Below are positions 1 to 64,000 of a DNA stretch of 64,000 nucleotides, one piece after another. The translations under genes and the position numbers were made by a program. How positions within the stretch are numbered: position 1 is the first letter of the stretch; every line of letters starts with the position of its first letter. The DNA comes from Corallococcus sp. EGB (GTDB taxonomy: Bacteria > Myxococcota > Myxococcia > Myxococcales > Myxococcaceae): positions 5,729,356-5,793,355 of the forward strand of contig NZ_CP079946.1 in NCBI RefSeq assembly GCF_019968905.1, read 5' to 3'. The notes under the pieces were generated by a model, which was given only the letters and a program-made list of their open reading frames with translations, had not been told where the DNA came from and did no database searches.

Positions 1-2541
1 CGGCGGACGGCGCGCGCTGGGCACCTCGTGGGCCAGCGTGCGCACCGCCAGCGCCTCGCCGTCCTCCGCGTGGCGGCGCAGGTCGCAGTCCCCCGACAGC
101 AGCGTGAGGTTGGGGTTGTAGTAGGGGTCGCCCTTGAGCAGCCACGGCCGGTAGGACGTGAAGGAGCGCCAGTAGTCCGGCTCCGGAATCGCGTCCGTGC
201 GGCGGCTGGCGGACTCGTGGTGCACCACGCGCGCGAAGGGCGTGCACACCACGCGCAGGCCCCGGGCGTGCAGCCGCAGGCCGATGTCCACGTCGCTGCC
301 GCACAGGAGGAAGCGCTCGTCGAAGCCGCCCAGCTCGTCGAAGAGGGACCGGCGGATCATCACGCACGCGCTGGTGACGGACAGCCAGTTGCGCACCCAC
401 TCCGTGTGGCCGAAGGGCGTGACGATGGGCCCGTCCGGCAGGCGCCAGAAGGGGTGGCCCGCCATGCCCGTCATCCCCACGACGATGCCCGCGTGCTGCA
501 CGGTGCCTTCCGGGAAGAGGAGCTTCGCGCCCACCGCGCCCACCTCCGGGCGCTGTGCGTGGGACACCAGCTCCGTGAGCCAGCCGGGGTCCACGACCTC
601 CATGTCGTTGTTGAGGAACAACAACAGCTCGCCCGTGGCCTGCCGCGCGGCCCAGTTGTTGATGGCCGGGTAGTTGAAGGGGAAGTCCCAGGTGCGCTTC
701 ACCACGCGCGGATCATCCAGCGTGTCGAGGAGCGCGAAGGTCTCCGGGCGGACGCTGTTGTTGGACACGAGCACCAGCTCGAAGTGCGGGTACTTCGTGC
801 GCGTGAGCAGCGTATCCGTGAGCGTCTCGAGGAGGTCCGGCCGATCCTTGAACGGGACGATGATGGACACCTTGGGGGTGCCCTTCACGGCGTACCGCAC
901 GCGGTAGCGGCCCGGCCCTGGCAGCGTCACCTCGGCGTCCTCGCCCCGGCGCGCCAGGTGCTCGGCGAGCGCGCGGCGGCCCTCCTGGGATACCTGGCCG
1001 GAGCTGCCGGTGCGCCGGTGGTAGAGCAGGCGCGGCACGTGGCCGATGCGCTCCGATGCTTCGCTGATGCGCAGGAAGAGGTCGTACTCCTCCGCGCCCG
1101 GGAAGCCGTCGCGGAAGCCGCCCACGGACTCCACCAGAGAGCGGCGCAGCATCACGCCCCGGCCCAGGTAGTCCACGGAGCGCAGCAGGTCCGGAGACCA
1201 GTCCGGCTTGAAGAAGGGGCCCGTGCGGCGGCCGCGCGTGTCCAGCCGGTCCTCGTCGCCATAGACGACATCCAGGCCCGGATCCGCGACCAGGACGCGC
1301 GCCACCTCCGCCAGGGCATGCGGGGCCAGCGTGTCCTCCGCGCCCAGCACGCCCACGAAGTCCCCGCTCGCGGCCTGCAGCCCCACGCGCAGCGCGCGGG
1401 CGAAGTCCGCGGGCCCGCTGAGCGCGACCCGGCGGATGCGCGGCTGGCGGCGCGAAGGGCTCCAGGGCTCCGGCAGCGAGGGCCCGCCCTCCGGCCCCAC
1501 CAGCACCAGCTCCCACTCCGGATACAGCTGGGCCTCCACCGACGCGAGGCACTCGCGCAGGTGCGCGGGAGAGGCCCCCGCGGTGGCCACCAGCAGGGAC
1601 AGCCGGGGCCGTCGCGGCAGCCGCTGCACGGCCGCGCGTGAGGCCTGGATGTCCGCGGCCTCGCGCAGCGTGCACCAGTGATGGAAGTCTTCCAGAGCGG
1701 GCACGGGCGGCGGCGGCGTGCGCACGCCGAGGATGGCGGCCAGCGCCACCACCGCCTCGCCGTTGAAGCGGGACTGCCGGCGAAGCACCTCGCTCCACAG
1801 CGGCGCGGAGGCCCGGACGCCCCGGGGCAGCCCCGGCTGGGCCAGCGGTGAGGCCAGCGCGGTCAGCCGCGCCACCCGGTGGGTGGCATCCATCGGCGCC
1901 AGCGTCCCGGCCTCCGGCGCGGCGGCGACGCGCAGCAGCGTCTCACGCATCAGCGCGTTCCACTCCGACTGGCGCGCGAGCAGCGGATCCAACAGGGGCC
2001 GCATCGTCCGGCGCCACGCGCGCCACGCCAGCGCCCAGGCCTTGTCCACGGGAGCGAAGCCTCGCGCCCCGCGCGCTTCCGGCGCGGCACCCGCCCACGC
2101 TCCAGGGCCGTCCAGCTGCCCCCGGACCCACTCCGTCAGGTCCTCGCGGGTGCCCTGGTCGCGCCGGGCCTCCAGCCGCTCCAGCACGCGCAGCACGCGC
2201 TGGTTGAAGGCCGCCTGGGGCTTCAGCCACTCGACGTGGAGCGGACGCAGGCCCAGCACGAAGGCGCGCTTGGCGGCCGTCACCCACTGGCCTCCCGACG
2301 CCCGGTGCGACGGTGGCACGGAGAACTCGAACGGCACCGCGAGCCGGGCCGCGGTGAGCAGCGGCGACAGCGGCGTGCTGGCCGGAGGCACCCGCCGGCG
2401 CAGCGCCTCCGTCAGCGCCGCGAGCTCCCGCGCATTCGCCTCGGAGGGCTCCGCCCGCAGCGCGGCGATGCGCTCGGCGAGCTCCCCGGCGGAAGCGGCC
2501 TCCAGGCCCCCCTCGGGCACGCTTTGGAACAAGGTGCTCAC
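1..2541 (-). CDS. Glycosyltransferase with two GT2 domains (WbgA/RfbC-like O-antigen glycosyltransferase); 3' end runs off the window start. GTG start after an in-frame TGA, with a GGAGG about 10 nt upstream
   Basis: Reverse-strand translation gives ...LSLLVATAGASPAHLRECLASVEAQLYPEWELVLVGPEGG...GDED... (first GT2 domain), then ...KVSIIVPFKDRPDLLETLTDTLLTRTKYPHFELVLVSNNS...LFLNNDMEVV...GCGSDVDIGLRLHARGLRVV (second GT2 domain). GC3 is high. The gene is absent from the ORF track (no ATG and no stop inside the window); track ORFs 28..1641+, 713..1798-, 1718..2803+ and 1943..2566- are out-of-frame or antisense artefacts of it. Confidence 0.8.
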   Translation of the reverse strand, partial: MSTLFQSVPEGGLEAASAGELAERIAALRAEPSEANARELAALTEALRRRVPPASTPLSPLLTAARLAVPFEFSVPPSHRASGGQWVTAAKRAFVLGLRPLHVEWLKPQAAFNQRVLRVLERLEARRDQGTREDLTEWVRGQLDGPGAWAGAAPEARGARGFAPVDKAWALAWRAWRRTMRPLLDPLLARQSEWNALMRETLLRVAAAPEAGTLAPMDATHRVARLTALASPLAQPGLPRGVRASAPLWSEVLRRQSRFNGEAVVALAAILGVRTPPPPVPALEDFHHWCTLREAADIQASRAAVQRLPRRPRLSLLVATAGASPAHLRECLASVEAQLYPEWELVLVGPEGGPSLPEPWSPSRRQPRIRRVALSGPADFARALRVGLQAASGDFVGVLGAEDTLAPHALAEVARVLVADPGLDVVYGDEDRLDTRGRRTGPFFKPDWSPDLLRSVDYLGRGVMLRRSLVESVGGFRDGFPGAEEYDLFLRISEASERIGHVPRLLYHRRTGSSGQVSQEGRRALAEHLARRGEDAEVTLPGPGRYRVRYAVKGTPKVSIIVPFKDRPDLLETLTDTLLTRTKYPHFELVLVSNNSVRPETFALLDTLDDPRVVKRTWDFPFNYPAINNWAARQATGELLLFLNNDMEVVDPGWLTELVSHAQRPEVGAVGAKLLFPEGTVQHAGIVVGMTGMAGHPFWRLPDGPIVTPFGHTEWVRNWLSVTSACVMIRRSLFDELGGFDERFLLCGSDVDIGLRLHARGLRVVCTPFARVVHHESASRRTDAIPEPDYWRSFTSYRPWLLKGDPYYNPNLTLLSGDCDLRRHAEDGEALAVRTLAHEVPSARRPP

Positions 2542-2604
2542 CTCCCAGGCGCCTCCCCTTCTTCAAGGCCCCGGGCCGCGGCGCGCGGGTGGGCCTCCTC
2601 CCCC

Positions 2605-3954
2605 TCAGGAGGCGGCGACATGCTTCGACACGGGCACCGCCTGGACGGGAGCGGCCGGAGCCTCCTCCACCACCCAGGAATGCTCGGGCCGGAAGACGCC
2701 CCGGTCGTCATGCTCCGTGGACACGGAGAAGGTGCAGCGCGCTTCCCGGCCCGGCTCCGGGTTCGCGGTGTTGCCCGTCTTCAGCTCCACGCTCAGCACG
2801 TAGGAGCCGCCCAACAGCCCCACCCGTGGAAGCACGAAGCGCAGCCGCCCCTGCGGCGGCAACGGCGACGGCAGCGGCACCCGGTCCGACCGGGTGCTCG
2901 TCACGTACAGCACCGCCCCGTCCGCGCTGGACAGCGTGAGGACGAACTCCACGTCCTCCACCGACTCGCGCGCCACGTACTCGATGCAGACCTCCGCCCG
3001 CGTCTCCGAGGAGAGGATCCCCAGCTCCTCGCCACGCGGCCCGCTCAGCCACACCCGCGACACGGCCAGCGACGGCGACGCCGGCGGCTCGTCCCGCACC
3101 ACCGGGCCCTCCGGCAGCGAGGGCAGCGCCCCGCCCCCTTCGGTCAGGGCCGGCGGCGTGAACACCGTGGAGCGCGCCTCCGCGAGCGACACCGCCTGGC
3201 GGTACTCCGCGGCGATCTCCGCCGGAGTCCCCACGCGGCGGATCCGCCCGCCGTCCAGCCACGCCGCCTGGTCGCACCAGCGCTCCACGGTGGACATGTC
3301 GTGCGTGACGAGGACGATGGTCTTTCCCAGCCGCTTGAACTCCGTCATCTTCGCGAGGCTCTTCTTGCTGAAGTGCTCGTCGCCGACGGCGAGGATCTCA
3401 TCGATGATGAGGATGTCCGGGTCCACGTGCGTGGCCACGGAGAACGCCAGGCGCATGTACATGCCGCTGGAGTACGTGCGCACCGGCTCGTCGATGAACT
3501 CCCCCAGCTCGCTGAACGCGATGATGGCGTCCATCTTCGCGCGCACCTCGGCCCGCGACATGCCGAGGATGATGCCGTTGATGAGGATGTTCTCCCGGCC
3601 GGAGAAGTCCGGGTGGAAGCCCGCGCCCAGGTCCAACAGCGCGGAGATGCGCCCGTTCACCTGGATGCTCCCGGACGTGGGCGCGTAGATGCCGGTGATC
3701 AGCTTGAGCAGCGTGCTCTTGCCGGAGCCGTTGCGCCCCAGGATGGCCACCGTCTGGCCCTTGGGGATGCGCAGGTTCACGCCGCGCAGGGACTCAATGA
3801 AGCGGTTGCCCTGGACAGCCGCGTTGCGCTGCCCGCGCAGCCAGCGCACGAGCTCCGACTTGAACGTGGTGTATTCCCCCCGGATGGTCTTCTTCCGGAA
3901 GTTCTTCACCACGTCCTGGATGACGATGGCGTCCTCGGTCGGTGACTGGGCCAT
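2605..3954 (-). CDS. wzt: ABC transporter ATP-binding protein for O-antigen/polysaccharide export (Wzt-type), with a C-terminal carbohydrate-binding extension
   Basis: Walker A GRNGSGKST, ABC signature YSSGMYMRLAFS, Walker B ILIIDE; about 180 aa C-terminal extension; contiguous with the permease gene. Confidence 0.9.
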   Translation of the reverse strand: MAQSPTEDAIVIQDVVKNFRKKTIRGEYTTFKSELVRWLRGQRNAAVQGNRFIESLRGVNLRIPKGQTVAILGRNGSGKSTLLKLITGIYAPTSGSIQVNGRISALLDLGAGFHPDFSGRENILINGIILGMSRAEVRAKMDAIIAFSELGEFIDEPVRTYSSGMYMRLAFSVATHVDPDILIIDEILAVGDEHFSKKSLAKMTEFKRLGKTIVLVTHDMSTVERWCDQAAWLDGGRIRRVGTPAEIAAEYRQAVSLAEARSTVFTPPALTEGGGALPSLPEGPVVRDEPPASPSLAVSRVWLSGPRGEELGILSSETRAEVCIEYVARESVEDVEFVLTLSSADGAVLYVTSTRSDRVPLPSPLPPQGRLRFVLPRVGLLGGSYVLSVELKTGNTANPEPGREARCTFSVSTEHDDRGVFRPEHSWVVEEAPAAPVQAVPVSKHVAAS

Positions 3955-4734
3955 CTAGATGGACTCCGCGAACTCCTCGCGGCGGCTCTCGAAGATCTGC
4001 GTGGCACCCCACAGCAGCACGAGCGAGACCCCCAGGAGCGACACGAGCGGCACCGCGTCCGGCAACTGGTGCTCGTAGAAGATGGCCTGGTACGAGGTGA
4101 TGAGGATGGACATCGGATTGAGCACCTGCAGCACGCGCCGGTACTCCTCCGGGATGGTGGACAGCTTGTAGAGCACCGGCGTCACGAAGAACCACAGCGT
4201 CATCAGGTTCATCACGATGTGCTGCAGGTCCCGGAACGTCACGTTGAAGGCGCTGACCGCGTACACCACCGCGAAGGTGAAGCACATCTGCACCAGCACC
4301 ACCGCGGGGAACAGCACCACGTGCCACGTGGGCACCACGCCGAAGATCAGCCCCAGCGCCACCATCAGCGGCAGCGAGAAGATGAAGTTGCAGAAGTTGG
4401 TGGCCACCACCGTGGCCGGCAGCACCTGCGCCGGGAAGCGCACCTTGGTCATCAGGTCGCGCCGGTCGCTGATGGCGCTCGCACCCGCCGACACCGACGT
4501 GGAGAACCAGATCCACGGCAGCAGCCCCACGAACATGAAGTACGCGTAGTGCGGGATCTGGTTCTTCATGAACACGCCGAACAGCAGCGCGTACACCAGC
4601 ATGTGCAGCGTGGGGTTCAGGAACGTCCAGAAGAAGCCCAGCACCGAGCCGCGATAGCGCGCCTTCAGCTCGCGCTGCACCAGGCTGAGGAGGAGCCCCC
4701 GGTACGAATAGAGCTCCCGGAAGTTGCGAATCAT
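3955..4734 (-). CDS. wzm: ABC-2 family polysaccharide export permease (Wzm-type). True start is MIRNFRELYSY; the track's N-terminal extension overlaps a tRNA
   Basis: Six predicted TM segments and ABC-2 permease motifs; the track ORF (to 4932) runs into the tRNA-Gly on the same strand. Confidence 0.85.
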   Translation of the reverse strand: MIRNFRELYSYRGLLLSLVQRELKARYRGSVLGFFWTFLNPTLHMLVYALLFGVFMKNQIPHYAYFMFVGLLPWIWFSTSVSAGASAISDRRDLMTKVRFPAQVLPATVVATNFCNFIFSLPLMVALGLIFGVVPTWHVVLFPAVVLVQMCFTFAVVYAVSAFNVTFRDLQHIVMNLMTLWFFVTPVLYKLSTIPEEYRRVLQVLNPMSILITSYQAIFYEHQLPDAVPLVSLLGVSLVLLWGATQIFESRREEFAESI

Positions 4735-4887
4735 GCGCCGGTATCCATACCGCAAAGGGTCCGCCGGTGGCGAACGCCCTGGAACAGCGGACCGCCGGCC
4801 CCTCGCGCGCCCGCCTGCCGTGATGCGCCCCGCCGTGCCCTCGGGGGCAAAGAAAAAGGCCTCCTGGTTTCCCAGGAGGCCTTCGAT

Positions 4888-4962
4888 TGGAGCGGGAAAA
4901 GGGATTTGAACCCTCGACCCTCGCCTTGGCAAGGCGATGCTCTACCGCTGAGCTATTCCCGC
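4888..4962 (-). tRNA. tRNA-Gly (anticodon GCC), copy 1
   Basis: Reverse complement is GCGGGAATAGCTCAGCGGTAGAGCATCGCCTTGCCAAGGCGAGGGTCGAGGGTTCAAATCCCTTTTCCCGCTCCA: cloverleaf, GCC anticodon, CCA encoded. Confidence 0.85.
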
Positions 4963-4993
4963 ATCAGGTGCTGCTGGACCACGGTGCTTCGAT

Positions 4994-5068
4994 TGGAGCG
5001 GGAAAAGGGATTTGAACCCTCGACCCTCGCCTTGGCAAGGCGATGCTCTACCGCTGAGCTATTCCCGC
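4994..5068 (-). tRNA. tRNA-Gly (anticodon GCC), copy 2, identical tandem duplicate with about 106 bp period
   Basis: Identical 75-nt sequence repeated; the flanking cttcgat motif is also duplicated. Confidence 0.85.
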
Positions 5069-5131
5069 ATCAGATGTTGCTGAACTGCTACTGCCTGCTG
5101 CCCGGTCAGTGCCGCGCCGGAAGTGGGGTGC

Positions 5132-5160
5132 GATATACAGAGGCCTCCCGGACACGTCAA
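5132..5160 (-). promoter_or_regulatory. Putative sigma-70-type promoter for the tRNA-Gly pair: TTGACG-N17-TATATC on the minus strand
   Basis: Reverse complement of 5132..5160 reads TTGACGtgtccgggaggcctctgTATATC, about 60 nt upstream of the tRNA 5' end; overlaps the pgsA stop. Confidence 0.4.
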
Positions 5161-5846
5161 ACACTTTTCGCATCCGGATCCGTGCTGCCCCTGCGGGCGA
5201 GCATGTTGAGGAACGCGCGGAAGTAGACGACGGCGCTCCAGACGGAGAACGCACCGGACAGGTACACGAGCAGCTTGCCCACCTGGTTGTAGTCCACGGT
5301 GACGGTGCGGAAGCCGAGGTCCAGCGGGTGCACATAGTGGACGCACAGGGAGATGATCCCCACCAGTTGGAGGGACGTCTTCCACTTCCCCTCCTGCCCC
5401 GCGGCGATGACCATGCCCTCGCTGGCTGCGATGGTGCGCAGGCCGGTGACGATGAACTCGCGGGCCAGGAGCACGATGACGACCCACGCGGCGATGCGGC
5501 CCAGGCGGACCATCATCACCAGGGCGGCCATGGCGATGAGCTTGTCCGCCAGCGGATCCATGAACTTGCCCACCACGGTGATGAGGTTCCAGCGGCGGGC
5601 GAGGTAGCCGTCGATGACGTCCGTGATGGCGGCCACGGCGAACACCAGGCCGGCCAGGAGCGAGTGCAGGGGGTCCGCGTCGTAGGTGAGCCAGACGAAC
5701 ACGGGGATGATGAGGATGCGCCCCAGCGTCAGCATGTTGGGCAGGTTCCAGAACTCCTGCACCAGGATGCTGGGACGGCGGGACGCGCGGCGGCGGGCCC
5801 GCTCCTCGCGCTTGCGCTGCTTCCTGAGGGCTCGCTCGGTGGCCAT
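5157..5846 (-). CDS. pgsA: CDP-diacylglycerol--glycerol-3-phosphate 3-phosphatidyltransferase
   Basis: WNLPNMLTLGRILIIP...DVIDGYLARRWN...GKFMDPLADK CDP-alcohol phosphatidyltransferase motifs. Confidence 0.85.
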   Translation of the reverse strand: MATERALRKQRKREERARRRASRRPSILVQEFWNLPNMLTLGRILIIPVFVWLTYDADPLHSLLAGLVFAVAAITDVIDGYLARRWNLITVVGKFMDPLADKLIAMAALVMMVRLGRIAAWVVIVLLAREFIVTGLRTIAASEGMVIAAGQEGKWKTSLQLVGIISLCVHYVHPLDLGFRTVTVDYNQVGKLLVYLSGAFSVWSAVVYFRAFLNMLARRGSTDPDAKSV

Positions 5847-5857
5847 GGGCGCGCGTT

Positions 5858-7615
5858 CTACCGGACCCCGAGTGCGATGAGGGCAAATCCTTCACCGCCC
5901 AGCTCCACCGCGCCCCTCACTGTCTCCCCGACGGCGGACGCCACGAGCGGCACGACGCGGGGCGTGAGGTTGCCCACCCAGCCCACCAGGTGCGTCAGGG
6001 GCACCGTCACCGGCTGGTCCATGGACACCGGCACCGAGCGCAGCGGGCCCGTCAGGCTGAGCAGCACCCGCCCCTGCCCGCGCAGGTGCACCAGGTCCAG
6101 GTCCTCCGCCAGCTCCGACGGCACGCGGCCGTTCTCGAAGACGACCGGCTCCTCGAAGGCGAAGACGCACGCGTCACGCAGGTAGACGGACTCGTCGTCC
6201 AGGGACACCGCGGCCCACTGCCGCCCGGACACGGGCTCCAGGTGCAGCGTCCCCTGCCCCCGCGCGCGCACCATGGCCTGGTCTCCCACGCCGAAGGGCT
6301 TGTCCGTGGCCCGGCCCCGGAAGCGCTTCATCTCCGGCTCGAAGGAGACCTGTCCGCGCACGGCGACCAGCCCCTCCAGCCGGGTGAGCAGTTCGCCATC
6401 CACCGCGAGCGCCAGCCCCATCGCGCCCGGGGAGAAGGACTGCCCCGGCGCCGGGGCCGGGAGCGCCACCGTGGGCACCCACTCGGTGAGCACGGGTGGA
6501 GTCGCGTGGGCTCCCGCGTCGGGCGTGGAGGCCGGCACGGCGGAGCGCGCCACCGGCCGGGGCACGGAGGCCCGGGCGGCGGGAGGCGCCTCGGGCATGG
6601 CCAGCGGGGCGAAGGTCTCCGCGAAGGCGGCGCCGGGCTCCGACTCCAGGTCGGACGCGAGGACGGGCGGCTCCTCGGAGACTTCGATCTCCTCCGACAC
6701 CGGCGTGGGAGGCAGCTCGTCGGTGACCTCGACGTCGGCTCCGGAGGCGGCCGCGTCCGTGGTGGCGGCGAGCTCCGCGTCCTCCCGATGGCTGCTCGCG
6801 CCAGCGGCGAGGCTGGGGTCCTCGTCTTCCTGGACCTCGGGCGCGGCGCGGCGGGTGAAGGCGTGGTCGTCCTTGGGCGCGGGCGGCCCCTCGTCCTCCG
6901 CGAAGCGCAGGTCGTCATCCGGGGGCGGCGCCGACGCGGAGACGGTGCGAGGGATGGGCGGCGCTTCGTCCAGGCCGAACTGGGCGCCCCAGTCGCTCTC
7001 GCCGGAGGAGGTCACGGGCGGGGGCGACGCGGGCGGCGGTGCGGCCGGGGTCTCCTCCCCGTGGGGACGGCCCGGCGCGGGGGCGGCGGCGGGCGGTGGA
7101 CGGCTGTAGCCCTCCCCCGCGATGGCGCGCGACATCTTCTCCGCCATGGCGTCGCTGCCGGACAGGAGGAAGTGCTCGCGCGCGCGGCCGTACTCGCCCA
7201 TCTGGGCGAAGGTCAGGCCCAGGTAGTTGTGGGCCTTCTTGTGGTCCGGGGCCAGGTCGGTGGCCGTTTCAAACTCGCGCGCCGCGCGCTGGAGCGCGTT
7301 CGTCTTCAGGTAGACGAGCCCCAGGTTCACCCGCAGCGTCGGGTCCACGGGGTTGTCCCGCACGAGCATCTCGTACAGGTCCGCGGCGCGGTCGAAGAGG
7401 CCCAGCTTGAAATACGTCAGGCCCAGCAGGTTCTGGGCCTTCTCGTGGCGCGGCTGGAGCTGGTGCGCGCGCTCCAGGAAGCCCTTTGCTTCGGTGACCT
7501 TGCCGGCGCCCAGCAGCTCGCTCCCGCGGTGGAGCTGCTGGAGGAACTCCTCGTCAGCGGGGCCCGGCTCCTTCGTCCCCTTCGTGCGCGTCGTCATTCT
7601 CGGATGTGGGCTCAC
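5858..7615 (-). CDS. TPR-repeat protein with a proline/acidic low-complexity linker and a C-terminal AIM24/DUF124-like domain
   Basis: N-terminal TPR repeats (LGLTYFKLGLFDRAADLYE...); C-terminal LHLEPVSGRQWAAVSLDDESVYLRDACVFAFEE resembles the AIM24 fold; the start could instead be MTTRTKG (7597). Confidence 0.7.
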   Translation of the reverse strand: MSPHPRMTTRTKGTKEPGPADEEFLQQLHRGSELLGAGKVTEAKGFLERAHQLQPRHEKAQNLLGLTYFKLGLFDRAADLYEMLVRDNPVDPTLRVNLGLVYLKTNALQRAAREFETATDLAPDHKKAHNYLGLTFAQMGEYGRAREHFLLSGSDAMAEKMSRAIAGEGYSRPPPAAAPAPGRPHGEETPAAPPPASPPPVTSSGESDWGAQFGLDEAPPIPRTVSASAPPPDDDLRFAEDEGPPAPKDDHAFTRRAAPEVQEDEDPSLAAGASSHREDAELAATTDAAASGADVEVTDELPPTPVSEEIEVSEEPPVLASDLESEPGAAFAETFAPLAMPEAPPAARASVPRPVARSAVPASTPDAGAHATPPVLTEWVPTVALPAPAPGQSFSPGAMGLALAVDGELLTRLEGLVAVRGQVSFEPEMKRFRGRATDKPFGVGDQAMVRARGQGTLHLEPVSGRQWAAVSLDDESVYLRDACVFAFEEPVVFENGRVPSELAEDLDLVHLRGQGRVLLSLTGPLRSVPVSMDQPVTVPLTHLVGWVGNLTPRVVPLVASAVGETVRGAVELGGEGFALIALGVR

Positions 7616-8243
7616 GGCTGCTGGCCTCGGCCTGGGCGAGCCGCTCGCGCTCCTTGTAGTGGTAATAGAGCTGGAGGACCTTGCGCACGTATTCCTGCGT
7701 CTCGGCGTACGGCGGCACCTGGCCTCCGTACTTCTTCACCGCGTCCGGCCCGGCGTTGTACGCGGCGACCATCTTCACCATGTCGCCGTCGAACATGTTG
7801 GCCAGCACGCGCAGGTAGCGCACGCCCCCCTCGATGTTGTCCTTCGAGTCGAAGATGTCCTTCACGTACATGTCAGACGCGGTGCCCGGCATGAGCTGCA
7901 TCAGCCCGCTGGCGCCCTTGTTGCTGAGCGCGTTCGGGTTGAAGTTGCTCTCCGTGTGCATGATGGCGCGCACCAGCGCGGACGGGATGCGGTAGCGCAG
8001 CGCCGCGTTGGCGATGTGCGGATCCAGCTCCGTCGGCGTCTTGGAGCGGCCCCGCACGGGCGCGGACTTGGCCGGCGCGGGCGTGAAGGTCCCGGACAGC
8101 TTGCGCGCCTTGCGGGCGCCCCCGGGCGGCACGTTCGTGTAGACGATGGTGCCGTCCTTCTCCACGTAGCTGTAGATGCCGTCCGCGGCGAGGGCCGGGA
8201 GGGCGGCGGTCAGCAGGACGGCGAGGGCGGTCAGGACACGCAT
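7554..8243 (-). CDS. Secreted lytic transglycosylase (SLT domain). Start taken at MRVLTALAVLL (signal peptide); its 3' end overlaps the 5' end of the preceding gene
   Basis: ESNFNPNALSNKGASGLMQLMPGTA...AAYNAGP SLT catalytic motif; N-terminal signal peptide. Confidence 0.8.
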   Translation of the reverse strand: MRVLTALAVLLTAALPALAADGIYSYVEKDGTIVYTNVPPGGARKARKLSGTFTPAPAKSAPVRGRSKTPTELDPHIANAALRYRIPSALVRAIMHTESNFNPNALSNKGASGLMQLMPGTASDMYVKDIFDSKDNIEGGVRYLRVLANMFDGDMVKMVAAYNAGPDAVKKYGGQVPPYAETQEYVRKVLQLYYHYKERERLAQAEASSREPTSENDDAHEGDEGAGPR

Positions 8244-8331
8244 GGCGGCGGGCCAAACCTTAGACAACGCCCGGAAAGTCCTCAAGAAAACGCCTTGTTT
8301 CCGGCACTTACCGCCATTAAGGCTGTCGGCC

Positions 8332-9918
8332 ATGCCTCATCGGTTTGATTTCCTGGTCATGGGCGGCGGCGTGGCAGGCCTGTCGTTCGCCCTGCAGGCG
8401 GCCCAGCACGGCACGGTCGCCGTGCTCACCAAGCGCGAGCGTGGAGAAGGCAACACCGCCTACGCGCAAGGGGGCATCGCCGGCGTGCTGTCCCCCACGG
8501 ACACGTTCGACGCGCACATCCAGGACACCCTCGTGGCGGGCGCGGGCCTGTGCCACCGCGACGCGGTGGAGGTGACGGTGCGGGAGGGGCCCGCGCGCCT
8601 CAAGGAGCTGGTGGCGCTGGGCGCGGCGTTCGATCAGCGCGGCGGCGAGTTCGACCTCACGCGCGAGGGCGGCCACTCGGCCCGGCGCATCATCCACGCA
8701 GGCGACATCACCGGCCGGGAGGTGCAGCGCGCGCTTTTGGCCGCGTGCGACGAGCAGCCCAACATCACCTTCTTCCAGAACGCGGCCGCCATCGACCTCA
8801 TCCTGGACCGGCGTCCGCACGCCGCGTCCGCCAGCCGGTGCCTGGGCGTGTACGCGCTGATGGAGGACGGCTCCATCGAGCGGTTCATCTCCAAGGTGAC
8901 GGTGCTGGCCACGGGCGGCGCGGGCAAGGTGTACCTCTACACCTCCAATCCGGACGTCGCGACGGGCGACGGCGTGGCCATGGCGTACCGCGCGGGCGCG
9001 CGCGTGGCGAACATGGAGTTCTACCAGTTCCACCCCACGTGCCTCTTCCACCCGGAGGCCAAGAGCTTCCTCATCAGCGAGGCGCTGCGCGGCGAGGGAG
9101 GCAAGCTGCGGCTCAAGGGCGGCCAGACGTTCATGGACCGCTACCACCCCATGCGCGACCTGGCCCCGCGCGACGTGGTGGCGCGCGCCATCGACGCGGA
9201 GCTCAAGCGCACGGGCAACGACTGCGTCTACCTGGACATGACGCACCTGGGCCGCGCGTACCTCACGGAGCGCTTCCCCAACATCTACGCCACCTGCAAG
9301 GCCTTCAACATCGACATGGCGGTGCAGCCCATCCCCGTGGTGCCCGCGGCCCACTACCAGTGCGGCGGCGTGGTGACGGACCTGGACGGGCGCACCAACA
9401 TCCCGGGCCTCTACGCCATTGGCGAGGTGTCCTGCACGGGCCTGCACGGCGCCAACCGGCTCGCGTCCAACTCGCTGCTGGAGGGCCTGGTGTTCGGCCA
9501 CCGCGCGGTGCGGGTGGCGGCGGAGGAGCTGTCGTCGCTGTCGCTGCCCAAGGAGGATCCGCCGGCCTGGGACTCGGGCAGCGCGGTGGACTCCGACGAG
9601 AGCGTGGTCGTCACCCACAACTGGGATGAGATCCGCCGGCTCATGTGGAACTACGTGGGCATCGTCCGCACGGACAAGCGGCTGATGCGCGCGCGGCGGC
9701 GGCTGGAGCTGCTGCGCGAGGAGATCCGCGACTACTACTGGCGCTTCAAGGTCACCCGCGACGTCATCGAGCTGCGCAACATCGCGGAGGTGGCGCACCT
9801 CATCGTGGACTGCGCGAGCCGCCGCAAGGAGAGCCGCGGCCTGCACTACACCCTGGACTACCCCCACACGGACGAGCACCAGGGCACGCGCGACACCGTC
9901 CTCTCACGGGAGCTGTGA
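8332..9918 (+). CDS. nadB: L-aspartate oxidase. Start at MPHRFDFLVMGGGVAG, not the track's upstream M
   Basis: FAD-binding GGGVAG, RFISKVTVLATGGAGKVY, HYQCGGV; the track's N-terminal 52 aa overlap the divergent SLT gene. Confidence 0.9.
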   Translation: MPHRFDFLVMGGGVAGLSFALQAAQHGTVAVLTKRERGEGNTAYAQGGIAGVLSPTDTFDAHIQDTLVAGAGLCHRDAVEVTVREGPARLKELVALGAAFDQRGGEFDLTREGGHSARRIIHAGDITGREVQRALLAACDEQPNITFFQNAAAIDLILDRRPHAASASRCLGVYALMEDGSIERFISKVTVLATGGAGKVYLYTSNPDVATGDGVAMAYRAGARVANMEFYQFHPTCLFHPEAKSFLISEALRGEGGKLRLKGGQTFMDRYHPMRDLAPRDVVARAIDAELKRTGNDCVYLDMTHLGRAYLTERFPNIYATCKAFNIDMAVQPIPVVPAAHYQCGGVVTDLDGRTNIPGLYAIGEVSCTGLHGANRLASNSLLEGLVFGHRAVRVAAEELSSLSLPKEDPPAWDSGSAVDSDESVVVTHNWDEIRRLMWNYVGIVRTDKRLMRARRRLELLREEIRDYYWRFKVTRDVIELRNIAEVAHLIVDCASRRKESRGLHYTLDYPHTDEHQGTRDTVLSREL

Positions 9919-9924
9919 GCGACC

Positions 9925-10689
9925 ATGTCCCGTCCGCGCCGCATGCTGGATGACCTCCCCGGCCCCTCCGGGCTGGATGACGCGCGCGGCACCGTGCCGG
10001 GCCCTGGGGATGGAGACGGGCCGCCGCCGGGCCCGCCGCGGCCCCGGCCGAAGCAGCCCACGCCCTACGTCAGCTTCACCATCATCGCGGTCGCGGTGGT
10101 GATGTTCTTCATCAGCCCGTCGCTGGGCCGGCCGCTCATCGTCGGCGGGCTGAACTATGGAATCGTGGGGCCGCTGGCGCTCTACGGGCCGTGGGTCCAG
10201 GCGGGCGAGTACTGGCGCCTGCTGGGCATGGTGTTCGAGCACGGCGGCCCGATGCACCTGCTCTTCAACATGCTCGCCGTGTACTCGCTGGGCGCGTCGC
10301 TGGAGCGCGGCATCGGCAGCGGGCGGTTCCTGGCGCTGTCGCTCGTCACGGCGCTGGGCGGCTCCGCTTTCGCGCTCTTCTTCAACTTCAACACCGTGAC
10401 GGTGGGCGCGTCCGGAATGATCCTGGGCTGGGGCGGCGCGATGCTGCCCATCCTCACCCGGCAGGGCCGCCGGGAGCACATGTTCTGGCTCGTACAGGTG
10501 GCGGTCATCAGCCTGCTGCCCGGGGTGAGCTGGTCCGGTCACCTGGGCGGCTTCCTCTTCGGCCTGCCGTGCGGCATGGCGCTGCGCCAGGGCCCGAAGT
10601 TCTACTCGCGCGCCATCCCCGTCCTGCTGTTCATCGCCGCGGTGCTGGCCGTGGTCGCCGCCCATCCCGGGCGCCTTGGAGGCCTTTGA
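9925..10689 (+). CDS. Rhomboid family intramembrane serine protease
   Basis: GASGMILG (catalytic Ser) and GHLGGFLFG (catalytic His) motifs; multiple TM helices. Confidence 0.8.
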   Translation: MSRPRRMLDDLPGPSGLDDARGTVPGPGDGDGPPPGPPRPRPKQPTPYVSFTIIAVAVVMFFISPSLGRPLIVGGLNYGIVGPLALYGPWVQAGEYWRLLGMVFEHGGPMHLLFNMLAVYSLGASLERGIGSGRFLALSLVTALGGSAFALFFNFNTVTVGASGMILGWGGAMLPILTRQGRREHMFWLVQVAVISLLPGVSWSGHLGGFLFGLPCGMALRQGPKFYSRAIPVLLFIAAVLAVVAAHPGRLGGL

Positions 10690-10691
10690 CG

Positions 10692-11294
10692 ATGGCTGAA
10701 CCTACCGTGCGCAACGTCTGCGTCTTCTGCGGCTCGCGCTCCGGCACCCGCGCCGGGTACCGCGAGGCCGCCACCCAGATGGGGGCCGCGCTGGCGAAGC
10801 GGGGGCTGTCGCTCGTCTACGGCGGCGCGAGCGTGGGGCTGATGGGCGCGGTGGCGGACGCGGTGCTCGCCAACGGCGGCAAGGCCGTGGGCGTGCTGCC
10901 CCACTTCATGGACGCGAAGGAGCTGGCCCACCCGCGCCTGACGGAGCTGCACCGGGTGGACTCCATGCACGCGCGCAAGGCGCTGATGGCCGAGCGCGCG
11001 GACGCCTTCGTCGCCCTGCCCGGCGGCTTCGGCACGCTGGATGAGCTCTTCGAAATCGTCACCTGGGCGCAGCTGGGCCTGCACCGCAAGCCCATGGGCC
11101 TCCTGGACGTGGACGGCTTCTTCCAACCGCTGCTCGCCATGGCCAGCAGGATGGTGGAGGCGGGCTTCGTCCCGGAGACGCAGGGCATGCCCTTCGCGGT
11201 GAATGCCTCGCCGGACGCGCTCCTGGACCGCCTGCTCGCGGGGCCCACGATGCCGCTCACGTCGAAGTGGCTGAAGGACGGCCAGCAGACCTGA
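10692..11294 (+). CDS. LOG-family protein (cytokinin riboside 5'-monophosphate phosphoribohydrolase / TIGR00730). Start at MAEPTVRNVCVF
   Basis: VCVFCGSRSG...GGASVGLMGAVA...ALPGGFGTLDELFE LOG motifs; the track's N-terminal part is an out-of-frame artefact of the rhomboid gene. Confidence 0.85.
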   Translation: MAEPTVRNVCVFCGSRSGTRAGYREAATQMGAALAKRGLSLVYGGASVGLMGAVADAVLANGGKAVGVLPHFMDAKELAHPRLTELHRVDSMHARKALMAERADAFVALPGGFGTLDELFEIVTWAQLGLHRKPMGLLDVDGFFQPLLAMASRMVEAGFVPETQGMPFAVNASPDALLDRLLAGPTMPLTSKWLKDGQQT

Positions 11295-11326
11295 GCAGGC
11301 CCGCGGCCGGCTTCACCCCCGGGGCG

Positions 11327-11956
11327 TCAGCGCGCGTGGACCTTCATCTCCGCGTTCCCCAGGGACGAGGCGACGCGGAGCATCACCTCGTCGGTGCCCT
11401 CGGGGATGACGGGCTGGCCGTTGGTGAATGTCTTCGGGAAGCGCACGCGGTAGCCCACCCAGAAGAGGCTGGCGTACGGGTAGTAGGCGCGCACGTTGAG
11501 GTCCGCTCGGCCCAGGCGGCGGATCTCCAGCGGGGTGACCTCGCCCGCGGGCGTCACCAGCGCGATGCGCCAGATGCTGTTGCGGTGGGCGAAGTCGTCG
11601 TAGCGGTAGTCGTTGACGTGCACCGCGAGGAAGAACTCGTTGAACTTCGCCGCGTCGGCCTGTTCCTCCGCCAGCAGCTGCTCCACCTTCGCGGCGGGCA
11701 GCGTCTGGAAGATGGCGCGACGGTGGATGCGGGCGTCGCGGAAGGCGGGCGTCTGAAACGTGGCCCCCGCGAAGATGCGCGTATCGAAGCCGTCGTAGAT
11801 CTCCTTGCGGTCCGAGTAGCGGTCCAGCACCGAGCGGTACGCGGCCTCCTGCTTCGGATCATCCAGTGTGGGCGCGGGCTCCCCGACGATGGGGGGCGTG
11901 GTGCGGCAGCCGCCCAGCACGCCCAGCAGCACCGCGGCCACCAGCAGCCTTCTCAC
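11327..11956 (-). CDS. Hypothetical lipoprotein
   Basis: Signal peptide with lipobox LLGVLGGC; ordinary composition, high GC3. Confidence 0.6.
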   Translation of the reverse strand: MRRLLVAAVLLGVLGGCRTTPPIVGEPAPTLDDPKQEAAYRSVLDRYSDRKEIYDGFDTRIFAGATFQTPAFRDARIHRRAIFQTLPAAKVEQLLAEEQADAAKFNEFFLAVHVNDYRYDDFAHRNSIWRIALVTPAGEVTPLEIRRLGRADLNVRAYYPYASLFWVGYRVRFPKTFTNGQPVIPEGTDEVMLRVASSLGNAEMKVHAR

Positions 11957-12528
11957 GGGATGAAGTCCTTGCGCGTGAACAGCGTGGTGAGGCGGTGGCC
12001 GGCGGCCTCCACGGCCTCGCGTCCGCCCTCCAGCCGGTCCACCAGCGCGAAGGCGCCCAGCACCGTCAGGCCCTCCAGCTTCGCGCGCTCGATGGCCTTG
12101 AGCGTGGACGCGCCCGTCGTGACGACGTCCTCCACGATGGCCACCGGTGCGCCCGGGCCCAGCGCGGACAGGCCCTCAATCCACTGGCCGGTGCCGTGGC
12201 CCTTGGGCTCCTTGCGCACGATGAACGCGTGCAGGGACTTCTCGCCGCCCCCTTCCAGGAAGCTGGTGAGGCTCACCGCGGACGCGAGCGGATCCGCGCC
12301 CAGCGTCAGGCCACCCGCGGCCACCGCGGAAGGAGCGTCGCGCCGGATGGCCTCCAGGAGCAGCCGGCCGATGAGGTAGTGCCCCTCGGCGAGCAGCGCC
12401 GTGCGCTTGCAGTCGATGTAGAAGTCCGACTCCTTGCCGGAGGAGAGCACCACGCGCCGGCGCTCGAAGGAGCGCTGGGTGAGCACCTCCAGCAGCCGGG
12501 CGCGGTCCCGTTCGAGCGTTTCCGCCAT
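11953..12528 (-). CDS. pyrE: Orotate phosphoribosyltransferase
   Basis: PRPP-binding motif VAIVEDVVTTGAS; type I PRTase fold. Confidence 0.85.
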   Translation of the reverse strand: MAETLERDRARLLEVLTQRSFERRRVVLSSGKESDFYIDCKRTALLAEGHYLIGRLLLEAIRRDAPSAVAAGGLTLGADPLASAVSLTSFLEGGGEKSLHAFIVRKEPKGHGTGQWIEGLSALGPGAPVAIVEDVVTTGASTLKAIERAKLEGLTVLGAFALVDRLEGGREAVEAAGHRLTTLFTRKDFIP

Positions 12529-12531
12529 GGC

Positions 12532-13821
12532 CTACAGACCCTCCAGATACACCACCAGCTGCGCCGAGTACCTCAGCTGCATCAACAGCTCCGCCCTGCG
12601 CGACTCATCCAGCGCGGCGAACACGTCCGCGAGCAGCGAGAGGTCCTGGTTGAGGGCGCCGATGCGCTGCACGACGTCCGCCGCCAGCTCGTCCGCGTCG
12701 ACCTCCTCCTCGACCCCTTCCGGCGCCAGCGTCTCCTCGGTGGCGAGCGCCTTCTCCAGCATGTCGCGCACCGGCGCCGTCAGCCGCCCTTCGGACTCCA
12801 GCGACTCGCGCTTCGCCGCCAGCACGTCGTGCTCCACCGGCGAGGCGTGGATGGCCTCCGCGAGGGACAGGAGGAGCGCGTCCTCGTCGGACAGCTCCTC
12901 GTGCACACGCACCTGGACCTGGTCGCGCTTGAGGAAGCGCAGCGCCGCCACGCGACGGAAGCCGCAGATGAGCTGGTAGCGCTCCTCGCCGCGCGGGCGC
13001 ACGTCCACCGGGAACAGCTGGCCCAGTCGCGCCAGGTCCGTGGCCAGCTCGGACACGTCGCCCTCGTCCCGCAGGCGGAAGGTGGTGTCCTCGTCCAGTC
13101 GCTCCAGCGGCAGCACCATCGCCGTCACCTGTCCCATCACGCGCGGCACGATGGCCTCCGCGTGGGTCTCCCCTTCCGGGGTCGCCGATCCTTCGTTGGA
13201 GCCCTGCCCCGCCACCGTCTCCGCGCCGGAGCCCGCGTCCTCCTGGCTCGCGCGGCTCGCCACGTCCCAGATGCCGGCGCTCAGGAGCGCGGCGTCCGCG
13301 CCCGACACCGGGCCCGAGTGCGGCTCCGCCAGCACGTCCTTCGCCTCGCCGCCTCCGTCGCTGCCCGTGGCGGAGGTGTCCTGGACGCCCTCTCCCGAGG
13401 ACAGCTCCACGTAGCGGCCGGGGCCTGAAGCGGCGTCCGGACCGGGCCCTTCGCCCTGCCCGGCCGCGCCAGAACCTTCTGCTCCACCCTGGAGAGCCTC
13501 GCCCGCACCGTGGACGGCCGCTTCGCCCGGCGTCGCGGGAGGCTCTTCCCCGGAACGGCTCGGGGACGCATCGCCCTCCGTGCGCGCTTCGGGCGCAGCG
13601 GTGGCCTCGGCCCCGCTCGCGGCGCCCTGACTGGCCTCGCCGGGCAGGTCCGTCCGAGCCCCACCGTGAGCGGCGCCTTCCGGCGTGACGTCTCCAACCG
13701 CGCCCTCGCCGTGCTTCGGCGCGGACGCATCCGCCACGCCCTCCTGCGGGGGCGGCGTTGCATTCTCACCCGGTGTGCCCGGCATCCCTTCCTGTCCCTC
13801 GGCCCTATGCTCGGCGTCCAT
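12532..13821 (-). CDS. padC: ParB/Srx-like nuclease-domain adaptor protein (PadC-like) with a long disordered acidic/Gly-rich N-terminus
   Basis: C-terminal ParB N-domain-like [61 protein letters not shown]; lies directly downstream of three bactofilin genes, as in the M. xanthus bacNOP-padC operon. Confidence 0.75.
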
Positions 13822-13882
13822 GGTGGCACCCCCGGTGGTTCCACCCCCGCGCCGCCGGAAACGACGGCGCGGCAGGCGGCAT

Positions 13883-14599
13883 CTAGCGGGACTTCTTCAC
13901 CACGACCTTCTTCTTCGCGCCAGCGCCCATCACGCGGGGAACAGGCGCGCCCGTACTGCTCGCCTGCTCAGTGGACGCCGGACGCGGAGGCTCCGGAGCC
14001 CGGGGCGCGGTCGCCGAGGGCGGCGGCGGGGGCGGCAGCGGCTTGGCGGACGGACGCGCCACGACGGTGGCCGGCGCCGTCGTCGCGGGCGGAGTGCGCG
14101 CGGGCGGCGGGGGCGGCGTCGGGGCGGTGCGCGGCGCGGCGGCCGGCGGCGTCGGAGGACGCGGCGGGGTGGCGCCCGGACGCACCGTGGGGCGCGTCAC
14201 CGCCTGGGGACGTGCCACGGCGGGGCGCTCGGACGGCAGGCGGCCCGGTTCCACGTCGCCCATGTCCACGCGGCCGCGGAAGCTGGCGCCGTCCACGATG
14301 ATGACGCGGGGGGCGCGGATGTCGCCCACCATGCGGCCTTCGCGGGTGAGCTCCACGCTCTCGGTGGCGTTGATGTTGCCCACCACCACGCCGCTGACGA
14401 TGGCGTTCTTCACCGCCACGTTGGCCTTCACCACGCCGGACGGCTCCACGATGAGGGTGCGGCTGAGGGTGAGCTCACCCTCGACGCGCCCGCGGACCGT
14501 GAGGTCCTCGTCACCCGTGAGCCGACCGCTGATGAGGATGGAGGGCCCCACCACGGTGTTGTCGACGGCGTTGCCTGCAAGCTCCTTCGCGGTCGCCAC
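13883..14599 (-). CDS. bacP: Bactofilin with a Pro-rich C-terminal extension and KKKVVVKK tail (BacP-like)
   Basis: Bactofilin DUF583 beta-helical repeats ([10 protein letters not shown]...[11 protein letters not shown]...); long PPPPP tail. Confidence 0.8.
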
Positions 14600-14602
14600 G
14601 GA

Positions 14603-14926
14603 TCAGCGCTCCTTCATGTCCATGTCGACGTTGCCCTTGAAGGAGGCACCGTCGGCGATGAGGATGCGCGGGGCCTTGATGTCGCCCACCACGCGGCAGT
14701 CCGTCTTGAGCTCCACCTTGTCGCTGGCGGCGATGTTGCCCGTCACGCGGCCGGCGATCTCCACGTTCTGCGTCTCGATGTCCGCCTCGACGACGCCCGA
14801 GCCCTCCACGTAGAGGCTCTCCTTGAGGGAGATCTTCCCCTTCACGGTGCCCTGGATGACCAGGTCCTCGTCACCGGAAATCTCCCCGTCGATGACGATG
14901 CTCGAGCCAATGATCGTATTCGCCAT
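14603..14926 (-). CDS. bacO: Bactofilin (BacO-like)
   Basis: Compact 107-aa bactofilin domain: IDGEISGDEDLVIQGTVKGKISLKESLYVEGSGVVEADIE... Confidence 0.8.
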   Translation of the reverse strand: MANTIIGSSIVIDGEISGDEDLVIQGTVKGKISLKESLYVEGSGVVEADIETQNVEIAGRVTGNIAASDKVELKTDCRVVGDIKAPRILIADGASFKGNVDMDMKER

Positions 14927-14989
14927 GAGTGTTGTCCGCCTTCTCGAAGCTGTGCGCCTGGGGGGCCGTGGGTCGGTCCCCGGTGGATG

Positions 14990-15331
14990 CTAGATGTCGT
15001 CCGGCAACTTCACGTCCATCTCGATGGAGCCGTTGAACACGGCGCCGTCCTCGATGATGACCCGCGGGGCCTTGATGTCGCCCGCCACCTTCGCCGAGGC
15101 ATTGATGGCCACGCGCGTGGAGGCGTCGATGTTGCCGCTCGCCTCGCCGTTGATGGTCAGTTCCTCGGCGCGGATGTCCGCCTGCACCTTGCCGGTGCCC
15201 TCGATGGTGAGGTGGTTCTTCAGGGCGATCTGCCCCTCCACGCGCCCCTCGATGACCAGGTCCCCTCCGCCCGTGAGGTTGCCCCTGATGACGATGCCCT
15301 TGCCAATGATGCCCGTTTCACCCTGTGCCAT
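14990..15331 (-). CDS. bacN: Bactofilin (BacN-like)
   Basis: 113-aa bactofilin domain: IRGNLTGGGDLVIEGRVEGQIALKNHLTIEGTGKVQADIRAEELTINGEASGNIDAS. Confidence 0.8.
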   Translation of the reverse strand: MAQGETGIIGKGIVIRGNLTGGGDLVIEGRVEGQIALKNHLTIEGTGKVQADIRAEELTINGEASGNIDASTRVAINASAKVAGDIKAPRVIIEDGAVFNGSIEMDVKLPDDI

Positions 15332-15384
15332 GAGGTGATCCTCGCCAGCGCCTGCTCCGTCGGGAGCGGGGCGACCTGATTATG

Positions 15385-16221
15385 TCAGAGATGCGCGGAG
15401 ATCCAGCCGGAGATGTCCTGGAACACCGTCGCGCGGTCCCGCTCGTTGAGCGGCTCGTGCCGCATGCCGGGGTACTCCTTGAACTTCTTGTCCGCCGTCC
15501 CCGCCGCCTCGAAGAAGGCCCGGGCCGCGGCCGGCAGCGCCACCCCGTCCTCCTGGCCGCACAAGACGAACAGCGGCACTTGAATCTTCGGCGCCAGGGA
15601 GAGCGTCTGCGCCTGGGCGGCCGTGGACTCCACGAACCAGCGGGGCGTGGCGAAGGGCACGTACAACGGGTCCGCCCCGACCGCCTTCTGGATGTCCGGG
15701 TCGGTGCTGAGCATCTCCGGGGCCAGTCCGGAGGGGACCTTCATCCAGGGCACCACGGAGCCCACCATGCGCGCGGCGAGCACCTTCGCGGCCGGCGGGG
15801 TGATGGCCAGCTTGAGGTAGGGCGCGGAGAGGATGGCGCCGGAGAGACCCTCCAGCCGCCCGGCCAGGGCGTGCGCGGCCATCAGGCCGCCGTGGCTGTG
15901 GGCGAGCAGGAAGATCTTCTCCGTGCCCGCGGCCTTGCGCACGCGCTGCCAGAAGGCGTCCAGGTCGTCGAGGAACTCGGTCCACTTGCGGGCATAGGCG
16001 CGCCGTCCGTCCGCGCGGCCGTGGCCGCGGTAGTCGAAGCCGTGCACCGCGAAGCCGTCCTGCACCAGCGCGTCGATGACGGGCCGGTAGCGGCCGATGT
16101 GGTCGCCGTAGCCGTGGACGATGGCGACGTGCGCGCGGGGGGCTGAGTCCGGCAGGTCCAACGTCCAGAACAGCCGGGTGTTGTCCTTGCCGCTGAAGAA
16201 GCCTTCGTCGTGGCGGGCCAT
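15385..16221 (-). CDS. Alpha/beta hydrolase (lysophospholipase/monoacylglycerol-lipase-like)
   Basis: HG box (VHGYGDH), nucleophile elbow AHSHGG, catalytic Asp/His near the C-terminus. Confidence 0.75.
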   Translation of the reverse strand: MARHDEGFFSGKDNTRLFWTLDLPDSAPRAHVAIVHGYGDHIGRYRPVIDALVQDGFAVHGFDYRGHGRADGRRAYARKWTEFLDDLDAFWQRVRKAAGTEKIFLLAHSHGGLMAAHALAGRLEGLSGAILSAPYLKLAITPPAAKVLAARMVGSVVPWMKVPSGLAPEMLSTDPDIQKAVGADPLYVPFATPRWFVESTAAQAQTLSLAPKIQVPLFVLCGQEDGVALPAAARAFFEAAGTADKKFKEYPGMRHEPLNERDRATVFQDISGWISAHL

Positions 16222-16233
16222 GAGGCCTGGACC

Positions 16234-18114
16234 TTAGCGGCCCGGCGCGGTCGAGGGTAGCGCCTTCAACTTGCGCTCCAGGGAGGTGTGCTGGTCCGCG
16301 GGCTCGGCGGCCTCCGGCTCCAGGGTCAGCACCTCGAGTGCGCGTCTCCAGACCCGGGCGGCCTCCGGGGCGCGGCCGGCCTTGAGGTAGGCGTCCCCCA
16401 GGTGCTCCAGGATGGGGGGCTCGTCCGGGGACAGGTCCACCGCGCGCTCCAGGACCTCCACGGCCTTCTTCGCGTCGCCGCGCTGGTAGTGCACCCACCC
16501 CAGCGAGTCCACGTAGGCCGCGCTGTCGGGCCGGAGCGCCAGCGCGCGGCGCACCAGCCGCTCCGCCTCGTCCAGGTCCCGGCCCCGCTGCGCCATCACG
16601 TAACCCATGAAGTTCATCGCCGCGGCGTGGTCCGGCTTCAGCACGAGCACCGCCCGCATGCGCGAGAGCGCCCCGGCCACGTCGCCCTGGCGCTCCAGGA
16701 GGACTCCCAGGGCGAACTGCAGGTCCTGGTTCCTCGGCGCCCCGGCGACGGCGTCCCGCAGCAGCGCGAGCGCGTCCTGCGGCCGGCCCTGGCGCTCCAG
16801 CAGGGAGCCCAGCGCGTCGTACGCCAGCACCCCACCCTCCCCCGTCAACGCCTGGCGAAGCATCGCTTCGGCCTTCGCCGCGTCCCCGCTCCGCTCCAGC
16901 GCCCGGGCATAGGCGACGCGCACCTCCACGTCGTCGGGCGCCTCCGCCATGGCGGCGCCGTAGAGCGCCAGCGCGCGCGGATGGTCTCCGGCCAGCGACA
17001 GGCAGCGGGCCTGGCGGAGGCGTGCGTCCTGGAACACCTCCGAGTCCGAGGGCACGCCCGCGAAGTCCCGGGCGGCGACGGAGAACTGGCGCGTGCGCTC
17101 CGCGACGAGGCCCGCGTAGTACGCCAGCCGGGGCTCGTCCGGCGCGTCCTTGCGCGCGGCGTCCAGCACCTGCTTCGCGGCGTCGGGCGCGCCGGAGGCC
17201 AGGTAGCTGAAGGCCACCCGCACGGCCAGCTCCGGCGACGCGGAGAGCGACAGCAGCCGGTCGAAGTACGCCCGCGCCCGCGTCACCGACCCGCCCTTCA
17301 GCGCGGCGCGACCCGCGGACAGCAGCACCTCGCGGCTGTCCGGATCCGCCTCCAGCGCGCGGGCCAGCGCGTCCTCCGCGTCCTTGGGGCGGCCGGAGTC
17401 CTCGTAGAGCCGGGCCAGCGTGGACCACACCTCCACGTCGCCCGGGTCGCGCTCGGTGGCCTTCACCAGCAGGCGCTCGGCGCGGGCCGCGTCGCCGCGC
17501 TCGGCGAGGACCAGCCCCAGCCGCCGGTAGCCGGACGCCTCCCCCGGCACCGCGTGGGCCAGCGCCTCCACGACCTTCACCGCCTCGTTGGGGTCCTTCG
17601 CGTCCAGGTACAGCTGGGACAGGACGAGGTACGCCTCCGGCTCGCGGGGGCGCAGGGCCACCGCGCGGCGCAGGTGCTGCTTCGCGCGCGCCGTGCGGCC
17701 GGACTCCAGGAGCACGCGTCCCAGGAGCACGTGGGCGGCGTAGTGCGTGGGGGCCCGCTCCACGGCCCGGCGCAGCTCGCGCTCGGCGCGCTCCAGGTCG
17801 CCCAGGCGCGCGTACTCCTCGCCCAGCTGGGTGAGGAGGGTCGGGTTGCCGTCGTCGGTGGCGAGCGCCAGCCGCAGCTCGTCCACCGCGCCCCGGTGGT
17901 TGCCCTCCTGGTGCATCAGCCGCGCCTGGAGGTAGTGCGCGTAGCTGGCGGACGACGCGGACGGCTCGTCGTCGCGGTCGCTGGAGTCCATGGCCTCGCG
18001 CATCGCCTCACGGTCGACGCGCGGGGCCTTCCTCGCGGGCGCGGCCCCCGCGCCTCCGGCGGCCAGCGCCAGGCACAACACGGCGGCACGGCTGAGGAGC
18101 GGGAGCGGACGCAC
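16234..18114 (-). CDS. Secreted tetratricopeptide-repeat protein
   Basis: Signal peptide; more than 12 TPR-like repeats across 626 aa. Confidence 0.75.
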   Translation of the reverse strand: MRPLPLLSRAAVLCLALAAGGAGAAPARKAPRVDREAMREAMDSSDRDDEPSASSASYAHYLQARLMHQEGNHRGAVDELRLALATDDGNPTLLTQLGEEYARLGDLERAERELRRAVERAPTHYAAHVLLGRVLLESGRTARAKQHLRRAVALRPREPEAYLVLSQLYLDAKDPNEAVKVVEALAHAVPGEASGYRRLGLVLAERGDAARAERLLVKATERDPGDVEVWSTLARLYEDSGRPKDAEDALARALEADPDSREVLLSAGRAALKGGSVTRARAYFDRLLSLSASPELAVRVAFSYLASGAPDAAKQVLDAARKDAPDEPRLAYYAGLVAERTRQFSVAARDFAGVPSDSEVFQDARLRQARCLSLAGDHPRALALYGAAMAEAPDDVEVRVAYARALERSGDAAKAEAMLRQALTGEGGVLAYDALGSLLERQGRPQDALALLRDAVAGAPRNQDLQFALGVLLERQGDVAGALSRMRAVLVLKPDHAAAMNFMGYVMAQRGRDLDEAERLVRRALALRPDSAAYVDSLGWVHYQRGDAKKAVEVLERAVDLSPDEPPILEHLGDAYLKAGRAPEAARVWRRALEVLTLEPEAAEPADQHTSLERKLKALPSTAPGR

Positions 18115-18120
18115 GGGAGG

Positions 18121-20634
18121 CTAGTGGACCTCCGGAGGGGGCGCGCCCAGCTTCTCCAGCAGCTTCTCCACCGGATCGCTGTCCTGGCTGACGTCCGCCA
18201 TGGCGGCCCGATACTCGATGGACGTCACCTTCTCCACGTCCGGCATCAGGCGGTTGATGACCGTGCGCGCCGCGTCCGCGTTGCACTCGGGCAGCACCAC
18301 CGCGAAGACGCCCAGCCCCAGGTGGGCGATGGAGTCCGGGTGGCGCACGCGCTTGCGCATCACCTCCGCCATGTTGGGCGGCATGGCGTCCAGCTCGCGG
18401 TCCGGACGGAGCACCGCCAGCGTGAGGGCGCGGTGGTAGCGCCGGCTGCGGGCCACCTCCTGCTCCAGGCGCAGGAGCAGGCCGCGGCGGTCGAGCAGGC
18501 CCGTCACCGGGTCGCTGCCGGTGCGCCGCTGGAGCGAGTTCGTCTTGTCCTGCTGGTCCTTCTCCCCCTGGCGCAGCTTGAGCGCGCGCTCGGTGCGGTT
18601 GAGCAGCTCCACCGCGTTGAAGGGCTTGGCCATGTAGTCCACCGCGCCCAGGTTGAGCGCGCGGACCTTGTCGGCCACGCCCTGGTGGGCGGACAGGAGG
18701 ATGACGGGGATGTGCGCCGTGTCCGACGAGGACTTGAGCGCCATGGCCGCGTCCAGGCCGTCCAGCTTGGGCAGGAACACGTCCATCACCACCAGGTCCG
18801 GCCGGGACGCGCGCGCCTTCGCCAGGCCCTCCGCGCCGTCGCGCGCCACCTCCACGCGGTACTTCGAGCGCAGCACCTCCGACAGCACCGCGGCGATCTC
18901 CGGCTCGTCCTCCACCACCAGCACGCGCGGCTGCTCGGGGGCGGCGCCGGGAGCGGGCTGCGGCCGGGGGTTGCGCGCGGCCTCCTGCGCCAGCGGCAGC
19001 GTGAAGACGAAGGTGCAGCCGCCATCGGTCGGGCTCTCCGCCCAGATTTCACCGCCGTGCAGCTCCACGAACTCCTTGCAGATGGCCAGCCCCAGCCCCG
19101 TGCCCTTGGGCCCGTGGCGGTAGCGGTCGAAGACGAGGTGCAGCTCGTCCGGGGGGATGCCCACGCCGTTGTCGCTCACCATCACCCGCACCGCGTCGCC
19201 GTCCGGCCGCGACAGCCGCTGCGTGCGCACCACCACCACGCCCGGGTCCCTGGCGTGCTGGATGGCGTTGCTGATGAGGTTCTGCAGCACCTCGTGCAGC
19301 TTCACCTCGTCGCCAATGAGCATCAGGCTGTCGGGGCACTCGGAGCGCAGCGACACGGCCTTCTCCGCCGCGAGGATTTCGAGCTCCGCCACGGCGTCGC
19401 GGCACAGCTGCGCCACGTCCAGCACGCGCGGCTCGATGGACAGGCGCGCCGCCTCGCCCTTGCCCTTCTCCAGCAGGGACTCGACCAGGGTGAGGATCTT
19501 CCGGCCCTGGCGGATCATCGCCTCCGCGGACTGCTTCTGCTGCGCCTCCAGCGGCCCCTCCAGCAGGAGCCGGCCGTGCCCCAGGAGCACCTGGAGCGGC
19601 GCGCGCAGGTCGTGGCTGCACACCGCGATGATCTCGTCCTTGAGGCGGTTGAGCTCCTTCAGGCGGCGGTTCGCGTCGTTGAGCTCGCGGTAGCGCTCCA
19701 CGTACGCCAGCTCCAGGTCCTCGCGCTTCTTCTTCACCGCCGTGTGCAGGCGCGCGTTGCGGATGGAGTTGGCGAGCACGCCCGCCACGGCTTCCGCGAA
19801 CTCCTGCTCGTCGCGCCCGATGGACGCCTCGCCCTTGGACACGCGCAGGAAGAGCGCGCCCAACAGGTCGTCCTGGCAGATGAGCGGCTGCACCAGGATG
19901 GACTTCACGCCTTCCGGCAACAGCGAGGTGCGCACCTCCGCCATCAGCGGGTCGCGCTGCGCCTCTTCAATCAGCACGGGCTGCCGCGTCTCCAGCGCGC
20001 GGCGCAGCTCCGGATAGCGCGCCACCTCGATGTCCAGCTGGACGAGGCTGGGGTCCTCCTGCGTCGCGACGACCGTGGCCGTGCGCGCGTGGCTGCCCTC
20101 CACCAGCACCACGGAGCAGCGGTCCGTGCCCGTCACCTGGCCGACCTTCTCCACCGCGATGCGGAGGATCTCCTCCAGCTCCAGGGAGCTGGTGGCCGCC
20201 TGGGTGATTTCGAGCAGCATCCCCATGCGCATGCGGATGCGCTCCTCGCGCTCCTTCAGGCGCCAGGCGCGCAGGGCGGACTCCAGCCGGGGCACCAGTT
20301 CGTCCGCGCCGCGCACGAAGTCGTCCACCGCCAGCCGCTTGAAGGCCTCCGCCGAGCGCGCGCGGCCCTGATCCACCAGCACCGGCAGGCGCTGGAGCTT
20401 GTCCGTCTTGCGCACCGTCTCCAGCAGCTCCGCGGCCCGCTTGGCCGTCACGGCCAGGAGCACCACCTCCGGCTGGAGCTGATCCACCATCTCCGCCAAC
20501 CCGGTCTCCCGCTCCGTGGAGGCGCACTGGTAGCCACTCGCCGTGAGCCGCTCCACCAACGCGTCACCCGCGGCCTTCGCCGCGAGCACCAGCACCCGCC
20601 CCCGCTGCTCCGACGACAACATCTCGATCCTCAC
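18121..20634 (-). CDS. Hybrid sensor histidine kinase/response regulator: pseudo-receiver, GAF, HisKA, HATPase, REC, and a C-terminal degenerate GGDEF domain
   Basis: H-box AVCSHDLRAPLQ, G-box SDNGVGIP...GTGLGLAI, receiver VLVVEDEP...DLVVMDVFLPKLDGL, GGDEF-like GLLDRRGLLLRLEQEV...LTLAVLRPD with an HLGLGVF degenerate active-site motif. Confidence 0.8.
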   Translation of the reverse strand: MRIEMLSSEQRGRVLVLAAKAAGDALVERLTASGYQCASTERETGLAEMVDQLQPEVVLLAVTAKRAAELLETVRKTDKLQRLPVLVDQGRARSAEAFKRLAVDDFVRGADELVPRLESALRAWRLKEREERIRMRMGMLLEITQAATSSLELEEILRIAVEKVGQVTGTDRCSVVLVEGSHARTATVVATQEDPSLVQLDIEVARYPELRRALETRQPVLIEEAQRDPLMAEVRTSLLPEGVKSILVQPLICQDDLLGALFLRVSKGEASIGRDEQEFAEAVAGVLANSIRNARLHTAVKKKREDLELAYVERYRELNDANRRLKELNRLKDEIIAVCSHDLRAPLQVLLGHGRLLLEGPLEAQQKQSAEAMIRQGRKILTLVESLLEKGKGEAARLSIEPRVLDVAQLCRDAVAELEILAAEKAVSLRSECPDSLMLIGDEVKLHEVLQNLISNAIQHARDPGVVVVRTQRLSRPDGDAVRVMVSDNGVGIPPDELHLVFDRYRHGPKGTGLGLAICKEFVELHGGEIWAESPTDGGCTFVFTLPLAQEAARNPRPQPAPGAAPEQPRVLVVEDEPEIAAVLSEVLRSKYRVEVARDGAEGLAKARASRPDLVVMDVFLPKLDGLDAAMALKSSSDTAHIPVILLSAHQGVADKVRALNLGAVDYMAKPFNAVELLNRTERALKLRQGEKDQQDKTNSLQRRTGSDPVTGLLDRRGLLLRLEQEVARSRRYHRALTLAVLRPDRELDAMPPNMAEVMRKRVRHPDSIAHLGLGVFAVVLPECNADAARTVINRLMPDVEKVTSIEYRAAMADVSQDSDPVEKLLEKLGAPPPEVH

Positions 20635-21079
20635 GGCGCGCCTCCGCCCCGCCCAGACAGGGAACGACGCCGCGGAAACCCGTTGGGTGCGAAAGGGGTC
20701 ATGGTCGATTCCGGATCATGCCGTCTAACCCGTCCGCGGGCCAGCGGATGAACGGGACTCTCCTCAAGCGAGAGGGGTGGGAAAAGGCGTGCGACGTATA
20801 CCCCGGCCCGGCTTCCTTCCTCCGGAATCCCGCGCGCACATGACGGTCCGATGACCGGAAACCGCCCGCCCCAGCCCTTGAAGGGATGGAACGCCGCGAA
20901 AACAGCGGCGCTGTTACTTTCTTCCCCCACCACTCCCACCGGTCGGCCGGTGGCTGGGCGGGCGGGCAGGAGTCGCGGGGAGGTTTCCGGGGCCTTCGCG
21001 ATCAGGATTCGGTCCAGGGACAGGCCCGGGGGCCGTGGCCCCGCCCGCTTCCCGAGGGAGCGCGGTAGAGTGTGGAACC

Positions 21080-22642
21080 ATGCACTCCGCTCCTTCGCGC
21101 CCGTTCGCGCCGCGGGCCTTCCTGGCCACACTGAACTTCTGCGCCTCCATGCTCGCCGCCTGTGGGGGCGAGAAGCCGGCGCCCATCCCGGACCCGCCGA
21201 CGGTGACGCTCACCGTGCCGCAGCCCAACACGGCGGCCCCCTCGCTGACGGTGCGGATCATCGTGTCCGGGTGTGACGCCGTGTCGCGGGTGGACATCTA
21301 CGACCGGGACACGTTCCTCAAGTCCGTTGCGTACACCAGCGGGTCCATGGACTTCGAGCTGGAGAAGAACGAAATCAAGTACGACCGCGGGCTCGCCGTG
21401 GGGCTGTCGCTCAACGCGCGGGCGACGTGCGCGGACGGCCGGGCGAACGTGTCCCAGCCGCAGGCGGCCACGTTCCTGCCGGTGGCGAAGGTCATCAAGG
21501 ATCCGGACCCCAACGGCCAGGTGGTGACGGACTTCTTCATCGCCGAGGGCAGCGGCACGAACGTCTCCTTCCTCGGCTGCGGCAACCCCACCACGGGCTC
21601 CGGCACGCTCTACCGCGTGGACTCGGCGGGTGTGGTGCGCAACTCGGTGTCGATGGGCATCCCGTGCACCACGGACACGGTCATCACCGCCGTCAACAAG
21701 GTCAGCAAGAAGCGGTGGGTCTGGACGCCCGGCATCGGCGCGATCGCCGTGGACGACAACTTCGTCATCACCGGCCGGACGGCGACCACCTACGCGCCGG
21801 AGCGCTTCTCCGTCATGGACGACGGGGACGCGCTCGTCATCAATGGCATCAACGTCTCGCGGCTCAATCACACCTCGACGAACGGCGCGTTCCAGTGGAC
21901 GCACCAGTCGTCGTGGCGGCCCGTCGGGCCGGCCCAGCAGAAGGGGGCGCAGGTGGTGTTCCCCATGGCCCGTGTGCCCAACGAGGCCTCGCCCTCGCTT
22001 CTGGAGCTCGTGGTCGTGACGCTGGATGCCAACACCACCGGGGACAAGGTGCCCCTGGTGCAGGAGAAGGCCATCACCCAGTATCAGGGCGACACCAGCT
22101 CGCCGCCCCCCATCGCGCTCAGCGCGGACGGCCGGACCATCTTCCTGGCGCTCGCGTTCGCGAACAACCAGTCGCGGGTGCAGGCCTGCTCCGCGGAGGT
22201 GGCGGGCTGCGAGGGCAGCGCGCTCAAGTGGATGAGCACCACGTTCCCGGTGCCGACGAACTTCCTGCTGCCCTTCTACGCGGGCACGCGGCTGGCGGTC
22301 ATCGGCACGCAGCGCGTGTGGTTCCTGGATACGGCGAACGGGCTCGTCACCAACAAGGGCGGCACGTCGGTGGACGCCTCCGGACAGCTTCGCATCCTCC
22401 AGGCGCAGCTGGGCCAGCCCACGAGCCCGGAGTTCTACCTGCTCGCCGGTTCGGGCCAGGGCGGCGCCCTGCCGGTGGAGATCGTCGCGGTGGACACCGC
22501 GGAGAACGGCGAGCTGTTCCGCTACGAGGTCTCCAGCAGCCTGTCCTGCTCCGTGGATGACAGCGGCCGGCTGTGGATGCGTGTGGGCAACAACCTGGTC
22601 CAGGCGCTCACGCTGCCGGAGTACCGCGCCGTCAAGAAGTGA
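21080..22642 (+). CDS. Hypothetical secreted lipoprotein, possibly beta-propeller or Ig-like. Start at MHSAPSRPF
   Basis: Signal peptide with lipobox MLAACGG; Thr/Ser/Gly-rich ordinary composition; about 445 bp divergent intergenic region upstream. Confidence 0.6.
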   Translation: MHSAPSRPFAPRAFLATLNFCASMLAACGGEKPAPIPDPPTVTLTVPQPNTAAPSLTVRIIVSGCDAVSRVDIYDRDTFLKSVAYTSGSMDFELEKNEIKYDRGLAVGLSLNARATCADGRANVSQPQAATFLPVAKVIKDPDPNGQVVTDFFIAEGSGTNVSFLGCGNPTTGSGTLYRVDSAGVVRNSVSMGIPCTTDTVITAVNKVSKKRWVWTPGIGAIAVDDNFVITGRTATTYAPERFSVMDDGDALVINGINVSRLNHTSTNGAFQWTHQSSWRPVGPAQQKGAQVVFPMARVPNEASPSLLELVVVTLDANTTGDKVPLVQEKAITQYQGDTSSPPPIALSADGRTIFLALAFANNQSRVQACSAEVAGCEGSALKWMSTTFPVPTNFLLPFYAGTRLAVIGTQRVWFLDTANGLVTNKGGTSVDASGQLRILQAQLGQPTSPEFYLLAGSGQGGALPVEIVAVDTAENGELFRYEVSSSLSCSVDDSGRLWMRVGNNLVQALTLPEYRAVKK

Positions 22643-22652
22643 CGGACGGCCC

Positions 22653-23393
22653 TCAGGGCCTGTCGGCGACGAGGAGCGCCTCCACGTTGCCGGCGGGCCC
22701 GGGCACGGGCGAGTCCATCACCCCGCGCACGGTGAGGCCGTGCTCGCGCACGAAGGCCGTCACCGTGTCGATGGCGTCCTGGCGCGCCTGTGGGTCGCGC
22801 ACCACGCCGCCCTTGCCCACCCGCTCCGGGCCCACCTCGAACTGGGGCTTCACCAGGGCGATGAGCAGCCCGCCCGGTGAGAGGAACCGCAGCACCGACG
22901 GCAGCACCTGGGTGAGCGAGATGAAGCTCACGTCGATGACGACCACGCCCACCTCCTCCGGCAGGTCCTCGTCCGTCAGGTAGCGCGCGTTGACACGCTC
23001 GCGCGAGCGCACGCGTGGGTCGACGCGCAGCTTCTCGTGGAGCTGGCCATAGCCCACGTCGATGGCGTGCACCCGCACCGCGCCGTGCTGGAGCAGGCAG
23101 TCCGTGAAGCCGCCGGTGCTGGCGCCGATGTCCGCGCCCACGCGGCCCGTCACATCCAGGCCGAAGCGGTCCATGGCCGCCTTGAGCTTGAGGCCGCCAC
23201 GCGACACGTAGGGCAGCACCTCGCCCTTGAGGCGCAGCTCCGCGTCCACGGGGACCAGCGAGCCCGGCTTGTCCACGCGCTGATCCGCCACCACCACCTG
23301 GCCGGCGAGGATGAGCGCCTGGGCCTTGGTGCGCGACTCGGCGAGCCCGCGCTCCACCACCAGCACATCCAGCCGCTCCTTCTTCGGCTTCAC
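22653..23393 (-). CDS. tlyA: TlyA-family 16S/23S rRNA (cytidine-2'-O)-methyltransferase (hemolysin A). GTG start whose bases overlap the dxs stop
   Basis: S4 domain RLDVLVVERGLAESRTKAQALILAG plus FtsJ-like MTase motif VGADIGASTGGFTDCLLQHGA; the track's N-terminal 88 aa are an artefact overlapping dxs. Confidence 0.8.
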   Translation of the reverse strand: MKPKKERLDVLVVERGLAESRTKAQALILAGQVVVADQRVDKPGSLVPVDAELRLKGEVLPYVSRGGLKLKAAMDRFGLDVTGRVGADIGASTGGFTDCLLQHGAVRVHAIDVGYGQLHEKLRVDPRVRSRERVNARYLTDEDLPEEVGVVVIDVSFISLTQVLPSVLRFLSPGGLLIALVKPQFEVGPERVGKGGVVRDPQARQDAIDTVTAFVREHGLTVRGVMDSPVPGPAGNVEALLVADRP

Positions 23394-25234
23394 CGGCTCT
23401 CCTCTCCGAGCAGCGCCCGGCCCGCGCGCCGCAGGCCCGCCGCGTCCAGTCCCAGCTGCGCGCGCTGCACCCGCGCGTCCCCGTGCGGCAGGAACACGTC
23501 CGGCATGCCCAGGAGGGTCACCCGCGGGGAGACACCCGACGCCGCGTACAGCTCCAGCACCGCGCTGCCCAGGCCGCCCCGGATGGTGCCCTCCTCCGCC
23601 ACCACCACGTGCCCGCCCGCCGCGGCTTCCAAAAGCGCCGCTTCGTCCAGGGGCCACGCCCGGCGCGCGTCCAGCACGCTCCAGTCCGGTTCGGACCGAG
23701 CGGCCTCCAGCGCGGACAGGCCCAGCGGCCCGAGCGTCACCAGCGTCAGCCGCGAACCGGGCACGCGCTTCAGCCAGCGGGCACCCATCATGGGGAACGC
23801 ACCCGGCGTCGCCAGCGAAGCCGCGGAGCCCGTCGCCCCGCGCGCGTCGTCTGCCTCTTGGAGGTGCGAGGACGGGCCCGGCGCCTCACCCAGCCCCCGC
23901 GCCAGCTCCGGCGGGACGTCCGGCAGCGTGCCGCGAGGAAAGCGCAGCACGGACGGCCCGGGCGCCTGGAGCGCGGCGGCGAGCATGGGCGCCATGTCGT
24001 CGCCCACCACCGGAGCCCACTGCGTGAGGCCCGGCAGCGGCCGGAGGAAGGACACGTCGTAGGCGCCCTGGTGCGTGGCGCCGTCCGCGCCCACCAACCC
24101 CGCCCGGTCCACCGCGAAGACGACGGGCAGCCCCGGCAGGCACACGTCATGGACCACCTGGTCGTACGCGCGCTGGAGGAAGGTGGAGTAGATGACACAC
24201 ACCGGCTTCGCCCCCGCCGCGGCCAGCCCGGCGCAGAACGTCACCGCGTGCTGCTCGGCGATGCCCACGTCGTGCACGCGGTCCGGGAAGCGTGCCTTCA
24301 GGCCCGTGAGCGCGCTACCCTCCAGCATCGCGGGCGTCACCGCCACCACGCGAGGGTCGCGCTCCAGCGCGTCGCCCAGCACCTGGGCGAAGGCCTCGCT
24401 GAACGTCGCCCGCCCCCCGCGAGAGCGCACGAGCTTGCCGTCGCGCCACTCGTAGGGCCCCATCGCGTGGCCGCGCGTCTGCTCGTCGGCCTCGGCGGGC
24501 GGGAAGCCGCGCCCCTTCTGCGTCAGCGTGTGCACCACCACCGGACGCGACGACGCCTTCGCCTCGCGCAGCGCGCGCGTGAGGGCGCCCAGGTCGTGCC
24601 CGTCCACCGGGCCCAGGTAGGTGAAGCCCAGCGACTCGAAGAAGGCGCGGGCATTGCGCGTGCGCAGGAGCGCGGGGATGGCGCCCACGTTCGCGCTGAT
24701 GGACATCTGGTTGTCGTTGAGCACCACCACGAGCGGCAGCGGGCTGCCCCCCGCGTTGTTGAGCCCCTCGAAGCTCAGGCCTCCGGTGAGCGCGCCGTCG
24801 CCCACCACCGCCACCACGTGCCCTGTGTGGCCCAGCTGCCTGCGGCCCGCGAGCAGCCCCAGCGCCGCGGAGATGGCCGTGCACGCGTGGCCCGCCGCCA
24901 GCGCGTCGTGGGGGCTTTCGCGCGGGTCCAGGAACGGCGCGATGCCGCCCGCCTGCCGCAGCGTGTGCATGCGCTCGCGCCGGCCGGTGAGCAGCTTGTG
25001 CGCGTACGCCTGGTGCCCCACGTCGAAGAGCAGCGCGTCCTGCGGCGTGTGGAAGACCCGGTGCAGGGCCACCACCAGCTCCACCGCGCCCAGCGACGCC
25101 CCCAGGTGGCCGCCTACCCGGCCGCAGGTGGTGATGATGGCCTCGCGCAGCGCCTCGCACAGGCCGGGCAGCGCGTCCTCGGGGAGCGCGCGCACGTCCG
25201 CGGGTGAAGCCACACCGGACAGCACGTCCGTCAT
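23390..25234 (-). CDS. dxs: 1-deoxy-D-xylulose-5-phosphate synthase with an unusual insertion of about 40 aa
   Basis: TPP-binding GDGALTGG, HQAYAHK, transketolase pyrimidine-binding and C-terminal domains; insertion GLGEAPGPSSHLQEADDARGATGSAASLATPGAFPMMGA. Confidence 0.9.
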   Translation of the reverse strand: MTDVLSGVASPADVRALPEDALPGLCEALREAIITTCGRVGGHLGASLGAVELVVALHRVFHTPQDALLFDVGHQAYAHKLLTGRRERMHTLRQAGGIAPFLDPRESPHDALAAGHACTAISAALGLLAGRRQLGHTGHVVAVVGDGALTGGLSFEGLNNAGGSPLPLVVVLNDNQMSISANVGAIPALLRTRNARAFFESLGFTYLGPVDGHDLGALTRALREAKASSRPVVVHTLTQKGRGFPPAEADEQTRGHAMGPYEWRDGKLVRSRGGRATFSEAFAQVLGDALERDPRVVAVTPAMLEGSALTGLKARFPDRVHDVGIAEQHAVTFCAGLAAAGAKPVCVIYSTFLQRAYDQVVHDVCLPGLPVVFAVDRAGLVGADGATHQGAYDVSFLRPLPGLTQWAPVVGDDMAPMLAAALQAPGPSVLRFPRGTLPDVPPELARGLGEAPGPSSHLQEADDARGATGSAASLATPGAFPMMGARWLKRVPGSRLTLVTLGPLGLSALEAARSEPDWSVLDARRAWPLDEAALLEAAAGGHVVVAEEGTIRGGLGSAVLELYAASGVSPRVTLLGMPDVFLPHGDARVQRAQLGLDAAGLRRAGRALLGEESR

Positions 25235-26127
25235 CAGGACTTCCGCTCCACCGTGTAGCGCGCCAGCGCCGCCAGCGGACCGCCCTCGCCCTCCAGCGGG
25301 CGCACCGCCGCCGCCGCGCGGGCCACCAGCTCCGCGGCCATGCGGCGCGACTCGTCCAGCCCCACCACCGCGGGGAACGTGAAGCGCCCGGCCTCCGCGT
25401 CCGCGCCCACCGGCTTGCCCATGGCCTCCGCGCTCGACGTCACGTCCAGCACGTCGTCGGCGATTTGGAACGCCAGGCCCACCGCTTCGCCATAGGTCAC
25501 CGCGCTCGCGAGCGCCGCCGCGTCACCGCCCGCCGCCAGCACGCCCATCCGGCACGCCGCGAGGATGAGCGCGCCCGTCTTCAGCCGGTGCAGCCGCAGG
25601 AGGTAGTCCAGCGTCGGGGCCCGGTCGTCCGCGATGTCCAGCACCTGGCCACCCACCATCCCCGCCGCGCCCGACGCGCGCGCCAGCTCCGCGCACAGCG
25701 TGCCGCGCACCGGCTCCGGACCGGAGGCGAGCAGCGTGAAGGCCTCCGTGAGCAGCGCGTCCCCGGCCAGCAGCGCCACCGGCTCGCCGTAGACCTTGTG
25801 GTTCGTGGGCCGGCCCCGGCGCAGGTCGTCGTTGTCCATGGCGGGCAGGTCGTCGTGCACCAGCGAATACGTGTGCACGTACTCCAGGGCGCACGCCGCA
25901 TCCAACACCACGGCGTTGTCGGTGCTCGCCTTCGCCACCGCGTCCGCGAACGCCAGGCACAGCACGGGGCGCAGCCGCTTGCCGCCCGCGAGCAGCGAGT
26001 AGCGCATGGACTCCGCCAGCCGCGGCGGCGTGCCCGCGGAGCCCCAGCGGTCCGCGCGTTCGAGCAGGAGCGCCTCCACCCGCGACTGATGCATGCGCAT
26101 GAAGGGTTCCAGGTTGAAGACGGCCAT
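25234..26127 (-). CDS. ispA: Polyprenyl diphosphate synthase (farnesyl/geranylgeranyl diphosphate synthase)
   Basis: First DDxxD motif LVHDDLPAMDNDDLRRGRPT and second FQIADDVLD; start overlaps dxs (ATGA). Confidence 0.85.
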   Translation of the reverse strand: MAVFNLEPFMRMHQSRVEALLLERADRWGSAGTPPRLAESMRYSLLAGGKRLRPVLCLAFADAVAKASTDNAVVLDAACALEYVHTYSLVHDDLPAMDNDDLRRGRPTNHKVYGEPVALLAGDALLTEAFTLLASGPEPVRGTLCAELARASGAAGMVGGQVLDIADDRAPTLDYLLRLHRLKTGALILAACRMGVLAAGGDAAALASAVTYGEAVGLAFQIADDVLDVTSSAEAMGKPVGADAEAGRFTFPAVVGLDESRRMAAELVARAAAAVRPLEGEGGPLAALARYTVERKS

Positions 26128-26132
26128 TGGCG

Positions 26133-26522
26133 TCAGGGCTCCTTCGCCACGTCGGCGGGGATGAGTTCACGGATGCGCTTGACGAGCGCATCCAGCTCCA
26201 GCGGCTTCACGAAGTAGTCGGCCGCGCCGACCTCCATGCCGCGCCGCTTGTCCTCCGGGTCTCCCCGCCCGCTGATGAAGATGATGGGGATGTCCCGGAA
26301 CTGCTTGTTCTGCTTCACGGCCTGGCACAGCTCGAAGCCGTTGATCCAGGACATGTTCACGTCCAGGAGGATGGCATGCGGCCGGTGCAGCTCCAGCGAC
26401 GCCACGAGCCGCAGGCCATTGGCCGCGGACATGACCTCGAACCCCTCGGCTCCCAGGGCCTCGGCGAGCAGTTCGCGCGTGTCGCGGTCGTCATCGACAA
26501 TCGTAATCTTCGGCTTCGACAT
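26133..26522 (-). CDS. Single-domain response regulator (CheY-like receiver)
   Basis: DD pair near the N-terminus (VDDDRD), phosphoacceptor in ILLDVNM, conserved K in FVKP. Confidence 0.75.
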   Translation of the reverse strand: MSKPKITIVDDDRDTRELLAEALGAEGFEVMSAANGLRLVASLELHRPHAILLDVNMSWINGFELCQAVKQNKQFRDIPIIFISGRGDPEDKRRGMEVGAADYFVKPLELDALVKRIRELIPADVAKEP

Positions 26523-26549
26523 GCCCGGCCTCCGCCCTTCCCCTGGTGA

Positions 26550-26888
26550 CTAGAACGGGACATCGTCCTCCGGCGGCGGACGCGCCGGAGCGGCCGTCCG
26601 GGGGGCGGCCTGGGGAGCGGGCCGGGCCGCCACCGCCAGCGGCGCGGCCACGTCCTGGCCGTCCTCGTCCACCAGCAGCTGTTCGATGCGCTGCTCGGCC
26701 TCCGTGAGCAGCTTCTCGCCCCGGCGCACGAGGCGGATGCCCTCCTCGAACGCCTTGAGCGACTCCTCCAGCGACAGGTCGCCGCTTTCCAGCCGCGCCA
26801 CCGTCTCTTCCAGGCGCGACACCACGTCCCCGTACTGCTCCGGAGCGGGCTCCACCTTGGGGTTCTTGTCCGACTTCGCCACGGCCAT
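26550..26888 (-). CDS. xseB: Exodeoxyribonuclease VII small subunit
   Basis: FEEGIRLVRRGEKLLTEAEQRIEQL motif typical of XseB; adjacent to xseA. Confidence 0.8.
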   Translation of the reverse strand: MAVAKSDKNPKVEPAPEQYGDVVSRLEETVARLESGDLSLEESLKAFEEGIRLVRRGEKLLTEAEQRIEQLLVDEDGQDVAAPLAVAARPAPQAAPRTAAPARPPPEDDVPF

Positions 26889-26929
26889 CCACCTCCCCGA
26901 GCGGGGCGCGGAATGTAGAGGGTGGCCCG

Positions 26930-28666
26930 CTAGCAGTCCACCGGGCCTTTCAGGCTCGTAACGGTGGCTTCGATTTCTTCACACCCCCCCAGGGTTTTCG
27001 CCCCGTGGGCCGCCAGCTTGATGCCCAGCACGTCCCCCACCACCACGTCCGACATGGAGCGCACCACCACGCCGTCCCGCTGGCGGAACGTCACCGCGTA
27101 CCCGCGCGACATCACCTTCAGGGGGCTCAGGGCGTCCAGGCGGCCGCCCAGCCGGCCGAAGTGCGTCTGCGCGGACGACAGCATGCCCCGCTGGAGTTCC
27201 AGGAGCCGTGCCTGCGCCTGGGCCACCTTCGCCCGCTCGGCCGCCACGCGCGCCGTGGGCGTGGCCCGCTCCAGCCCCAGCCGCGCGTCCGCCAGCGCGC
27301 CCCGCCTCCGGGACACGCCCGCGCGCGCCGCCTCCGACAGGCGCATGGCCAGCTTCAACAGGTGCGCCCGCTGCTCCGACAGCCGCGTCTGGGGCCGCGC
27401 CCGCTGCAGCCGCTCCTGGAGCGCGCGCAGCGTCTCCCGGTGCTCGCGCGTCCGGGGGCGCATCACGCGCATCATCGCCTCCACCTGTTCGGACAGGTGC
27501 AGGCGCTGGTGGTTCACCTCACGGCGGGGGTCGGGCAGCCGTGAGCGCAGCTGGCCCTGGCGCTCGCGCAGCTCCAGCACCCGGCGCTCCATGGCCCGGC
27601 GCAGGCGGCCGGACTGCGTGGCCAGCGTCAGCTCCAGGTCCGCCAGCACCGGCGCCAGCCGCTCCGCCGCCGCGCTGGGCGTGGGCGCGCGCAGGTCCGC
27701 GACGAAGTCCGAGATGGTGAAGTCGATTTCGTGGCCGATGGCGGACACCACCGGCACGGGCGAGGCGAAGATGGCGCGCGCCACCCGCTCCTCGTTGAAC
27801 GTCCAGAGGTCCTCCACGGAGCCTCCGCCGCGCGTCACGACGATGACGTCCACGTCCGTACGCGCGAGCCGCTCGATGGCCCGCGCCACGTCCTCCGCGG
27901 AGCCCTCCCCCTGCACGCGCGCGTCCGCCAGGAGCACGCCCAGCCGGGGGTTGCGCGAGTGCAGCACACGCAGGAAGTCCTGGAGCGCCGCGCCGGTGCG
28001 GCTCGTCACGACGCCGATGCGCCGGGGCAGGAACGGCACGGGCCGGGGCGGCCGCACGCGCCGGTCGCCGATGAGCCCCTCCGCCGCCAGCCGCTGCTTG
28101 AGCTGCTCGAACGCGAGCGCCAGCGCGCCCTCGCCCACCGGCTCCAGCCGGGACACGATGAGGCTGTAGCGGCCCTGCGGCTCGTACAGGTCCACGCTGC
28201 CCTCGGCCAGCACCTCCATGCCGTCGCGCAGCGCGAAGCGGATCCGCGACGCCATGGACGCCCACACCTTCGCGTCGATGGAGGCGTCCGAGTCCTTGAG
28301 CGTGAAGTACCAGTGGCCGCGCGCGTTGGCGCCGCGGAAGCTGGACACCTCGCCGCGCACCAGCACGCGCGGGAAGCGCGACTCCACCGTCTGCTTGATC
28401 TGCCGGGTGAGCTCGCCTACCGACAGCACCGTGCGCTCCGCGCGAGGCGGCGGAGTGACGGTGGCCGGAGGCGCCGGCGTGCTGGCGGCCGGGGGCTCCG
28501 CGGCGATCTCCGCCACCGGCGCGGACGGCGGCGACCTGGGCGGCTTGCTCGCGGCGGCGGCCTTCGGCGGGGCCGGACGCAGGGGAGGCAGGAGCGACGT
28601 GCCGAACAGATCGCCCTGCCCCGGCTCGTCGGCCGGGGGTGATTCGCCCCCCTTGCGCTTCTTCAT
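26930..28666 (-). CDS. xseA: Exodeoxyribonuclease VII large subunit. Start at MKKRKGG; Pro-rich N-terminal linker, then OB-fold
   Basis: OB-fold GEVSSFRGANARGHWYFTLKD; catalytic-region motifs GVVTSRTGAALQDF...VVTRGGGSVEDLW; the track's N-terminal 177 aa are an artefact. Confidence 0.85.
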   Translation of the reverse strand: MKKRKGGESPPADEPGQGDLFGTSLLPPLRPAPPKAAAASKPPRSPPSAPVAEIAAEPPAASTPAPPATVTPPPRAERTVLSVGELTRQIKQTVESRFPRVLVRGEVSSFRGANARGHWYFTLKDSDASIDAKVWASMASRIRFALRDGMEVLAEGSVDLYEPQGRYSLIVSRLEPVGEGALALAFEQLKQRLAAEGLIGDRRVRPPRPVPFLPRRIGVVTSRTGAALQDFLRVLHSRNPRLGVLLADARVQGEGSAEDVARAIERLARTDVDVIVVTRGGGSVEDLWTFNEERVARAIFASPVPVVSAIGHEIDFTISDFVADLRAPTPSAAAERLAPVLADLELTLATQSGRLRRAMERRVLELRERQGQLRSRLPDPRREVNHQRLHLSEQVEAMMRVMRPRTREHRETLRALQERLQRARPQTRLSEQRAHLLKLAMRLSEAARAGVSRRRGALADARLGLERATPTARVAAERAKVAQAQARLLELQRGMLSSAQTHFGRLGGRLDALSPLKVMSRGYAVTFRQRDGVVVRSMSDVVVGDVLGIKLAAHGAKTLGGCEEIEATVTSLKGPVDC

Positions 28667-30414
28667 CGCGACAGCTTCTCGATCCAGCCCTGGGCCTTGC
28701 CGTGCAGCTCGTCGTCCGGCGGCGTCATCGCGACGACGTCGCGGAACTTGGGCAGCGCGTCCTCGGGGCTGGAGTCCTTGATGGAGTAGGCCTGCATGTA
28801 CAGGTCCTTCGCCTTGCCCTTGAGGTCGTTGACGATGTTGGCGGCGCCCGCGTGGGCGGGGTCCGCCTGGAGCGCGCGGCGGGCGAACTCCATGGCGCGC
28901 GACCACTGGCCGGCGGCCTTCGCGCCCGCGGCGCTCTTGTAATAGATGGTCGCCGCGCGGGTGCCCGCGTTGCGCGCCATCTTGCTGCCGCGCCCGTCCG
29001 TGATGTCCTTGTCCAGCGCGAGCAGCCGGGTGAGGCCCTTGGCGTCCAGGTCCTCCAGCTTCTTGTAGAGGTTGCCGAACTCCGTCACCTGCCCCATCAG
29101 CTGCTTGCACTGCGCCGTCTTGGCCGAGCACGCGTTGAGCATGGCCGCCGCGCCGGTGAGGTCGCCGTCGCGGAAGCGGTCCACGGCGGGCTCCCACGGC
29201 TTGGGCGCCGCGGCCACGCGCACGGGGTCCGGACGGGTCATGTCGGCGATGACGCGCGCGGCATCGTCATTGACCAGCTTGCCGTCGCGGTGCTCTGGGA
29301 AGGTCGCCAGCACGTCGTCGGTGATGGCCTTGGCCTTCTGCACGTTCTCCAGCTGGCGGGTGTCCAGCAGCCCCTTGGCCTCCTTCGTGCGCTTGTCGGC
29401 GGCTTCCGCCAGGTTCCTGCGCGCCGCCTTGAGCTGCTCGTAGAGCTGGGTGTCGCTGCTCACCTTCTCGATGGACGCCTTCGCGTTGGCGAGCTCGCCC
29501 TTGGCCAGCGCCGCCTGGGCCGTGGCCAGGTGGCCCTGGTTGGGGATCTCCCGCTCCGCTGCCTTCAGGTAGTCCGCCACGCCGGGGTAGTCCGGCGCCT
29601 GCGCGTTGAGCTCCTCCAGCTTCGCCTTGGCTTGCTGCCACTGGCCCTCGCGCACCAGGTTCTTGGCTTCCTGGAAGAGGCCGCCCAGCTGCTCGCGGTA
29701 CTTGCGCTGCTCGGCCTCGATGCGGCCCTGCTCCTCCTGCTGGTGACGCATGCGCGAGCGCGCGACGCCCAGACCCGCGAAGAGCAGCACCAGCACGGCG
29801 GCGCCCGCGAGCTTGATCCGCATGCGCTTGCGCTGCATCTCCGGCGTGAGCTCCGCGGCCGCGGCGGCGCGCGACGTCTGCGGGCGCGCGCGGCCCTCCC
29901 GGGCGGGGCGCGCGGGCACGGCCACGGCACCGCGAGCACCCGAGGCGGACGGGCGGGGCCGGGGGCTGGAGGGCGCCTGCACCTTGGCGGTGCTGTTGGC
30001 GGTGTCCTCGTAGCGCAGCTCCGAGTCGCCCAGCGTGATGACGTCGCCGTTGGCGAGCAGCGTCTCCTCGGAGATGGGCTCGCCGTTGACGATGGTGCCG
30101 TTGCCGGACCCCATGTCACTGACCATCCAGCCGGCGGACTCCTTGCGCAGCGTCACGTGCTTGCGGGAGACGGACGTGTCCTGGATGCAGATGGGGTTGT
30201 CGGTGGAGCGGCCCACCGTGTACTCGAGCTCGGAGAGCGCGAACTCCTCGCCCTCCATGGGGCCGGCGACGACGACGAGCTTCGCCGGGCGAACCGCGGC
30301 CGCGGAGGCACCGGTCGACCGGCGGACCGGCGCGCGCTGTCCGGTCCCGGAGGAGGGCGTACCTGACGTAGGCCGTCGGCGGGCGGGGGGAGGTGCGTTC
30401 GACATGGAGGTCAC
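28663..30414 (-). CDS. FHA-domain, single-pass inner-membrane protein with a periplasmic TPR/coiled-coil C-terminal region; part of the Tad-like cluster (resembles Kil-system FHA proteins)
   Basis: FHA motif VGRSTDNPICIQDTSVSRKHVTL...SGNGTIVNGEPI; TM helix LAGAAVLVLLFAGLGVA; stop overlaps the xseA start (ATGA). Confidence 0.75.
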   Translation of the reverse strand: MTSMSNAPPPARRRPTSGTPSSGTGQRAPVRRSTGASAAAVRPAKLVVVAGPMEGEEFALSELEYTVGRSTDNPICIQDTSVSRKHVTLRKESAGWMVSDMGSGNGTIVNGEPISEETLLANGDVITLGDSELRYEDTANSTAKVQAPSSPRPRPSASGARGAVAVPARPAREGRARPQTSRAAAAAELTPEMQRKRMRIKLAGAAVLVLLFAGLGVARSRMRHQQEEQGRIEAEQRKYREQLGGLFQEAKNLVREGQWQQAKAKLEELNAQAPDYPGVADYLKAAEREIPNQGHLATAQAALAKGELANAKASIEKVSSDTQLYEQLKAARRNLAEAADKRTKEAKGLLDTRQLENVQKAKAITDDVLATFPEHRDGKLVNDDAARVIADMTRPDPVRVAAAPKPWEPAVDRFRDGDLTGAAAMLNACSAKTAQCKQLMGQVTEFGNLYKKLEDLDAKGLTRLLALDKDITDGRGSKMARNAGTRAATIYYKSAAGAKAAGQWSRAMEFARRALQADPAHAGAANIVNDLKGKAKDLYMQAYSIKDSSPEDALPKFRDVVAMTPPDDELHGKAQGWIEKLSR

Positions 30415-30441
30415 CGCGTCCTGCTGAGGGGGGCACGCGCC

Positions 30442-33426
30442 TTAAAGCTCGTGCTCATAGGCTTTTTCCAGCGCGAGATTGTGGCAGCGATGCTCGGCCG
30501 TAGGGAAGCGTCTCCGCACGTCTTCCAAGGTGGCGACCGCGTCCCGTCGGCTTCGGAACTGAACCGCCCGCTGGAACTGCATCATCAGCTGGCTGCAGCG
30601 GTGGTCCAGCTCCATTGAAATCTGGGCGATCCGCTCCCGGACGTCGTCGTACAGCTCCGGCTTCTCGTCGAGCGCTTCCAGGGTGATCCACGCGGCCCGG
30701 TAGTCCCGCCACGACTTGAACAGGTTCTCCGCGCCCACATCCTTGAGCTCGTAGAAGCGGGCCCCGGACTTCGCCAGCTCCCGGGCGGAAGCGACCAACT
30801 GGTCGGGTGGCAGCTCGGGCACCGGGATGATCTCCAGGCGCAGGTTCCAGATGCGCCAGGGGTCATGGCCGGGCGGGTTGAGGGCGTTGTCGAAGAGGAG
30901 CTGGTTGTTGGCGTTGCGGCGCAGGAGGCTGGGGGGGAGGACGTGCTCCAGTTCGCGCTCGGCGGTCTGCGCCGTGTCTGGAGGCACCCAGCCCAGGGAC
31001 ACGCCGTTGAGGGACAGGTTGACCTCGTCCCGGGCGATGTCGCTGGCCTGATAGTGCAGCACCGCCACCGCGCGGGTCGGGGACACGAAGCGGAAGTCGA
31101 AGAGCTTGTCGTCGGCGTGGACCCAGCGCACGCCCTGGCCCAGGCCGAAGGAGTCCGGTACCGGATCCATGCCCAGCGTGAAGGGCTCGCGTCCCGGGAG
31201 GCGGATGGCGGTCGGCATCGCGAGCGCCGCGAGCAGCGTCACCCCCGCCAGCACCACCACCGCCGACACCGACACGAAGGCGATGCGCTTGGGCAGTGAC
31301 TGGCGCTGCCAGAAGAGCTGGAACTGGCCAGCGAGCGACTTGCCCAACTGACGCCGCTTGCGCGCCTTGTCCGCGGCGGACGAGGGCTCGACCTTCGCGA
31401 CGACCGTCACCGGGCCGTTGGGCACGAGCTGGATGGACGGGTCCTCCCGGTCGGGCGGGAGCGGCTGGGTGCCTTCGCCCTCCCCGTCCGCGGAGGGCGT
31501 GGGTGCCAGCAAGGGGGCCGCGCCCGGCGGCGGGCCGGGGTCCAGCGCCGGAGGAGGCACGGCGTGCTGCCGGCGGCCCACCTGCGTCACCGGCTCCGGC
31601 GGAGGCGGCGGGACGGGAGCGAGCCGGGCCTGCGGTGCCTCCGGAACCGCCGCGGCGGCGATGGGCGGTTCCTGGCCCGCGAAGGTCCCCGAGGCACGGG
31701 TCTCCTCGGGAGCCGCATCGACGTCATGGTCCTGGCCGACGAAGGTCGCGGGCTCGCGGGAGTCCGACGGGGGTGCGGCCGGTGCCGCGCTCGCGACACG
31801 CACCGGCGGGGACACGAGCGGGCTGACCGGGGTGATGGGCCGGAGGTCGAGGACCGTGCGCTCCTCGGGCTCCTCCATCGTCGGAGGGGGCAGCGCAAAC
31901 GCGTCGTCCCGTGGCGGCGGCGCGTCCACCGGAGGTGGCGCTTCCGGGGTCGCCTGAATCGCCATCAGCGTGCGCTCTTCAGGCTCCTCCAGGGCCGGCG
32001 CGGAGAGCGCGGACACGGCCTCGTGCGATGGCACTCCCCCCGGAGGCGGCGCTGCCGGGGTCGCCTGAATCGCCATCAGCGTGCGCTCCTCCGGCTCGTC
32101 CATCACCGCGATGGGCAGCTCGGGGGCCGGCACGGAGACGGGCCCAGGCGAATCCACGGTGGGAATCGCCATCAGCGTGCGTTCCTCCGGTTCCTCCGGC
32201 ACCACGGGCGCCAGGTCATTGGAGGGCGGCGTGACGGGAGGGCGCGCCGGGGGTGGCGGAGCCATGAGCCCCGGCGGCGTCATCAACGGAAGGCCGGACC
32301 CGGAGGAGGCCCCAACGCCTGGTGCCGTGGACGCACGCGAGGCGCCGCGATCCGGCGAAGGCCGGTTCGGTCCCGGCGTGCCAACACCGGGCGGGCTCGA
32401 GACACCATTCCGCTTCGCGGAAACAGGCTCCGTCGAGGCAGGAGCGCCCACCGCCGGAAGCTCCAGCGCCGTGATGTGGGCGGGCTCCACGGCAAGCGTG
32501 GCCGGCGCGTCCAACACGGGAGGGCGGCCGGCCCCCGAGCCATTGATCGCTGGCAGTCCCGGCCCGGAGGCCCTGACAGGGGTGGATGCTCCCGGAGCCT
32601 TGTTCACCGGCGAGGCGCTGCCCACGACAGGTCCCGCGGGCGCCTTGGCCGGCGAACCCGCGGGAGGAGCGGCAGCCCCCAACACCGGTGGCCCCGCGGG
32701 AGTTCTGGACGGCGCGCTCGCGGAAGGCCCCGAGGACGCCAACACCGGAGGCGAGCCGGGGACCTTGCCCGCGGCAGACGCTCCGGACGCGGAGCCCCCC
32801 AGCACCGGAGGGGGCCTGACCGGCGCGGTCCCCAACGCGGGAGCCCGCAGCACCGGAGGACTCCTGCCCGGAGTGGCAGCCCCCAGGACCGGGGGCACCG
32901 GTGGAGCCTTGACTGGCGTGGGGCCCCCCACCGCGGGCAGATCTGGAGCAGAGGGGCGCTTCGGTGGAGTCACCGCCGCCGGCATCACGGGCGTGGGCAC
33001 TGCCTTCCCTGAGGGCACGGTGGCGGCGGGACGCGGCGGAGAAGCGGGCCTCGCCATGGCTGGCATCGACTGCTGGTAGCTCGTGGGCGCCGCTTCGATC
33101 TCCGCGAGCGACGCCTGCTCCACGCCCTGCGGCGACACCTTCGCGTGCGGCGGCGCGAGCACCCGCCGGATGGGCCGGGTGACGTCGTCGTCCCCGTCCG
33201 GCGGCATCCACACGAAGGTGAACTCCACCGGCCCCACGGTGATGCGGTCCCCGTCGCGCAGCTGCTTCTCACCGCTCAGCAGCTGGCCGTTGAGGTGCGT
33301 GCCGTTCGCGCTGCCTACGTCCTCGGCGAAATAGCGCCCATCCCTCGCGGTGATGCGCGCATGACGACGGGAGACACCGTGGTCATGCAGCACCAGGTCG
33401 TTCTCCGAGGTCCGGCCGATCTTCAC
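30442..33426 (-). CDS. Large FHA-domain membrane protein (994 aa): N-terminal FHA, about 600 aa Pro/Ala-rich disordered region with four EEPEERTLMAI-type repeats, one TM helix, and a roughly 270 aa periplasmic C-terminal domain
   Basis: FHA motif IGRTSENDLVLHDHGVSRRHARI...SANGTHLNG; TM helix IAFVSVSAVVVLAGVTLLAALA. Confidence 0.75.
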   Translation of the reverse strand: MKIGRTSENDLVLHDHGVSRRHARITARDGRYFAEDVGSANGTHLNGQLLSGEKQLRDGDRITVGPVEFTFVWMPPDGDDDVTRPIRRVLAPPHAKVSPQGVEQASLAEIEAAPTSYQQSMPAMARPASPPRPAATVPSGKAVPTPVMPAAVTPPKRPSAPDLPAVGGPTPVKAPPVPPVLGAATPGRSPPVLRAPALGTAPVRPPPVLGGSASGASAAGKVPGSPPVLASSGPSASAPSRTPAGPPVLGAAAPPAGSPAKAPAGPVVGSASPVNKAPGASTPVRASGPGLPAINGSGAGRPPVLDAPATLAVEPAHITALELPAVGAPASTEPVSAKRNGVSSPPGVGTPGPNRPSPDRGASRASTAPGVGASSGSGLPLMTPPGLMAPPPPARPPVTPPSNDLAPVVPEEPEERTLMAIPTVDSPGPVSVPAPELPIAVMDEPEERTLMAIQATPAAPPPGGVPSHEAVSALSAPALEEPEERTLMAIQATPEAPPPVDAPPPRDDAFALPPPTMEEPEERTVLDLRPITPVSPLVSPPVRVASAAPAAPPSDSREPATFVGQDHDVDAAPEETRASGTFAGQEPPIAAAAVPEAPQARLAPVPPPPPEPVTQVGRRQHAVPPPALDPGPPPGAAPLLAPTPSADGEGEGTQPLPPDREDPSIQLVPNGPVTVVAKVEPSSAADKARKRRQLGKSLAGQFQLFWQRQSLPKRIAFVSVSAVVVLAGVTLLAALAMPTAIRLPGREPFTLGMDPVPDSFGLGQGVRWVHADDKLFDFRFVSPTRAVAVLHYQASDIARDEVNLSLNGVSLGWVPPDTAQTAERELEHVLPPSLLRRNANNQLLFDNALNPPGHDPWRIWNLRLEIIPVPELPPDQLVASARELAKSGARFYELKDVGAENLFKSWRDYRAAWITLEALDEKPELYDDVRERIAQISMELDHRCSQLMMQFQRAVQFRSRRDAVATLEDVRRRFPTAEHRCHNLALEKAYEHEL
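31880..32215 (-). repeat. Imperfect tandem repeats of about 100 bp inside the large FHA gene, encoding four (D/E)EPEERT(L/V)(M/L)AI peptide repeats
   Basis: DNA motif gaatcgccatcagcgtgcgctc(c/t)tc(a/c)ggctc(c/g)tcc recurs three times with 95-105 bp spacing; approximate coordinates. Confidence 0.6.
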
Positions 33427-33499
33427 TTCGGCCTGCTCGAAGGCGAGCTCCCGTCCGACCTGGAGCCCCTGGGTGATGGTGAGCAGGATGGGCAGAGGA

Positions 33500-34387
33500 C
33501 TAGCCCCCGACGTTGCCGAACATGAACTGGAACACGATGGGCCCGAAGAGCACCATGAACACCGTCGGGAAGATGCAGGCGATCAGCGGGAACAGCATCT
33601 TCACCGGGGCCTCGCCGGCCAGCTTCTCCGCGCGCTGCGTGCGGTCGATGCGCATCTGCGTGGACTGGATGCGCAGCACCTTGCCCAGGCTCGTGCCCAT
33701 CTTGTCCGCCTGGATCAGCGCCGTGACGAACGTCGTCAGCGACGGCAGGTCCACGCGCATGATCATGCTCTTCAAGGCCTCTTCGCGCGTCTTGCCCATC
33801 TTGAGCTGCTTGAGCACCAGCTGCAGCTCCTCGCGCAGCGGACCCTGGCGGCCCTTCTCCACCACCTTCGCCAGCGCGCCCGTGAAGTCCATGCCCGCTT
33901 CCACCGACAGCGTCAGCAGGTCCAGGTTGTACGGGAGCGCGCGGCTGATGGCCAGGTGACGGCGCTTCACCTGATCGTTCAACCAGATGAGCGGATAGAA
34001 CAGGCCCAGGAGCATCACCAGCAGCGACCACGCCAGGTTCGCGCCAATGCCGTTGACGACGAACAGGCCGGCGAGCAACGCGAAGAACGCGCTCACCTCC
34101 TGCAACGCCATGATGTCCTCGGGCTTGTACTGCGACGGCTCGCCCGCCTTGATCAGCTTGCGGCGCGTCTTGGACTCGTAGCTCGGCCACATGAAGCGCC
34201 GGTTCATCGCGCCCAGCTTGCGGACGGCGACGGAGCCCGCGCCCTTCATGCCGCCAGCGGACTCGTCCCGCACCTCCGTGAGGAAGCGCTCCAGGACGTT
34301 GGTGTACAGGCCGATGCCCAGGAACGCCACCGCGCCCGCGGTCAGCAGTACCGAGCCGCCCATCAGCAGAGATGTCAGGACTTCCAC
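33500..34387 (-). CDS. Tad/type II secretion system F-family inner-membrane platform protein (TadC-like)
   Basis: T2SSF-domain polytopic membrane protein; pairs with the following TadB-like gene. Confidence 0.8.
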   Translation of the reverse strand: MEVLTSLLMGGSVLLTAGAVAFLGIGLYTNVLERFLTEVRDESAGGMKGAGSVAVRKLGAMNRRFMWPSYESKTRRKLIKAGEPSQYKPEDIMALQEVSAFFALLAGLFVVNGIGANLAWSLLVMLLGLFYPLIWLNDQVKRRHLAISRALPYNLDLLTLSVEAGMDFTGALAKVVEKGRQGPLREELQLVLKQLKMGKTREEALKSMIMRVDLPSLTTFVTALIQADKMGTSLGKVLRIQSTQMRIDRTQRAEKLAGEAPVKMLFPLIACIFPTVFMVLFGPIVFQFMFGNVGG

Positions 34388-34400
34388 GGTACGCCTCGCT

Positions 34401-35246
34401 TCAGATGTCGATGTTGACGATGCGGCGGATGATGAGGATGCCCATGATCTCCATGATGGCGATCAGGGTCACCAGGATGTAGCCGAAGATGTGGTTCATC
34501 ATCGGCTCCATCAGGTCCGGACGCATGTAGTTGAGCACCATGCCCAGCACCGCCGGCATGGCCGCGACGATCCACCCCTGAAGCTTGCCCTGGGACGTCA
34601 GCGCGTCGATCTTGCCTTCCAGACGGAAGCGCTCGCGGATCACCGTGGAGATGGTCTCGAACATCTCCGCCATGTTGCCGCCCAGCTGGCGCGCGATGTT
34701 GGTGGACACCACCACCAGCTCCAGGTCGTCGCTGCCCACGCGGCGGCCCATGTTGATGAGCGCCTCCTCCAGCGGCACGCCCAGCTTCACTTCCTTCACG
34801 AAGAGGCCGAACTCCTGGGACAGGGGCGGCATCGCCTCGCGCGCCACGTGCTCGATGGCCTGCGGGAACGTGAGGCCGGCCTTGAACGCGTTGGCCATGG
34901 CCTGCAGCGCGTCCACCAGCTGCACGTTGAACTTCTTGATGCGGCGCTTGCGGTAGTGCTTCACGAGCAGCATCGGCAGGAAGAAGCCGAAGATGGTCGC
35001 CAGCACCGCCAGGATGGGGTTGAAGACGATGTAGCTGAGGATGCCCAGGAGGCACATGCAGGCGATGTTGAGGATCAACATCTGCCGCGCGTCGATGAAG
35101 AGGAACATGTCGCTCAAGTCGTTCATCGACTTGGCGACGTACCGCTCCTGGTACTGCTCATACGCCTTCGACAGGACGCTGAAGATCACCAGGCTGAAGA
35201 AGAAGACCGAGCCGGTGACGAGAAGGAGGACGATACCTGCGAGCAT
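34401..35246 (-). CDS. Tad/type II secretion system F-family inner-membrane platform protein (TadB-like)
   Basis: T2SSF-domain; ...AFKAGLTFPQAIEHVAREAMPPLSQEF... is typical of TadB. Confidence 0.8.
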   Translation of the reverse strand: MLAGIVLLLVTGSVFFFSLVIFSVLSKAYEQYQERYVAKSMNDLSDMFLFIDARQMLILNIACMCLLGILSYIVFNPILAVLATIFGFFLPMLLVKHYRKRRIKKFNVQLVDALQAMANAFKAGLTFPQAIEHVAREAMPPLSQEFGLFVKEVKLGVPLEEALINMGRRVGSDDLELVVVSTNIARQLGGNMAEMFETISTVIRERFRLEGKIDALTSQGKLQGWIVAAMPAVLGMVLNYMRPDLMEPMMNHIFGYILVTLIAIMEIMGILIIRRIVNIDI

Positions 35247-35322
35247 GGGCGCGAATCCCCGGGGGATGAGGGAGGGGGTGGCAGGGCCGCTCCAACTTCA
35301 GGAGGCGGCCCCGCGCGCGGGA

Positions 35323-36138
35323 CTACGGAGTGCCGGCCGAGGCCTTCTCGCCGCCGCCGCCCCGGATGACCGTGATGATCTCCCGGCGCTTCTGCTCCAG
35401 CACGCGGGTGCGCTCACCGGAGAGCAGCGTGCTGATGGTGGCGCGGCCACGCTCCTCGATGAGGTCCACGTCGTCCTCGTTGCGCAGGGACAGCGTCAGG
35501 TTGCCGAGCTCCGCCGCCAGCACGAGGATCTCCGCCTCTTCCGGCAGCACCATCAGCGAGACGTTGCTGTACTCGCGCTGGTTCTCCGGGATGAGGTTGA
35601 TGTTCGTGGTACCGGTGATCTTGCCCGTGGCCACGACGATGATGTTCTGCAGCAGCGTCACCGCGACGCTCTCGTCCGTCTGCGGATCGCGGAACGTGCC
35701 GATGATGTCCACGTGGTCGTTCGGGCGGATCCACCCGCCCACCGCGGTGGTCTGCTTCGCCTCGATGGTGATGGCGCGCGCCTTCTTCTGCACCTTCGTG
35801 GACAGGCGCTCGGCGGCCTTCGTGGTCTCGAACTGGCTCCAGAGGATGGGGTCGCCGGCCTGCAGCGCCACCAGCACCTTCTGGTTCACGATGTAGTTGG
35901 CGGAGTCCGGCTTCACCACCGACGAGGTGACGAACTGCTCCGGCACGGAGCGCTGGGAGATCATCTCATACGTGATGACCGAGCCCTCGGGCATGTCCTG
36001 CCCCGCCACCACCACGGGAACCAGGTTCCACCCGCGGCGCACATCGGCTTCCTTCTTCTTGATGGCCGAGTAGGCCACGATGCCCGCGAGCAAACCGAGC
36101 ACCAGTGCGACGACGAGTGGGGTCTTACCCTTCAACAT
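35323..36138 (-). CDS. cpaB: Flp pilus assembly protein CpaB/RcpC family (periplasmic, N-terminal TM anchor, SAF domain)
   Basis: N-terminal TM helix LVVALVLGLLAGIVAY, then the CpaB N- and C-terminal domains. Confidence 0.75.
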   Translation of the reverse strand: MLKGKTPLVVALVLGLLAGIVAYSAIKKKEADVRRGWNLVPVVVAGQDMPEGSVITYEMISQRSVPEQFVTSSVVKPDSANYIVNQKVLVALQAGDPILWSQFETTKAAERLSTKVQKKARAITIEAKQTTAVGGWIRPNDHVDIIGTFRDPQTDESVAVTLLQNIIVVATGKITGTTNINLIPENQREYSNVSLMVLPEEAEILVLAAELGNLTLSLRNEDDVDLIEERGRATISTLLSGERTRVLEQKRREIITVIRGGGGEKASAGTP

Positions 36139-36198
36139 GGTTCGAGGTCCTCCAGAACGGTGGGGCGCCGTCGTGGCGGCAGGACTGCTTGGGACGAG

Positions 36199-36228
36199 GG
36201 GGCGATGCCAGGGCGCGAACGGGGCCTA
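36199..36228 (-). promoter_or_regulatory. Putative sigma-70-type promoter (TTGACA-N18-TAACAT) for the cpaB-tadB-tadC-FHA... array
   Basis: Minus strand reads ggttTTGACAcccgcagcggtgcatggcTAACATtagg, about 60 nt upstream of the cpaB ATG, within a 232 bp intergenic gap; approximate coordinates. Confidence 0.4.
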
Positions 36229-36370
36229 ATGTTAGCCATGCACCGCTGCGGGTGTCAAAACCACCTCTCGTGACAAAGCGGAATCCCGGGACCTCCGGCA
36301 CTCGCGGGGCCTGCCCACCCGGCTGGGAGGACGGCGCGACACACGAGCGGATCCGCGACCCTGGCGTCCC

Positions 36371-36655
36371 TCAGGGGAACGGCAGGTTCAGCACGAAGTA
36401 GAACGAGTCGTAATAAATCTGGTACGCCTCGAGGAACAGGTCGATGACGTTGGACTGCTTGTCTTCGTTCCAGCGGATCTTCACCGTGGCGCCGATGACG
36501 AGCCCGACGATCAACACCCAGTTGATCATCGAGTACTCCACCATGGCCTGGCCACGGCGGGCCCGGCGCGGCGGCGACTTCCGGGGGCTGTTCACGGGGG
36601 GAGCGTGCACGATGCCCCCATTATCCAGCACCGGGGCCCTGGACGCATCGGTCAT
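36371..36655 (-). CDS. Candidate Flp/Fap-family type IVb prepilin: 37-aa basic leader, G/QAMVEY processing motif, hydrophobic helix. Could alternatively start at the internal Met as a 57-aa product
   Basis: ...RRARRGQAMVEYSMINWVLIVGLVIGATV... matches the Flp G-XXXX-EY motif followed by a hydrophobic helix; GC3 is clearly lower than in neighbouring genes (att, tat, aat, gaa codons); sits between the anti-sigma gene and cpaB. Confidence 0.55.
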   Translation of the reverse strand: MTDASRAPVLDNGGIVHAPPVNSPRKSPPRRARRGQAMVEYSMINWVLIVGLVIGATVKIRWNEDKQSNVIDLFLEAYQIYYDSFYFVLNLPFP

Positions 36656-36673
36656 GTGGACTGCCGCCCTCCC

Positions 36674-38074
36674 CTACTGCGCGGGCTGGGCGGGGGCCGC
36701 CTTGGACGGAGCCGCGGGGGGCGTGGCCTGACGCAGGCGGCGCTGGGCCAGCTGGGCCGCGCTGGAGTCCGGGGCCTCGGAGATGATCTGCCCGCAGACG
36801 GCGGCGGCCTCCCGGGTCCGGCCCTGGACGGACTCGGACTCACAGAGGCGGGAGAGCAGCGCCAACCGCTCGCTGCCGTTGGCTCCAGCCGCGAGCGCGG
36901 CGCGCAGCAGCCGGGCCTCGCTGGCACGGTCGCCCCGCTCCGCGGCGGCCTGGGCCTGGGCGGACAGATCGCGCGCCGTCATCGCCTTGTCGGAGGCGGC
37001 CTTCCCCACGGGCACGGGCTTCGCGGTCGACGCCCGGGGGGACGCGGGCTCCGGGGGCGCGGCCCCGCCAATGGAGCCCGGGGTGCCGGGGGCCATGGTC
37101 ACGGACTGGGCCTGGGGCGCGGCGGCCGCAGGAGGCGGCGGCGACGCGGAAGCGCTCGCGCCCCCCTCGTCCGCGTCGTCCGCGGCGAGCCCCCGGCCAT
37201 AGGCCTTCGCGCCCAACCGCAGCGAGTCGTCCTTCGCGGCCAGCGCGGTGTCCGCGCCTGCCGCCGTCGCACGCCGCGGCGCGGGGACGACCTTTCCGGC
37301 CAGGTAGCCGTCGGACTTCTCTTCCTTCAGCGATGAAGCCATCTCCGCTGGCAGAGCCCCCGCGGCCGGTTCGAGCGGCGCGAACTCGTTGTCCGCGTCG
37401 CGGACGGCCTTGGCCACCTTCTTCTTCGGGGCGTCGTCGTACGAGCGGCGCCGCTCCAGGAGCGCGCCGCCGCTGCCCGCGTTCATCCAGTCCGACGGAC
37501 GGGCCGCGCCCTTGAGCTCCGCCTCCGCCTGATTCCGGTCGAACTTCTCATCCATCGGCGCGGGTGAGACGGCCGCCAGCGCATCCGCGGCGCCCTCGGA
37601 GGAAGCCTCCTTCACGGCAGTGGGGGCAGGCGCCATCGTCGCGGTCGGCTGGCGCTTGTCCCACTCCTCCGCCTTCGCCGCGACCGGAGCGGCCTTCTGC
37701 GACAGGTTCGGCTCCAGCTGGAGGTTCTGGCTGATGGTCAGCGAGAGGAGGCCGAAGGTGCTCACCATGGCCACGCCCACCGCAGGCAGCAGCCAGCGGC
37801 GCCAGCGCGAGGGCTTCGGCTCGGGCCCCGCGGCGGCGCGGCGCGCGGCCTGCTCCGCGTACGCGAGCAGCGACTCCAGGCCCGCGTCCGGCGCGGGTTC
37901 GGCCGACAGCTGCGCCATGGTGGTGCGCACGCCGCGGATGTCCGCCAGCGCCTTCGTGCAGCGCGCACAGCCCTGGACGTGCTGCTCCAGCACCTGGGCT
38001 TCCGACGCGGGCAGCTCGCCGTAGGCGAAGTCGAGGAGCCGGTCCTCGTGCGCATGGACATTCTGGGCACTCAT
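36674..38074 (-). CDS. Anti-sigma factor: N-terminal zinc-binding ZAS-like domain, TM helix, Ala/Pro-rich periplasmic region with C-terminal TPR
   Basis: HVQGCARCTKAL (HxxxCxxC) anti-sigma motif; TM helix WLLPAVGVAMVSTFGLLSLTI; start overlaps the ECF sigma stop. Confidence 0.7.
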   Translation of the reverse strand: MSAQNVHAHEDRLLDFAYGELPASEAQVLEQHVQGCARCTKALADIRGVRTTMAQLSAEPAPDAGLESLLAYAEQAARRAAAGPEPKPSRWRRWLLPAVGVAMVSTFGLLSLTISQNLQLEPNLSQKAAPVAAKAEEWDKRQPTATMAPAPTAVKEASSEGAADALAAVSPAPMDEKFDRNQAEAELKGAARPSDWMNAGSGGALLERRRSYDDAPKKKVAKAVRDADNEFAPLEPAAGALPAEMASSLKEEKSDGYLAGKVVPAPRRATAAGADTALAAKDDSLRLGAKAYGRGLAADDADEGGASASASPPPPAAAAPQAQSVTMAPGTPGSIGGAAPPEPASPRASTAKPVPVGKAASDKAMTARDLSAQAQAAAERGDRASEARLLRAALAAGANGSERLALLSRLCESESVQGRTREAAAVCGQIISEAPDSSAAQLAQRRLRQATPPAAPSKAAPAQPAQ

Positions 38075-38718
38075 CCCGCCACCGTCCTTCCATCCTCCGA
38101 CAGGTCGCCGTCCACGCCCAGCTCTCCCAGGCGGCGGCGCAGGCCCTCCAGCGCGTAGCGCATCCGGCTCTTCACCGTGTTCTCGGACACGCCCGTCACC
38201 TCGGCGATCTCCTTGAACGGGATGCCGCTGTACTCGCGCAGCACGAACACCTCGCGCTGTTCCTCCGGAAGGGCCCCGAGGGCCCGCTCCAACAGGGGCC
38301 GGAGCCGGGCGTTGTGCGCCCCGCGCTCCGGGCTGGCCCCGGCATCCGGCAGCCCCTCGCCCAGCGGACGTCCCTCGTCGCCGTCGGCACCCGCCGAGGG
38401 GGCTTCCAGGGACGTCGCCTGGCGGTAGCTCTCTTTGCGGGTGCTGTCCACGCAGAGGTTCCTCGCGATGGTGTACAGCCAGGTCGTGAACCGGGCCTTG
38501 GGCTCGTATTCCCGGGCGCTGCGGACGACCTTGAGCCAGGTCTCCTGCAGCACGTCCTCCGCCCGCGCCCGGTGCCCCACGAAGCGCAGGATGAAGTTGA
38601 ACACCGGCGCGCGGTGCTTGCGTACCAACGCTTCGAACGCGCGCGCGTCTCCCGCCTGGAAGGCGAGCATCAGCTGCTCGTCTGAGGTTTCGGGTGCCAA
38701 ACTTCCCCCAGTGCCCAT
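38071..38718 (-). CDS. ECF (sigma-70 family, RpoE-like) sigma factor. Start at MGTGGSLAPETSDEQLMLAFQAGD
   Basis: Region 2 (VFNFILRFVGHRARAEDVLQETWLKV) and region 4 (FKEIAEVTGVSENTVKSRMRYALEGLR) motifs. Confidence 0.8.
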   Translation of the reverse strand: MGTGGSLAPETSDEQLMLAFQAGDARAFEALVRKHRAPVFNFILRFVGHRARAEDVLQETWLKVVRSAREYEPKARFTTWLYTIARNLCVDSTRKESYRQATSLEAPSAGADGDEGRPLGEGLPDAGASPERGAHNARLRPLLERALGALPEEQREVFVLREYSGIPFKEIAEVTGVSENTVKSRMRYALEGLRRRLGELGVDGDLSEDGRTVAG

Positions 38719-38782
38719 GAAGCCACGGGTGCCATCCCCTTCACCGCCCACGGCCTGTAACGGACAGCCGCGCGCGAAAGGT

Positions 38783-39274
38783 CTATTCCGGCCGTGGCCG
38801 CCGGTAAGTGGCGAGAATGACAGGGACGGCAACCGCTGTCACCAGAAGTGCCTGCGCCAGCAGCACCGCCGGTAGCGGGCGCTGCACATGGACGTACAGC
38901 GAGCGGCCAAGAGCCAGCCCCAGCAGGACGCCCGTCAACGTGCGCACCGCGTTGGAACCGGAAGCGGGCCGGAAGCGTCCCACCGCCCAGTCCCCGAGCG
39001 CGGGCAGCGTGAGCGCCAGCACCACCGGCACGTCCCACTCCCACTGGAGCGGCGCCTTCAGCGCGAACAGCCCGACGAAGACGGCGGCGAGCACCGGGTA
39101 CGTGCCCAGGCACCGCGCGCACACGCGCGCGCCCGCGAGCAGGTACGTGCGGTTGTACTCATCCGCGTGATGATGGCTGAGCCAGAACACCGGCACCTCC
39201 TCCGGACGCGGAAACAGCGGGCCCGTGCTGCATGTCGCGCGAATCCCCTTCGGCCAGGAAGCACGCCGCGGCAT
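38783..39274 (-). CDS. DUF2085-like membrane protein (Cys-rich CxxC); start uncertain
   Basis: [10 protein letters not shown] motif plus three or four TM helices; the track ORF (to 39331) and even the MPRRASW start overlap the 3' end of the upstream ABC ATPase gene. Confidence 0.45.
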
Positions 39275-40210
39275 GGCCTCCCCCCAGGGGATACAGCGGC
39301 GGTGATTCAAGGCGGCAGCGCTCCATCGCATGCGGGCAGCGCGGATGGAAGGCGCAGCCGGACGGCGGAGACAGGGGCGAAGGCGGCTCGCCCGGCAGGA
39401 GCAGCCGGGCCCGGGGACGCTCCGGATCCGGCACCGGCACCGCGGACAGCAGGGCCTGCGTGTACGGATGGCGGGGACCTGCGTACAGCGCCCGCGACGG
39501 CGCGACCTCCACGATGCGGCCCAGGTACATCACCGCCACGCGCGTGGACACGTACTCCACGATCTTCAGGTCGTGCGCGATGAAGACGTAGGTCAGCCCG
39601 CGCTCGCGCTGCAGGTCCACCAGCAGGTTGACGATCTGCGCCTGGATGGAGACGTCCAGCGCGCTGATGGGCTCGTCCGCCACCACCAGGTCCGGACGCA
39701 ACGCGATGGCACGTGCGATGCCGATGCGTTGACGCTGGCCTCCGGAGAACTCGTGCGGGTAGCGGTGCCGCGCCTCGCGGGGCAGCCCCATGGCGTCGAG
39801 CAGCGCCAGCACCTCGTCCTCGCGAGCCTTGCCCTTCGCGAGCCCGTGGATGGCGAAGGGCTCCGCGAGGATGTCGCCCACCATCATGCGCGGGTTGAGC
39901 GATGCGTACGGGTCCTGGAAGACGAGCTGCATCTGCCGGCGCAGCGGGCGCAGCTCGCGCTGGGACAGCCCGGTCAGCTCGCGCCCGGCCACGCGGATGG
40001 AGCCGGAGGTCGGGTCGAGGAGGCGCAGCACCGCGCGCCCCAGGGTGCTCTTGCCGCAGCCGCTCTCCCCCACCAGGCCCAGCGTCTCGCCCCGGGCGAC
40101 GTCGAAGGACACGCCGTCCACCGCGCGCACCGTGCCGCGCGTTCGCCCCAGCCACCCGCCCTTCACCGGGAAGTGGACCTTGAGGTCGCGCACCTGGACC
40201 AGGGGTTCGC

Positions 40211-40214
<4 letters not shown>
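39159..40214 (-). CDS. Oligopeptide/dipeptide-type ABC transporter ATP-binding protein (OppF/DppF-like). Start at [11 protein letters not shown]; no cognate permease or binding protein nearby
   Basis: Walker [10 protein letters not shown], signature [14 protein letters not shown], Walker B LVVADEP, C-terminal oligopeptide-ABC domain (HPYTQALL...CAFHPRCP); the 3' end may be shorter than the ORF. Confidence 0.75.
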
Positions 40215-41232
<1,018 letters not shown>

Positions 41233-41236
<4 letters not shown>

Positions 41237-42225
41237 TTCTGGGCCAGCTCCTCCAGGAACTCCGCCTCCTGGATGAGCCCCTTGCGGATGAGCAGGCGGA
41301 TGAGGCTCGCGACCATGCGCGCGGGCTTCACCTTCTCCGTGTCCAGGCTGGCCTCCTCGCCGCGCGAGATGCGGTCGATGTCGTCCAGCACCGCCAGGTC
41401 CTCCTCGGAGAAGTCCGGCTTGGGCGTGAGGGCCACGGACGGCTTCACGCCCTGCGCGGCGCCGCCGAAGAGCACCACCGGCACGCGCGGCTTGCTCGGG
41501 TCCTCCGGCTCCGAGGGAGGCGGGGGTGGCGGCGGACGGGCCGCGGCGGGCGGGGGCGGAGGACGCGGGGCCTTGGGACGGGGCGTGGAGCCCAGGATGT
41601 CCTCGAGCACCTCCGCGCCGTCCGTGGAGGAGTCATGGGGCGGCGGCGGAGGCAGGTCCCAGTCCAGCGGCGGCGCGGGCGGGCGCGGCGGCGCGGGCGG
41701 GCGCGCGGCGGCCGGCGGGGGCGACGGCAGGATGTCCGGCGAATCGTCCTCGTCCATGTCCATGGGTTCAGCCTCCACGATGTCCAGCGGCTCGCCCCGG
41801 CCGCGCGAGAGCGCCTGCTCCAGGTCGTCCGACGCGGCGACGAACACCTTGAGCGGCTTGCGCAGCTGGAAGCGCAGCTCGTCCACCAGCATCAGGTTGC
41901 CCGGGTCCTCCACCGCGACGTGGATCTTCTCGCTGCGGCCGTCCTGCTCCGCGGCGAAGAGGAGCACCCGGTGCTCCGTCTGGAAGTCCATGGACACCAG
42001 CGACGACACCCCGTGCGGGATGTACTCGGGGAGCTTCACGAACGGCAGCTCGTGCTGCGCCGCCAGCGCCCGCGCGATGTCCTGGCCCGTGCACAGGCCC
42101 ATGGACACCAGCACCTCCCCCAGCTTGCGTCCCTGCCCGCGACGTCCGGAGGCCAGGGCCTGCTTCACCTGCTCGTCCGTCACCACTCCGGCCTGGACGA
42201 GGAGCTCACCAATCTTCTTGCGCAT
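41233..42225 (-). CDS. Standalone T2SSE_N/MshEN-domain protein (N-terminal domain of GspE/PilB ATPases, no ATPase domain) with a Pro-rich C-terminal half
   Basis: Two MshEN-type 24-residue motifs: [24 protein letters not shown] and [24 protein letters not shown] ([RK]LGxxLLxxGLLxxxxLxxALxxQ). Confidence 0.7.
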
Positions 42226-42234
42226 GGCCGGGGG

Positions 42235-42984
42235 CTACCGCTTGACCTTGGCGAGGTATTCCTCGCGAGAGAAAACGCCCTTCTCGATGAGCAGCTCCAC
42301 CATGGCCTTCAGCGCCGCGACCTCCTTGCGCTGGACCTCCTCCACGCTCTTGAGCAGCTCCGCGGGGCTTCCGGACGCCGCGCGGGGCGCCTCCTGCGGA
42401 GGCGCCTGACGGGGCGGCGGCGCGGCGGCGGGCTTGGGGGACATGGCCACCGCGGCGGCCGGGTCCAGGTCCTTGAGGTTCTTCACGACGGTGCGGCCCT
42501 GCGCGTCCACCACCTTGAAGTTGGTGTCCGCGTCCTCCAGCTCCGCCGTCTCCTCGTAGAGGCGCGCGAACGCCCGCGCCACGGAGGTGCGCCCCGCCAC
42601 GTTGGCCACGATGCGGCACTTGGACAGGGCCCGCAGCTCGTCCAGCACGCGCACGTTGAGCGGGTCCGACATGGCGACCACCAGCGTCTTGCCGTCGTCG
42701 CGCAGCTGCAGCGGCACGACAGAGAAGTCGCGGGCCGTCTGCGCCGGAATCTTGGCCTTCACGTGCGGCGGCACCATCTGCACGGAGTCCAGGTTCACCG
42801 CCGGCATGCCGAGCTGCTTCGACAGGGCGCGCACGAGGATGTCCTCGGAGACGAGGTTCATCCGGACGAGGATCTCGCCCAGCTTCCCGCCCCACTTGGC
42901 CTGCTCGGCGAGCGCCGCCTTGAGCTGGCTCTCCTGCAGGACGTTTGCCTTGATCAGCAGTTCTCCAAGCTTGATCTGTGCCAT
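42235..42984 (-). CDS. Standalone T2SSE_N/MshEN-domain protein. Start at MAQIKLGELLIKANVL
   Basis: Motifs KLGELLIKANVLQESQLKAALAEQ and KLGEILVRMNLVSEDILVRALSKQ (G10 replaced by N); no ATPase domain. Confidence 0.7.
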   Translation of the reverse strand: MAQIKLGELLIKANVLQESQLKAALAEQAKWGGKLGEILVRMNLVSEDILVRALSKQLGMPAVNLDSVQMVPPHVKAKIPAQTARDFSVVPLQLRDDGKTLVVAMSDPLNVRVLDELRALSKCRIVANVAGRTSVARAFARLYEETAELEDADTNFKVVDAQGRTVVKNLKDLDPAAAVAMSPKPAAAPPPRQAPPQEAPRAASGSPAELLKSVEEVQRKEVAALKAMVELLIEKGVFSREEYLAKVKR

Positions 42985-43043
42985 GTCGTGCGCGCCATAG
43001 TACCCGGTTTGAGCCGGGGCGCTTCCTTTCAACGCCTGGAAGC

Positions 43044-43874
43044 TCAGGAACCCGGCGCGGGGGGCGGCTGAGACACCGGCCCCTCCGAGTGGACCTCCTG
43101 GCCCCGCGCGTCGACGTTCACCACCTTCGCCCCCTCGGGAGCGGCCAGCTCGTAGAGCGACAGGTCCGGCCGGCCGTTGAGGCGGATGTCGGTGTATTTC
43201 AGGTCCAGCTTCGTGTCCGCCGAGGCGGCGATGAGGTGCACCTTGTCCGGAAAGAACAGATCTCCGCGCTGCTGGAAGTCCTCGAACGCCAGATCATAGC
43301 CCGGCACGCCCCGGACCTCGCTCTTCACCACGCGCAGGTGCTTGGGGTCCACGCGCAGTGTCTGCGTGGCGGGTCCCCGCTGGAGCTTGAGCACGTACAC
43401 CCGCTCCTTCTCGTCCAACTCCAGGGTCATGGACTCCGGGGGCAGCAGGGGGACCTGGCCCAGCATCACCGCGACCAGCTCCTCGCTCGGCAGGACGACG
43501 GGCAGGAAGCGGGACACGTTCTCCGCGCTCGCCGGGCCCTGGAGGTACGTGTTCTCCCGCGCCTGGTAGACGCCGAAGCGCTCGCCGTCGGAGATGAGCG
43601 AGGCCACCGGGCGGTTGAAGAAGTCGAACGTCTCCAGGTGGATGTACGCCGGGCGGGTGATGGAGAGGAAGGTGGAGAGCGTTCCGCTGCCCTGGGGGGA
43701 GTCCACGTGCAGCTTGGCGTCGCCCTCCAGGTTCACCACCTTCGCCTGCCGCTCGCGCACGTGCTGGTAGAGCGTCTGGGCGTCCTCGATGCGGCCCTCC
43801 GGACCGAACTCGAGGCGTTTGGGGCAGGCAGAACAGAGGAGGGCCAGGAAGATTGCGGCGGCTGCGCGGTTCAT
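43044..43874 (-). CDS. Outer-membrane lipoprotein, LolB-like/DUF4292 family
   Basis: Signal peptide with lipobox LLCSACP; LolB-like beta-barrel length and pattern. Confidence 0.6.
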   Translation of the reverse strand: MNRAAAAIFLALLCSACPKRLEFGPEGRIEDAQTLYQHVRERQAKVVNLEGDAKLHVDSPQGSGTLSTFLSITRPAYIHLETFDFFNRPVASLISDGERFGVYQARENTYLQGPASAENVSRFLPVVLPSEELVAVMLGQVPLLPPESMTLELDEKERVYVLKLQRGPATQTLRVDPKHLRVVKSEVRGVPGYDLAFEDFQQRGDLFFPDKVHLIAASADTKLDLKYTDIRLNGRPDLSLYELAAPEGAKVVNVDARGQEVHSEGPVSQPPPAPGS

Positions 43875-43916
43875 ATGTCCTAGTGTGAGCCAGGGCCGCC
43901 TGCCCGGTCATCCATC

Positions 43917-44648
43917 ATGAGCCTGAACGATCTACTTCATTACCTTCGCCTGGGCGGCGTCACCCTCGCCCTCCTCCTGGGCGCCTCCGTGGTGGCCCTG
44001 GGCGTGGCCATCGAGCGGCTCATCGCCCTCTGGGGCGTGAGCGAGCGCTCCCGCAACCTGGGGGAGATCGTCCAGAAGCACCTCCTCCGGGGGGACGTGG
44101 CCGCCGCCCGCACCGCCGCCGAGCGCTCCGACGCCGTGGCGGCCGACATCTTCCTCGCCGGGTTCGACCGCTGGGAGCGCTCCCGCACCAACGGGGGCAA
44201 CGGCATCGAGTCCGCCGTGGAGCGCGAGCGCGCCCAGGTGGGACTCAAGCTGCGGCGCAACCTGTGGCTGCTCGCCACCATCGGTTCGACGACGCCCTTC
44301 GTGGGCCTCTTCGGCACCGTGGCCGGCATCATGCGGTCCTTCAAGGACCTGGGCGTGGACGTGGAGGCCGGCGGCACCGGCGGCTCCGCGGCCGTGATGA
44401 CGGGCATCTCTGAGGCGCTCGTCGCCACCGCCGTGGGCATCCTCGTCGCCGTGCAGGCGATGGTCTTCTACAACTACTTCCAGGCCCGGCTGGCCCGGGT
44501 GCTGGTGGAGCTGCGGCTGTTGGGTGACGAGTTCGTGGAGGTCCTCAAGGAGCGCGCCTCCGGAGGCCCCGCGCCGGAGGCCACCACGCCCCCGCGCGAG
44601 AGCACCCCGCCTCCCGTCCCCCGGACGGATCCGCAGCCCGCCTCGTAA
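43917..44648 (+). CDS. MotA/TolQ/ExbB-family proton channel
   Basis: Three TM helices, conserved GLFGTVAGIMRSF motif. Confidence 0.85.
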   Translation: MSLNDLLHYLRLGGVTLALLLGASVVALGVAIERLIALWGVSERSRNLGEIVQKHLLRGDVAAARTAAERSDAVAADIFLAGFDRWERSRTNGGNGIESAVERERAQVGLKLRRNLWLLATIGSTTPFVGLFGTVAGIMRSFKDLGVDVEAGGTGGSAAVMTGISEALVATAVGILVAVQAMVFYNYFQARLARVLVELRLLGDEFVEVLKERASGGPAPEATTPPRESTPPPVPRTDPQPAS

Positions 44649-44663
44649 GGAGAGACGCCCACC

Positions 44664-45119
44664 ATGGCCATGGGAAAGACGCCCGGCGCGTCCGAGGACG
44701 AAGGCGACGGCGCGGGCTTCGCGGAGATCAACATCACGCCGCTGACGGACGTGATGCTGGTGCTGCTCATCATCTTCATGGTGACCAGCTCGGTCATCAC
44801 CCAGCAGGGCCCGGGCGGCGGCGCCAAGGCGGGCCTCAAGGTGAACCTGCCCAAGGGCGGCGCCGCGGACGTCACCGCGCGCACCACGGACCTGTCCGTG
44901 GCCGTGCTGGCGGACGGCCGCTTCGTGCTCGCGGGCAACGTGGTGGCGGAGGCGGAGCTCAAGCAGGCCTTCGACAAGGCGAAGGAGCAGAACCCCGACA
45001 CCGTGGTCATCGTGCAGGCGGACGAGGGCGTCCCCCACGGCACCGTGGTGCAGGTGATGGAGCTGGCCAAGAAGGCCGGCCTCGCGCAGCTGGCCATCGG
45101 CGTGCGCGAAGGCAACTAG
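44664..45119 (+). CDS. ExbD/TolR-family biopolymer transport protein
   Basis: EINITPLTDVMLVLLIIFMV N-terminal TM motif, then the periplasmic domain. Confidence 0.85.
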   Translation: MAMGKTPGASEDEGDGAGFAEINITPLTDVMLVLLIIFMVTSSVITQQGPGGGAKAGLKVNLPKGGAADVTARTTDLSVAVLADGRFVLAGNVVAEAELKQAFDKAKEQNPDTVVIVQADEGVPHGTVVQVMELAKKAGLAQLAIGVREGN

Positions 45120-45142
45120 GCGCGGACAGGCGCGAAAAGCAG

Positions 45143-45179
45143 AAGGCCCCCCGGCGCTTCACGTGCCGGAGGGCCTTCT
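45143..45179. terminator. Bidirectional rho-independent terminator between the convergent exbD and fadE genes
   Basis: GAAGGCCCCCCGGCG-cttcacgt-GCCGGAGGGCCTTC hairpin; T-run on the minus strand (ctgcttttcgcg); approximate coordinates. Confidence 0.55.
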
Positions 45180-45205
45180 TCATGTCAGGTGCCTCAGGGG
45201 CCGCC

Positions 45206-47050
45206 TCAGACGCCGCCGAACGCCGCGTCGGTGATGTCCATGGGCGAGGTGTCCTCGGTGGCGATGAGGCGCGCGGCGTACTCCACGTTGGGCAGCACGT
45301 TGCGGGCGTACCACAGGGCGCTGAACTTCTTGCCCTCGTAGAACGCCTTGTCCGGGTGGTCCGCGGCCACGTTGGCGGCGGCCTTCTCCGCGATGACGGC
45401 CGCGTCCAGCAGCAGCCAGCCCACGGCGACCTCGGACATCATGTTGAGGAAGCGGTTGGCGGACAGGGGGATGAGCGGGAAGCGGGCCTGGTCCTGCGAC
45501 CAGCCGAACAGCGCCATCGCGCTGGACATCAGGCCTTCCTGCGCGCCGGCCAGCGTCTTCACGGCCTCGCCCAGCACCGGGTGGTCGCGGTGCGCCTCCA
45601 CGAAGCTGCCCACGTCGCCCATGAACTGCTGGAAGTGCGCGCCGCCCGCCTGGCCCATCTTGCGGCCCACCAGGTCCATGGCCTGGATGTGGTTGGTGCC
45701 CTCGTAGATGGAGAAGATCTTCGAGTCGCGCGTGTACTGCTCCACCGGGTAGTCCTGGATGTAGCCGGCGCCGCCGTACACCTGGATGGCCTGCGCGCAG
45801 AGGCGGAAGGCCTGATCCGAGCCGTAGGCCTTCACCAGCGGCGTCAGCACCTCCACCTGGCCCTTGTGATAGCTGGCAGCGTCGTCATCCTTGCCCGTCA
45901 GCTGCCTCGCCTTGTCCAGGTGCATGGCCAGCTTGATGATCAACGCGCGGATGCCCTCCACGTGCGCCTTGATGTCCAGCAGCATGCGGCGCACGTCCGG
46001 GTGCTCGATGATGGCGGCGCGGGGCGCGGTGGGGTCCTTCCACTTGGTGAAGTGCGAGCCCTGCTTGCGGTCCTTCGCGTAGTCGAGCGCGTTGTAGTAC
46101 GCGGCCGACGCCAGGCTCACGCCCTGGATGCCCACGGCGATGCGCGCGCCGTTCATCATCTTGAACATCTGGCTCATGCCCACGTGCTCGACGGTGCCCA
46201 CGAGCTCGCCCAGACAGGCGTCGTTCTCACCGAAGTTGAGGACACAGGTCGCGGAGCCGTTGATGCCCATCTTGTGCTCGATGGACGCCACGGTGACGTC
46301 GTTGGACTGGCCCGCGGAGCCGTCCGCGTTGATGCGCAGCTTGGGGACGATGAACAGCGACAGGCCCTTGGTGCCGGCCGGCGCGCCTTCAATGCGCGCG
46401 AGCACCAGGTGGATGATGTTCCCGGCCATGTCGTGGTCGCCGCCGGAGATGAAGATCTTCGTGCCCTTGATGCTGTAGGTGCCGTCCGCGTTGCGCTTCG
46501 CGGTGGACTTGGCCGCACCCACGTCGGAGCCGGCGTGCGGCTCCGTGAGGCACATGGTGCCGCCCCAGGTGCCGTTGAGCATGCGCTCCACGAACTGCTT
46601 CTGCTGCGCGGGCGTGCCGCACTCGGCGATGACCTCCGCCGCGCCGAACGCCAGGCCCGGGTACATGTTGAAGGCCGTGTTGGCGCCGGAGAGGATCTCC
46701 TCCACCGTCACCTGGAGCATCATCGGCGCGCCCTGGCCGCCGTGGTCGGGGCTCACCGCCACCGTCTTGAAGCCCTGCTCGTAGAGCTTGCCCCACGCGT
46801 CCTTGAAGCCCTTGGGCGTGAAGACGGAGCCGTTCTCCACCCGGCAGCCCTCGCGGTCACCCACCGAGTTGAGGGGCCCCAGCACCTCGCGCGCGAAGCG
46901 GTACGTCTCCGTGAGGACCGCCTTCGCTTCGTCCGGCCCCCAGGCGTCATACGGCGCCTGGCCCGCCACCTGGCCGAAGCCGAACTGCTCGAACAGCGTG
47001 AAGAAGATTTCCCTGAGGTCGGTCTTGTAGGTGTTGATGCCGGCGGACAT
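45206..47050 (-). CDS. Long-type acyl-CoA dehydrogenase (FadE-like). Start at MSAGINTYKTDL
   Basis: ACAD N, middle and C domains (...GSDVGAAKSTA..., ...YGGAGY...); C-terminal extension of about 150 aa. Confidence 0.85.
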   Translation of the reverse strand: MSAGINTYKTDLREIFFTLFEQFGFGQVAGQAPYDAWGPDEAKAVLTETYRFAREVLGPLNSVGDREGCRVENGSVFTPKGFKDAWGKLYEQGFKTVAVSPDHGGQGAPMMLQVTVEEILSGANTAFNMYPGLAFGAAEVIAECGTPAQQKQFVERMLNGTWGGTMCLTEPHAGSDVGAAKSTAKRNADGTYSIKGTKIFISGGDHDMAGNIIHLVLARIEGAPAGTKGLSLFIVPKLRINADGSAGQSNDVTVASIEHKMGINGSATCVLNFGENDACLGELVGTVEHVGMSQMFKMMNGARIAVGIQGVSLASAAYYNALDYAKDRKQGSHFTKWKDPTAPRAAIIEHPDVRRMLLDIKAHVEGIRALIIKLAMHLDKARQLTGKDDDAASYHKGQVEVLTPLVKAYGSDQAFRLCAQAIQVYGGAGYIQDYPVEQYTRDSKIFSIYEGTNHIQAMDLVGRKMGQAGGAHFQQFMGDVGSFVEAHRDHPVLGEAVKTLAGAQEGLMSSAMALFGWSQDQARFPLIPLSANRFLNMMSEVAVGWLLLDAAVIAEKAAANVAADHPDKAFYEGKKFSALWYARNVLPNVEYAARLIATEDTSPMDITDAAFGGV

Positions 47051-47238
47051 GGCCACTCCTGCGTAGGGGCTCGCTGCCTGCCTGCTTCCCGCAGGGCGGG
47101 AAAAAGTAAGGGTCAGCGGCCCATGTGACGCGAGAAGTGTGGCGTCGACTGATTTTTGAGTCAACCCAAGATGACACCCCGCGTTGACGAACGGTCGGAA
47201 GCGACCGGCGCGGACGCGGGGAAGCCCCCGGGGAATGC

Positions 47239-47946
47239 CTACTTCTTGGCCTTCTTGGCGGTGGGAAGTGACGCCGTCTTGGCAGCCGGCTTCTCCCGGG
47301 GGGCCGTCTTCTTGGACGAGGCGCCGGAGCGGGGCTCGTCCGCATCCTCGTCGTCCTCGTCATCCTCCTCGTCGCGGTCCCGCTCAGGGGCGGGCGCCGG
47401 GGCCGGGGAGGCGGACTCCGGAGCGGAGGCCGCGGGGGCGGGGACGACCAGGCTCTCGCGCGGCACCTCCACCACGATGGGGGACTGGCCGGAGCGCTGC
47501 CGGTTCTCGTCCTCCAGGGAGTAGAAGAGCTGGATCTGCGAGCCGCCCTTCATGACGAGCTCGCCCTTCTGGTTCTCCGCCCAGAGGTCGATCTCCACGA
47601 AGTACCGGCCGCCGGAGCCGTGGCGGTCGCTCACGCGGCCCTTGCAGACCACGGTGTCGCCCGGCCAGACCATCTTGATGAAGCGGACGTTGTAGCGCCG
47701 CAGCTGGCCGCCGCGGGCCCAGTCGCTGATGAGCTGGCCGAGCATGCCCATGACGAGCATGCCGGGGGCGTACACGGACGGCATGCCCACGCTCTTGGCG
47801 TAGATTTCGTCCACGTGCACCGGGTTGTAGTCACCGGAGGCGCCCGCGTAGCGGGACAGCTGGACGCGGTCCACCGGGGCCTTGGCCAGGGCCGGCAGCT
47901 CGTCACCGACGCGGATGGCTTCGAAGTAGAGCTTGCGCGCGGGCAT
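47239..47946 (-). CDS. MaoC-like (R)-hydratase hotdog-fold protein with a C-terminal acidic/Lys-rich tail
   Basis: MaoC dehydratase motif YAGASGDYNPVHVDEIYA; tail DEEDDEDDEDADE...KKAKK. Confidence 0.75.
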   Translation of the reverse strand: MPARKLYFEAIRVGDELPALAKAPVDRVQLSRYAGASGDYNPVHVDEIYAKSVGMPSVYAPGMLVMGMLGQLISDWARGGQLRRYNVRFIKMVWPGDTVVCKGRVSDRHGSGGRYFVEIDLWAENQKGELVMKGGSQIQLFYSLEDENRQRSGQSPIVVEVPRESLVVPAPAASAPESASPAPAPAPERDRDEEDDEDDEDADEPRSGASSKKTAPREKPAAKTASLPTAKKAKK

Positions 47947-48395
47947 CAGGCGTTCTCCTTGGAGGCACGCACCACCAGGGTGCGGCGGGCGCGGAAGACG
48001 AGGTTGCCCTCCTCATCACGGCCCTCGTCCTCGATGACCGCGATGTCCATCTTGCCGGACATGCCCGGACGCTCGAAGACGTCCGACACGCGCGTGGACA
48101 CGTAGATGCGGTCCCCCGCGAAGATGGGCCGCTCGTAGTCGAAGCCCTGTTCCGCGTGCAGCAGGCTCTTGATGCCCACCCCCAAGAGCTCCCGCAGGTC
48201 CGCGGCGGAATGGAACGACGCGGGGAACGTGGGAGGCGCGACGATGGTGGGGTAGCCCGAGGCGCGGGCGTACTCCTCGTCGTAGTAGATGGGATTGTAG
48301 TCGCCGATTGCCTCGGCGAAGCGCCGGATGGCGCCCTTCTCCACCTCGTTGAGCGTCGGCGGCGAGGCGCGGCCAATCGCGTTCTTGTCCAGCAT
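47946..48395 (-). CDS. MaoC-like hotdog-fold protein (N-terminal-type partner subunit of a two-subunit hydratase)
   Basis: FAEAIGDYNPIYYDEEYA motif; start overlaps the downstream gene by ATGA. Confidence 0.75.
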   Translation of the reverse strand: MLDKNAIGRASPPTLNEVEKGAIRRFAEAIGDYNPIYYDEEYARASGYPTIVAPPTFPASFHSAADLRELLGVGIKSLLHAEQGFDYERPIFAGDRIYVSTRVSDVFERPGMSGKMDIAVIEDEGRDEEGNLVFRARRTLVVRASKENA

Positions 48396-48415
48396 TTCCC
48401 TCTCCTGATGAACCT

Positions 48416-49417
48416 TCAGCGACCGGACGGAAGCTCGAGCACCGTCAGGAGCCCGGCCTCCGCTGCGGTCAAACGTGGCGCGGCATTCACCAGCGCATTC
48501 GCGGTGGCCCGGTCACCCGCCACTCCCCCCGGTATCTCCAGCACCAGCCTGGGATCCGCGTCGATCTCGATGCGATCCCGTGGGTTGTCCGCCCCAACCG
48601 CGATGGTGAGCTCCAGGCGGACCCGCTCCTGCCCCTCCTCCAAACCCACCACGGACTGGAACATGCCCGCGACGCGGCCTTTCTTCACGACAAATGCGCC
48701 GCCGGTGATGTCCTCCTCGGCGAAGACGGGCGTGACCTCCTCCTCGAAGTCGTCGCAGTCCAGCCCCAGCCCCAGCGCCGCCAGCGCCGCGGACTCCACC
48801 AGCCCCACGTGGCCCAGCTCCTCGCGGTCCACCAGGTCGAAGAACTCCTCCTCCGTCAGGCCCGCGCCCACCTTGCGCTGCAGGGCCTCACGGCGCGTGC
48901 GGGCGTCCACCACCCGGCTGGCCGTCACCTTGCGAACGGGGCCGCACACCTGCCCGGCGACGGCCACCAGCCGGTCCAGCACGAAGCCCGGGTTCACGCC
49001 CGTCCCCACGATGGCGACGCCCGCCTTCTGGGCGGCGCGCTCCAGCTTGTCCGCCAGCTCGGGGTACTTGAGGTGCGCGAACGCCAGCTCCTCGCAGGTG
49101 CTGGCCACCGGCAGGCCCAGCTTCAGCGCCTCCAGCAGCTGATCCATCACCTGGGCCAGCCGCGAGCCGGTGGCGTGCAACACCACCACGCCCTTGCGGC
49201 GCCCCACGGCGCGCTCCAGCGAGTCCGACACCTTGAAGCGCGGTCCGCCCTGCCCGAGCACGTCGCTCAGGGGACGACCCACCAGGGTGGGCTGCGGATC
49301 CACCGCGCCAATCAACTCCACTTCGGGGGACGAGAGGGCCGCCCTGGCGATTTCCTGCCCGATGAACCCCAGCCCCATCACCACCACCGGCACCGGCCCT
49401 TCAGGGGCTCTAGCCAT
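48416..49417 (-). CDS. DapB-like NAD(P)-dependent dehydrogenase (dihydrodipicolinate reductase N-terminal fold; 2,4-diaminopentanoate-dehydrogenase-like family)
   Basis: Rossmann motif VVVMGLGFIGQEI; DapB-like length and pattern. Confidence 0.65.
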   Translation of the reverse strand: MARAPEGPVPVVVMGLGFIGQEIARAALSSPEVELIGAVDPQPTLVGRPLSDVLGQGGPRFKVSDSLERAVGRRKGVVVLHATGSRLAQVMDQLLEALKLGLPVASTCEELAFAHLKYPELADKLERAAQKAGVAIVGTGVNPGFVLDRLVAVAGQVCGPVRKVTASRVVDARTRREALQRKVGAGLTEEEFFDLVDREELGHVGLVESAALAALGLGLDCDDFEEEVTPVFAEEDITGGAFVVKKGRVAGMFQSVVGLEEGQERVRLELTIAVGADNPRDRIEIDADPRLVLEIPGGVAGDRATANALVNAAPRLTAAEAGLLTVLELPSGR

Positions 49418-49664
49418 CGGAGATTGCTCCCGAATTCCAAGGGGTTACAGCCATTTACGTCGGGTAGGCAGCCACCATAGAACACGGCTCGTCGGGCAGG
49501 CAAGCAGGACGTGGAGTCCAGCGACCTCGGGTTTGAGTGAAACTTCAAGAATTCCAGTGGTTTAGCGGCACTGGAAAGCTTGGGGGGGCCTGTCTGGCCG
49601 CTCATGGACCGGCTATAAGACTCTGAGAAAAGACGCAGCCCACTCGCTCGGAGCGTATCTGCCC

Positions 49665-50786
49665 ATGGCCCGGATCCTCGTGGTGGACGACGACGTGCTC
49701 ATCCTCGCGGCGCTGTCCCGCATCCTCGTGGCGGAGGGGTACGAGGTCGTGACCCACAACGACCCGGTGGTGGCGGCGCGGGAGCAGGGCTTCGACGTGG
49801 TGCTGACGGACTTCATGATGCCGTACCTCAACGGCATCGAGCTGTTATCGGCGCTCCGGGAGAAGAACCCGCGCGCGGTGCGGCTGATGTTGACGGCGGC
49901 GGCGGACTTCAAGACGGCGTCGGAGGCGGTGAACCGGGGCGAGGTGTTCCGGCTCCTGGGCAAGCCGTGGGCGCTGAGCGAGCTGACCAGCAGCGTGCGC
50001 CAGGCCGTCGAGCACCACCGGCTGGTGGCGGCCAACGAGCGGCTGACTCGCGAGGTCGCGGAGAAGAACGCGGAGCTCGTGGCCGTCAACCGGGACCTGG
50101 AGCACCGGATCATCGAGCGTACGACGGGGCTGCTGGACGGGCTGATCAGCGCGCTGGACTACCGCGACACGGAGACGCAGTGGCACTCGCGGCGCGTGTC
50201 GCTGTACGCGCGGCGGCTGGCGCAGGAGATCGGCCTCACCGGCGCGGCGCTGGACACGGTGGAACAGGGCGCGCTGTTGCACGACATCGGGAAGATTGGC
50301 GTGCGGGACTCCATCCTGCTCAAGCCCGGGCCGCTCACGCCGGACGAGTGGGTGGAGATGAAGCAGCATCCAGAGTTCGGCTACCGGATGCTCGCGAAGA
50401 TGCCCTACCTGCATGAGGCGGCGCTCATCGTGCTGCAGCACCAGGAGCGCTGGGACGGCAAGGGCTACCCGCTGGGGCTCACGGGCGAGGAGATCGTCAT
50501 CGGGGCGCGCATCTTCTGCCTGGTGGACACGCTGGACGCCATCACGTCGGACCGGCCCTATCGCAAGGGGCGGCCCATGAGCGTGGCGCGCGACGAGGTC
50601 CGCCGCTGCGCGGGCACGCAGTTCGACCCGCTGCTCGCGGAGGCGTTCCTGGGCCTGCCGGAGACGGAGTGGGCCCGGATCCGCCGCGAGGTGGAGCTGA
50701 TGGAGGCGGCGGAGAGCCACCGCTGGACGGGCGCGAAGCTCGACGCGAACGGCCAGCCCGTGCCCGCGTGCGCCGCCGGGGCCTGA
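49665..50786 (+). CDS. Response regulator with an HD-GYP domain (c-di-GMP phosphodiesterase, RpfG-like)
   Basis: Receiver ILVVDDDVLI...DVVLTDFMMPYLNG...LGKP; HD-GYP motifs HSRRVSLYARR...LLHDIGKIGV...GKGYPLGL. Confidence 0.85.
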   Translation: MARILVVDDDVLILAALSRILVAEGYEVVTHNDPVVAAREQGFDVVLTDFMMPYLNGIELLSALREKNPRAVRLMLTAAADFKTASEAVNRGEVFRLLGKPWALSELTSSVRQAVEHHRLVAANERLTREVAEKNAELVAVNRDLEHRIIERTTGLLDGLISALDYRDTETQWHSRRVSLYARRLAQEIGLTGAALDTVEQGALLHDIGKIGVRDSILLKPGPLTPDEWVEMKQHPEFGYRMLAKMPYLHEAALIVLQHQERWDGKGYPLGLTGEEIVIGARIFCLVDTLDAITSDRPYRKGRPMSVARDEVRRCAGTQFDPLLAEAFLGLPETEWARIRREVELMEAAESHRWTGAKLDANGQPVPACAAGA

Positions 50787-50802
50787 CGCGCGGGGGCCCG
50801 CC

Positions 50803-52935
50803 TCAGGGGGCGCGGATGCCGACGAGCACGTCGTCGATGATCGTGCCCTCCTGGAGCGCGTCCACCACGTCCATGCCTTGAACGACCTGACCGAAGGCCG
50901 TGTAGCGGCCGTCCAGGTGCGGCTGTGGTGAGTGCGTGAAGAAGAACTGGCTGCCGCCGGTGTCCTTGCCCGACAGCGCCATTCCCAGCGTGCCCCGTAC
51001 ATACGGCCGGCGCGTCACCTCACAGCGGATGGAGTAGCCGGGACCGCCCTCCCCGTCTCCGCGCGGGTCCCCGCCCTGCGCGACGAAGTCCGGCACCACG
51101 CGGTGGAAGCTGATGCCCCGGAAGTAGCCCTGCTGCGCGAGCGCCATCAGGTTGCCGCCCGTGAGCGGCGCGTCCGGATCCAACAGGACGGTGATGTCTC
51201 CCTTGCGCGTGCGCAGCGTGAGCGTCGTGCCCGGAGGCGCGGCCGGCGGCCGGTACGTGCCCTGGGGCAGCTCCACGCGGGCGGAGCGGACCGGCTCTCC
51301 GGTGAGCACCGTGAGGGACTCGGCCGCGATGCGGCGCACGTTGGCGTGCGGATGCGTGAGCCATTGGCGCAGGCGCGGTTCCGCCGCCTGGCCCTGCAAC
51401 GCGACGAGCGCGCTGGCCACCGCCTCCGCCAGGTCCGGTTCCTTGGGGACGCGGTCGGCCAGGGCCTTCACCGCGGTCAGCGCCTCGGCGTCCTTCAGCT
51501 TGCCGGCGGCGGCCGCGGCCAGCCCCGCCACCACCGCGTCGCCTCCTCCGATGAGCGCGCGCATGGGAGCCAGCGCTTCGGGCACGGGGCGCTCGGAGAG
51601 AGCGTCCACCGCCGCGCCGCGCACGAGAGGGCTCGTGTGGTCCAGATAGGGCACCGCGAAGGCCGCGCCGGGGATGGGTGGAGTGATGCCTGCCTTCGCC
51701 GGGGTGGCGGGCTCACCCTTGAACTGCGCCACCTCGTGCAGCCCCAGCGCGAGCCAGCGGGGCTCGGGGACGCGGCCAAGGCCGCAGTGGTGGACCTGCT
51801 CCAGCGTGCCCCGCTGTCGGTCCATCGCCGCCGCGAACCGGCAGTCCAGCCAGGCGAGGTCCGCGTGGGCCTCCTCGCTGGCCGCGCCAGGGTCTGCCTC
51901 CGCGAGCGCGCTCCGCACGCGCTGCAACAGGGGCCGCCCCCGCGGCGGAAGTCCCTGCTGCGCCACGACGAGCAACGCGTGACCTTGCGCCGCGTTGCCT
52001 TCCGCGACCTTGTTCGCTCGGGGCAGGATGCCTTCCAGTGCGAGCAGCGGCTCGCAGGCCGCTCCGTCCTGGCACTTCGCCGACAGCTTCGCCAACGACC
52101 GCGCCGCCTCGGCCGAGACGCGGGGAGCACCCTTCGCGAGCAGCACGGCCAGGGCCCTTGAATCGGCGGCGCTGGTCGCGCTGCCCACGTCGCCCAGCCC
52201 CTTCGCGCAGAGGGCGGCGACATCGGGCGCCACATCGCTCAGGCAGGCGCGCAGCGCGTCCACGGCGTCCGGACGCTTCACCGACGCCAGCAGATAGGCC
52301 CCGGCGTAGCGCACGCCTTCGCGCCGCTGACCGTTCAGCAGCGCGGTGATGGCCTCCAGGGGGACGGTCGCCAGCGCCGCCGCGCCCGCCTTGCGCCCCG
52401 CCACTCCCAGCGCCTTCGCGGCGGCCTCGGCTCCGGGGTTTTCGGGCGGAGACAGGCGGGCCGTCAGCACCTCCAGCGCTCCGGGCGTGGCCAGCTTGCC
52501 CAGGGACTCCAGCAGCGTGACGCGCACCGGGCCTTCGACCTCCAGTGCCTCCGCGCGCACCAGGGCTTCGGTGAGCGCGGCCTTCGCATCGTCGGGCAGT
52601 GGCTCCCACGACAGCGCGAATTCGCCCGCGTCGAAGGCGGCCTCGTCGCGCACGGCCTTGTCCGGCGCCGTCAGCCCCGCGATGACGGCGTCCAGCGTCG
52701 TCACGTCCTGGATGCGCCCCAGGGCCCGGAGGGCTCGCACGCGCACGACCACGTCCTGCGCGGAGGTGGCGAGCCGCACGAGCTCGCCATCTCCCAGCGA
52801 GCGGCGGTCCTCCCAGTCCTGGATCTGCTTCATCCCCTGGGACGAATCCTCGTCCGGCCGGGGCGGCGGCACCTGATGGACACAGGCGCTCACGAAGAGG
52901 AGTCCGGCGGACACGGCGGCGTGCAGACGGGCCAT
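50803..52935 (-). CDS. Lipoprotein with an N-terminal HEAT/armadillo-like repeat region and a C-terminal cyclophilin-type peptidyl-prolyl isomerase domain. Start at MARLHAAVSAGLLFVSAC
   Basis: Cyclophilin motifs FHRVVPDFVAQGGDP...GTLGMALSGKDTGGSQFFFT...GRYTAFGQVVQGMDVVD; lipobox LFVSAC. Confidence 0.8.
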   Translation of the reverse strand: MARLHAAVSAGLLFVSACVHQVPPPRPDEDSSQGMKQIQDWEDRRSLGDGELVRLATSAQDVVVRVRALRALGRIQDVTTLDAVIAGLTAPDKAVRDEAAFDAGEFALSWEPLPDDAKAALTEALVRAEALEVEGPVRVTLLESLGKLATPGALEVLTARLSPPENPGAEAAAKALGVAGRKAGAAALATVPLEAITALLNGQRREGVRYAGAYLLASVKRPDAVDALRACLSDVAPDVAALCAKGLGDVGSATSAADSRALAVLLAKGAPRVSAEAARSLAKLSAKCQDGAACEPLLALEGILPRANKVAEGNAAQGHALLVVAQQGLPPRGRPLLQRVRSALAEADPGAASEEAHADLAWLDCRFAAAMDRQRGTLEQVHHCGLGRVPEPRWLALGLHEVAQFKGEPATPAKAGITPPIPGAAFAVPYLDHTSPLVRGAAVDALSERPVPEALAPMRALIGGGDAVVAGLAAAAAGKLKDAEALTAVKALADRVPKEPDLAEAVASALVALQGQAAEPRLRQWLTHPHANVRRIAAESLTVLTGEPVRSARVELPQGTYRPPAAPPGTTLTLRTRKGDITVLLDPDAPLTGGNLMALAQQGYFRGISFHRVVPDFVAQGGDPRGDGEGGPGYSIRCEVTRRPYVRGTLGMALSGKDTGGSQFFFTHSPQPHLDGRYTAFGQVVQGMDVVDALQEGTIIDDVLVGIRAP

Positions 52936-53328
52936 GTCCGGAGGGGCTAGGTCAATTCCCCGCGAAAATCCAGGGGTTATGCCATTGAACAGGTTTGACA
53001 GGCGCGCGCCGGGGCCGGGAGAATACCGGGCCGATTCCCCCCTCCCGGAGCACCGGCCCTGAACTGCCCAGGCTGCAATCGCAAGGTCGCGGACGACACC
53101 GCCATCTGCCCACACTGCGACCACATCATCGACGAGTCCTTCCTTGGGGGATCCGGGGACGAGGGAGACTCCGGCGGCGATGACGAGAGCACCGGCATCC
53201 GTCCTCCGCCGCGCTCGCGGCCAGCCCCGGCCCGCTCCGCTCCGGAGCCTCGCGCACGCCCCGCCCCGGCGCGCGCCAGGACGGGCGCCCGCCCCGCCGC
53301 GCCGCCGCCGAGCGACGACGCCACCAAC

Positions 53329-54006
53329 GTGCGCAGCATGGATGACATCGCCCGGGAGAAGGCCCAGCAGCGCGCCGCGCCTGCTCCCGCCCGCGCCGCC
53401 AAGTCCGCCCCCGCGCGTGCCCCCGCCCGCCGCGCCCCGGCCCCCGCCCCCGTCGAGGAAGCGGAGGAGGACGACGTGGGAGCTGCGGCGGCGGACCCCT
53501 GGTCCCGCGAGGCGCGCGAGATTGAATCGACGCGCTCCCCCATCGATGATCCGGAGGTCCTGCTGGACGACGCGCGCTCGTTCCTGCGCGAGCTGGAGGG
53601 CGGCGACCGCATCGCGTTCTGGGGCGCGGCGCTGGTGGTGCTCTCCTGCTTCATGCCGTGGAAGGAGACGGCGGCGGACGGTGACTTCCTGGGCCTCATC
53701 AGCCTGGGGTTCATCTCCTTCCTCTTCGCCGTCGCGACCATGGTCTTCGTGGGCCTGCGCGCGCGGCAGGTGATGACCTGGGTGAACCCCATGCTGCCGT
53801 GGGGTGCGCAGATGTTCTGCAGCGTGGTGACGCTCGTCTGGGCGCTGGTGTTCCTGAAGCTCTCCTCGGACACCACGCTGGTGCCGTCGCCGCTCGGCAA
53901 CTCGGAGATGATGAACTCGTCGCCGAGCATCGGCTGTTTCCTGGGCATCCTCGGCGGCGTCATCGCGGTGCTGGGTGGCCTGATGGGCCTGAAGCGCCAG
54001 GAGTAG
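53329..54006 (+). CDS. Membrane protein (four TM helices) with a Pro/Ala-rich N-terminus. An in-frame zinc-ribbon-encoding stretch lies upstream (from about 53059) without a canonical start codon
   Basis: TM helices FWGAALVVLSCFMPW, LISLGFISFLFAVATMVFVGL, and others; upstream in frame: NCPGCNRKVADDTAICPHCDHII. Confidence 0.6.
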   Translation: MRSMDDIAREKAQQRAAPAPARAAKSAPARAPARRAPAPAPVEEAEEDDVGAAAADPWSREAREIESTRSPIDDPEVLLDDARSFLRELEGGDRIAFWGAALVVLSCFMPWKETAADGDFLGLISLGFISFLFAVATMVFVGLRARQVMTWVNPMLPWGAQMFCSVVTLVWALVFLKLSSDTTLVPSPLGNSEMMNSSPSIGCFLGILGGVIAVLGGLMGLKRQE

Positions 54007-54051
54007 GGCTGGAGGATTTCGCTGCCGCGCCGGACGGGAGGCGGGCTACCT

Positions 54052-54999
54052 TTGCCCGCCACCATGTCCGACGCCACGCCCCTCTCCCGCCTCCTCGACG
54101 CGCTGGGCTCGGCTGTCGTGGGCCAGCCCCGCGTGCTGACCGACCTGGTGACGGCCTTCCTCGCGCGCGGCCACGTGCTGCTGGAGGGCGTGCCCGGGGT
54201 CGCCAAGACGCTCACCGCGCGCAGCATGGCGGGGGCGTTGGGCCTGTCCTTCTCGCGCGTGCAGTTCACGCCGGACCTGATGCCCGCGGACATCCTGGGC
54301 ACCAACGTCTTCCAGCCGCAGTCGCAGTCCTTCCGCCTGATCAAGGGCCCTGTCTTCACGGAGGTCCTGGTCGCGGATGAGATCAACCGCACCCCGCCCA
54401 AGACGCAGGCGGCGCTCCTGGAGGCCATGGAGGAGCGGCAGGTGACCATCGACGGCACCACCCACCCGCTGCCGTCGCACTTCTTCGTCGTCGCCACGCA
54501 GAACCCGCTGGAGCTGGAGGGCACCTATCCCCTCCCCGAGGCGCAGCTCGACCGGTTCCTCATGCGCGTGCGCGTGGGCTATCCGGACGGCGACGCCGAG
54601 ACCGCGCTCCTGCGGGGCTTCCACCAGCGCGAGGGCCGGGCCCCCGAAGTGTCTCGCGTGCTGGACGCGGCCACGCTGACGGACCTGCAGGACCGCGCGG
54701 CCCGCGTCGCGTGTGACGACTCCATCCTCCAGTACGTGGTGCAACTGGTGCGCGACACCCGCGCCCACCCCCGTGTGCGGCTCGGTGCCAGTCCCCGCGC
54801 CGCGCAGGCCCTGCTCGCGGCGTCCAAGGCGCACGCGGCGCTCCGGGGCACCGACTTCGTCACCCCGGACGACGTGAAGGCCGTGACGCCGGGCGTCCTC
54901 AACCACCGCCTCCTCCTCAAGGCCGAGGCGGAGGTGGAGGGCGTCACCGCGGACGACGTGCTGAAGCAGATGCTCGAACGGGTGCGAGTGCCCCGGTGA
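54052..54999 (+). CDS. MoxR-family AAA+ ATPase
   Basis: Walker [11 protein letters not shown], Walker [10 protein letters not shown], sensor motifs; start may be MSDATPL (54064). Confidence 0.85.
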
Positions 55000-56321
55000 G
55001 CCTCGGGCGTCCCGTCCCCAGCGGCCTCGCCGTGGCGCTGTTCGCCGGGGCGCTCGTGCCCGCCGCGCTCGCGGTGGCGAGCCCCGCCTTCGGGTGGCTG
55101 GCGCTCGCGGTGGACGTGGCCGTCCTGCTCCTGTGCGCGGTGGACTTCCTGCGCGCGCCGCACGCCCGCGACGTCGACGTGCGCCGCGAGGTGGAGCCCA
55201 TCCTCTCCTCCGGCGTGGACAACACGGTGCGCTGGGAGCTGCGTTCGCGCATCGACCGGCCCGTGCGCGGCGAGCTGCGCGACGAGCCGCCCCTGGACGT
55301 GGAGAGCCACGGCCACCGCCAGCCCTTCCTTCTGGAGGCCGGTGCGTCCACGCGGCTCACCTACCGGGTGCACCCGCCCTCCCGGGGCGACGCGCGCTTC
55401 GGCGGAGTGAATCTGCGCCTGATGGGCCCGTTGGGCCTGTGCTCGCGGCAGGTGCGGCTGCCCGCGGACCAGGACGTGAAGGTGTATCCGGACCTGCGCG
55501 CCCTCTCGCGCGAGGCGCTGACGCTGGCGCGTGCGTCCGAAGCCGTGTCCGCGCGCACGCTCCTGCGCAAGTCGATGGAGGGCCGCGAGTTCGAGTCGCT
55601 TCGCGAGTACCGGCCCGGCGACGACTACCGCCACATCGACTGGAAGTCCTCCGCGCGCCACGGCCACACGCTGGTGCGCACGTGGCATCCGGAGCGCAAC
55701 CAGCCGGTGCTGCTGCTCCTGGACTGCGGGCGCCACATGGCGGGCCGGGTGCAGGGGCGCAGGAAGCTGGACCACGCGGTGGACGCGGCGCTGCGGCTCG
55801 CGCGCGTGAGCCTGGACGCGGGTGACGTGGTGGGCGTGCTCGCGTTCGCCAGCGACGTGCGCGCCTTCCTGCCTCCGCGAAAGGGGGCGGAGCACCTGCG
55901 TCTCATCACCGAGTCCCTCTACCGCGCGGAGGCCGGCCTGGAGGAGAGCGACTACGGCCGCGCGTTCGACTTCGCCTTCGCCCGCCAGACGCGCCGCGCG
56001 CTGGTGGTGCTCTTCACCGACCTGGTGGATCCGGACGCGTCCGCCGAGCTGCTCGCGCGCACGCTGGCCCTGCGCCCCCGGCACCTGCCCGTCGTCGCGT
56101 CGCTCCTGGACGAGGACCTGGAGGCCGCCGCCACGGACGTGCCCGGCGACGCCACGTCCGCCTACGCGCGGCAGGCCGCTGCCCGCATGGAGGCCGAGTA
56201 CCGCCGCACCGCCACCACGCTGCGCGACGCGGGGGCGCTGGTGGTGCGCGCTCCGGCTCGCGGGTTCGGCGCCGCTGCACTCAACGTGTACCTGGACGTG
56301 AAGGCGCGCGGGCGGCTCTGA
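54996..56321 (+). CDS. DUF58-family protein (vWA-like partner of MoxR) with an N-terminal TM helix
   Basis: DUF58 motifs [27 protein letters not shown]...LLLLDCG; start overlaps the moxR stop. Confidence 0.8.
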
Positions 56322-56536
56322 GCGCTCCCAGCGCATTCGTCAAGCCCTTTGAAACATTCCACCGCTCACGCGCGCATGCATCACTCCGCCGAACAGCACG
56401 CTTGCCAATCGCGCGGAGGCCGATTTTTCGGCCTCCGGGAGGACCCCCTTTACAGATCCGGATCGCTGCACAGAATGGCGCGCCTCAACTGTTCGCGCGC
56501 AGGCGCGCACGCTCCAAACCGGACGGGAGGCGGGAC

Positions 56537-59284
56537 TTGGCGGAGGTCGCGAGGGGTTTGAAGCTGGAAGTCGAGGCGGACGCCGCGGCCATCGCGGCCC
56601 AGGCCGCGGAGGAGCTGGTGGAGGCGGCGCTGACGCCCTTCCACGAGCGGCTCCTCGCCGAGGAACTGCTCGCGCGCAGCGGTGACACCCAGCAGCGTCT
56701 GGCGAACGCGCTGGCCGAAGCGAAGGTGGACCTCAACCCCCACCAGGTCGAAGCCGCGATGTTCGCGCTGGACGCGCTGTCGCGCGGCGGCTGCATGCTC
56801 GCGGACGAGGTGGGCCTGGGGAAGACCATCGAGGCGGGCCTCGTCGTGGCCCAGCTGATGGCGGAGGGCAAGAACCGCATCCTCATCCTGGCCCCCGCGG
56901 TGCTGCGCGCGCAGTGGAATGCAGAATTGCGCGAGAAGTTCGACCTGGACAGCGTCCTCGTCGACGGCCGCGACGTGAAGAAGCACAACAACTGCTTCGA
57001 CCAGCCCTTCCCCGTCATCTGCTCGCACCCGTTCGCGGCGAACAAGTCCGCGCTCGTGGCGGAGATCCCCTGGGACCTGGTCATCATCGACGAGGCCCAC
57101 CGCCTCCGGAACGCGCACCGGCCCAACAACAAGACGGGCCAGGCGCTGCGCGCGTCGCTGGCGGGCCGCCCCAAGCTGCTACTCACCGCCACGCCGCTCC
57201 AGAACGACCTGATGGAGCTGTTCGGCCTGATGTCGCTCCTGGACGAGCAGATCCTCGGCCCCGAGCACGCCTTCCGCAGCCGCTTCCGCGCCGACGAGGG
57301 CGGCGGCATGACGGAGGCCGCCGCGTGCGAGCTCAAGGAGCGGCTGGCCCCGGTCGTCCAGCGCACGCTGCGCCGCCAGGTGCGCGAGTACGTCCGCTAC
57401 ACCAACCGCCGCAGCATCGTGGAGGACTTCCTCCCCTCCCCCGAGGAGCACGACCTCTACGAGAAGGTCAGCGAGTACCTGCAGCGCTCGGAGGTGGCGG
57501 CCATCGAGCCGGGCAAGAAGACGCTCCTGACGCTGTGCTACCGCAAGCTCCTGGCCTCCTCGACGTTCGCCATCGCGCCCACGCTGCGGCGGCTGTCGGA
57601 CAACCTGCAGAAGCGCCTGGAGGCCGCGCGGCTGGGACAGCAGGCGCTGGCGCTCTTCGAGCCGGAAGAGGCCAAGCAGTACGTGGAGGAAGGCGAGGAG
57701 TGGTCGGACGACCCCGCCAAGGCCCCCCAGGTCCGCACGCTGGAGCAGGAGGTCTGGGAGCTGCGGCAGTACGCGGACCTCGCGGACTCCATCCGCACCA
57801 ACGCCAAGGGTGAGGCGCTCAAGCGCGCCCTGGACCGCACCTTCGCGGTGATGCGCACTCACTCCTGGCCGGAGAAGGCGCTCATCTTCACGGAGTCCAA
57901 GCGCACGCAGCAGTACCTCTTCAACCTGCTGTCGGAGCACGGCTACAGGGGGAAGATCTCGCTCCTGTCCGGCGACGCCGGCGGCACGCCCGAGGAGCGC
58001 AAGGCGCTGGTGGAGGAGTTCCGCCACAAGACGCAGATCCTCATCTGCACGGAAGCGGGCGCGGAGGGCCTCAACCTCCAGTTCTGCAACCTGGTGGTGA
58101 ACTACGATCTGCCGTGGAACCCGCAGCGCGTGGAGCAGCGCATCGGCCGGTGCCACCGCTACGGCCAGCAGCGCGACGTGCTGGTGCTGAACTTCCTCAA
58201 CCGGCAGAACGCGGCGGACGCGCGCCTGTTCGAGCTCCTGGAGAAGAAGCTCAACCTCTTTGACGGCGTGTTCGGCGCGTCCGACGAGATCCTGGGCGCG
58301 CTGGAGAGCGGCGTCGACTTCGAGCGGCGCGTGCTGGACATCTACCAGTCCTGCCGCGATCCCAAGGACATCAACGCCGCCTTCGACAAGCTGCGCGAGG
58401 AGCTGGAGGGCAGCATCACCCAGCGCATGACGTCGATGCGGTCCGTGGTGCTGGAGCGCTTCGACGGCGACGTGCGCCGCCGGCTGCGCGTGGCCGGAGA
58501 TCAGGCCAAGGAGGTCGTGAACAAGCGCCAGCAGGAGGCGAAGGCGCTCACCGGCTCCGTGCTGGGCAGCCGCACCTCCGGACGGCTCCAGGTGGCCAAG
58601 GCCGCCTACGCGGTGCGGGATCGCACCCAGGACTCCGTCAGCTACCTGCAGCTGGACGCGGCGGGGCTGCCGTCACGGCTGGCGCGGCTCGCGGGCAGCG
58701 AGGGCTGGTGGTTCGTCTACAAGTTCGAGACCACGGGCCTCAAGCCGGAGGAGAAGCTGGTCCACCTGGTGCTTGTGAAGGACCGGGACGGCGGCTTCCG
58801 CGCCCTGCCGCTGACGGACGGGGTCCACTTCACGAAGCTCGCCGCCAAGGAGGAGAAGCGCCGGCAGCCCGCGCCGGTGTCGGTCCAGCTCATGCAAGAG
58901 CAGTCGCTCATGACCGCCAAGGATGAGCTGATTCGGGCCGCGGAACGGCGCAACGCGTTGGAGCTGGACAAGGCCAAGGAGCGCGCGGACCGCTACGTCG
59001 AGGACTGCCTGATGGAGTCGCGCGAGGTGGTGGAGGCCGCCCGCCAGGCGTGGTTCGACGCGCGCAAGGAGGTCGCCGGCATCGAGGACGTCGCGGAGCG
59101 CGCGAAGGCGCGGGCGCACTCGGACCGGATGGAGCGTGACTACCGCCGCAAGCTGGCGTCGCTGCGCAACGAGGAGGAGAAGCGCTACGCCTCGAAGGAC
59201 CGGCAGATGGCGGAGCTGGCCAACAAGGCGCGCGTGACGGAGAAGCGCACCCTCATCGCCTCCGCGTACTTCTGGCTGTCGTGA
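56537..59284 (+). CDS. SNF2/RapA-family ATP-dependent helicase with a C-terminal coiled-coil/charged region. Start probably TTG (LAEVARG) downstream of GGGAGG; the track ORF starts at 56402
   Basis: DEAH-box motif I (LADEVGLGKTIEAG), motif II (DLVIIDEAHRLRN), LLLTATPLQN, helicase C motifs (ILICTEAGAEGLNLQ...QRIGRCHRYGQ). Confidence 0.8.
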   Translation: MAEVARGLKLEVEADAAAIAAQAAEELVEAALTPFHERLLAEELLARSGDTQQRLANALAEAKVDLNPHQVEAAMFALDALSRGGCMLADEVGLGKTIEAGLVVAQLMAEGKNRILILAPAVLRAQWNAELREKFDLDSVLVDGRDVKKHNNCFDQPFPVICSHPFAANKSALVAEIPWDLVIIDEAHRLRNAHRPNNKTGQALRASLAGRPKLLLTATPLQNDLMELFGLMSLLDEQILGPEHAFRSRFRADEGGGMTEAAACELKERLAPVVQRTLRRQVREYVRYTNRRSIVEDFLPSPEEHDLYEKVSEYLQRSEVAAIEPGKKTLLTLCYRKLLASSTFAIAPTLRRLSDNLQKRLEAARLGQQALALFEPEEAKQYVEEGEEWSDDPAKAPQVRTLEQEVWELRQYADLADSIRTNAKGEALKRALDRTFAVMRTHSWPEKALIFTESKRTQQYLFNLLSEHGYRGKISLLSGDAGGTPEERKALVEEFRHKTQILICTEAGAEGLNLQFCNLVVNYDLPWNPQRVEQRIGRCHRYGQQRDVLVLNFLNRQNAADARLFELLEKKLNLFDGVFGASDEILGALESGVDFERRVLDIYQSCRDPKDINAAFDKLREELEGSITQRMTSMRSVVLERFDGDVRRRLRVAGDQAKEVVNKRQQEAKALTGSVLGSRTSGRLQVAKAAYAVRDRTQDSVSYLQLDAAGLPSRLARLAGSEGWWFVYKFETTGLKPEEKLVHLVLVKDRDGGFRALPLTDGVHFTKLAAKEEKRRQPAPVSVQLMQEQSLMTAKDELIRAAERRNALELDKAKERADRYVEDCLMESREVVEAARQAWFDARKEVAGIEDVAERAKARAHSDRMERDYRRKLASLRNEEEKRYASKDRQMAELANKARVTEKRTLIASAYFWLS

Positions 59285-59296
59285 ACGCGGGCCCCG

Positions 59297-59635
59297 TCAC
59301 AGGGGCTTGAGCCGCACCCACGTCGCGCCCCAGCCTCCGTCCGCCTCGGAGGCCGTCTGGAAGCTTTCGACCTCTGGCAGCGTGGGCAGCAGGGACTGCA
59401 CGGTGCGCCGCAGCGCGCCCGTGCCCTTGCCGTGGATGATGCGCACGTCGAGCACGCCCTTCTGACGGCAGGCCCAGACGTACTCGGTGACGAGGTCCTT
59501 CACCTCGCGGGGCTGGAAGAGGTGCAGGTCGAGGTTCCCGTCGACCGGAATTTCTACCGCGCCCAGCTCATCGGGTGTTGGTGGGGGCTCCGGTCCCTCC
59601 GGCGGCAGGGGCGGGAGTGGCTTTCGGCGAGACAC
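59297..59635 (-). CDS. Smr-domain protein (small MutS-related nicking endonuclease domain); the N-terminal about 25 codons have poor GC3 and the start is uncertain
   Basis: [11 protein letters not shown]...[20 protein letters not shown] Smr motifs. Confidence 0.65.
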
Positions 59636-59879
59636 CGTAACGGGCCTCCTCCTGGCGCTGCTTCTCCTCGGCCGCCAGGCGCTGACGCTCGCGTGCGAGC
59701 CGGAACTGACCCTTGAGGCTGGTGATCTCTCCCTTGAGCGAGGAGAGCTCTTCCTTCACGCCGCCGGGGTGCTGGGAGCCCGTCAGGTCCAGCTGATTTC
59801 CCGCACGCCTGCCCTCCGAGCCGGCACCGCCAGCGGAGGTCATCTGCATCAACAGCGCGGCCACGGTCATCGCCATCAT
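59568..59879 (-). CDS. Small hypothetical protein (103 aa): hydrophobic N-terminus plus a coiled-coil segment; its 3' end overlaps the Smr ORF's 5' end
   Basis: High GC3 throughout; [37 protein letters not shown] coiled coil. Confidence 0.45.
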
Positions 59880-59917
59880 GGCCTTTCACGTAAGCAAGGG
59901 CCGTGCTCACGCGCAAG

Positions 59918-60976
59918 TCATGTTGCGTGCGCAGCGCTTCGTTGGCCGCTCTCCTCTTTGTATGACACGACGCGTTCAGCGAGCCGGACGGCGGACAGGG
60001 GGGCGCTTCCTTCCGCCTTGTTGTTGATGGTGACGAAGACGGGACGCTCCCGTCGCACGGCCGCCATGCACACGCGGGCCAGCACGTCGCGGGTGCCCGC
60101 GTCCTCGTCCACCAGCCGGTTGAAGGGCGCGTAGCGGGCGTAGGCCTCCTCGTAGCCCAGGTTCGGAGGGAGCATCCAGCGCACCACCACCGCGCGGGCC
60201 TCGAAGGCGCGCGTGAGCTTCGCCTGCCGCGCGACGGGCGGCATGTGGGCCCACACCGCGAGCACCGGGCTCACGCCCGTGTCCGCGAGCGCCTGGGCGA
60301 ACGCCTCCGTGAGCAGCTCCTCGTTGCGCACCTCCACCGCGTACAGCGGGCCCCGGGGCAGCGCGGAGAAGAACGCGTGCAGCCGCTCCACGAAGCGGCC
60401 GGCGCCTCCCAACGCCGCCGGGTCCTGCGGCGGGAACTGGAAGACCAGCGGGCCGGCCTTGTCGCCCAACCCTTCCAGGAACGGCGCCACCACGTGATCC
60501 GCGGCGTAGGCCGCCTGGAGGAAGCGGTCGTTCACCTGCCCCCGGTGCGCGCCGTAGCGCTCGTGCACGGGGAAGCGCGCGAGCGTACAGGCCTCGTGCG
60601 CCTTCACCAGGAAGCGGAAGCCCTCCGGCACTTGCTGGGCATACTCAGCGAAGGTGGTGGCCTGCACCGGTGCGTAGAAGGTCCGGTCGATGCCCACCGT
60701 GCGCAGCACCGGGTGGTGCGCGTAGGCGGCCAGACCCTCGCGCGCCAGTTGGGTGGTGCTGGCCTCGTGGTCGTAGACGAGCCCGCTCCAGCCCGGGAAG
60801 GTCCACGACGACGTGCCCAGGTACACGCCTTGAGGCAGCTGGCCGCCGAGCATGCGCAGGCTGTCGGATGGCGCGGCCGGCCCTACCGGCTGGCTCCGGC
60901 GCCGCGACGATGCCGGTGGCTCCTCCAGCGCTCCGGTGAAGAGGTCGAACTGCGCGGGTCGTCGCGTGGCGCTCAT
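59918..60976 (-). CDS. DUF72 (UPF0759) family protein. Start at MSATRRPAQFDLF
   Basis: Conserved DUF72 pattern GTSSWTFPGW...FYA...FEYAQQVPEGFRF...NNKAEGSAP. Confidence 0.7.
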   Translation of the reverse strand: MSATRRPAQFDLFTGALEEPPASSRRRSQPVGPAAPSDSLRMLGGQLPQGVYLGTSSWTFPGWSGLVYDHEASTTQLAREGLAAYAHHPVLRTVGIDRTFYAPVQATTFAEYAQQVPEGFRFLVKAHEACTLARFPVHERYGAHRGQVNDRFLQAAYAADHVVAPFLEGLGDKAGPLVFQFPPQDPAALGGAGRFVERLHAFFSALPRGPLYAVEVRNEELLTEAFAQALADTGVSPVLAVWAHMPPVARQAKLTRAFEARAVVVRWMLPPNLGYEEAYARYAPFNRLVDEDAGTRDVLARVCMAAVRRERPVFVTINNKAEGSAPLSAVRLAERVVSYKEESGQRSAAHAT

Positions 60977-61237
60977 GCGTTCAGCTCCTCTCCCAGGAGG
61001 CGGCGGTGGAACCCTGGGAGTAACCCCGCGTCGCGGGCGATGCAGCAGGTTGCCCCGACTCGAAGAGACGTTCCAGGTTTCCGGTATGCCCTCCAGGCGG
61101 ACGGGCACGCACGGGCCACTCGCGTTCCGGCGCGACGGTCTGTGATTGAACTTGTGTCCAAATGCAAACGCAGGCGCTTCGCTGTAAGATGCTCAACCCG
61201 AGCAATTCATAATTACTTCTGAAAAGCTCCAACGTGG

Positions 61238-62182
61238 TTGCAGCGGCTGGGGGGCCTCATGGACTGGTCGTTGACCGCATCGCTGCTGGCGGAGCGGGAT
61301 GTGCGCCCCATCGTCGTGATGGATCGGCGCGGCCGCATCGAGCTGGCCAATGGGGCGCTCACGTCACTGCTGGGCCGGCCCCGTGAGGAATTGCTGGGGC
61401 GCCGTTGGACCGAGGTCTGCACGCCGCCGGAGCATGGGCGCGAGGTGGGCCAGGCGCTGCGGGCCATCTTCACCACCGCGGAGCACCGGCTGCAGACGGA
61501 GGTGCTCACGCGCGATGGCGAGCGGCTGCCGGTGGAGATGGACGTGGCCGCCGTGGGCCAGCCCCCGCTGCGGCTGGTGGCCATCATCACGCGCGCGGCA
61601 CCGCCCCGCTCCCTCCCCGAGCCCACCGTCGCAGCGGAGCCTCCGCGGCCTCCGGAGGCGCACCGGGACTTGAGCTACGAAATCTCCACCGAGCTGTCGT
61701 CGTTCGGGACGCTCAAGGCGGTGTGGGCCTCCGGGCAGGCGCGGCAGGAGGAGATGGTGGGCCGGCCGTGTTTCGGCGCCTTCGCCCACCGCGACGCGCC
61801 CTGCCAGGACTGTCCGCTGACGGCGTCGTCCCCCGGGTCCTGGCCGCACACCATCGTGCGGCAGGCGCCGGAGGACACCGAGGGCTACGAGGTCGTCACC
61901 GCCACGCCCACCGGCGCAGGCACCGCGCTCGTCAGCGTGCACACCATTGGTGATGACACGCTCAGCGGGCTCTTCGAGGCGAAGGTGAGGCGCATGGCCA
62001 GCGCCGCGCGCCTGTCCGAGCGTGAGGGCGATGTCTTGCGATACCTCGCACTCGGCCGCTCGCCCACCGACATCTCCACCGTGTTAGGGATTACCGAGCG
62101 CACGGTGAAATTCCACCAGGCCAACCTGCTGAGAAAGCTGGGAGCCGAGACGCGCTACGATCTGCTCCGCCTGTTCTTCTGA
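61238..62182 (+). CDS. PAS-domain / LuxR-family HTH transcriptional regulator
   Basis: N-terminal PAS-like region; C-terminal LuxR HTH LSEREGDVLRYLALGRSPTDISTVLGITERTVKFHQANLLRKLG; alternative start MDWSL at 61259. Confidence 0.75.
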   Translation: MQRLGGLMDWSLTASLLAERDVRPIVVMDRRGRIELANGALTSLLGRPREELLGRRWTEVCTPPEHGREVGQALRAIFTTAEHRLQTEVLTRDGERLPVEMDVAAVGQPPLRLVAIITRAAPPRSLPEPTVAAEPPRPPEAHRDLSYEISTELSSFGTLKAVWASGQARQEEMVGRPCFGAFAHRDAPCQDCPLTASSPGSWPHTIVRQAPEDTEGYEVVTATPTGAGTALVSVHTIGDDTLSGLFEAKVRRMASAARLSEREGDVLRYLALGRSPTDISTVLGITERTVKFHQANLLRKLGAETRYDLLRLFF

Positions 62183-62387
62183 GCAGGGCGCCTTCCCTCC
62201 GGGACAGCTTCCAAGCGGTTGACCTTGGAGGATGCTGGAACCTCGACTCCGGAGTCCTGGGGGTCGGGGGGGCCGTTGCCCATGGGCAGCGCCGGTCACA
62301 GCCATCACAGCAAATACATCCAGCCTGTCTGGACTCTTGTCATGGGACGTCCTGTCCGTGGGTGACACTCCGGGCTGGGATGACGTG

Positions 62388-64000
62388 ATGCGGGAGTTCC
62401 TGCTCGAGTCCCGCGAGCACGTGCAGGGCATCGAGTCGACGGTGCTGGAGCTGGAGGCACAGCCGGGCTCGCAGCCGCTCATGGCGCAGCTGTTCCGGGC
62501 GCTGCACACCGTGAAGGGCACCTGCGGCTTCCTGGGCTTCACCCGCCTGGAGGCGCTGATGCACGCGGCCGAGGAGATGCTCGGCCTGGCGCGCGACCGG
62601 CGCCTGGTGCTGGACCGCGAGCGCGTGTCCACGCTGCTGGCGCTGGCGGACGCGGCGCGCGGCGCGCTGGAGCACATCGAGGCGACGGGGCTGGAGCCCG
62701 CGGTGGACCACTCGGCGTTGCTTGCCCGCATGACGGGCGCGGCGACGGCCTCCAAGCCCCTGCAGGTGCCGGAGCCGCTGACGCCTCCGGGTGCCCTGCC
62801 CTGGCGCGGCGCCGCGACCGGGGTGGACTCCAAGCTGCGCGTGGACGTGGCGCTCCTGGACCGGCTGATGAACCTGATGGGTGAGCTGGTGCTGGCGCGC
62901 AACCGCGTCCTCCAGTGCGCGGCCTCGCCCACGCCGGGCGCGGACCTGGCCACCGCGTCGCAGCGGCTGGACGTCGTCACCACGCAGGTGCAGCAGGTGG
63001 TGATGAAGACGCGCCTCCAGCCGGTGGGCCAGGTGTGGAACCGCTTCCCCCGGCTGGTGCGCGAGCTGGCGAACGGGTGCGGCAAGCAGGTGCGGCTGCA
63101 ATTGCAGGGCGCGGACACGGAGCTGGACAAGACGCTGGTGGAGGCGCTGCATGATCCGCTCACCCACCTGTTGCGCAACGCCGTGGACCACGGCGTGGAG
63201 ATGCCCGAGCAGCGGCGCGCGGCGGGCAAGCCGCCCGTGGGCTGCCTGACGCTGAGCGCGTCGCATGAGGGCGGGCTGGTGCACCTGGGCATGTCCGACG
63301 ACGGCGCGGGCATCGACGTGCAGCGGGTGCGGCAGGTGGCGGAGCAGCGGGGCCTGCTCACGGCCGACCAGGCGGCTCGGCTGTCGGACGCGGACGCGCG
63401 GATGCTCATCTTCCTGCCGGGCTTCAGCACCGCGGAGCGCGTCACGTCGCTGTCCGGCCGCGGCGTGGGCATGGATGTGGTGCGCACGCAGGTGGAGCGC
63501 ATTGGCGGCACCGTGGAGGTGCGGAGCCGGCCTGGCGAGGGCACGACGTTCACCCTCAAGATTCCCCTCACGCTGGCCATCATCCCGGCGCTGCTCGTCA
63601 CCTGCCGGGGAGACCGCTACGCGCTGCCCCAGGCGTCCCTCCGGGAGGTGGTGTTCCTGGAGCCGGAGCAGGCCCGGAGGGACATCACCCGCATCCAGGG
63701 CGCGTGCGTGCTGCGATTGCGCGGGGAGCTGCTGCCACTGGTGGTGCTCGCCGCGGAGCTGGGCGTGGGGCCCGCGACGCCAGACCTGGACGCGGGCGCC
63801 ACCCTCGTCGTGCTACAGGCCGGTGAGCGCACCTTCGGGCTGTGGGTGGACGCCATCCACGACACGGAGGAGATCGTCGTCAAGCCGCTGTGGAAGCACC
63901 TGAAGGGGCTGGCCTGCTACGCGGGCGCGACGGTGCTGGGCGACGGGCGCGTGGCGCTCATCCTGGACGCCATGGGCCTGTGCAGCCGCGTGGGCTCGGT
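62388..64000 (+). CDS. cheA: Chemotaxis histidine kinase CheA (5' partial: HPt, dimerization, HATPase, start of CheW-like domain); continues beyond the window. Start codon uncertain (ATG 62388, GTG 62358 or TTG 62337)
   Basis: HPt LHTVKGTCGFLGF, HATPase LTHLLRNAVDHGVE...DDGAGID...GRGVGMDVV...GEGTTFTL, CheW-like TFGLWVDAIHDTEEIVVKP; not in the ORF track because no stop lies inside the window. Confidence 0.85.
   Translation, partial: MREFLLESREHVQGIESTVLELEAQPGSQPLMAQLFRALHTVKGTCGFLGFTRLEALMHAAEEMLGLARDRRLVLDRERVSTLLALADAARGALEHIEATGLEPAVDHSALLARMTGAATASKPLQVPEPLTPPGALPWRGAATGVDSKLRVDVALLDRLMNLMGELVLARNRVLQCAASPTPGADLATASQRLDVVTTQVQQVVMKTRLQPVGQVWNRFPRLVRELANGCGKQVRLQLQGADTELDKTLVEALHDPLTHLLRNAVDHGVEMPEQRRAAGKPPVGCLTLSASHEGGLVHLGMSDDGAGIDVQRVRQVAEQRGLLTADQAARLSDADARMLIFLPGFSTAERVTSLSGRGVGMDVVRTQVERIGGTVEVRSRPGEGTTFTLKIPLTLAIIPALLVTCRGDRYALPQASLREVVFLEPEQARRDITRIQGACVLRLRGELLPLVVLAAELGVGPATPDLDAGATLVVLQAGERTFGLWVDAIHDTEEIVVKPLWKHLKGLACYAGATVLGDGRVALILDAMGLCSRVGS

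Follow-up and report, generated by a model that had tools for sequence, protein, structure and literature searches.

The gene cluster analyzed here, which lies on the minus strand of a 64-kb stretch of Corallococcus DNA (hereafter, the window), is the Corallococcus orthologue of the bacN-bacO-bacP-padC operon of Myxococcus xanthus. It shares with that operon its gene content, domain architecture and synteny, the motif that ends the BacP tail and, in PadC, the CTP-binding boxes along with two Phe substitutions. The preliminary description of this DNA had presented the system as described rather than novel, and it had indeed been characterized in M. xanthus by Lin et al., 2017 (PMC5703909). The proposed match to BacNOP-PadC is borne out by the identities to the locus of M. 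xanthus DK1622, by a match to the crystal structure of M. xanthus PadC (PDB 6RYK) and by a gene order common to both. By analogy with M. xanthus, we consider it highly probable that the Corallococcus module works in the same way. The list of ORFs returns the four genes with the sizes and positions first assigned to them, all on the minus strand: bacN (14990–15331, 113 aa), bacO (14603–14926, 107 aa), bacP (13883–14599, 238 aa) and padC (12532–13821, 429 aa).

The three small proteins are bactofilins, as had been proposed. The Pfam Bactofilin model (PF04519; gathering threshold, 27.9 bits) matches BacN with 94.7 bits (E 4.3e-27, residues 8–103), BacO with 93.6 bits (E 9.3e-27) and BacP with 82.1 bits (E 3.5e-23, residues 15–111, positions 14267–14557); no NCBIfam model matches any of the three. 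Over its full length, BacN shares 94.7% identity with the product of the DK1622 gene at the matching position, and BacO is 98.1% identical to residues 20–126 of DK1622 BacO. BacP shares 73% identity with DK1622 BacP overall and 95% across the first 118 residues. The three paralogues are about 50% identical to one another (50% for BacO and BacN). As the ATG at 14926 is the first start codon past an in-frame stop, the 19-aa N-terminal extension of DK1622 BacO has no counterpart here. bacP begins with a GTG located 3 nt past the bacO stop codon, and an AAGGAG sequence lies within the 3′ end of bacO, 9 nt ahead of this GTG. BacP also matches the solved bactofilins 2N3D and 6RIA, though only weakly (E 3e-4); these matches could point to a beta-helical core.

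The Pro-rich tail noticed at first on the third bactofilin corresponds to BacP residues 116–238 (positions 13886–14254, minus strand), a stretch of 123 aa with 30% Pro. It carries the sequence KKKVVVKK at residues 229–236 (13892–13915; translation checked). In M. xanthus, the unusually long, disordered C-terminal tail of BacP is the PadC-binding element (PMC5703909, PMC12448750), and KKKVVVKK has been named as a conserved motif potentially involved in PadC binding (PMC12448750). The strict motif is found in 48 of 63 orthologous loci; the others carry near variants such as KKKVL[LV]KK or NKKVLVKK, with a single exception in which the tail reads differently.

The product of padC is identical (100%) to a protein of Corallococcus sp. 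EGB, which places the window in Corallococcus. With DK1622 PadC it shares 48% identity, this value rising to 78% across the last 193 residues. ParB_N (PF02195) is the sole Pfam family detected, even at E<=10, with 26.8 bits against a cut-off of 26.3 over residues 252–325 (12847–13068). The expected ParB/Srx-like domain is therefore present; the term "ParB N-terminal domain" is nevertheless a family name, and PadC has this domain in its C-terminal half. Residues 214–429 match the crystallized M. xanthus PadC construct 6RYK with an E-value of 4.2e-96, and 6RYK is also the first match when an AlphaFold2 model of PadC is submitted to Foldseek (E 5.9e-16), followed by the CTPase-fold structures of Noc, ParB and KorB and then by sulfiredoxin. 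This model was derived from 13 sequences, and its confidence is only moderate (mean pLDDT 50.6 and pTM 0.24, with pLDDT of 65–86 over most of the folded part). We therefore restricted its use to the Foldseek check and to locating where disorder gives way to folded structure, and the fold is claimed mainly on sequence identity to 6RYK.

The folded C-terminal region (residues 227–429, positions 12535–13143) includes the ParB/Srx domain, Box I (13009–13050) and Box II, which reads GFRRVAA (12943–12963; translation of both boxes checked), an invariant acidic EEEVDADE stretch and two terminal helices. More than 100 columns of this region are invariant in an alignment of 13 orthologues. Boxes I and II have been defined, and their roles described, in PMC10653881. 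PadC residues F248 and F288 correspond to F308 and F348 of the M. xanthus protein, positions that are linked to absent CTPase activity in PMC8367383; the columns of Box I, Box II and F288 are invariant across the 13 orthologues and that of F248 is at least 90% conserved. Judged from its sequence, PadC thus keeps the CTP-binding boxes together with both Phe substitutions of the non-hydrolyzing M. xanthus protein. In public records it goes by the generic name "ParB/RepB/Spo0J family partition protein", which should be replaced by PadC, bactofilin-ParA adaptor. We also observed that the conserved motif of BacP is basic and the one co-conserved in PadC acidic.

For the function of the module we rely on a model derived from experiments in M. 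xanthus (PMC5703909), which covers polymerization, the binding of PadC to BacP, ParA and CTP, and the cellular phenotype. If it holds in Corallococcus, BacN, BacO and BacP would co-polymerize without nucleotide into subpolar scaffolds, and the long Pro-rich BacP tail ending in KKKVVVKK would recruit the folded C-terminal ParB/Srx region of PadC. In M. xanthus, the BacP tail binds an N-terminally truncated PadC with a KD of 340 nM, and the disordered N-terminus of PadC is dispensable for co-localization with bactofilins (PMC5703909). PadC would bind CTP without hydrolyzing it, as PMC8367383, PMC10653881 and 10.1101/2025.10.10.680097 report for the protein, and would capture ParA, mostly as monomers, along the scaffold; truncated M. 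xanthus PadC binds ParA-ATP with a KD of 0.9 μM (PMC5703909). ParB-parS complexes would be kept at the pole-distal ends of the scaffold through a further contact, and scaffold, PadC and the capture of ParA and ParB would together lend robustness to the segregation of chromosomes by ParABS. Anand et al., 2020 (10.1101/2020.06.17.156356) report synthetic lethality when the scaffold and SMC are both lost. As the disordered region of PadC and the BacP tail outside the terminal motif have diverged, affinities or regulation could differ from those of M. xanthus.

The conservation of bacNOP-padC clustering in the Myxococcales was noted by Lin et al., 2017 (PMC5703909). We compared 81 loci, the genomes sampled belonging to one lineage (Myxococcaceae, Archangiaceae and related MAGs). 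In each of the 61 related genomes that have 2.6 kb or more of sequence upstream of padC, the order hydrolase gene-bacN-bacO-bacP-padC is kept. Within this comparison the BacP KKKVVVKK end, the C-terminal domain of PadC with its acidic stretch in the form EEE(V/I)DADE, a 12-mer at the PadC N-terminus and a hairpin in the bacP-padC spacer are invariant; the linker of PadC and the BacP tail apart from its end vary freely. Beyond annotation the locus is of little importance, and this map of invariant and variable elements could guide the mapping of the BacP-PadC and ParB contacts.

The region preceding the folded part of PadC had been described as a disordered, Gly/Glu-rich stretch of about 230 aa. 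Disorder stands, over about 226 residues (pLDDT below 50 for residues 1–226), and the region is acidic; "Gly/Ala/Glu-rich" is a slightly better wording, the composition of residues 1–235 being 19% Ala, 19% Gly, 11.5% Glu, 8.5% Pro and 8.5% Ser, with a net charge of -30. The linker proper (residues 13–226, positions 13144–13785) is hypervariable and not alignable between genera, and between 68 and 360 aa precede the C-terminal domain in the loci in which the N-terminal motif was located. This motif, which occupies the first 12 residues (13786–13821), follows the pattern M[DN]AE[HNS][RK]x[DE][GE]x[DE][GA] in 50 sequences, from related loci and the window, that represent 28 distinct DNA versions. 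A 417-aa database entry begins at a position matching an ATG 12 codons downstream of the ATG at 13821. Taking into account that the 12-mer is conserved and that the ATG opening it is kept in 28/28 DNA versions, whereas Met13 occurs in only 11/28, the start of padC is probably the ATG at 13821, and the annotated start should probably move 12 codons upstream of that of the 417-aa entry.

The spacer separating bacP from padC is 61 nt long and includes a GC-rich putative stem-loop (13841–13879, minus strand). Its core, at 13847–13873, reads GCCGCGCCGUCG-UUUC-CGGCGGCGCGG; one of its pairs is G-U, and it can form only in the sense-strand RNA. A scan for perfect stems passed over the hairpin owing to this G-U pair. 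The minimum free energy is -36.9 kcal/mol, which in a single sequence gives a z-score of only -1.82, so that folding energy alone is not significant; the support for the hairpin is comparative. A strong hairpin is predicted in the first half of the spacer in all but one of 45 distinct spacer versions from seven genera, directly after the bacP stop codon in most of them and with differing stem sequences. RNAalifold returns a 10-pair stem with compensatory changes in three pairs, and 94.7% of cells are paired, compared with 31–56% in slid controls. The hairpin occurs once in the window, which rules it out as a dispersed repeat.

The papers we consulted describe neither the PadC N-terminal 12-mer nor the bacP-padC stem-loop. 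The 12-mer could be a short linear docking motif, in which case it is a candidate for the contact holding ParB-parS at the scaffold ends, or else a signal regulating scaffold assembly. Its synonymous sites are conserved too, and for this reason a constraint that acts on the nucleotides, through translation initiation, could account for the pattern. Placed as it is behind the end of bacP, the stem-loop could serve as an attenuator between the two cistrons or as a protective 3′ hairpin, and in this way set a ratio of high BacNOP to low PadC. That either element, or both, adds a function of this kind to the known system is a tentative proposal, which we regard as rather improbable.

Genes on both sides of the operon are conserved as well. 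pyrE (11953–12528, minus strand) encodes an orotate phosphoribosyltransferase (TIGR00336, 113 bits against a cut-off of 106.8) that is 85% identical to its DK1622 neighbour. It had been placed directly downstream of padC and in overlap with a lipoprotein gene, and this arrangement is confirmed: it starts 3 nt past the padC stop codon and overlaps by 4 nt (GTGA) a putative lipoprotein gene (11327–11956, minus strand). The product of the latter begins with MRRLLVAAVLLGVLGGC, which reads as a lipobox; it has no Pfam or NCBIfam match and is 60% identical to its DK1622 neighbour. Upstream, at 53 nt from bacN, lies an alpha/beta-hydrolase gene (15385–16221, minus strand; Pfam Hydrolase_4, E 3.1e-69), which keeps this place in DK1622 and in all related loci whose upstream sequence is long enough. 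A scan of positions 10500–18500 for sigma-70 promoters found none, and a scan of the same interval for intrinsic terminators gave two terminator-like sites, both on the wrong strand and without excess over shuffled sequence; Rfam matches at gathering thresholds are confined to two tRNA-Gly genes of the window, both outside the locus. Long plus-strand ORFs over the locus, such as that at 13685–15379 (564 aa), were taken as antisense artefacts of DNA with about 75% GC. When a GC3/GC2 frame filter was applied to positions 11327–20634, minus-strand ORFs alone passed; bacP itself failed.

pyrE is a conserved neighbour that is probably co-transcribed with padC. Wherever a related locus reaches far enough, pyrE comes after padC, with matches to the two genes never more than about 45 nt apart, and together with the overlap between pyrE and the putative lipoprotein gene this proximity could suggest that the hydrolase-bacNOP-padC-pyrE-lipoprotein order is a larger functional unit, for instance one in which PyrE would tie the scaffold to the supply of pyrimidines or CTP. 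PyrE is an enzyme of pyrimidine synthesis and PadC a CTP-binding protein, and the order is kept in distant relatives whose PadC C-terminal domain is only about 60% identical. However, as the genomes sampled belong to one lineage, the order may be simply inherited; a TPR gene further upstream is equally syntenic and has no obvious connection, and the papers we consulted report no functional link. We therefore consider such a unit very unlikely.

Slightly less probable still is that the conserved scaffold mainly serves another bactofilin function in Corallococcus, such as the polar positioning of the SofG GTPase and of type IV pilus ATPases or the maintenance of cell shape, ParABS positioning being secondary or absent. 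In M. xanthus, BacP positions SofG too, BacNOP have been presented as hubs with several purposes, and segregation is only moderately impaired when BacNOP or PadC is missing (PMC5703909). None of the genes sofG, parA and parB lies within the 64-kb window. Yet PadC has no known role beyond ParA recruitment, and padC is directly downstream of bacP in 61/61 genomes, with a nearly invariant C-terminal domain and a conserved partner motif in BacP; the retention of all three argues for continued selection on the BacP-PadC-ParA link. Such a function and ParABS positioning are, moreover, compatible with each other.

That padC encodes a genuine chromosome- or plasmid-partitioning ParB, i.e., a CTP-hydrolyzing DNA clamp on parS that acts independently of bactofilins, is the least probable reading and can practically be dismissed: its ParB_N domain, weak NCBIfam matches to parB_part, RepB and Noc, the naming of homologues as ParB in public records and the nucleoid binding of M. 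xanthus PadC-YFP made in E. coli (PMC5703909) would fit it, but TIGR00180 (parB_part) gives 34.0 bits against a cut-off of 58.45, all equivalog models, as well as those for RepB, Noc and PRTRC-ParB, stay far under their cut-offs, no HTH or C-terminal ParB domain appears in the Pfam search even at E<=10, the P-motif-1 Gln and the Box II Glu (of GERR) are both Phe (F248 and F288), the conserved N-terminus is acidic and the ParB-ParA contact uses N-terminal arginines (PMC10653881), and padC adjoins no parA and is invariably linked to three bactofilin genes. Phe at these two positions is tied to the absent CTPase activity of M. xanthus PadC in PMC8367383; a low-scoring possible HTH has been mentioned for that protein (PMC5703909).

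With PadC kept as the bactofilin-ParA adaptor, it shares with canonical ParB/Spo0J CTPases (Thermus thermophilus Spo0J, 1VZ0; M. xanthus ParB, 7BNK) the ParB/Srx nucleotide-binding fold and Boxes I and II. In contrast to them, it has no detectable HTH or dimerization domain, carries Phe at the catalysis-linked residues, bears its domain at the C-terminal end behind a long disordered region, remains under the TIGR00180 cut-off, and is encoded next to bactofilin genes rather than parA. On these features of the protein and its gene, PadC is not a canonical ParB.

A functional analogy of BacNOP-PadC to PopZ of Caulobacter and DivIVA of actinomycetes has been drawn in PMC5703909: each of these scaffolds sequesters monomeric ParA and anchors ParB-parS close to the poles. 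The protein families are nevertheless unrelated, and BacNOP-PadC differs in occupying subpolar sites, not pole tips, and in depending on a ParB-like adaptor of its own. M. xanthus has a fourth bactofilin, BacM, which is encoded beside parAB. It belongs to the same Pfam family (PF04519), but it acts in cell shape and not in ParABS positioning and occupies a separate locus (PMC5703909); by position, the three bactofilin genes of the window are the orthologues of bacN, bacO and bacP, and none corresponds to bacM.

The closest known system is that of M. xanthus DK1622, in which padC is MXAN_4634 (Lin et al., 2017; PMC5703909). The neighbourhood matches over eight genes in order and orientation; BacN (95%), BacO (98%) and the BacP core (95%) are nearly identical, the Pro-rich BacP tail of about 120 aa ends likewise in KKKVVVKK, and in PadC Box I, Box II and the Phe residues at M. 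xanthus positions 308 and 348 are identical. DK1622 PadC is 489 aa long as annotated, against 429 aa here, the Corallococcus disordered linker being shorter and not alignable; the BacP tail differs outside its terminal motif; and the spacer hairpin has another stem sequence and is devoid of the CTTTTC run of M. xanthus.

Six closely spaced genes occupy the minus strand between positions 11327 and 15331: bacN (14990-15331, 113 aa), bacO (14603-14926, 107 aa), bacP (13883-14599, 238 aa, GTG start), padC (12532-13821, 429 aa), pyrE (11953-12528, 191 aa) and a putative lipoprotein gene (11327-11956, 209 aa). The bacN-bacO, bacO-bacP, bacP-padC and padC-pyrE spacers measure 63, 3, 61 and 3 nt; pyrE, described beforehand as directly downstream of padC and overlapping the lipoprotein gene, does so by 4 nt (GTGA). 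An AAGGAG sequence lies within the 3′ end of bacO, 9 nt ahead of the bacP GTG, which suggests, at the sequence level, that bacO and bacP are translationally coupled. The three genes had been taken for bactofilin genes, and their products match Pfam Bactofilin with E-values of 4.3e-27 (BacN), 9.3e-27 (BacO) and 3.5e-23 (BacP), with a mutual identity of about 50%. The Pro-rich tail attributed to BacP is likewise present, residues 116-238 being 30% Pro. The bacO gene called in M. xanthus DK1622 (positions 4863-5243 of its locus, L001) encodes 126 aa and overlaps bacN; the window ORF, 107 aa long, opens at the ATG of MANT..., and no start codon lies between this ATG and the in-frame stop upstream of it. 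The 19-aa extension in DK1622 is probably a mis-called start.

ParB_N is the sole Pfam family found in PadC, even at E≤10 (residues 252-325; 26.8 bits vs. a cut-off of 26.3), as expected from the preliminary description, which recognised only a ParB/Srx-like domain. The same search, also at E≤10, detected neither an HTH nor a dimerisation domain, and the TIGR00180 score was 34 bits against a cut-off of 58.45. On these results, canonical ParB identity was rejected for PadC, for which the designation "ParB/RepB/Spo0J family partition protein" in public records is overly general. A disordered, Gly/Glu-rich region of about 230 aa had been proposed to precede the domain. Disorder is upheld by AlphaFold2 (pLDDT <50 for residues 1-226); the composition needs amending, as the linker is equally rich in Ala (residues 1-235: 19% Ala, 19% Gly, 11.5% Glu, 8.5% Pro, 8.5% Ser; net charge -30, hydrophobic residues only 11.5%).

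In the AlphaFold2 model, PadC residues 231-428 form a mixed alpha/beta fold and then helices. PadC residues 214-429 match PDB 6RYK, a crystallised M. xanthus PadC construct, with an E-value of 4.2e-96, the second-best PDB match being T. thermophilus Spo0J (E 1e-4). When the model was submitted to Foldseek, 6RYK ranked first (E 5.9e-16), followed by Noc, M. xanthus ParB, Caulobacter ParB, KorB and sulfiredoxin; going by the model, this set is the ParB/Srx fold family. According to PMC8367383, PadC of M. xanthus forms a closed dimer with bound CTP, shows no noticeable CTPase activity and has F308 and F348 in place of the ParB Gln and Glu implicated in hydrolysis. F248 and F288 occupy these positions in the window PadC, which also retains Box I and Box II (GFRRVAA), as defined in PMC10653881. 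The Box III region reads EAIHA, identical in M. xanthus PadC, whereas T. thermophilus Spo0J shows ENLQR in the alignment.

Related genomes were scanned, one per species, and 80 loci encoding PadC relatives were obtained from Corallococcus, Myxococcus, Pyxidicoccus, Citreicoccus, Hyalangium, Archangium, Cystobacter, Vitiosangium and uncultured Myxococcota. The single-strand order hydrolase-bacN-bacO-bacP-padC is present in each of the 61 loci whose sequence extends 2.6 kb or more upstream of the C-domain of PadC, its folded ParB/Srx part, and every related locus without bactofilins ends at a contig end. In every related locus extending far enough padC is followed by pyrE, always close behind. 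Clustering of bacNOP with padC had been reported for a smaller Myxococcales set (Lin et al., 2017, PMC5703909). The order of the TPR-hydrolase-bacNOP-padC-pyrE-lipoprotein block (11327-18114 in the window) is kept across the 61 related loci, even where identity of the PadC C-domain drops to about 60%; it may reflect either functional co-transcription or plain inherited gene order. Draft myxobacterial assemblies often break 130-235 nt upstream of padC, inside the bacP tail (related loci L002, L004, L005, L006, L008, L010, L015, L017 and L026 end there), so that automated bacP and padC annotation is often truncated. In the window, positions 13100-14300 are of low complexity, with 75-79% GC.

A GC-rich stem-loop (13841-13879, minus strand) lies directly 3′ of the bacP stop codon. 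A strong hairpin occurs in this part of the spacer in 44 of 45 distinct versions from seven genera, with differing stem sequences. Aligning 17 sequences gave 94.7% paired cells, vs. 31-56% in slid controls, with compensatory changes at three pairs. Taken by itself, the window copy has a folding energy that does not stand out for DNA this rich in GC (z -1.82); this copy lacks a U-tract, and no further copy was found within the window. Possible roles of the element are those of an intercistronic attenuator or of a hairpin that stabilises the mRNA; as a conjecture, it may adjust how strongly padC is expressed in relation to bacNOP.

Codons 1-12 of padC (13786-13821) encode a conserved motif, M(D/N)AE(H/N)(R/K)xD(G/E)x(D/E)(G/A). 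The linker behind it is hypervariable and not alignable between genera, the C-terminal ~200 residues are almost invariant, and the region ahead of the C-domain spans 68-360 aa in loci with a locatable 12-mer. The top database match of PadC, a 417-aa Corallococcus sp. EGB protein (100% identity over 97% of the query), appears to begin at Met13, 12 codons downstream. As the first ATG is kept in 28/28 distinct DNA versions and Met13 in only 11/28, ATG 13821 is, on comparative grounds, the better start; by the same reasoning, the DK1622 padC annotation would begin 11 codons too early. Synonymous positions in the 12-mer are conserved too, and among its codons are A- or T-ending ones, unusual for this genome. 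An RNA-level constraint is thus inseparable from a peptide motif, and the 12-mer could represent either, the former being for instance an open translation-initiation region.

The C-terminal end of BacP carries KKKVVVKK (residues 229-236; 13892-13915), a conserved tail motif highlighted previously (PMC12448750). Of 63 loci, 48 have the exact motif and all others but one have near variants such as KKKVL[LV]KK. PadC contains an acidic stretch of 11 residues (368-378; 12688-12720) around EEE(V/I)DADE, largely invariant among 13 aligned orthologues. Both elements are highly conserved; they are obvious interface candidates, and we infer from sequence that they may be contact points of the known interaction between the BacP tail and PadC.

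For M. xanthus, Lin et al. (2017, PMC5703909) showed that BacN, BacO and BacP assemble together into subpolar patches. They found that PadC with a truncated N-terminus binds both the C-terminal tail of BacP (KD 340 nM) and ParA-ATP (KD 0.9 uM), and that co-localisation with bactofilins does not require the disordered PadC N-terminus. The scaffold role in ParABS segregation is redundant with SMC (Anand et al., 2020, 10.1101/2020.06.17.156356). For the window, orthology, architecture, synteny and motif retention are established, and by analogy the cluster very probably works as the M. xanthus chromosome-positioning scaffold does. Following the M. xanthus model, BacNOP would polymerise, the BacP tail would dock PadC, and PadC would bind CTP without hydrolysing it; ParA monomers would be sequestered along the scaffold and ParB-parS captured at its ends, making ParABS segregation more robust. 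A second role of BacP, in SofG positioning (PMC5703909), is possible.

Elsewhere in the window, two tandem tRNA-Gly(GCC) genes with equal scores (4888-4962 and 4994-5068, minus strand) are followed by a perfect 12-bp hairpin, AAGGCCTCCTGG-TTTC-CCAGGAGGCCTT (4856-4883), which looks like their terminator. A 535-aa ORF (21035-22642, plus strand) has coding-like GC3 and no Pfam match, and at 28663-34387 (minus strand) two large FHA-domain proteins (583 and 994 aa) adjoin a T2SSF-family gene.

Compared with DK1622, gene set, order and orientation are equal from the TPR protein through the Hydrolase_4 hydrolase, three bactofilins, PadC and PyrE to the lipoprotein; beyond it, the opposite-strand LOG-family and rhomboid genes of DK1622 also have counterparts in the window. 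Pairwise identities are 94.7% (BacN), 98.1% (BacO), 73.1% (BacP; 95% over residues 1-118), 85.3% (PyrE), 68.8% (hydrolase), 66.6% (TPR) and 60% (lipoprotein). PadC is 62-89% identical to its counterparts in other Corallococcus species and 48.3% identical overall to that of DK1622, with 78% over the final 193 residues. This synteny, the BacN and BacO identities and the 6RYK match bear out the proposed correspondence to M. xanthus BacNOP-PadC, and the limits given for the cluster beforehand (12532-15331) are right as well. The value of the cluster lies in taxonomic placement and improved annotation; being orthologous to a system characterised in a sister genus (in M. xanthus), with its clustering already reported (PMC5703909), it is already known, as the preliminary description had held.

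Follow-up and report, generated by a model that had tools for sequence, protein, structure and literature searches.

Gene calling by GC3 frame analysis and translation, with domains assigned by Pfam and NCBIfam, yielded 14 genes between positions 28663 and 43874 of the window (the whole 64-kb stretch of Corallococcus DNA that was analysed), all of them on the minus strand (Table 1); an initial annotation made from the DNA letters had likewise given 14 co-directional genes. The domain calls of that annotation were upheld throughout and included: two single-pass FHA membrane proteins (Pfam FHA in both and one hydrophobic segment each, as in the anti-sigma factor), platform proteins with a T2SSF domain and a CpaB protein (the latter also recognized by TIGR03177), a tiny Flp-like pilin ORF (motif G/QAMVEY), here identified as KilK, and an ECF sigma/anti-sigma pair (Sigma70_r2/Sigma70_r4_2 and zf-HC2). 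A 229-aa ORF at 42206-42895 was discarded as an off-frame artefact. Scans of the region with Rfam and for tRNAs gave no matches, and intrinsic terminators did not occur above chance. Within the window the cluster has the flanks expected beside MXAN_4648 (bacNOP-padC, dxs, ispA, xseAB), which other genera conserve as well, and the same-strand run continues beyond position 28663 with xseA, xseB, a response regulator gene, ispA and dxs.

Table 1. Genes and predicted cis-elements of the locus, in window coordinates.
Feature	Position	Strand	Size and evidence
FHA - single TM - periplasmic helical/TPR protein, orthologue of MXAN_4648	28663..30414	-	583 aa
Large FHA protein, orthologue of MXAN_4649	30442..33495	-	Pfam FHA
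KilH, TadC/CpaH-like inner-membrane platform protein	33500..34387	-	295 aa; one T2SSF, 2.1e-19 (Pfam)
KilG, TadB/CpaG-like inner-membrane platform protein	34401..35246	-	281 aa; one T2SSF, 1.6e-17 (Pfam)
KilB (CpaB/RcpC)	35323..36138	-	271 aa; Pfam RcpC 8.9e-23 and SAF
Predicted sigma-70-like promoter, TTGACA-N18-TAACAT	36229..36258	-	about 90 nt upstream of kilB; motif-based
KilK, Flp-type adapter prepilin, orthologue of MXAN_4655	36371..36655	-	RRG/QAMVEYS motif, then hydrophobic helix
zf-HC2 transmembrane anti-sigma factor, orthologue of MXAN_4661	36674..38074	-	466 aa; zf-HC2 3.8e-06
ECF sigma factor	38071..38718	-	about 215 aa from internal ATG; Sigma70_r2 and Sigma70_r4_2
Putative cis-regulatory block before the sigma gene	38759..38841	-	conserved; motif-based
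DUF2085 membrane protein	38783..39331	-	Pfam DUF2085 8.3e-08
OppF/OppD-type ABC ATPases, two	39159-40292, 40211-41236	-	ABC_tran and oligo_HPY in both
Stand-alone MshEN (GspE N-terminal) proteins, two	41233-42225, 42235-43032	-	MshEN 1.8e-11 and 4.3e-15; no ATPase domain
DUF4292, LolB-like lipoprotein	43044..43874	-	Pfam DUF4292 7.3e-15, above threshold

The part of the locus between 28663 and 38841 very probably represents the Corallococcus orthologue of Kil cluster II of Myxococcus xanthus (estimated probability about 0.88, from sequence comparison). By position, the genes encoding the FHA+TPR protein, the second FHA protein, KilH, KilG, KilB, KilK, the anti-sigma factor and the ECF sigma factor are the orthologues of that cluster plus its sigma factor. 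Their order (FHA_TPR, FHA, KilH, KilG, KilB ... KilK ... anti-sigma, sigma), together with the adjoining xseA, recurs in loci of Myxococcus, Pyxidicoccus, Citreicoccus, Hyalangium, Archangium and Cystobacter. The likeness to M. xanthus covers the same genes, order and flanks, with the ECF sigma gene upstream, xseA downstream and a system split over the genome, and the gene content published for MXAN_4648-4661 (PMC8460266, supplementary file 18) matches the locus. The affinity to the genus is close, with KilB 96-97% identical to that of Corallococcus species and a nucleotide identity of 93.6% between the locus as a whole and Corallococcus sp. RDP092CA. The resemblance to the Kil apparatus that had been noted earlier was therefore borne out and strengthened by orthology and synteny: on sequence grounds this is an orthologous, syntenic Kil cluster II, more than a merely Kil-like one, and accordingly a known system met again in Corallococcus and no new machine. 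Contact-dependent prey killing by Kil has been demonstrated in M. xanthus only (Seef et al. 2021, PMC8460266; Herrou et al. 2025, PMC12075869), and a function in killing, the roles of the subunits and the arrangement in operons would be carried over to Corallococcus by orthology; at the locus itself we established orthology, domain content, synteny and conserved cis-elements.

The genes kilH, kilG and kilB are adjacent and ordered as in M. xanthus AM003, where the proteins at the same positions are 82, 96 and 91% identical, respectively (tblastn), and KilB passes the NCBIfam CpaB model TIGR03177 with 192.8 bits (cutoff 71). The kilK ORF has no Pfam match. Its product is 72% identical to that of a 75-aa Myxococcus gene located third upstream of KilB, which corresponds to MXAN_4655 by gene count, the numbering being anchored by MXAN_4659 (89% identity to a 695-aa gene of locus L036). 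Conservation of the KilK motif extends over 62 loci, and the roles of KilK, KilP and Tip4 have been published (PMC12075869).

The MXAN_4648 orthologue is 61-63% identical to the Myxococcus protein at the matching position, shows matches to Pfam FHA (5.9e-19), Yop-YscD_cpl (1.8e-19) and, weakly, TPR, has its single TM at residues 200-218 and keeps the phosphothreonine-binding residues GR...SxxH...NG. The large FHA protein, a positional orthologue with 56-57% identity over the C-terminal 300 aa, is composed of an FHA domain, a Pro-rich linker, a TM, a periplasmic beta-sandwich and TPR-like helices, and is about twice as long here as MXAN_4649 because of a Pro-rich insertion of about 500 aa with EEPEERTLMAI repeats. 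Its canonical ORF (30442-33426) encodes 994 aa and the first canonical start truncates the FHA domain; the probable real start is the CTG at 33495, where the conserved frame begins (about 1017 aa). The layout of a cytoplasmic FHA domain (Yop-YscD_cpl match), one TM and then a domain in the periplasm is shared with SctD/YscD/PrgH of type III and TagH/Fha of type VI secretion systems. The difference lies in the periplasmic part of the large protein, which models as a CBM/BcsB-like beta-sandwich followed by TPR-like helices, whereas type III SctD has ring-building motifs. The published HHpred link between MXAN_4649 and PrgH, when tested on the periplasmic domain, revealed no ring-building-motif fold, and the NCBIfam models for SctD, TagH and GltG scored far below their cutoffs on the FHA proteins. 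The literature searched contained no published phenotype for MXAN_4648, MXAN_4649 or the sigma/anti-sigma pair.

The cluster includes the ECF sigma/anti-sigma pair as a stable component. The sigma factor, whose longest ORF extends to 38832, scores 269 bits against NCBIfam PRK12513 (cutoff 206), and the anti-sigma factor has its TM at residues 96-114. The start of the anti-sigma gene overlaps the sigma stop by 4 nt and only 18 nt separate its own stop from the start of kilK; the pair is probably co-transcribed with kilK. The putative block before the sigma gene contains an inverted repeat, TGACAG-N12-CTGTCA (38818-38841), and the element TAGACC-N17-CGTT (38759-38785), both of which occur once in the window. 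Within 1.35 Mb of related loci, 42 of 43 occurrences of the repeat and 45 of 48 matches to TAGAYC-N15-19-CGTT are located immediately before the sigma orthologue, and the block persists where other genes stand in for DUF2085. A search for the sigma-promoter motif before kilB, kilM4 and the FHA genes gave no match in the window and just three stray ones elsewhere in the 1.35 Mb; the motif thus gives no direct indication that the platform genes are under the control of this sigma factor. The kilB-kilG-kilH-FHA-FHA genes have a conserved predicted sigma-70-type promoter of their own, which matches 10 of 12 consensus positions, is the sole such site in the 26.5-45.5 kb interval and belongs to a block (TTTGACAC...TA.CATC) whose conservation spans all lineages, with 19 loci aligned.

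The cluster is smaller than that of M. xanthus, where eight small genes separate KilB from the anti-sigma factor (PMC8460266, supplementary file 18). Only kilK is kept in Corallococcus; MXAN_4653, 4654, 4656 and 4657 and Tip4 (KilL4/N4/M4), whose Myxococcus genes encode TadE/TadG-like minor pilins with TadE/Tad Pfam domains, were all seven absent from the window and from 12 of 12 Corallococcus-type loci (tblastn). Compared to Myxococcus sp. Y35, about 6.0 kb and about 1.65 kb are missing on either side of kilK. A tblastn match to MXAN_4654 downstream of kilK (E = 6e-9), which might have been a remnant of that gene, proved to consist mostly of the conserved 3' end of kilK translated out of frame, and was dismissed as a deletion scar. 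Among the best 120 of 210 KilN4 matches, some of them named, no named one belongs to a true Corallococcus, from which we infer that Tip4 may have been lost from the whole Corallococcus genome. The earlier claim that gene count and order match the second Kil cluster did not stand: with seven published genes missing here, the agreement of 14 with 14 is a coincidence, and the count reached 14 because the sigma, DUF2085, two ABC ATPase, two MshEN and DUF4292 genes, all outside the published cluster, had been added.

The statement that motor and outer-membrane parts are absent proved correct for the window ORFs scanned with Pfam, among which there was no CpaF-type ATPase, secretin, prepilin peptidase or TadZ; likewise, the KilA peptidase, KilC secretin, KilF FHA-ATPase, KilD, the KilP major pilin and the other Tip clusters do not occur in the 64-kb window. 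The predicted second locus agrees with the published split architecture of Kil: the C. coralloides gene indices are 4689-4692 for KilA/C/F/D and 4609-4611 for KilH/G/B (Herrou et al., Supplementary Data 1, PMC12075869), a distance of about 80 genes.

The six genes from DUF2085 to DUF4292 complete the run of 14. Where an Opp/Dpp importer comprises two permeases and a family-5 binding protein, the window holds just the two ATPases; neither BPD_transp nor SBP_bac_5 was found among the scanned ORFs, which agrees with the annotated OppD/OppF pair without permease or binding protein. Both MshEN proteins also conform to their description as stand-alone. They carry two tandem 24-residue [RK]LGxxLLxx.. 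motifs each and, with the Pfam MshEN domain and the LGxxLLxx..L pattern, partly resemble c-di-GMP receptors of the MshE/GspE type, but differ from MshE/GspE-type ATPases in having no ATPase domain. Compared to RLGxxLLxxGLLxxxxLxxxLxxQ, Lys replaces the first Arg in 4 of 4 copies, and the protein encoded at 42235-43032 has Asn for the central Gly of the motif. The MshEN orthologue of M. xanthus DK1622 is 86% identical, and a homologue search for more distant contexts gave only matches of at least 71% identity among the best 120. The NCBI name of the MshEN proteins is 'GspE'. The DUF4292 gene probably has a housekeeping function.

Readings of the locus diverge on whether these six genes take part in the machine. 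The initial annotation had treated all 14 genes as one mosaic apparatus. Spelled out, such a reading would make the OppD/F-like ATPases, DUF2085, the LolB-like lipoprotein and the MshEN proteins, the last as sensors of c-di-GMP, dedicated parts of Kil for energising, regulation or outer-membrane insertion. The genes are indeed co-directional with short gaps or overlaps, MshEN domains usually occur in type IV filament ATPases and both proteins have tandem c-di-GMP-type motifs, and the order MshEN-MshEN-ABC-ABC-DUF2085-sigma-anti-sigma-Kil is syntenic in 33 assessable loci, including deep lineages at 40-60% protein identity (40-50% for the ABC proteins). Synteny is weak evidence here, however, because the housekeeping gene xseA is equally syntenic with the cluster and even overlaps the last FHA gene. 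Moreover, nine related loci, from Vitiosangium and the Archangium gephyra group, have unrelated genes in place of the DUF2085-DUF4292 block, with unrelated ORFs standing immediately before the sigma promoter block where DUF2085 would be. In these loci the sigma/anti-sigma pair remains and the rest of the cluster is intact; because of this replacement the six genes are probably not machine parts. The sigma gene and kilB each have their own conserved promoter-like block, DUF4292 resembles general lipoprotein insertases of the LolB1 type, with a score below the cutoff (NCBIfam LolB1_Flavo, 43.2 bits, cutoff 50), and the six genes lie outside the published cluster, with no literature found on MXAN_4662-4667. 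A single apparatus of 14 genes is therefore unsupported and we consider it unlikely; on the comparison of loci, the six genes are probably conserved neighbours.

The TadB-like, TadC-like, CpaB and Flp-motif genes constitute a standard Tad core, and the single-T2SSF platforms (TadB/CpaG, TadC/CpaH), CpaB/RcpC and a Flp prepilin with G/XXXXEY are shared with the classical Tad/Flp pili (Aggregatibacter tad, Caulobacter cpa), as would suit an ordinary adhesive pilus for surface attachment without a killing device. Such a pilus is nevertheless very improbable, as the locus is orthologous by position to a Kil cluster that has been characterised by experiment, with 82-96% identity and identical flanks. 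In contrast to classical tad loci, which encode TadA/CpaF, RcpA/CpaC, TadV/CpaA and TadZ/CpaE in cis, it has none of these among the window ORFs scanned, and it has KilK, two Kil-specific FHA membrane proteins and an embedded ECF sigma/anti-sigma pair; according to the literature (PMC12075869) the Flp protein here is an adapter and the major pilin is another protein. Membership of a type II secretion system or type IVa pilus, in which T2SSF and MshEN domains also occur and to which the name 'GspE' would point, can be given next to no credence: the platform proteins, of 281-295 aa with a single T2SSF each, are of the TadB/TadC type, the CpaB equivalog model is passed, the pilin has the Flp motif G/XXXXEY, and no GspE/PilB ATPase domain, GspD/PilQ or pseudopilin was present among the window ORFs scanned. 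The domain content refutes this reading, and the exclusion of both systems and the T2SSF and CpaB assignments, on which the earlier interpretation had staked itself, stand.

As Kil cluster II, the locus would provide the inner-membrane and periplasmic part of a Tad-like Kil pilus for contact-dependent prey killing. KilG and KilH would form the TadB/TadC-type platform, KilB (CpaB) would link it to the secretin, and KilK would act as the Flp adapter pilin that couples the minor-pilin tip complexes to the KilP filament. The genes for the KilF ATPase, KilC secretin, KilA peptidase, KilD, KilP and the tip complexes would lie at other places in the genome. The bitopic FHA proteins may be accessory scaffold or signalling subunits, each with a cytoplasmic phosphothreonine-binding FHA and a periplasmic TPR-like domain, the larger also with a CBM-like beta-sandwich. 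A more speculative extension, which we regard as rather doubtful, would have the sigma pair as a dedicated switch for tip/adapter genes, the FHA proteins coupling a glycan or cell-wall module to phosphothreonine signalling, and Corallococcus possessing a Tip4-less minimal cluster. The bitopic zf-HC2 anti-sigma factor, with a periplasmic TPR-like end, would sense an envelope or prey-contact signal, and the released sigma factor would drive its own operon from TAGACC-N17-CGTT, controlled by the TGACAG-N12-CTGTCA operator; this operon would reach kilK in Corallococcus and Tip4 plus kilK in Myxococcus, with the platform genes on a constitutive sigma-70-type promoter. The CBM-like sandwich could then bind glycan or cell wall in the periplasm, and phosphothreonine signalling could recruit the FHA-ATPase KilF.

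The value of the locus is comparative, in that it sorts the constant, the optional and the merely adjacent parts of Kil cluster II. The sigma/anti-sigma pair, kilK, kilB, kilG, kilH and the FHA+TPR protein are constant, and Tip4, the four genes that accompany it and the second FHA protein are optional. DUF2085, both ABC ATPases, both MshEN proteins and the LolB-like gene are probably adjacent only. The new details are a candidate sigma-70-like promoter of kilB and a candidate operator/promoter block of the sigma gene, both motif-based, and the modelled CBM-like and TPR-like domain of the large FHA protein. The two predicted regulatory elements and the fold that was modelled with confidence for the periplasmic domain in MXAN_4649-family proteins provide three handles on uncharacterised components of the Kil system.

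The G+C content of the window is about 71%, so that raw ORF lists abound in artefacts; a combination of third-position GC, frame analysis and translation recovered 14 genuine genes on the (-) strand between 28663 and 43874 (see table). Across kilG and kilB (34001-36000) the G+C content drops to 65% (GC2 0.34-0.45, GC3 0.92-0.96), which suits hydrophobic membrane proteins and not foreign DNA. The domains named in the initial annotation were all found back with Pfam and NCBIfam, and its observation as a whole was confirmed. The genes encoded: two proteins with an FHA domain, two with a single T2SSF domain each, a CpaB protein (above the TIGR03177 cutoff), an anti-sigma factor with a zf-HC2 domain, an ECF sigma factor (above the PRK12513 cutoff), a DUF2085 protein, two ATPases with ABC_tran and oligo_HPY domains, two proteins with MshEN as the sole domain and a DUF4292 protein (slightly below the LolB1 cutoff). 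The 94-aa ORF gave no Pfam match; it has RRG/QAMVEYS and, directly after it, a hydrophobic helix, together the signature of a Flp prepilin, in line with its earlier description as Flp-like pilin. A single transmembrane segment is present in each of the two FHA proteins and in the anti-sigma factor, and both FHA domains retain the phosphothreonine-binding residues GR...SxxH...NG. Pfam scans of the window recovered no CpaF-type ATPase, secretin, prepilin peptidase or TadZ, and no Opp permease or Opp binding protein, as had been noted before for the pilus motor and outer-membrane parts and for the partners of the ATPase pair.

Features of the Kil locus and its surroundings (window positions)
Feature	Position	Strand	Remarks
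tRNA-Gly(GCC)	4888-5068	-	two identical tandem genes
Bactofilins and ParB-N	12532-15379	-	three tandem bactofilin genes, then a ParB-N-domain gene; the bacNOP-padC arrangement of M. xanthus
Signalling gene	18121-20715	-	GAF hybrid histidine kinase with GGDEF fragment
FHA+TPR	28663-30414	-	MXAN_4648 orthologue
Large FHA protein	30442-33426	-	994-aa ORF, MXAN_4649 orthologue
KilH	33500-34387	-	
KilG	34401-35246	-	
KilB	35323-36138	-	
Putative sigma-70-type promoter	36229-36258	-	TTGACA-N18-TAACAT, upstream of kilB
KilK	36371-36655	-	94-aa ORF
Anti-sigma factor	36674-38074	-	
ECF sigma factor	38071-38718	-	
Sigma upstream block	38759-38841	-	palindrome TGACAG-N12-CTGTCA, then TAGACC-N17-CGTT, upstream of the ECF sigma gene
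Neighbour block	38783-43874	-	DUF2085, ABC, ABC, MshEN, MshEN, DUF4292
ExbB/ExbD pair	43917-45119	+	divergent from the DUF4292 gene, start codons ~42 nt apart
Signalling gene	49566-50786	+	response regulator with HD-GYP-type HD_5 domain, possible c-di-GMP phosphodiesterase
Signalling gene	62223-63998	+	CheA, continues past the window end

We collected related loci by scanning with KilB, one genome per species (80 loci), and established synteny by comparing every window protein with them in tblastn. The best KilB matches came from Corallococcus species (96-97% identity; M. xanthus 91%), and the nearest locus at the DNA level was that of Corallococcus sp. RDP092CA (93.6% over ~20 kb). The order sigma, anti-sigma, ..., KilK, ..., KilB, KilG, KilH, FHA, FHA+TPR, xseA is common to Corallococcus, Citreicoccus, Myxococcus, Pyxidicoccus, Hyalangium, Archangium and Cystobacter. 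Kil cluster II of M. xanthus was defined by Seef et al. 2021 (PMC8460266, supplementary file 18) as MXAN_4648-4661: FHA+TPR (4648), FHA (4649), KilH (4650), KilG (4651), KilB (4652), unknown (4653-4654 and 4656-4657), KilK (4655), KilL (4658), TadG-like (4659), KilM (4660) and zinc finger (4661). Gene calling in two Myxococcus loci recovered exactly this series, and the numbering is anchored by a 695-aa gene that shares 89% identity with MXAN_4659 of DK1622; the 94-aa ORF of the window, 72% identical to MXAN_4655, is therefore its counterpart, KilK. The flanks of the window (three bactofilins and a ParB-like gene, a TPR protein, a hybrid kinase, dxs, ispA and xseB/xseA) are consistent with the M. 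xanthus neighbourhood directly below MXAN_4648. The locus, for which a resemblance to Kil was suspected from the sequence, is thus the orthologue of the published Kil system and more than a look-alike. A table of Kil orthologues that covers C. coralloides, where cluster I lies ~80 genes away from KilH/G/B, has already been published (Herrou Supplementary Data 1, PMC12075869). Some Archangiaceae MAGs contain two KilB paralogues, each ~80% identical to KilB, that are adjacent in the loci L051 (9119-10801) and L060 (4952-6570) and ~2.8 kb apart in L074 (6407-10801); the ECF sigma gene upstream of these paralogues is a different one (27% identity), and there is no kilG/kilH close by. The same assemblies also hold a normal cluster II (L026, L025, L028), an apparent co-occurrence that may reflect assembly mixing.

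The distance from the sigma gene to kilB is ~9.4 kb in Myxococcus versus ~2 kb in the window and in all Corallococcus-type loci (12/12). MXAN_4653, 4654, 4656, 4657, KilL4, KilN4 and KilM4, the last three with TadE/Tad domains in Myxococcus, had no counterpart anywhere in the window, and the match of 14 genes to the M. xanthus cluster that was put forward in the initial annotation was a coincidence of two different gene sets. According to the DNA alignment the absent segments flank kilK on both sides: ~6.0 kb from the anti-sigma stop to kilK, and ~1.65 kb from kilK to the conserved kilB leader. Tip4, which is made up of KilL4/M4/N4, is one of four pilus tips that are interchangeable, the major pilin is KilP (mxan_5121) and not KilK, and KilK is the adapter of Tips 1, 2 and 4 (Herrou et al. 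2025, PMC12075869), so that retention of kilK upon loss of Tip4 makes functional sense. The named KilN4 homologues among the best 120 of 210 matches belong to Myxococcus, Pyxidicoccus, Hyalangium, Aggregicoccus, Melittangium, Archangium, Cystobacter and Vitiosangium, and the sole 'Corallococcus' named among these 120 is 'C. macrosporus', with a 9.0-Mb Myxococcus-like genome. These best 120 of 210 matches suggest that Tip4 was lost from Corallococcus and not relocated. The block is also absent from deeper-branching MAG lineages, which have just one FHA gene; as Corallococcus is nested among genera that carry the block, secondary loss is the parsimonious reading.

Whether the upstream genes are members or bystanders of the cluster can be weighed from synteny. 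The order MshEN-MshEN-ABC-ABC-DUF2085-sigma-anti-sigma-Kil-xseA is held even where the ABC proteins are just 40-50% identical, yet this is weak evidence for membership because the housekeeping gene xseA is equally syntenic. In nine loci (Archangium gephyra group, Vitiosangium) unrelated ORFs stand where DUF2085 would be, immediately upstream of the sigma gene, with unaltered sigma, anti-sigma and Kil genes. The DUF4292 protein is similar to the general lipoprotein insertase LolB1 (NCBIfam), and a search of one literature library returned no functional literature on MXAN_4662-4667 or the FHA genes. We read the genes from DUF2085 through DUF4292 as neighbours of the Kil cluster.

Across the family, the nucleotide sequence of the block ahead of the sigma gene is conserved, and the block is retained both within DUF2085 coding sequence and in non-coding DNA. 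Each of its two motifs occurs once in the window, and within the 1.35 Mb of loci 45 of the 48 matches to the second motif lie at most 150 nt from a sigma start. The invariant half-sites and variable spacer favour a protein operator over an RNA hairpin; an Rfam search of the region found nothing. In Cystobacter fuscus (L053) the DUF2085-internal copy is degenerate, and another copy, which is intact, is present downstream. The element upstream of kilB is the only sigma-70-type site within 19 kb and is kept in all lineages aligned. We read the cluster as two transcription units: sigma-anti-sigma-kilK and kilB-kilG-kilH-FHA-FHA.

The start of the 994-aa ORF falls within its FHA domain, and upstream of the FHA core (33427-33495, -) there is no ATG, GTG or TTG. 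The upstream frame encodes the conserved N-terminal strands 'PILLTITQGLQVGRELAFEQAEV' from a CTG at 33495, and Citreicoccus shares this CTG with 8/8 Corallococcus loci, with GTG at the corresponding position in Myxococcus. Given this conservation and correspondence, translation likely starts at the non-canonical CTG, and automatic annotation would cut short the FHA domain. The C-terminal 295 residues have ~100 homologues among 5.8 billion proteins, all myxobacterial and mostly 450-516 aa, which implies a ~500-aa Pro-rich insertion in the Corallococcus protein. Confined to this insertion are three or four 'EEPEERTLMAI' repeats (residues 411-530; three strict regex matches to 'EEPEERT', at residues 411, 480 and 518, and a fourth, variant copy). 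The cytoplasmic linker of the window's protein, in which these repeats lie, also has one 'DDDVTRPIRR' (residues ~76-88), and other genera have one or two copies of 'DATRPIR' just past the FHA domain, duplicated in the Myxococcus orthologues. These threonine motifs are possible phosphothreonine ligands of the FHA domains. In eight loci, L053 (Cystobacter fuscus) and L056, L058, L061, L067, L071, L073 and L080, including several deep-branching MAG lineages, the FHA+TPR gene alone follows kilH and the MXAN_4649-type gene is absent, so that some copies of cluster II do without the second FHA protein.

By orthology with M. xanthus, for which the roles have been described (Seef 2021; Herrou 2025), the FHA-ATPase KilF would drive polymerisation of KilP through the KilC secretin on a platform made of KilG and KilH, KilB would span the periplasm as a bridge and KilK would be the adapter for the tip complex. 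The FHA proteins may serve as scaffold or in phosphothreonine signalling, and the sigma/anti-sigma pair may control kilK and the tip genes. The cluster is a known system, to which its Tip4-less layout, its cis-elements and the periplasmic fold of the large FHA protein add useful detail without making it a new type of system.

Follow-up and report, generated by a model that had tools for sequence, protein, structure and literature searches.

A conserved threonine motif array in the disordered tether of a Corallococcus Kil-cluster FHA protein: candidate phospho-threonine docking sites

In Corallococcus sp. EGB, a gene of the cluster for a Tad-like prey-killing machine encodes a membrane-anchored FHA protein, whose long and disordered cytoplasmic tether carries four copies of an acidic, threonine-centred motif (the EERT array). 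As judged from its codons across genomes, the core of this motif is under purifying selection at the peptide level. The array is a candidate set of phospho-Thr docking sites for the FHA proteins of the Kil system, which would make the tether a multivalent scaffold switched by phosphorylation; we consider this a real possibility, with slightly less than an even chance of being right. Phosphorylation, FHA docking and the scaffold role are what we infer here from sequence. The window, meaning the whole 64-kb stretch of DNA that was analysed, comes from Corallococcus, and not from Myxococcus as an earlier note on this DNA had implied. Its features are the following, with residues numbered on the 1017-aa product.

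28663..30414, minus strand: the gene next downstream, for another bitopic FHA protein (FHA, TM, TPR-like) orthologous to MXAN_4648.
30442..33495, minus strand: the whole gene, 1017 aa from a CTG start, synteny ortholog of MXAN_4649.
30454..30807, minus strand: periplasmic TPR-like five-helix bundle, aa 897-1014, with two conserved HRC motifs.
30823..31182, minus strand: periplasmic jelly-roll, a CBM-like beta-sandwich, aa 772-891 (AlphaFold2 pLDDT about 80-95).
31216..31284, minus strand: single TM helix, aa 738-760, the sole strong hydrophobic segment.
31285..33204, minus strand: disordered Pro/Ala-rich cytoplasmic spacer, aa 98-737, 640 aa (composition, AlphaFold2).
31789..32223, minus strand: EERT array, with units at 32128-32223, 32017-32127, 31903-32016 and 31789-31902.
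32512..32895, minus strand: second array, six PPV(L/V) motifs, aa 201-328, spaced 12-56 aa.
33163..33198, minus strand: post-FHA motif DGDDDVT106RPIRR, the Thr motif with the widest conservation in the family.
33205..33495, minus strand: cytoplasmic FHA domain, aa 1-97 (Pfam PF00498 and PF16697, AlphaFold2).
33500..36138, minus strand: upstream operon partners kilH (33500-34387), kilG (34401-35246) and kilB/cpaB (35323-36138) (Pfam, synteny).

The window shares the gene order kilB-kilG-kilH-gene-FHA/TM/TPR-xseA with 46 species-level loci, among them that of M. xanthus AM003 (L034). Among the upstream partners, Pfam finds T2SSF twice (kilH is a T2SSF gene) and RcpC with SAF, and the downstream neighbour, whose position is kept in 40+ loci, has FHA, YscD_cpl and a weak TPR. 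The kil gene names and the listing of Kil cluster II come from a published supplement, in which MXAN_4649 and MXAN_4648 are unnamed FHA proteins (PMC8460266). On the strength of this synteny, the gene is the Corallococcus ortholog of MXAN_4649 and a member of Kil cluster II, the cluster of the Tad-like prey-killing machine. No Ser/Thr kinase or PP2C phosphatase gene was found within about 10 kb on either side.

The open reading frame at 30442..33426 (minus strand) starts at the annotated GTG and gives a 994-aa product that is 100% identical to the NCBI entry "FHA domain-containing protein [Corallococcus sp. EGB]". The true start is probably the CTG at 33495, 69 nt upstream of the GTG at 33426. 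The in-frame sequence before the annotated start codes for FHA strands that are absent from the 994-aa version, the codon aligned with the CTG is NTG in every locus compared (46/46), and the Pfam YscD_cpl match spans profile positions 2-91 with the CTG start as against 20-91 with the GTG. As it recovers the first FHA strands, the choice of start matters for cloning or tagging the protein. The possibility that the spacer frame is a non-coding artefact of high GC content was ruled out, the frame being open across 46 species despite big changes in length.

The architecture described in the earlier note, running from an FHA domain through a disordered Pro-rich spacer and a TM helix to a periplasmic domain, is borne out by Pfam, hydropathy, composition and AlphaFold2. 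The FHA domain scores 75.5 bits with PF00498 (cut-off 20.7) and 71.4 bits with PF16697, and AlphaFold2 folds it into a beta-sandwich (pLDDT 70-95). The residues expected to contact phospho-Thr, G27-R28, S42-R-R-H45 and N64-G65, are invariant or nearly so in the family alignment, and the canonical GR, SxxH and NG are retained by both FHA domains in the window, this one and that of the downstream neighbour. By these retained contacts, the domain is predicted to be of the phospho-Thr-binding type. At the far end of the spacer, a basic juxtamembrane helix, SAAxRARxRR (aa 705-731, with A707, A711, R712 and R715 invariant in the alignment), precedes the TM helix; in AlphaFold2, the helices of this region run from 707 to 717, 721 to 731 and 734 to 758. 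The N-terminus is placed in the cytoplasm because of the positive-inside rule. On the periplasmic side, the jelly-roll has Foldseek matches, at E about 1e-4 to 1e-2, among BcsB carbohydrate-binding domains, CBM6/35/36 and Cry domain III. The C-domain has no model in Pfam or NCBIfam, and a sequence search of the PDB with it returned chance-level matches only. Nearly all of the 391 representatives retrieved by phmmer at E<=1e-3 have the C-domain at their C-terminus, and orthologs in Myxococcus, Pyxidicoccus, Archangium and Stigmatella are 50-62% identical.

The spacer itself is 21-23% Pro and 13-18% Ala, and over aa 101-705 AlphaFold2 gives it a pLDDT below 50 and no secondary structure. Its length in the family ranges about ten-fold, from about 90 to 1003 aa. 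T106, which closely follows the FHA domain, is invariant across 41 aligned sequences. Orthologs from Myxococcaceae and Archangiaceae nearly all have the surrounding D-x-T-R-P-I-R-R motif, and in the M. xanthus group it is duplicated in tandem, 2-3 times. Distant members have other Thr-centred repeats: GETRLIEV (three to four copies), (S/Q)TRIV, ATLAEMPAV (two to three), DGPEESTAMLAP (three) and EEDDQTLPPMS (four). The PPV(L/V) motifs of the second array occur 6 times in the spacer, where 0.43 are expected and none of 300 shuffles gave more than 3. Such motifs are also present, at a spacing of 15-20 aa, in many Corallococcus orthologs. O-glycosylation of Thr in the Pro-rich region was considered as well and rejected, since the topology makes the spacer cytoplasmic.

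The four copies of the array read EEPEERTLMAI, DEPEERTLMAI, EEPEERTLMAI and EEPEERTVLDL, with EERT starting at aa 437, 469, 506 and 544 and the Thr at aa 440, 472, 509 and 547. The earlier description of four near-identical (D/E)EPEERT(L/V)(M/L)AI repeats suits copies 1-3, but copy 4 ends in DL and not in AI. In a shuffled spacer, EERT is expected 0.0056 times per protein, against 4 observed, and the only motif matches in all six frames of the window are these four. At the DNA level, TRF reports a period of 111 bp at 31855..32108 (2.3 copies, 78% matches, score 306), and we ourselves delimit four units, which are 96, 111, 114 and 114 bp long. Tandem DNA repeats of about 100 bp are present as had been noted, but they have diverged to pairwise identities of 55-76%; on this sequence divergence, the units in the window are probably old and seem little prone to slippage. 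The suggestion that they are a source of length variation holds in part: the number and spacing of copies do differ by species and strain, but the units in the window are diverged, and most of the roughly 500 aa by which the protein exceeds typical members of the family fall outside the EERT array.

Selection on the motif can be read from its codons. Between the 33-nt cores of copies 1-3 there are six synonymous changes (in four codons) and one E/D change. Across 32 units from 10 Corallococcus genomes, each position of E-P-E-E-R-T has a single amino acid written with 2-3 codons, and the flanking positions have 5-10 amino acids each. The central residue is Thr in 118 of 118 motifs and never Ser, Val or Ala; the residue at -1 is R, H or A, and those at +2 and +4 are hydrophobic (M/L/V, then I/L). 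Myxococcus orthologs keep the motif as EERT(E/D)(V/L)x(L) amid quite different flanks. The earlier note had proposed to compare copy number across Myxococcus genomes. Corallococcus orthologs carry 3-5 EERT copies, those of some Myxococcus carry 2-5, and M. xanthus has 0. Adjacent units are identical or nearly so in some Corallococcus (P0005 and P0020, for example). EERT is absent from the orthologs in M. xanthus, Pyxidicoccus and Archangium, so the array cannot be essential to basic Kil function. Only one FHA column separates species with EERT from those without, the residue after N-G-T, and it is confounded by phylogeny. A search of a 5.8-billion-protein collection with the 131-aa repeat segment returned one Corallococcus fragment and missed known family members, so it is uninformative on other carriers.

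FHA domains are specific for phospho-Thr (Almawi 2017, as cited in PMC8460266), which the strict Thr of the motifs would suit. The residue at pT+3 usually sets their specificity. In the tether motifs, D-x-T-R-P-I-R-R and the (D/E)EPEERT-x-phi-x-phi array, acidic residues lead up to a Thr that never varies, and alternating hydrophobics follow it. In the scaffold that we propose, the periplasmic module (the CBM-like sandwich and the TPR-like bundle) is joined through the TM helix to the long cytoplasmic tether that ends in the FHA domain. A Hanks-type Ser/Thr kinase encoded elsewhere would phosphorylate the motif Thr residues, and each phospho-motif would dock one FHA domain, the candidate readers being the FHA domains of the protein itself and of the neighbouring FHA/TM/TPR protein, along with those of the KilF ATPase and KilD. 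In this way the tether would gather Kil components at the membrane, switched by phosphorylation. The acidic upstream and hydrophobic downstream pattern of the EERT motif resembles known bacterial Ser/Thr-kinase sites; mycobacterial PknA prefers Thr sites that follow acidic residues and have a hydrophobic at +3, the latter being only a loose match to the hydrophobics at +2 and +4 in this motif (PMC7164672). M. xanthus provides a precedent, with six GltG-FHA sites predicted on GltI (PMC11761067), and the many FHA proteins in the kil clusters have already been taken to "suggest a signalling cascade" (PMC8460266, PMC12428579). The pT+3 position, which is variable in the motifs (A, D, L or G), counts against this reading, and so do the lack of a kinase or phosphatase gene nearby and the orthologs that have no EERT. 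In the AlphaFold2 model of the full-length unphosphorylated protein, all motifs are disordered and none is docked, but this is weak evidence because the phosphate is absent from the model.

The motifs might instead be short linear motifs that act independently of phosphorylation, with T-x-phi-x-phi contacting another partner, for instance a TPR domain (in KilD or in the FHA/TPR neighbour), the KilF ATPase, or the edge of a beta-sheet through strand addition. The strong selection at the peptide level speaks for this, as do the alternating hydrophobics at +2 and +4, which are typical of a beta-strand, and the lack of a kinase gene nearby. We find it rather unlikely all the same: a Thr kept so strictly across 118 motifs would be difficult to account for unless its hydroxyl and its methyl group had a role, AlphaFold2 gives the motifs neither strand nor helix propensity, and the Kil system is rich in FHA domains with intact phospho-Thr pockets. 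The Thr residues could also be phosphorylated and act without FHA docking, by changing the charge or compaction of the tether, by forming a cis pseudo-ligand that switches off the protein's own FHA in the manner of GarA/OdhI, or as a mark for turnover. This draws on the same sequence features as docking; in addition, T106 lies only about 10 residues past the FHA domain, which suggests a cis or a head-to-tail trans contact, and the models that come closest to the domain in NCBIfam are those of FhaB/FipA and the OdhI type, with scores that stay under the cut-offs (47 bits for the OdhI model vs a cut-off of 200). Several copies with conserved flanking residues indicate a reader, however, and not bulk charge, and phosphorylation that works in this way seems quite improbable.

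A last explanation sees the repeats as by-products of duplication in a fast-evolving spacer that serves only through its length, as a tether or ruler, their conservation being only apparent and due to recent duplication or gene conversion. The ten-fold variation of spacer length in the family is in keeping with it, and so are the identical adjacent units in P0005 and P0020 and the M. xanthus ortholog, which does without the array. The units here, though, are only 55-76% identical and their core differences are synonymous, one E/D change aside; moreover, six core positions are invariant in the protein over 32 units while using 2-3 codons each, the motif survives between genera amid unrelated flanks, and gene conversion would have homogenised these flanks too. 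Of all the accounts considered here, this is the one to which we give the least credence.

If the array does consist of docking sites, the protein could be a transmembrane link between prey contact and Kil assembly: the periplasmic module would sense contact with, or perturbation of, the envelope, a kinase would phosphorylate the Thr array, and the resulting network of phospho-Thr and FHA domains would cluster the Tad machine. This extended model is very doubtful. Were it true, 4-6 sites per tether and five FHA proteins, the KilF motor among them, could lead to condensate-like clustering at the contact site, and the lineage-specific number of motifs would tune valency and hence the clustering threshold. 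The analysis presents a candidate bitopic scaffold that couples a periplasmic module to a cytoplasmic FHA domain and to putative phospho-Thr chemistry, and it turns a vague idea of signalling by the kil FHA proteins into specific candidate sites. For Kil assembly at prey contact, the candidates for mutation are T106, present in nearly all orthologs, and T440, T472, T509 and T547 in the Corallococcus protein.

The closest relative to compare is MXAN_4649 of M. xanthus, which occupies the same slot between kilH and MXAN_4648 and has the same FHA domain, TM helix and C-domain. In the M. xanthus AM003 locus (L034), the C-domain is 56% identical to that of the Corallococcus protein and the post-FHA D-x-T-R-P-I-R-R is shared, but the M. 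xanthus ortholog has only 484 aa, a 110-aa spacer, no EERT and two tandem DATRPIR copies. We found no deletion or characterisation of MXAN_4649 in the literature. In the type VI secretion system of P. aeruginosa (PpkA-Fha1-PppA), Fha1/TagH likewise begins with an FHA domain, after which comes a long Pro-rich stretch that is disordered; a Hanks kinase phosphorylates a Thr in that stretch, upon which a contact-dependent killing machine assembles. The analogy between T6SS Fha1 and the Kil FHA proteins has been drawn before (PMC8460266). Fha1, however, is soluble, with neither TM helix nor periplasmic domain and with one main site, whereas the Corallococcus protein has a TM helix, a periplasmic domain and an array. 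It does not belong to the TagH/Fha1 family, as TIGR03354 gives 58.9 bits against a cut-off of 120.25 and covers the FHA region only, and its neighbours are Tad-like with no T6SS genes.

A second likeness is to SctD (YscD/PrgH), which combines an FHA fold in the cytoplasm with a single TM helix and a domain in the periplasm. The Corallococcus protein scores 71 bits with Pfam Yop-YscD_cpl, and HHpred has linked MXAN_4649 to PrgH (PMC8460266). SctD has periplasmic alpha/beta ring-building motifs, a short linker and an FHA fold without a phospho-Thr pocket; the Corallococcus protein has a jelly-roll and a TPR-like bundle instead, and keeps the pocket. The score with TIGR02500 (17.6 bits vs a cut-off of 86) and the absence of periplasmic ring-building motifs place it outside this family. 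GltG of M. xanthus gliding is also bitopic; it starts with an FHA domain and has long disordered stretches as well as a TM helix, and its FHA is predicted to bind several sites on the scaffold GltI (PMC11761067). There, the multivalent sites are on a partner protein, while here they are on the FHA protein itself; GltG furthermore has a second FHA and a TonB-C-like periplasmic domain, whose fold differs from that of the C-domain. With NF033760, the protein scores 53.2 bits against a cut-off of 650, and GltG membership is not supported.

Finally, acidic Thr motifs in disordered regions are phosphorylated and read by FHA domains in GarA/OdhI (ETTS) and in MDC1, whose SDT repeats are bound by the FHA of NBS1 and form a tandem array. 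The EERT motifs have no sequence relationship to these, their membrane-anchored Tad context is different and their phosphorylation is a prediction, but in all 118 of them the putative acceptor is Thr and not Ser, just as the class of MDC1 SDT and GarA ETTS requires.

The gene under study belongs to the MXAN_4649 orthologous group, as seen from its synteny and domain content. The M. xanthus counterparts of the locus, MXAN_4652 to MXAN_4648, belong to Kil cluster II, part of a Tad-like apparatus needed for contact-dependent prey killing (PMC8460266). The surrounding genes are as follows:

Upstream of the gene, same strand (-): two T2SSF (TadB/C-type) genes and an RcpC/CpaB gene
Downstream of the gene: a second FHA protein with a TM helix and a TPR-like C-terminus, then xseA
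36674..38838 and 41233..43032 (-): a zf-HC2 anti-sigma factor and an ECF sigma factor directly past the kil genes and, farther on, two MshEN-domain proteins

The order kilB-kilG-kilH-gene-FHA/TPR-xseA is kept in 46/46 Myxococcaceae and Archangiaceae loci with enough flank, M. xanthus included. MshEN is a c-di-GMP-binding domain of T2SS/T4P ATPases, and the anti-sigma/ECF sigma and MshEN genes are possible regulators of the kil cluster. Just 5' of kilB, a 94-aa ORF (36371..36655, -) contains RRGQAMVEYSMINWVLIVGLVIGA. The sequence looks like a prepilin leader of the Flp/TadE type, with its cleavage motif (G/xxxxEY) and a hydrophobic helix after it, which makes the ORF a possible pilin-like member of the cluster. 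The MXAN_4648 ortholog (28663..30414, -) begins with a Ser/Thr/Arg-rich tail and a canonical FHA domain; a short disordered linker and one TM helix connect these to a TPR-like domain of ~360 aa that should be in the periplasm. The two bitopic FHA proteins share this topology, are neighbours in every case and may function as a pair. In M. xanthus, MXAN_4649 is tagged 'PrgH-EprH 4.1E-10; FHA', and it and MXAN_4648 are nameless and outside the deleted gene set (PMC8460266). Later papers and reviews present the kil FHA proteins merely as candidates for a signalling cascade (PMC12428579). Databases already annotate the gene, and the Kil literature lists its M. xanthus ortholog without characterisation; the papers searched apparently hold no prior description of the Thr-motif arrays. 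What is added here to the first observation is a new start codon, the Kil context, evidence of selection, a motif around T106 and a second array of PPVL motifs, which are relevant chiefly to the fields of myxobacterial predation and bacterial Ser/Thr signalling.

The ORF read from a GTG start (30442..33426, -) encodes 994 aa, 100% identical to the NCBI 'FHA domain-containing protein [Corallococcus sp. EGB]', so the window comes from Corallococcus and not from Myxococcus. A protein begun at this annotated GTG lacks the opening strands of the FHA fold. Upstream, the frame stays open, where LPILLTITQGLQVGRELAFEQAEV precedes KIGR, and public records of the orthologs contain at least four differing N-termini, the majority of which truncate the FHA domain. 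When 46 species-level loci are aligned, the codon at window 33495-33493 is CTG in 37, GTG in 8 (the M. xanthus group) and TTG in one. It lies 2-16 nt past the kilH stop, behind a G-rich run in most loci, and in 41 of the 46 there is no canonical in-frame start upstream of it. The 23 added residues extend the Yop-YscD_cpl profile match from positions 20-91 (61 bits) to 2-91 (71 bits), and residues 3-9 are a strand of the FHA sandwich in the full-length AlphaFold2 model. Together, the conserved CTG, the open frame, the better match and the predicted strand point to a gene at 30442..33495 encoding 1017 aa, whose residue numbers are used here. The non-canonical, conserved CTG at 33495 (region 33427..33495, -) is most likely the initiation codon.

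The order of FHA domain, long disordered Pro-rich region, TM helix and periplasmic domain read in the earlier note is upheld by Pfam, hydropathy and AlphaFold2. Pfam's one hit is an FHA domain that sits right at the N-terminus, and the only strongly hydrophobic segment is at aa 738-760. The 640 residues in between are 21-23% Pro and 13-18% Ala, and in the full-length model residues 101-705 are disordered, with the motifs free of secondary structure. Because an Arg/Lys cluster precedes the TM helix, the FHA domain and spacer are predicted to be cytoplasmic and the C-domain periplasmic. The C-terminal 302 residues are modelled confidently (AlphaFold2, 99 homologs, pLDDT 89.5) as a basic juxtamembrane helix followed by the TM helix, then an eight-stranded beta-sandwich and lastly a five-helix bundle. 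In Foldseek the sandwich resembles the jelly-roll carbohydrate-binding modules BcsB, CBM6/35/36 and Cry domain III (E ~1e-4 to 1e-2), and the C-domain has no match among Pfam, NCBIfam or PDB sequences. Its family comprises 391 clusters at 50% identity, mostly of 450-650 aa, the majority with an N-terminal FHA domain. Two invariant 'HRC' motifs of the helical bundle, DHRC967 (30595..30606, -) and EHRC1004-H (30481..30492, -), could form a disulfide or metal site. A distant subfamily (loci L053-L080), with a C-domain ~40% identical, occurs mainly in Archangium-like MAGs away from the kilBGH context, and in two copies in some genomes; at one such locus (L063:5269-7848) a gene for a TadE-like pseudopilin comes next.

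The spacer carries four EERT motifs, at aa 437, 469, 506 and 544: EEPEERTLMAI, DEPEERTLMAI, EEPEERTLMAI and EEPEERTVLDL. The earlier note's four near-identical Thr peptides are therefore present, with the fourth ending in DL. Shuffled spacers give 0.0056 motifs per protein, and a six-frame scan of the 64-kb window finds these four only. Tandem DNA repeats of about 100 bp are also recovered (TRF: period 111 bp, 2.3 copies, 78% matches, score 306), but they are old and diverged: the motif-delimited units at 31789..32223 measure 96, 111, 114 and 114 bp and are 55-76% identical pairwise, with indels. Between copies 1-3, the 33-nt cores show six synonymous changes, spread over four codons, and a single Glu/Asp change. 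Among 32 DNA units from 10 Corallococcus genomes, E-P-E-E-R-T has one amino acid per position, each written with 2-3 codons, and positions 8-12 residues away on both sides hold 5-10 amino acids. The fourth position of EER-x-x-phi-x-phi is Thr in 118/118 motifs from 35 Corallococcus and Myxococcus proteins (Ser in 0/118); the residue in front of the Thr can be Arg, His or Ala, and M. fulvus, M. stipitatus, M. eversor and relatives have EERT(E/D)(V/L)x(L) in unrelated flanks. This constant core with varied codons, strict Thr and unrelated flanks shows that a short linear motif is under purifying selection at the peptide level, and the pattern argues against recent duplication or gene conversion alone as the source of its conservation.

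Copy number is not invariant: it is 3-5 in Corallococcus, 2-5 in one Myxococcus group, and zero in M. xanthus, Pyxidicoccus, Citreicoccus, Archangium, Stigmatella and Hyalangium. Because adjacent units are identical in some species (orthologs P0005 and P0020), and unit number and spacing vary among strains named C. coralloides, duplication appears to be ongoing in the lineage and not recent in the window. The proposal that the repeats are a source of length variation holds only in part. Corallococcus proteins have 940-1124 aa, against 483-613 aa in most other genera and 649-678 aa in EERT-bearing Myxococcus, and most of the Corallococcus excess sits outside the EERT array. N-terminal to that array, a second one (32512..32895, -) has six PPV(L/V) motifs 12-56 aa apart, where shuffling predicts 0.43; TRF does not detect it in the DNA. 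Spacing is 15-20 aa in other Corallococcus orthologs, in several of which PPVL also begins each EERT unit (APPPVLPxPELDEPEERT...). The M. dinghuensis ortholog (L019:2770-6909; 1380 aa) has a 1003-aa spacer with extra acidic-Thr repeats, DGPEESTAMLAP three times and EEDDQTLPPMS four times, an independent and still larger expansion.

Directly C-terminal to the FHA domain, D-G-D-D-D-V-T106-R-P-I-R-R contains a Thr that is invariant in the 41-sequence alignment. Almost every Myxococcaceae and Archangiaceae ortholog has this motif, and the M. xanthus group has two or three tandem copies of it; M. dinghuensis has Ser at this position. Farther relatives carry other Thr-centred repeats: GETRLIEV, (S/Q)TRIV and ATLAEMPAV. 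Judged by these sequences, the shared theme is a Thr with acidic or polar surroundings and hydrophobic residues after it, in one to several copies in a putative cytoplasmic tether.

The best-supported reading, with a little under an even chance, is that the Thr motifs are putative phospho-acceptor sites read by FHA domains: the Thr would be phosphorylated, and the phospho-motif would then be bound by an FHA domain. Since FHA domains tell pThr from pSer, the strict Thr favours this, as do the intact pThr-binding residues of both FHA domains in the window. Also in favour are the Kil system's enrichment in FHA proteins (KilF, KilD, MXAN_3104, MXAN_4648, MXAN_4649; PMC8460266), the resemblance of the acidic-upstream/hydrophobic-downstream pattern to mycobacterial PknA sites (PMC7164672), and GltG-GltI, a predicted myxobacterial precedent for multivalent FHA binding (PMC11761067).

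Against phospho-Thr recognition by FHA domains, no Ser/Thr kinase or phosphatase gene is found within ~10 kb, the +3 position varies, and M. xanthus is without the array. The AlphaFold2 model, from which phosphate is absent, has no motif docked onto the FHA domain, which is also counted against. It is less likely that the motifs bind a partner independently of phosphorylation, and more doubtful still that they are phosphorylated without FHA docking, cis autoinhibition included. Least probable is a purely neutral spacer, the reading most directly contradicted by the codon data.

Among known systems, GltG identity is ruled out by the NCBIfam profile score. SctD/PrgH shares the topology and an FHA-type cytoplasmic domain, but the Kil protein fails the SctD equivalog score and its C-domain has no SctD-type ring-building motif. 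Closest in its proposed way of working is the T6SS scaffold Fha1/TagH, with an FHA domain and a disordered region containing a kinase-targeted Thr; the Kil protein, however, falls below the family profile cut-off, and its TM helix and periplasmic domain have no counterpart in Fha1.
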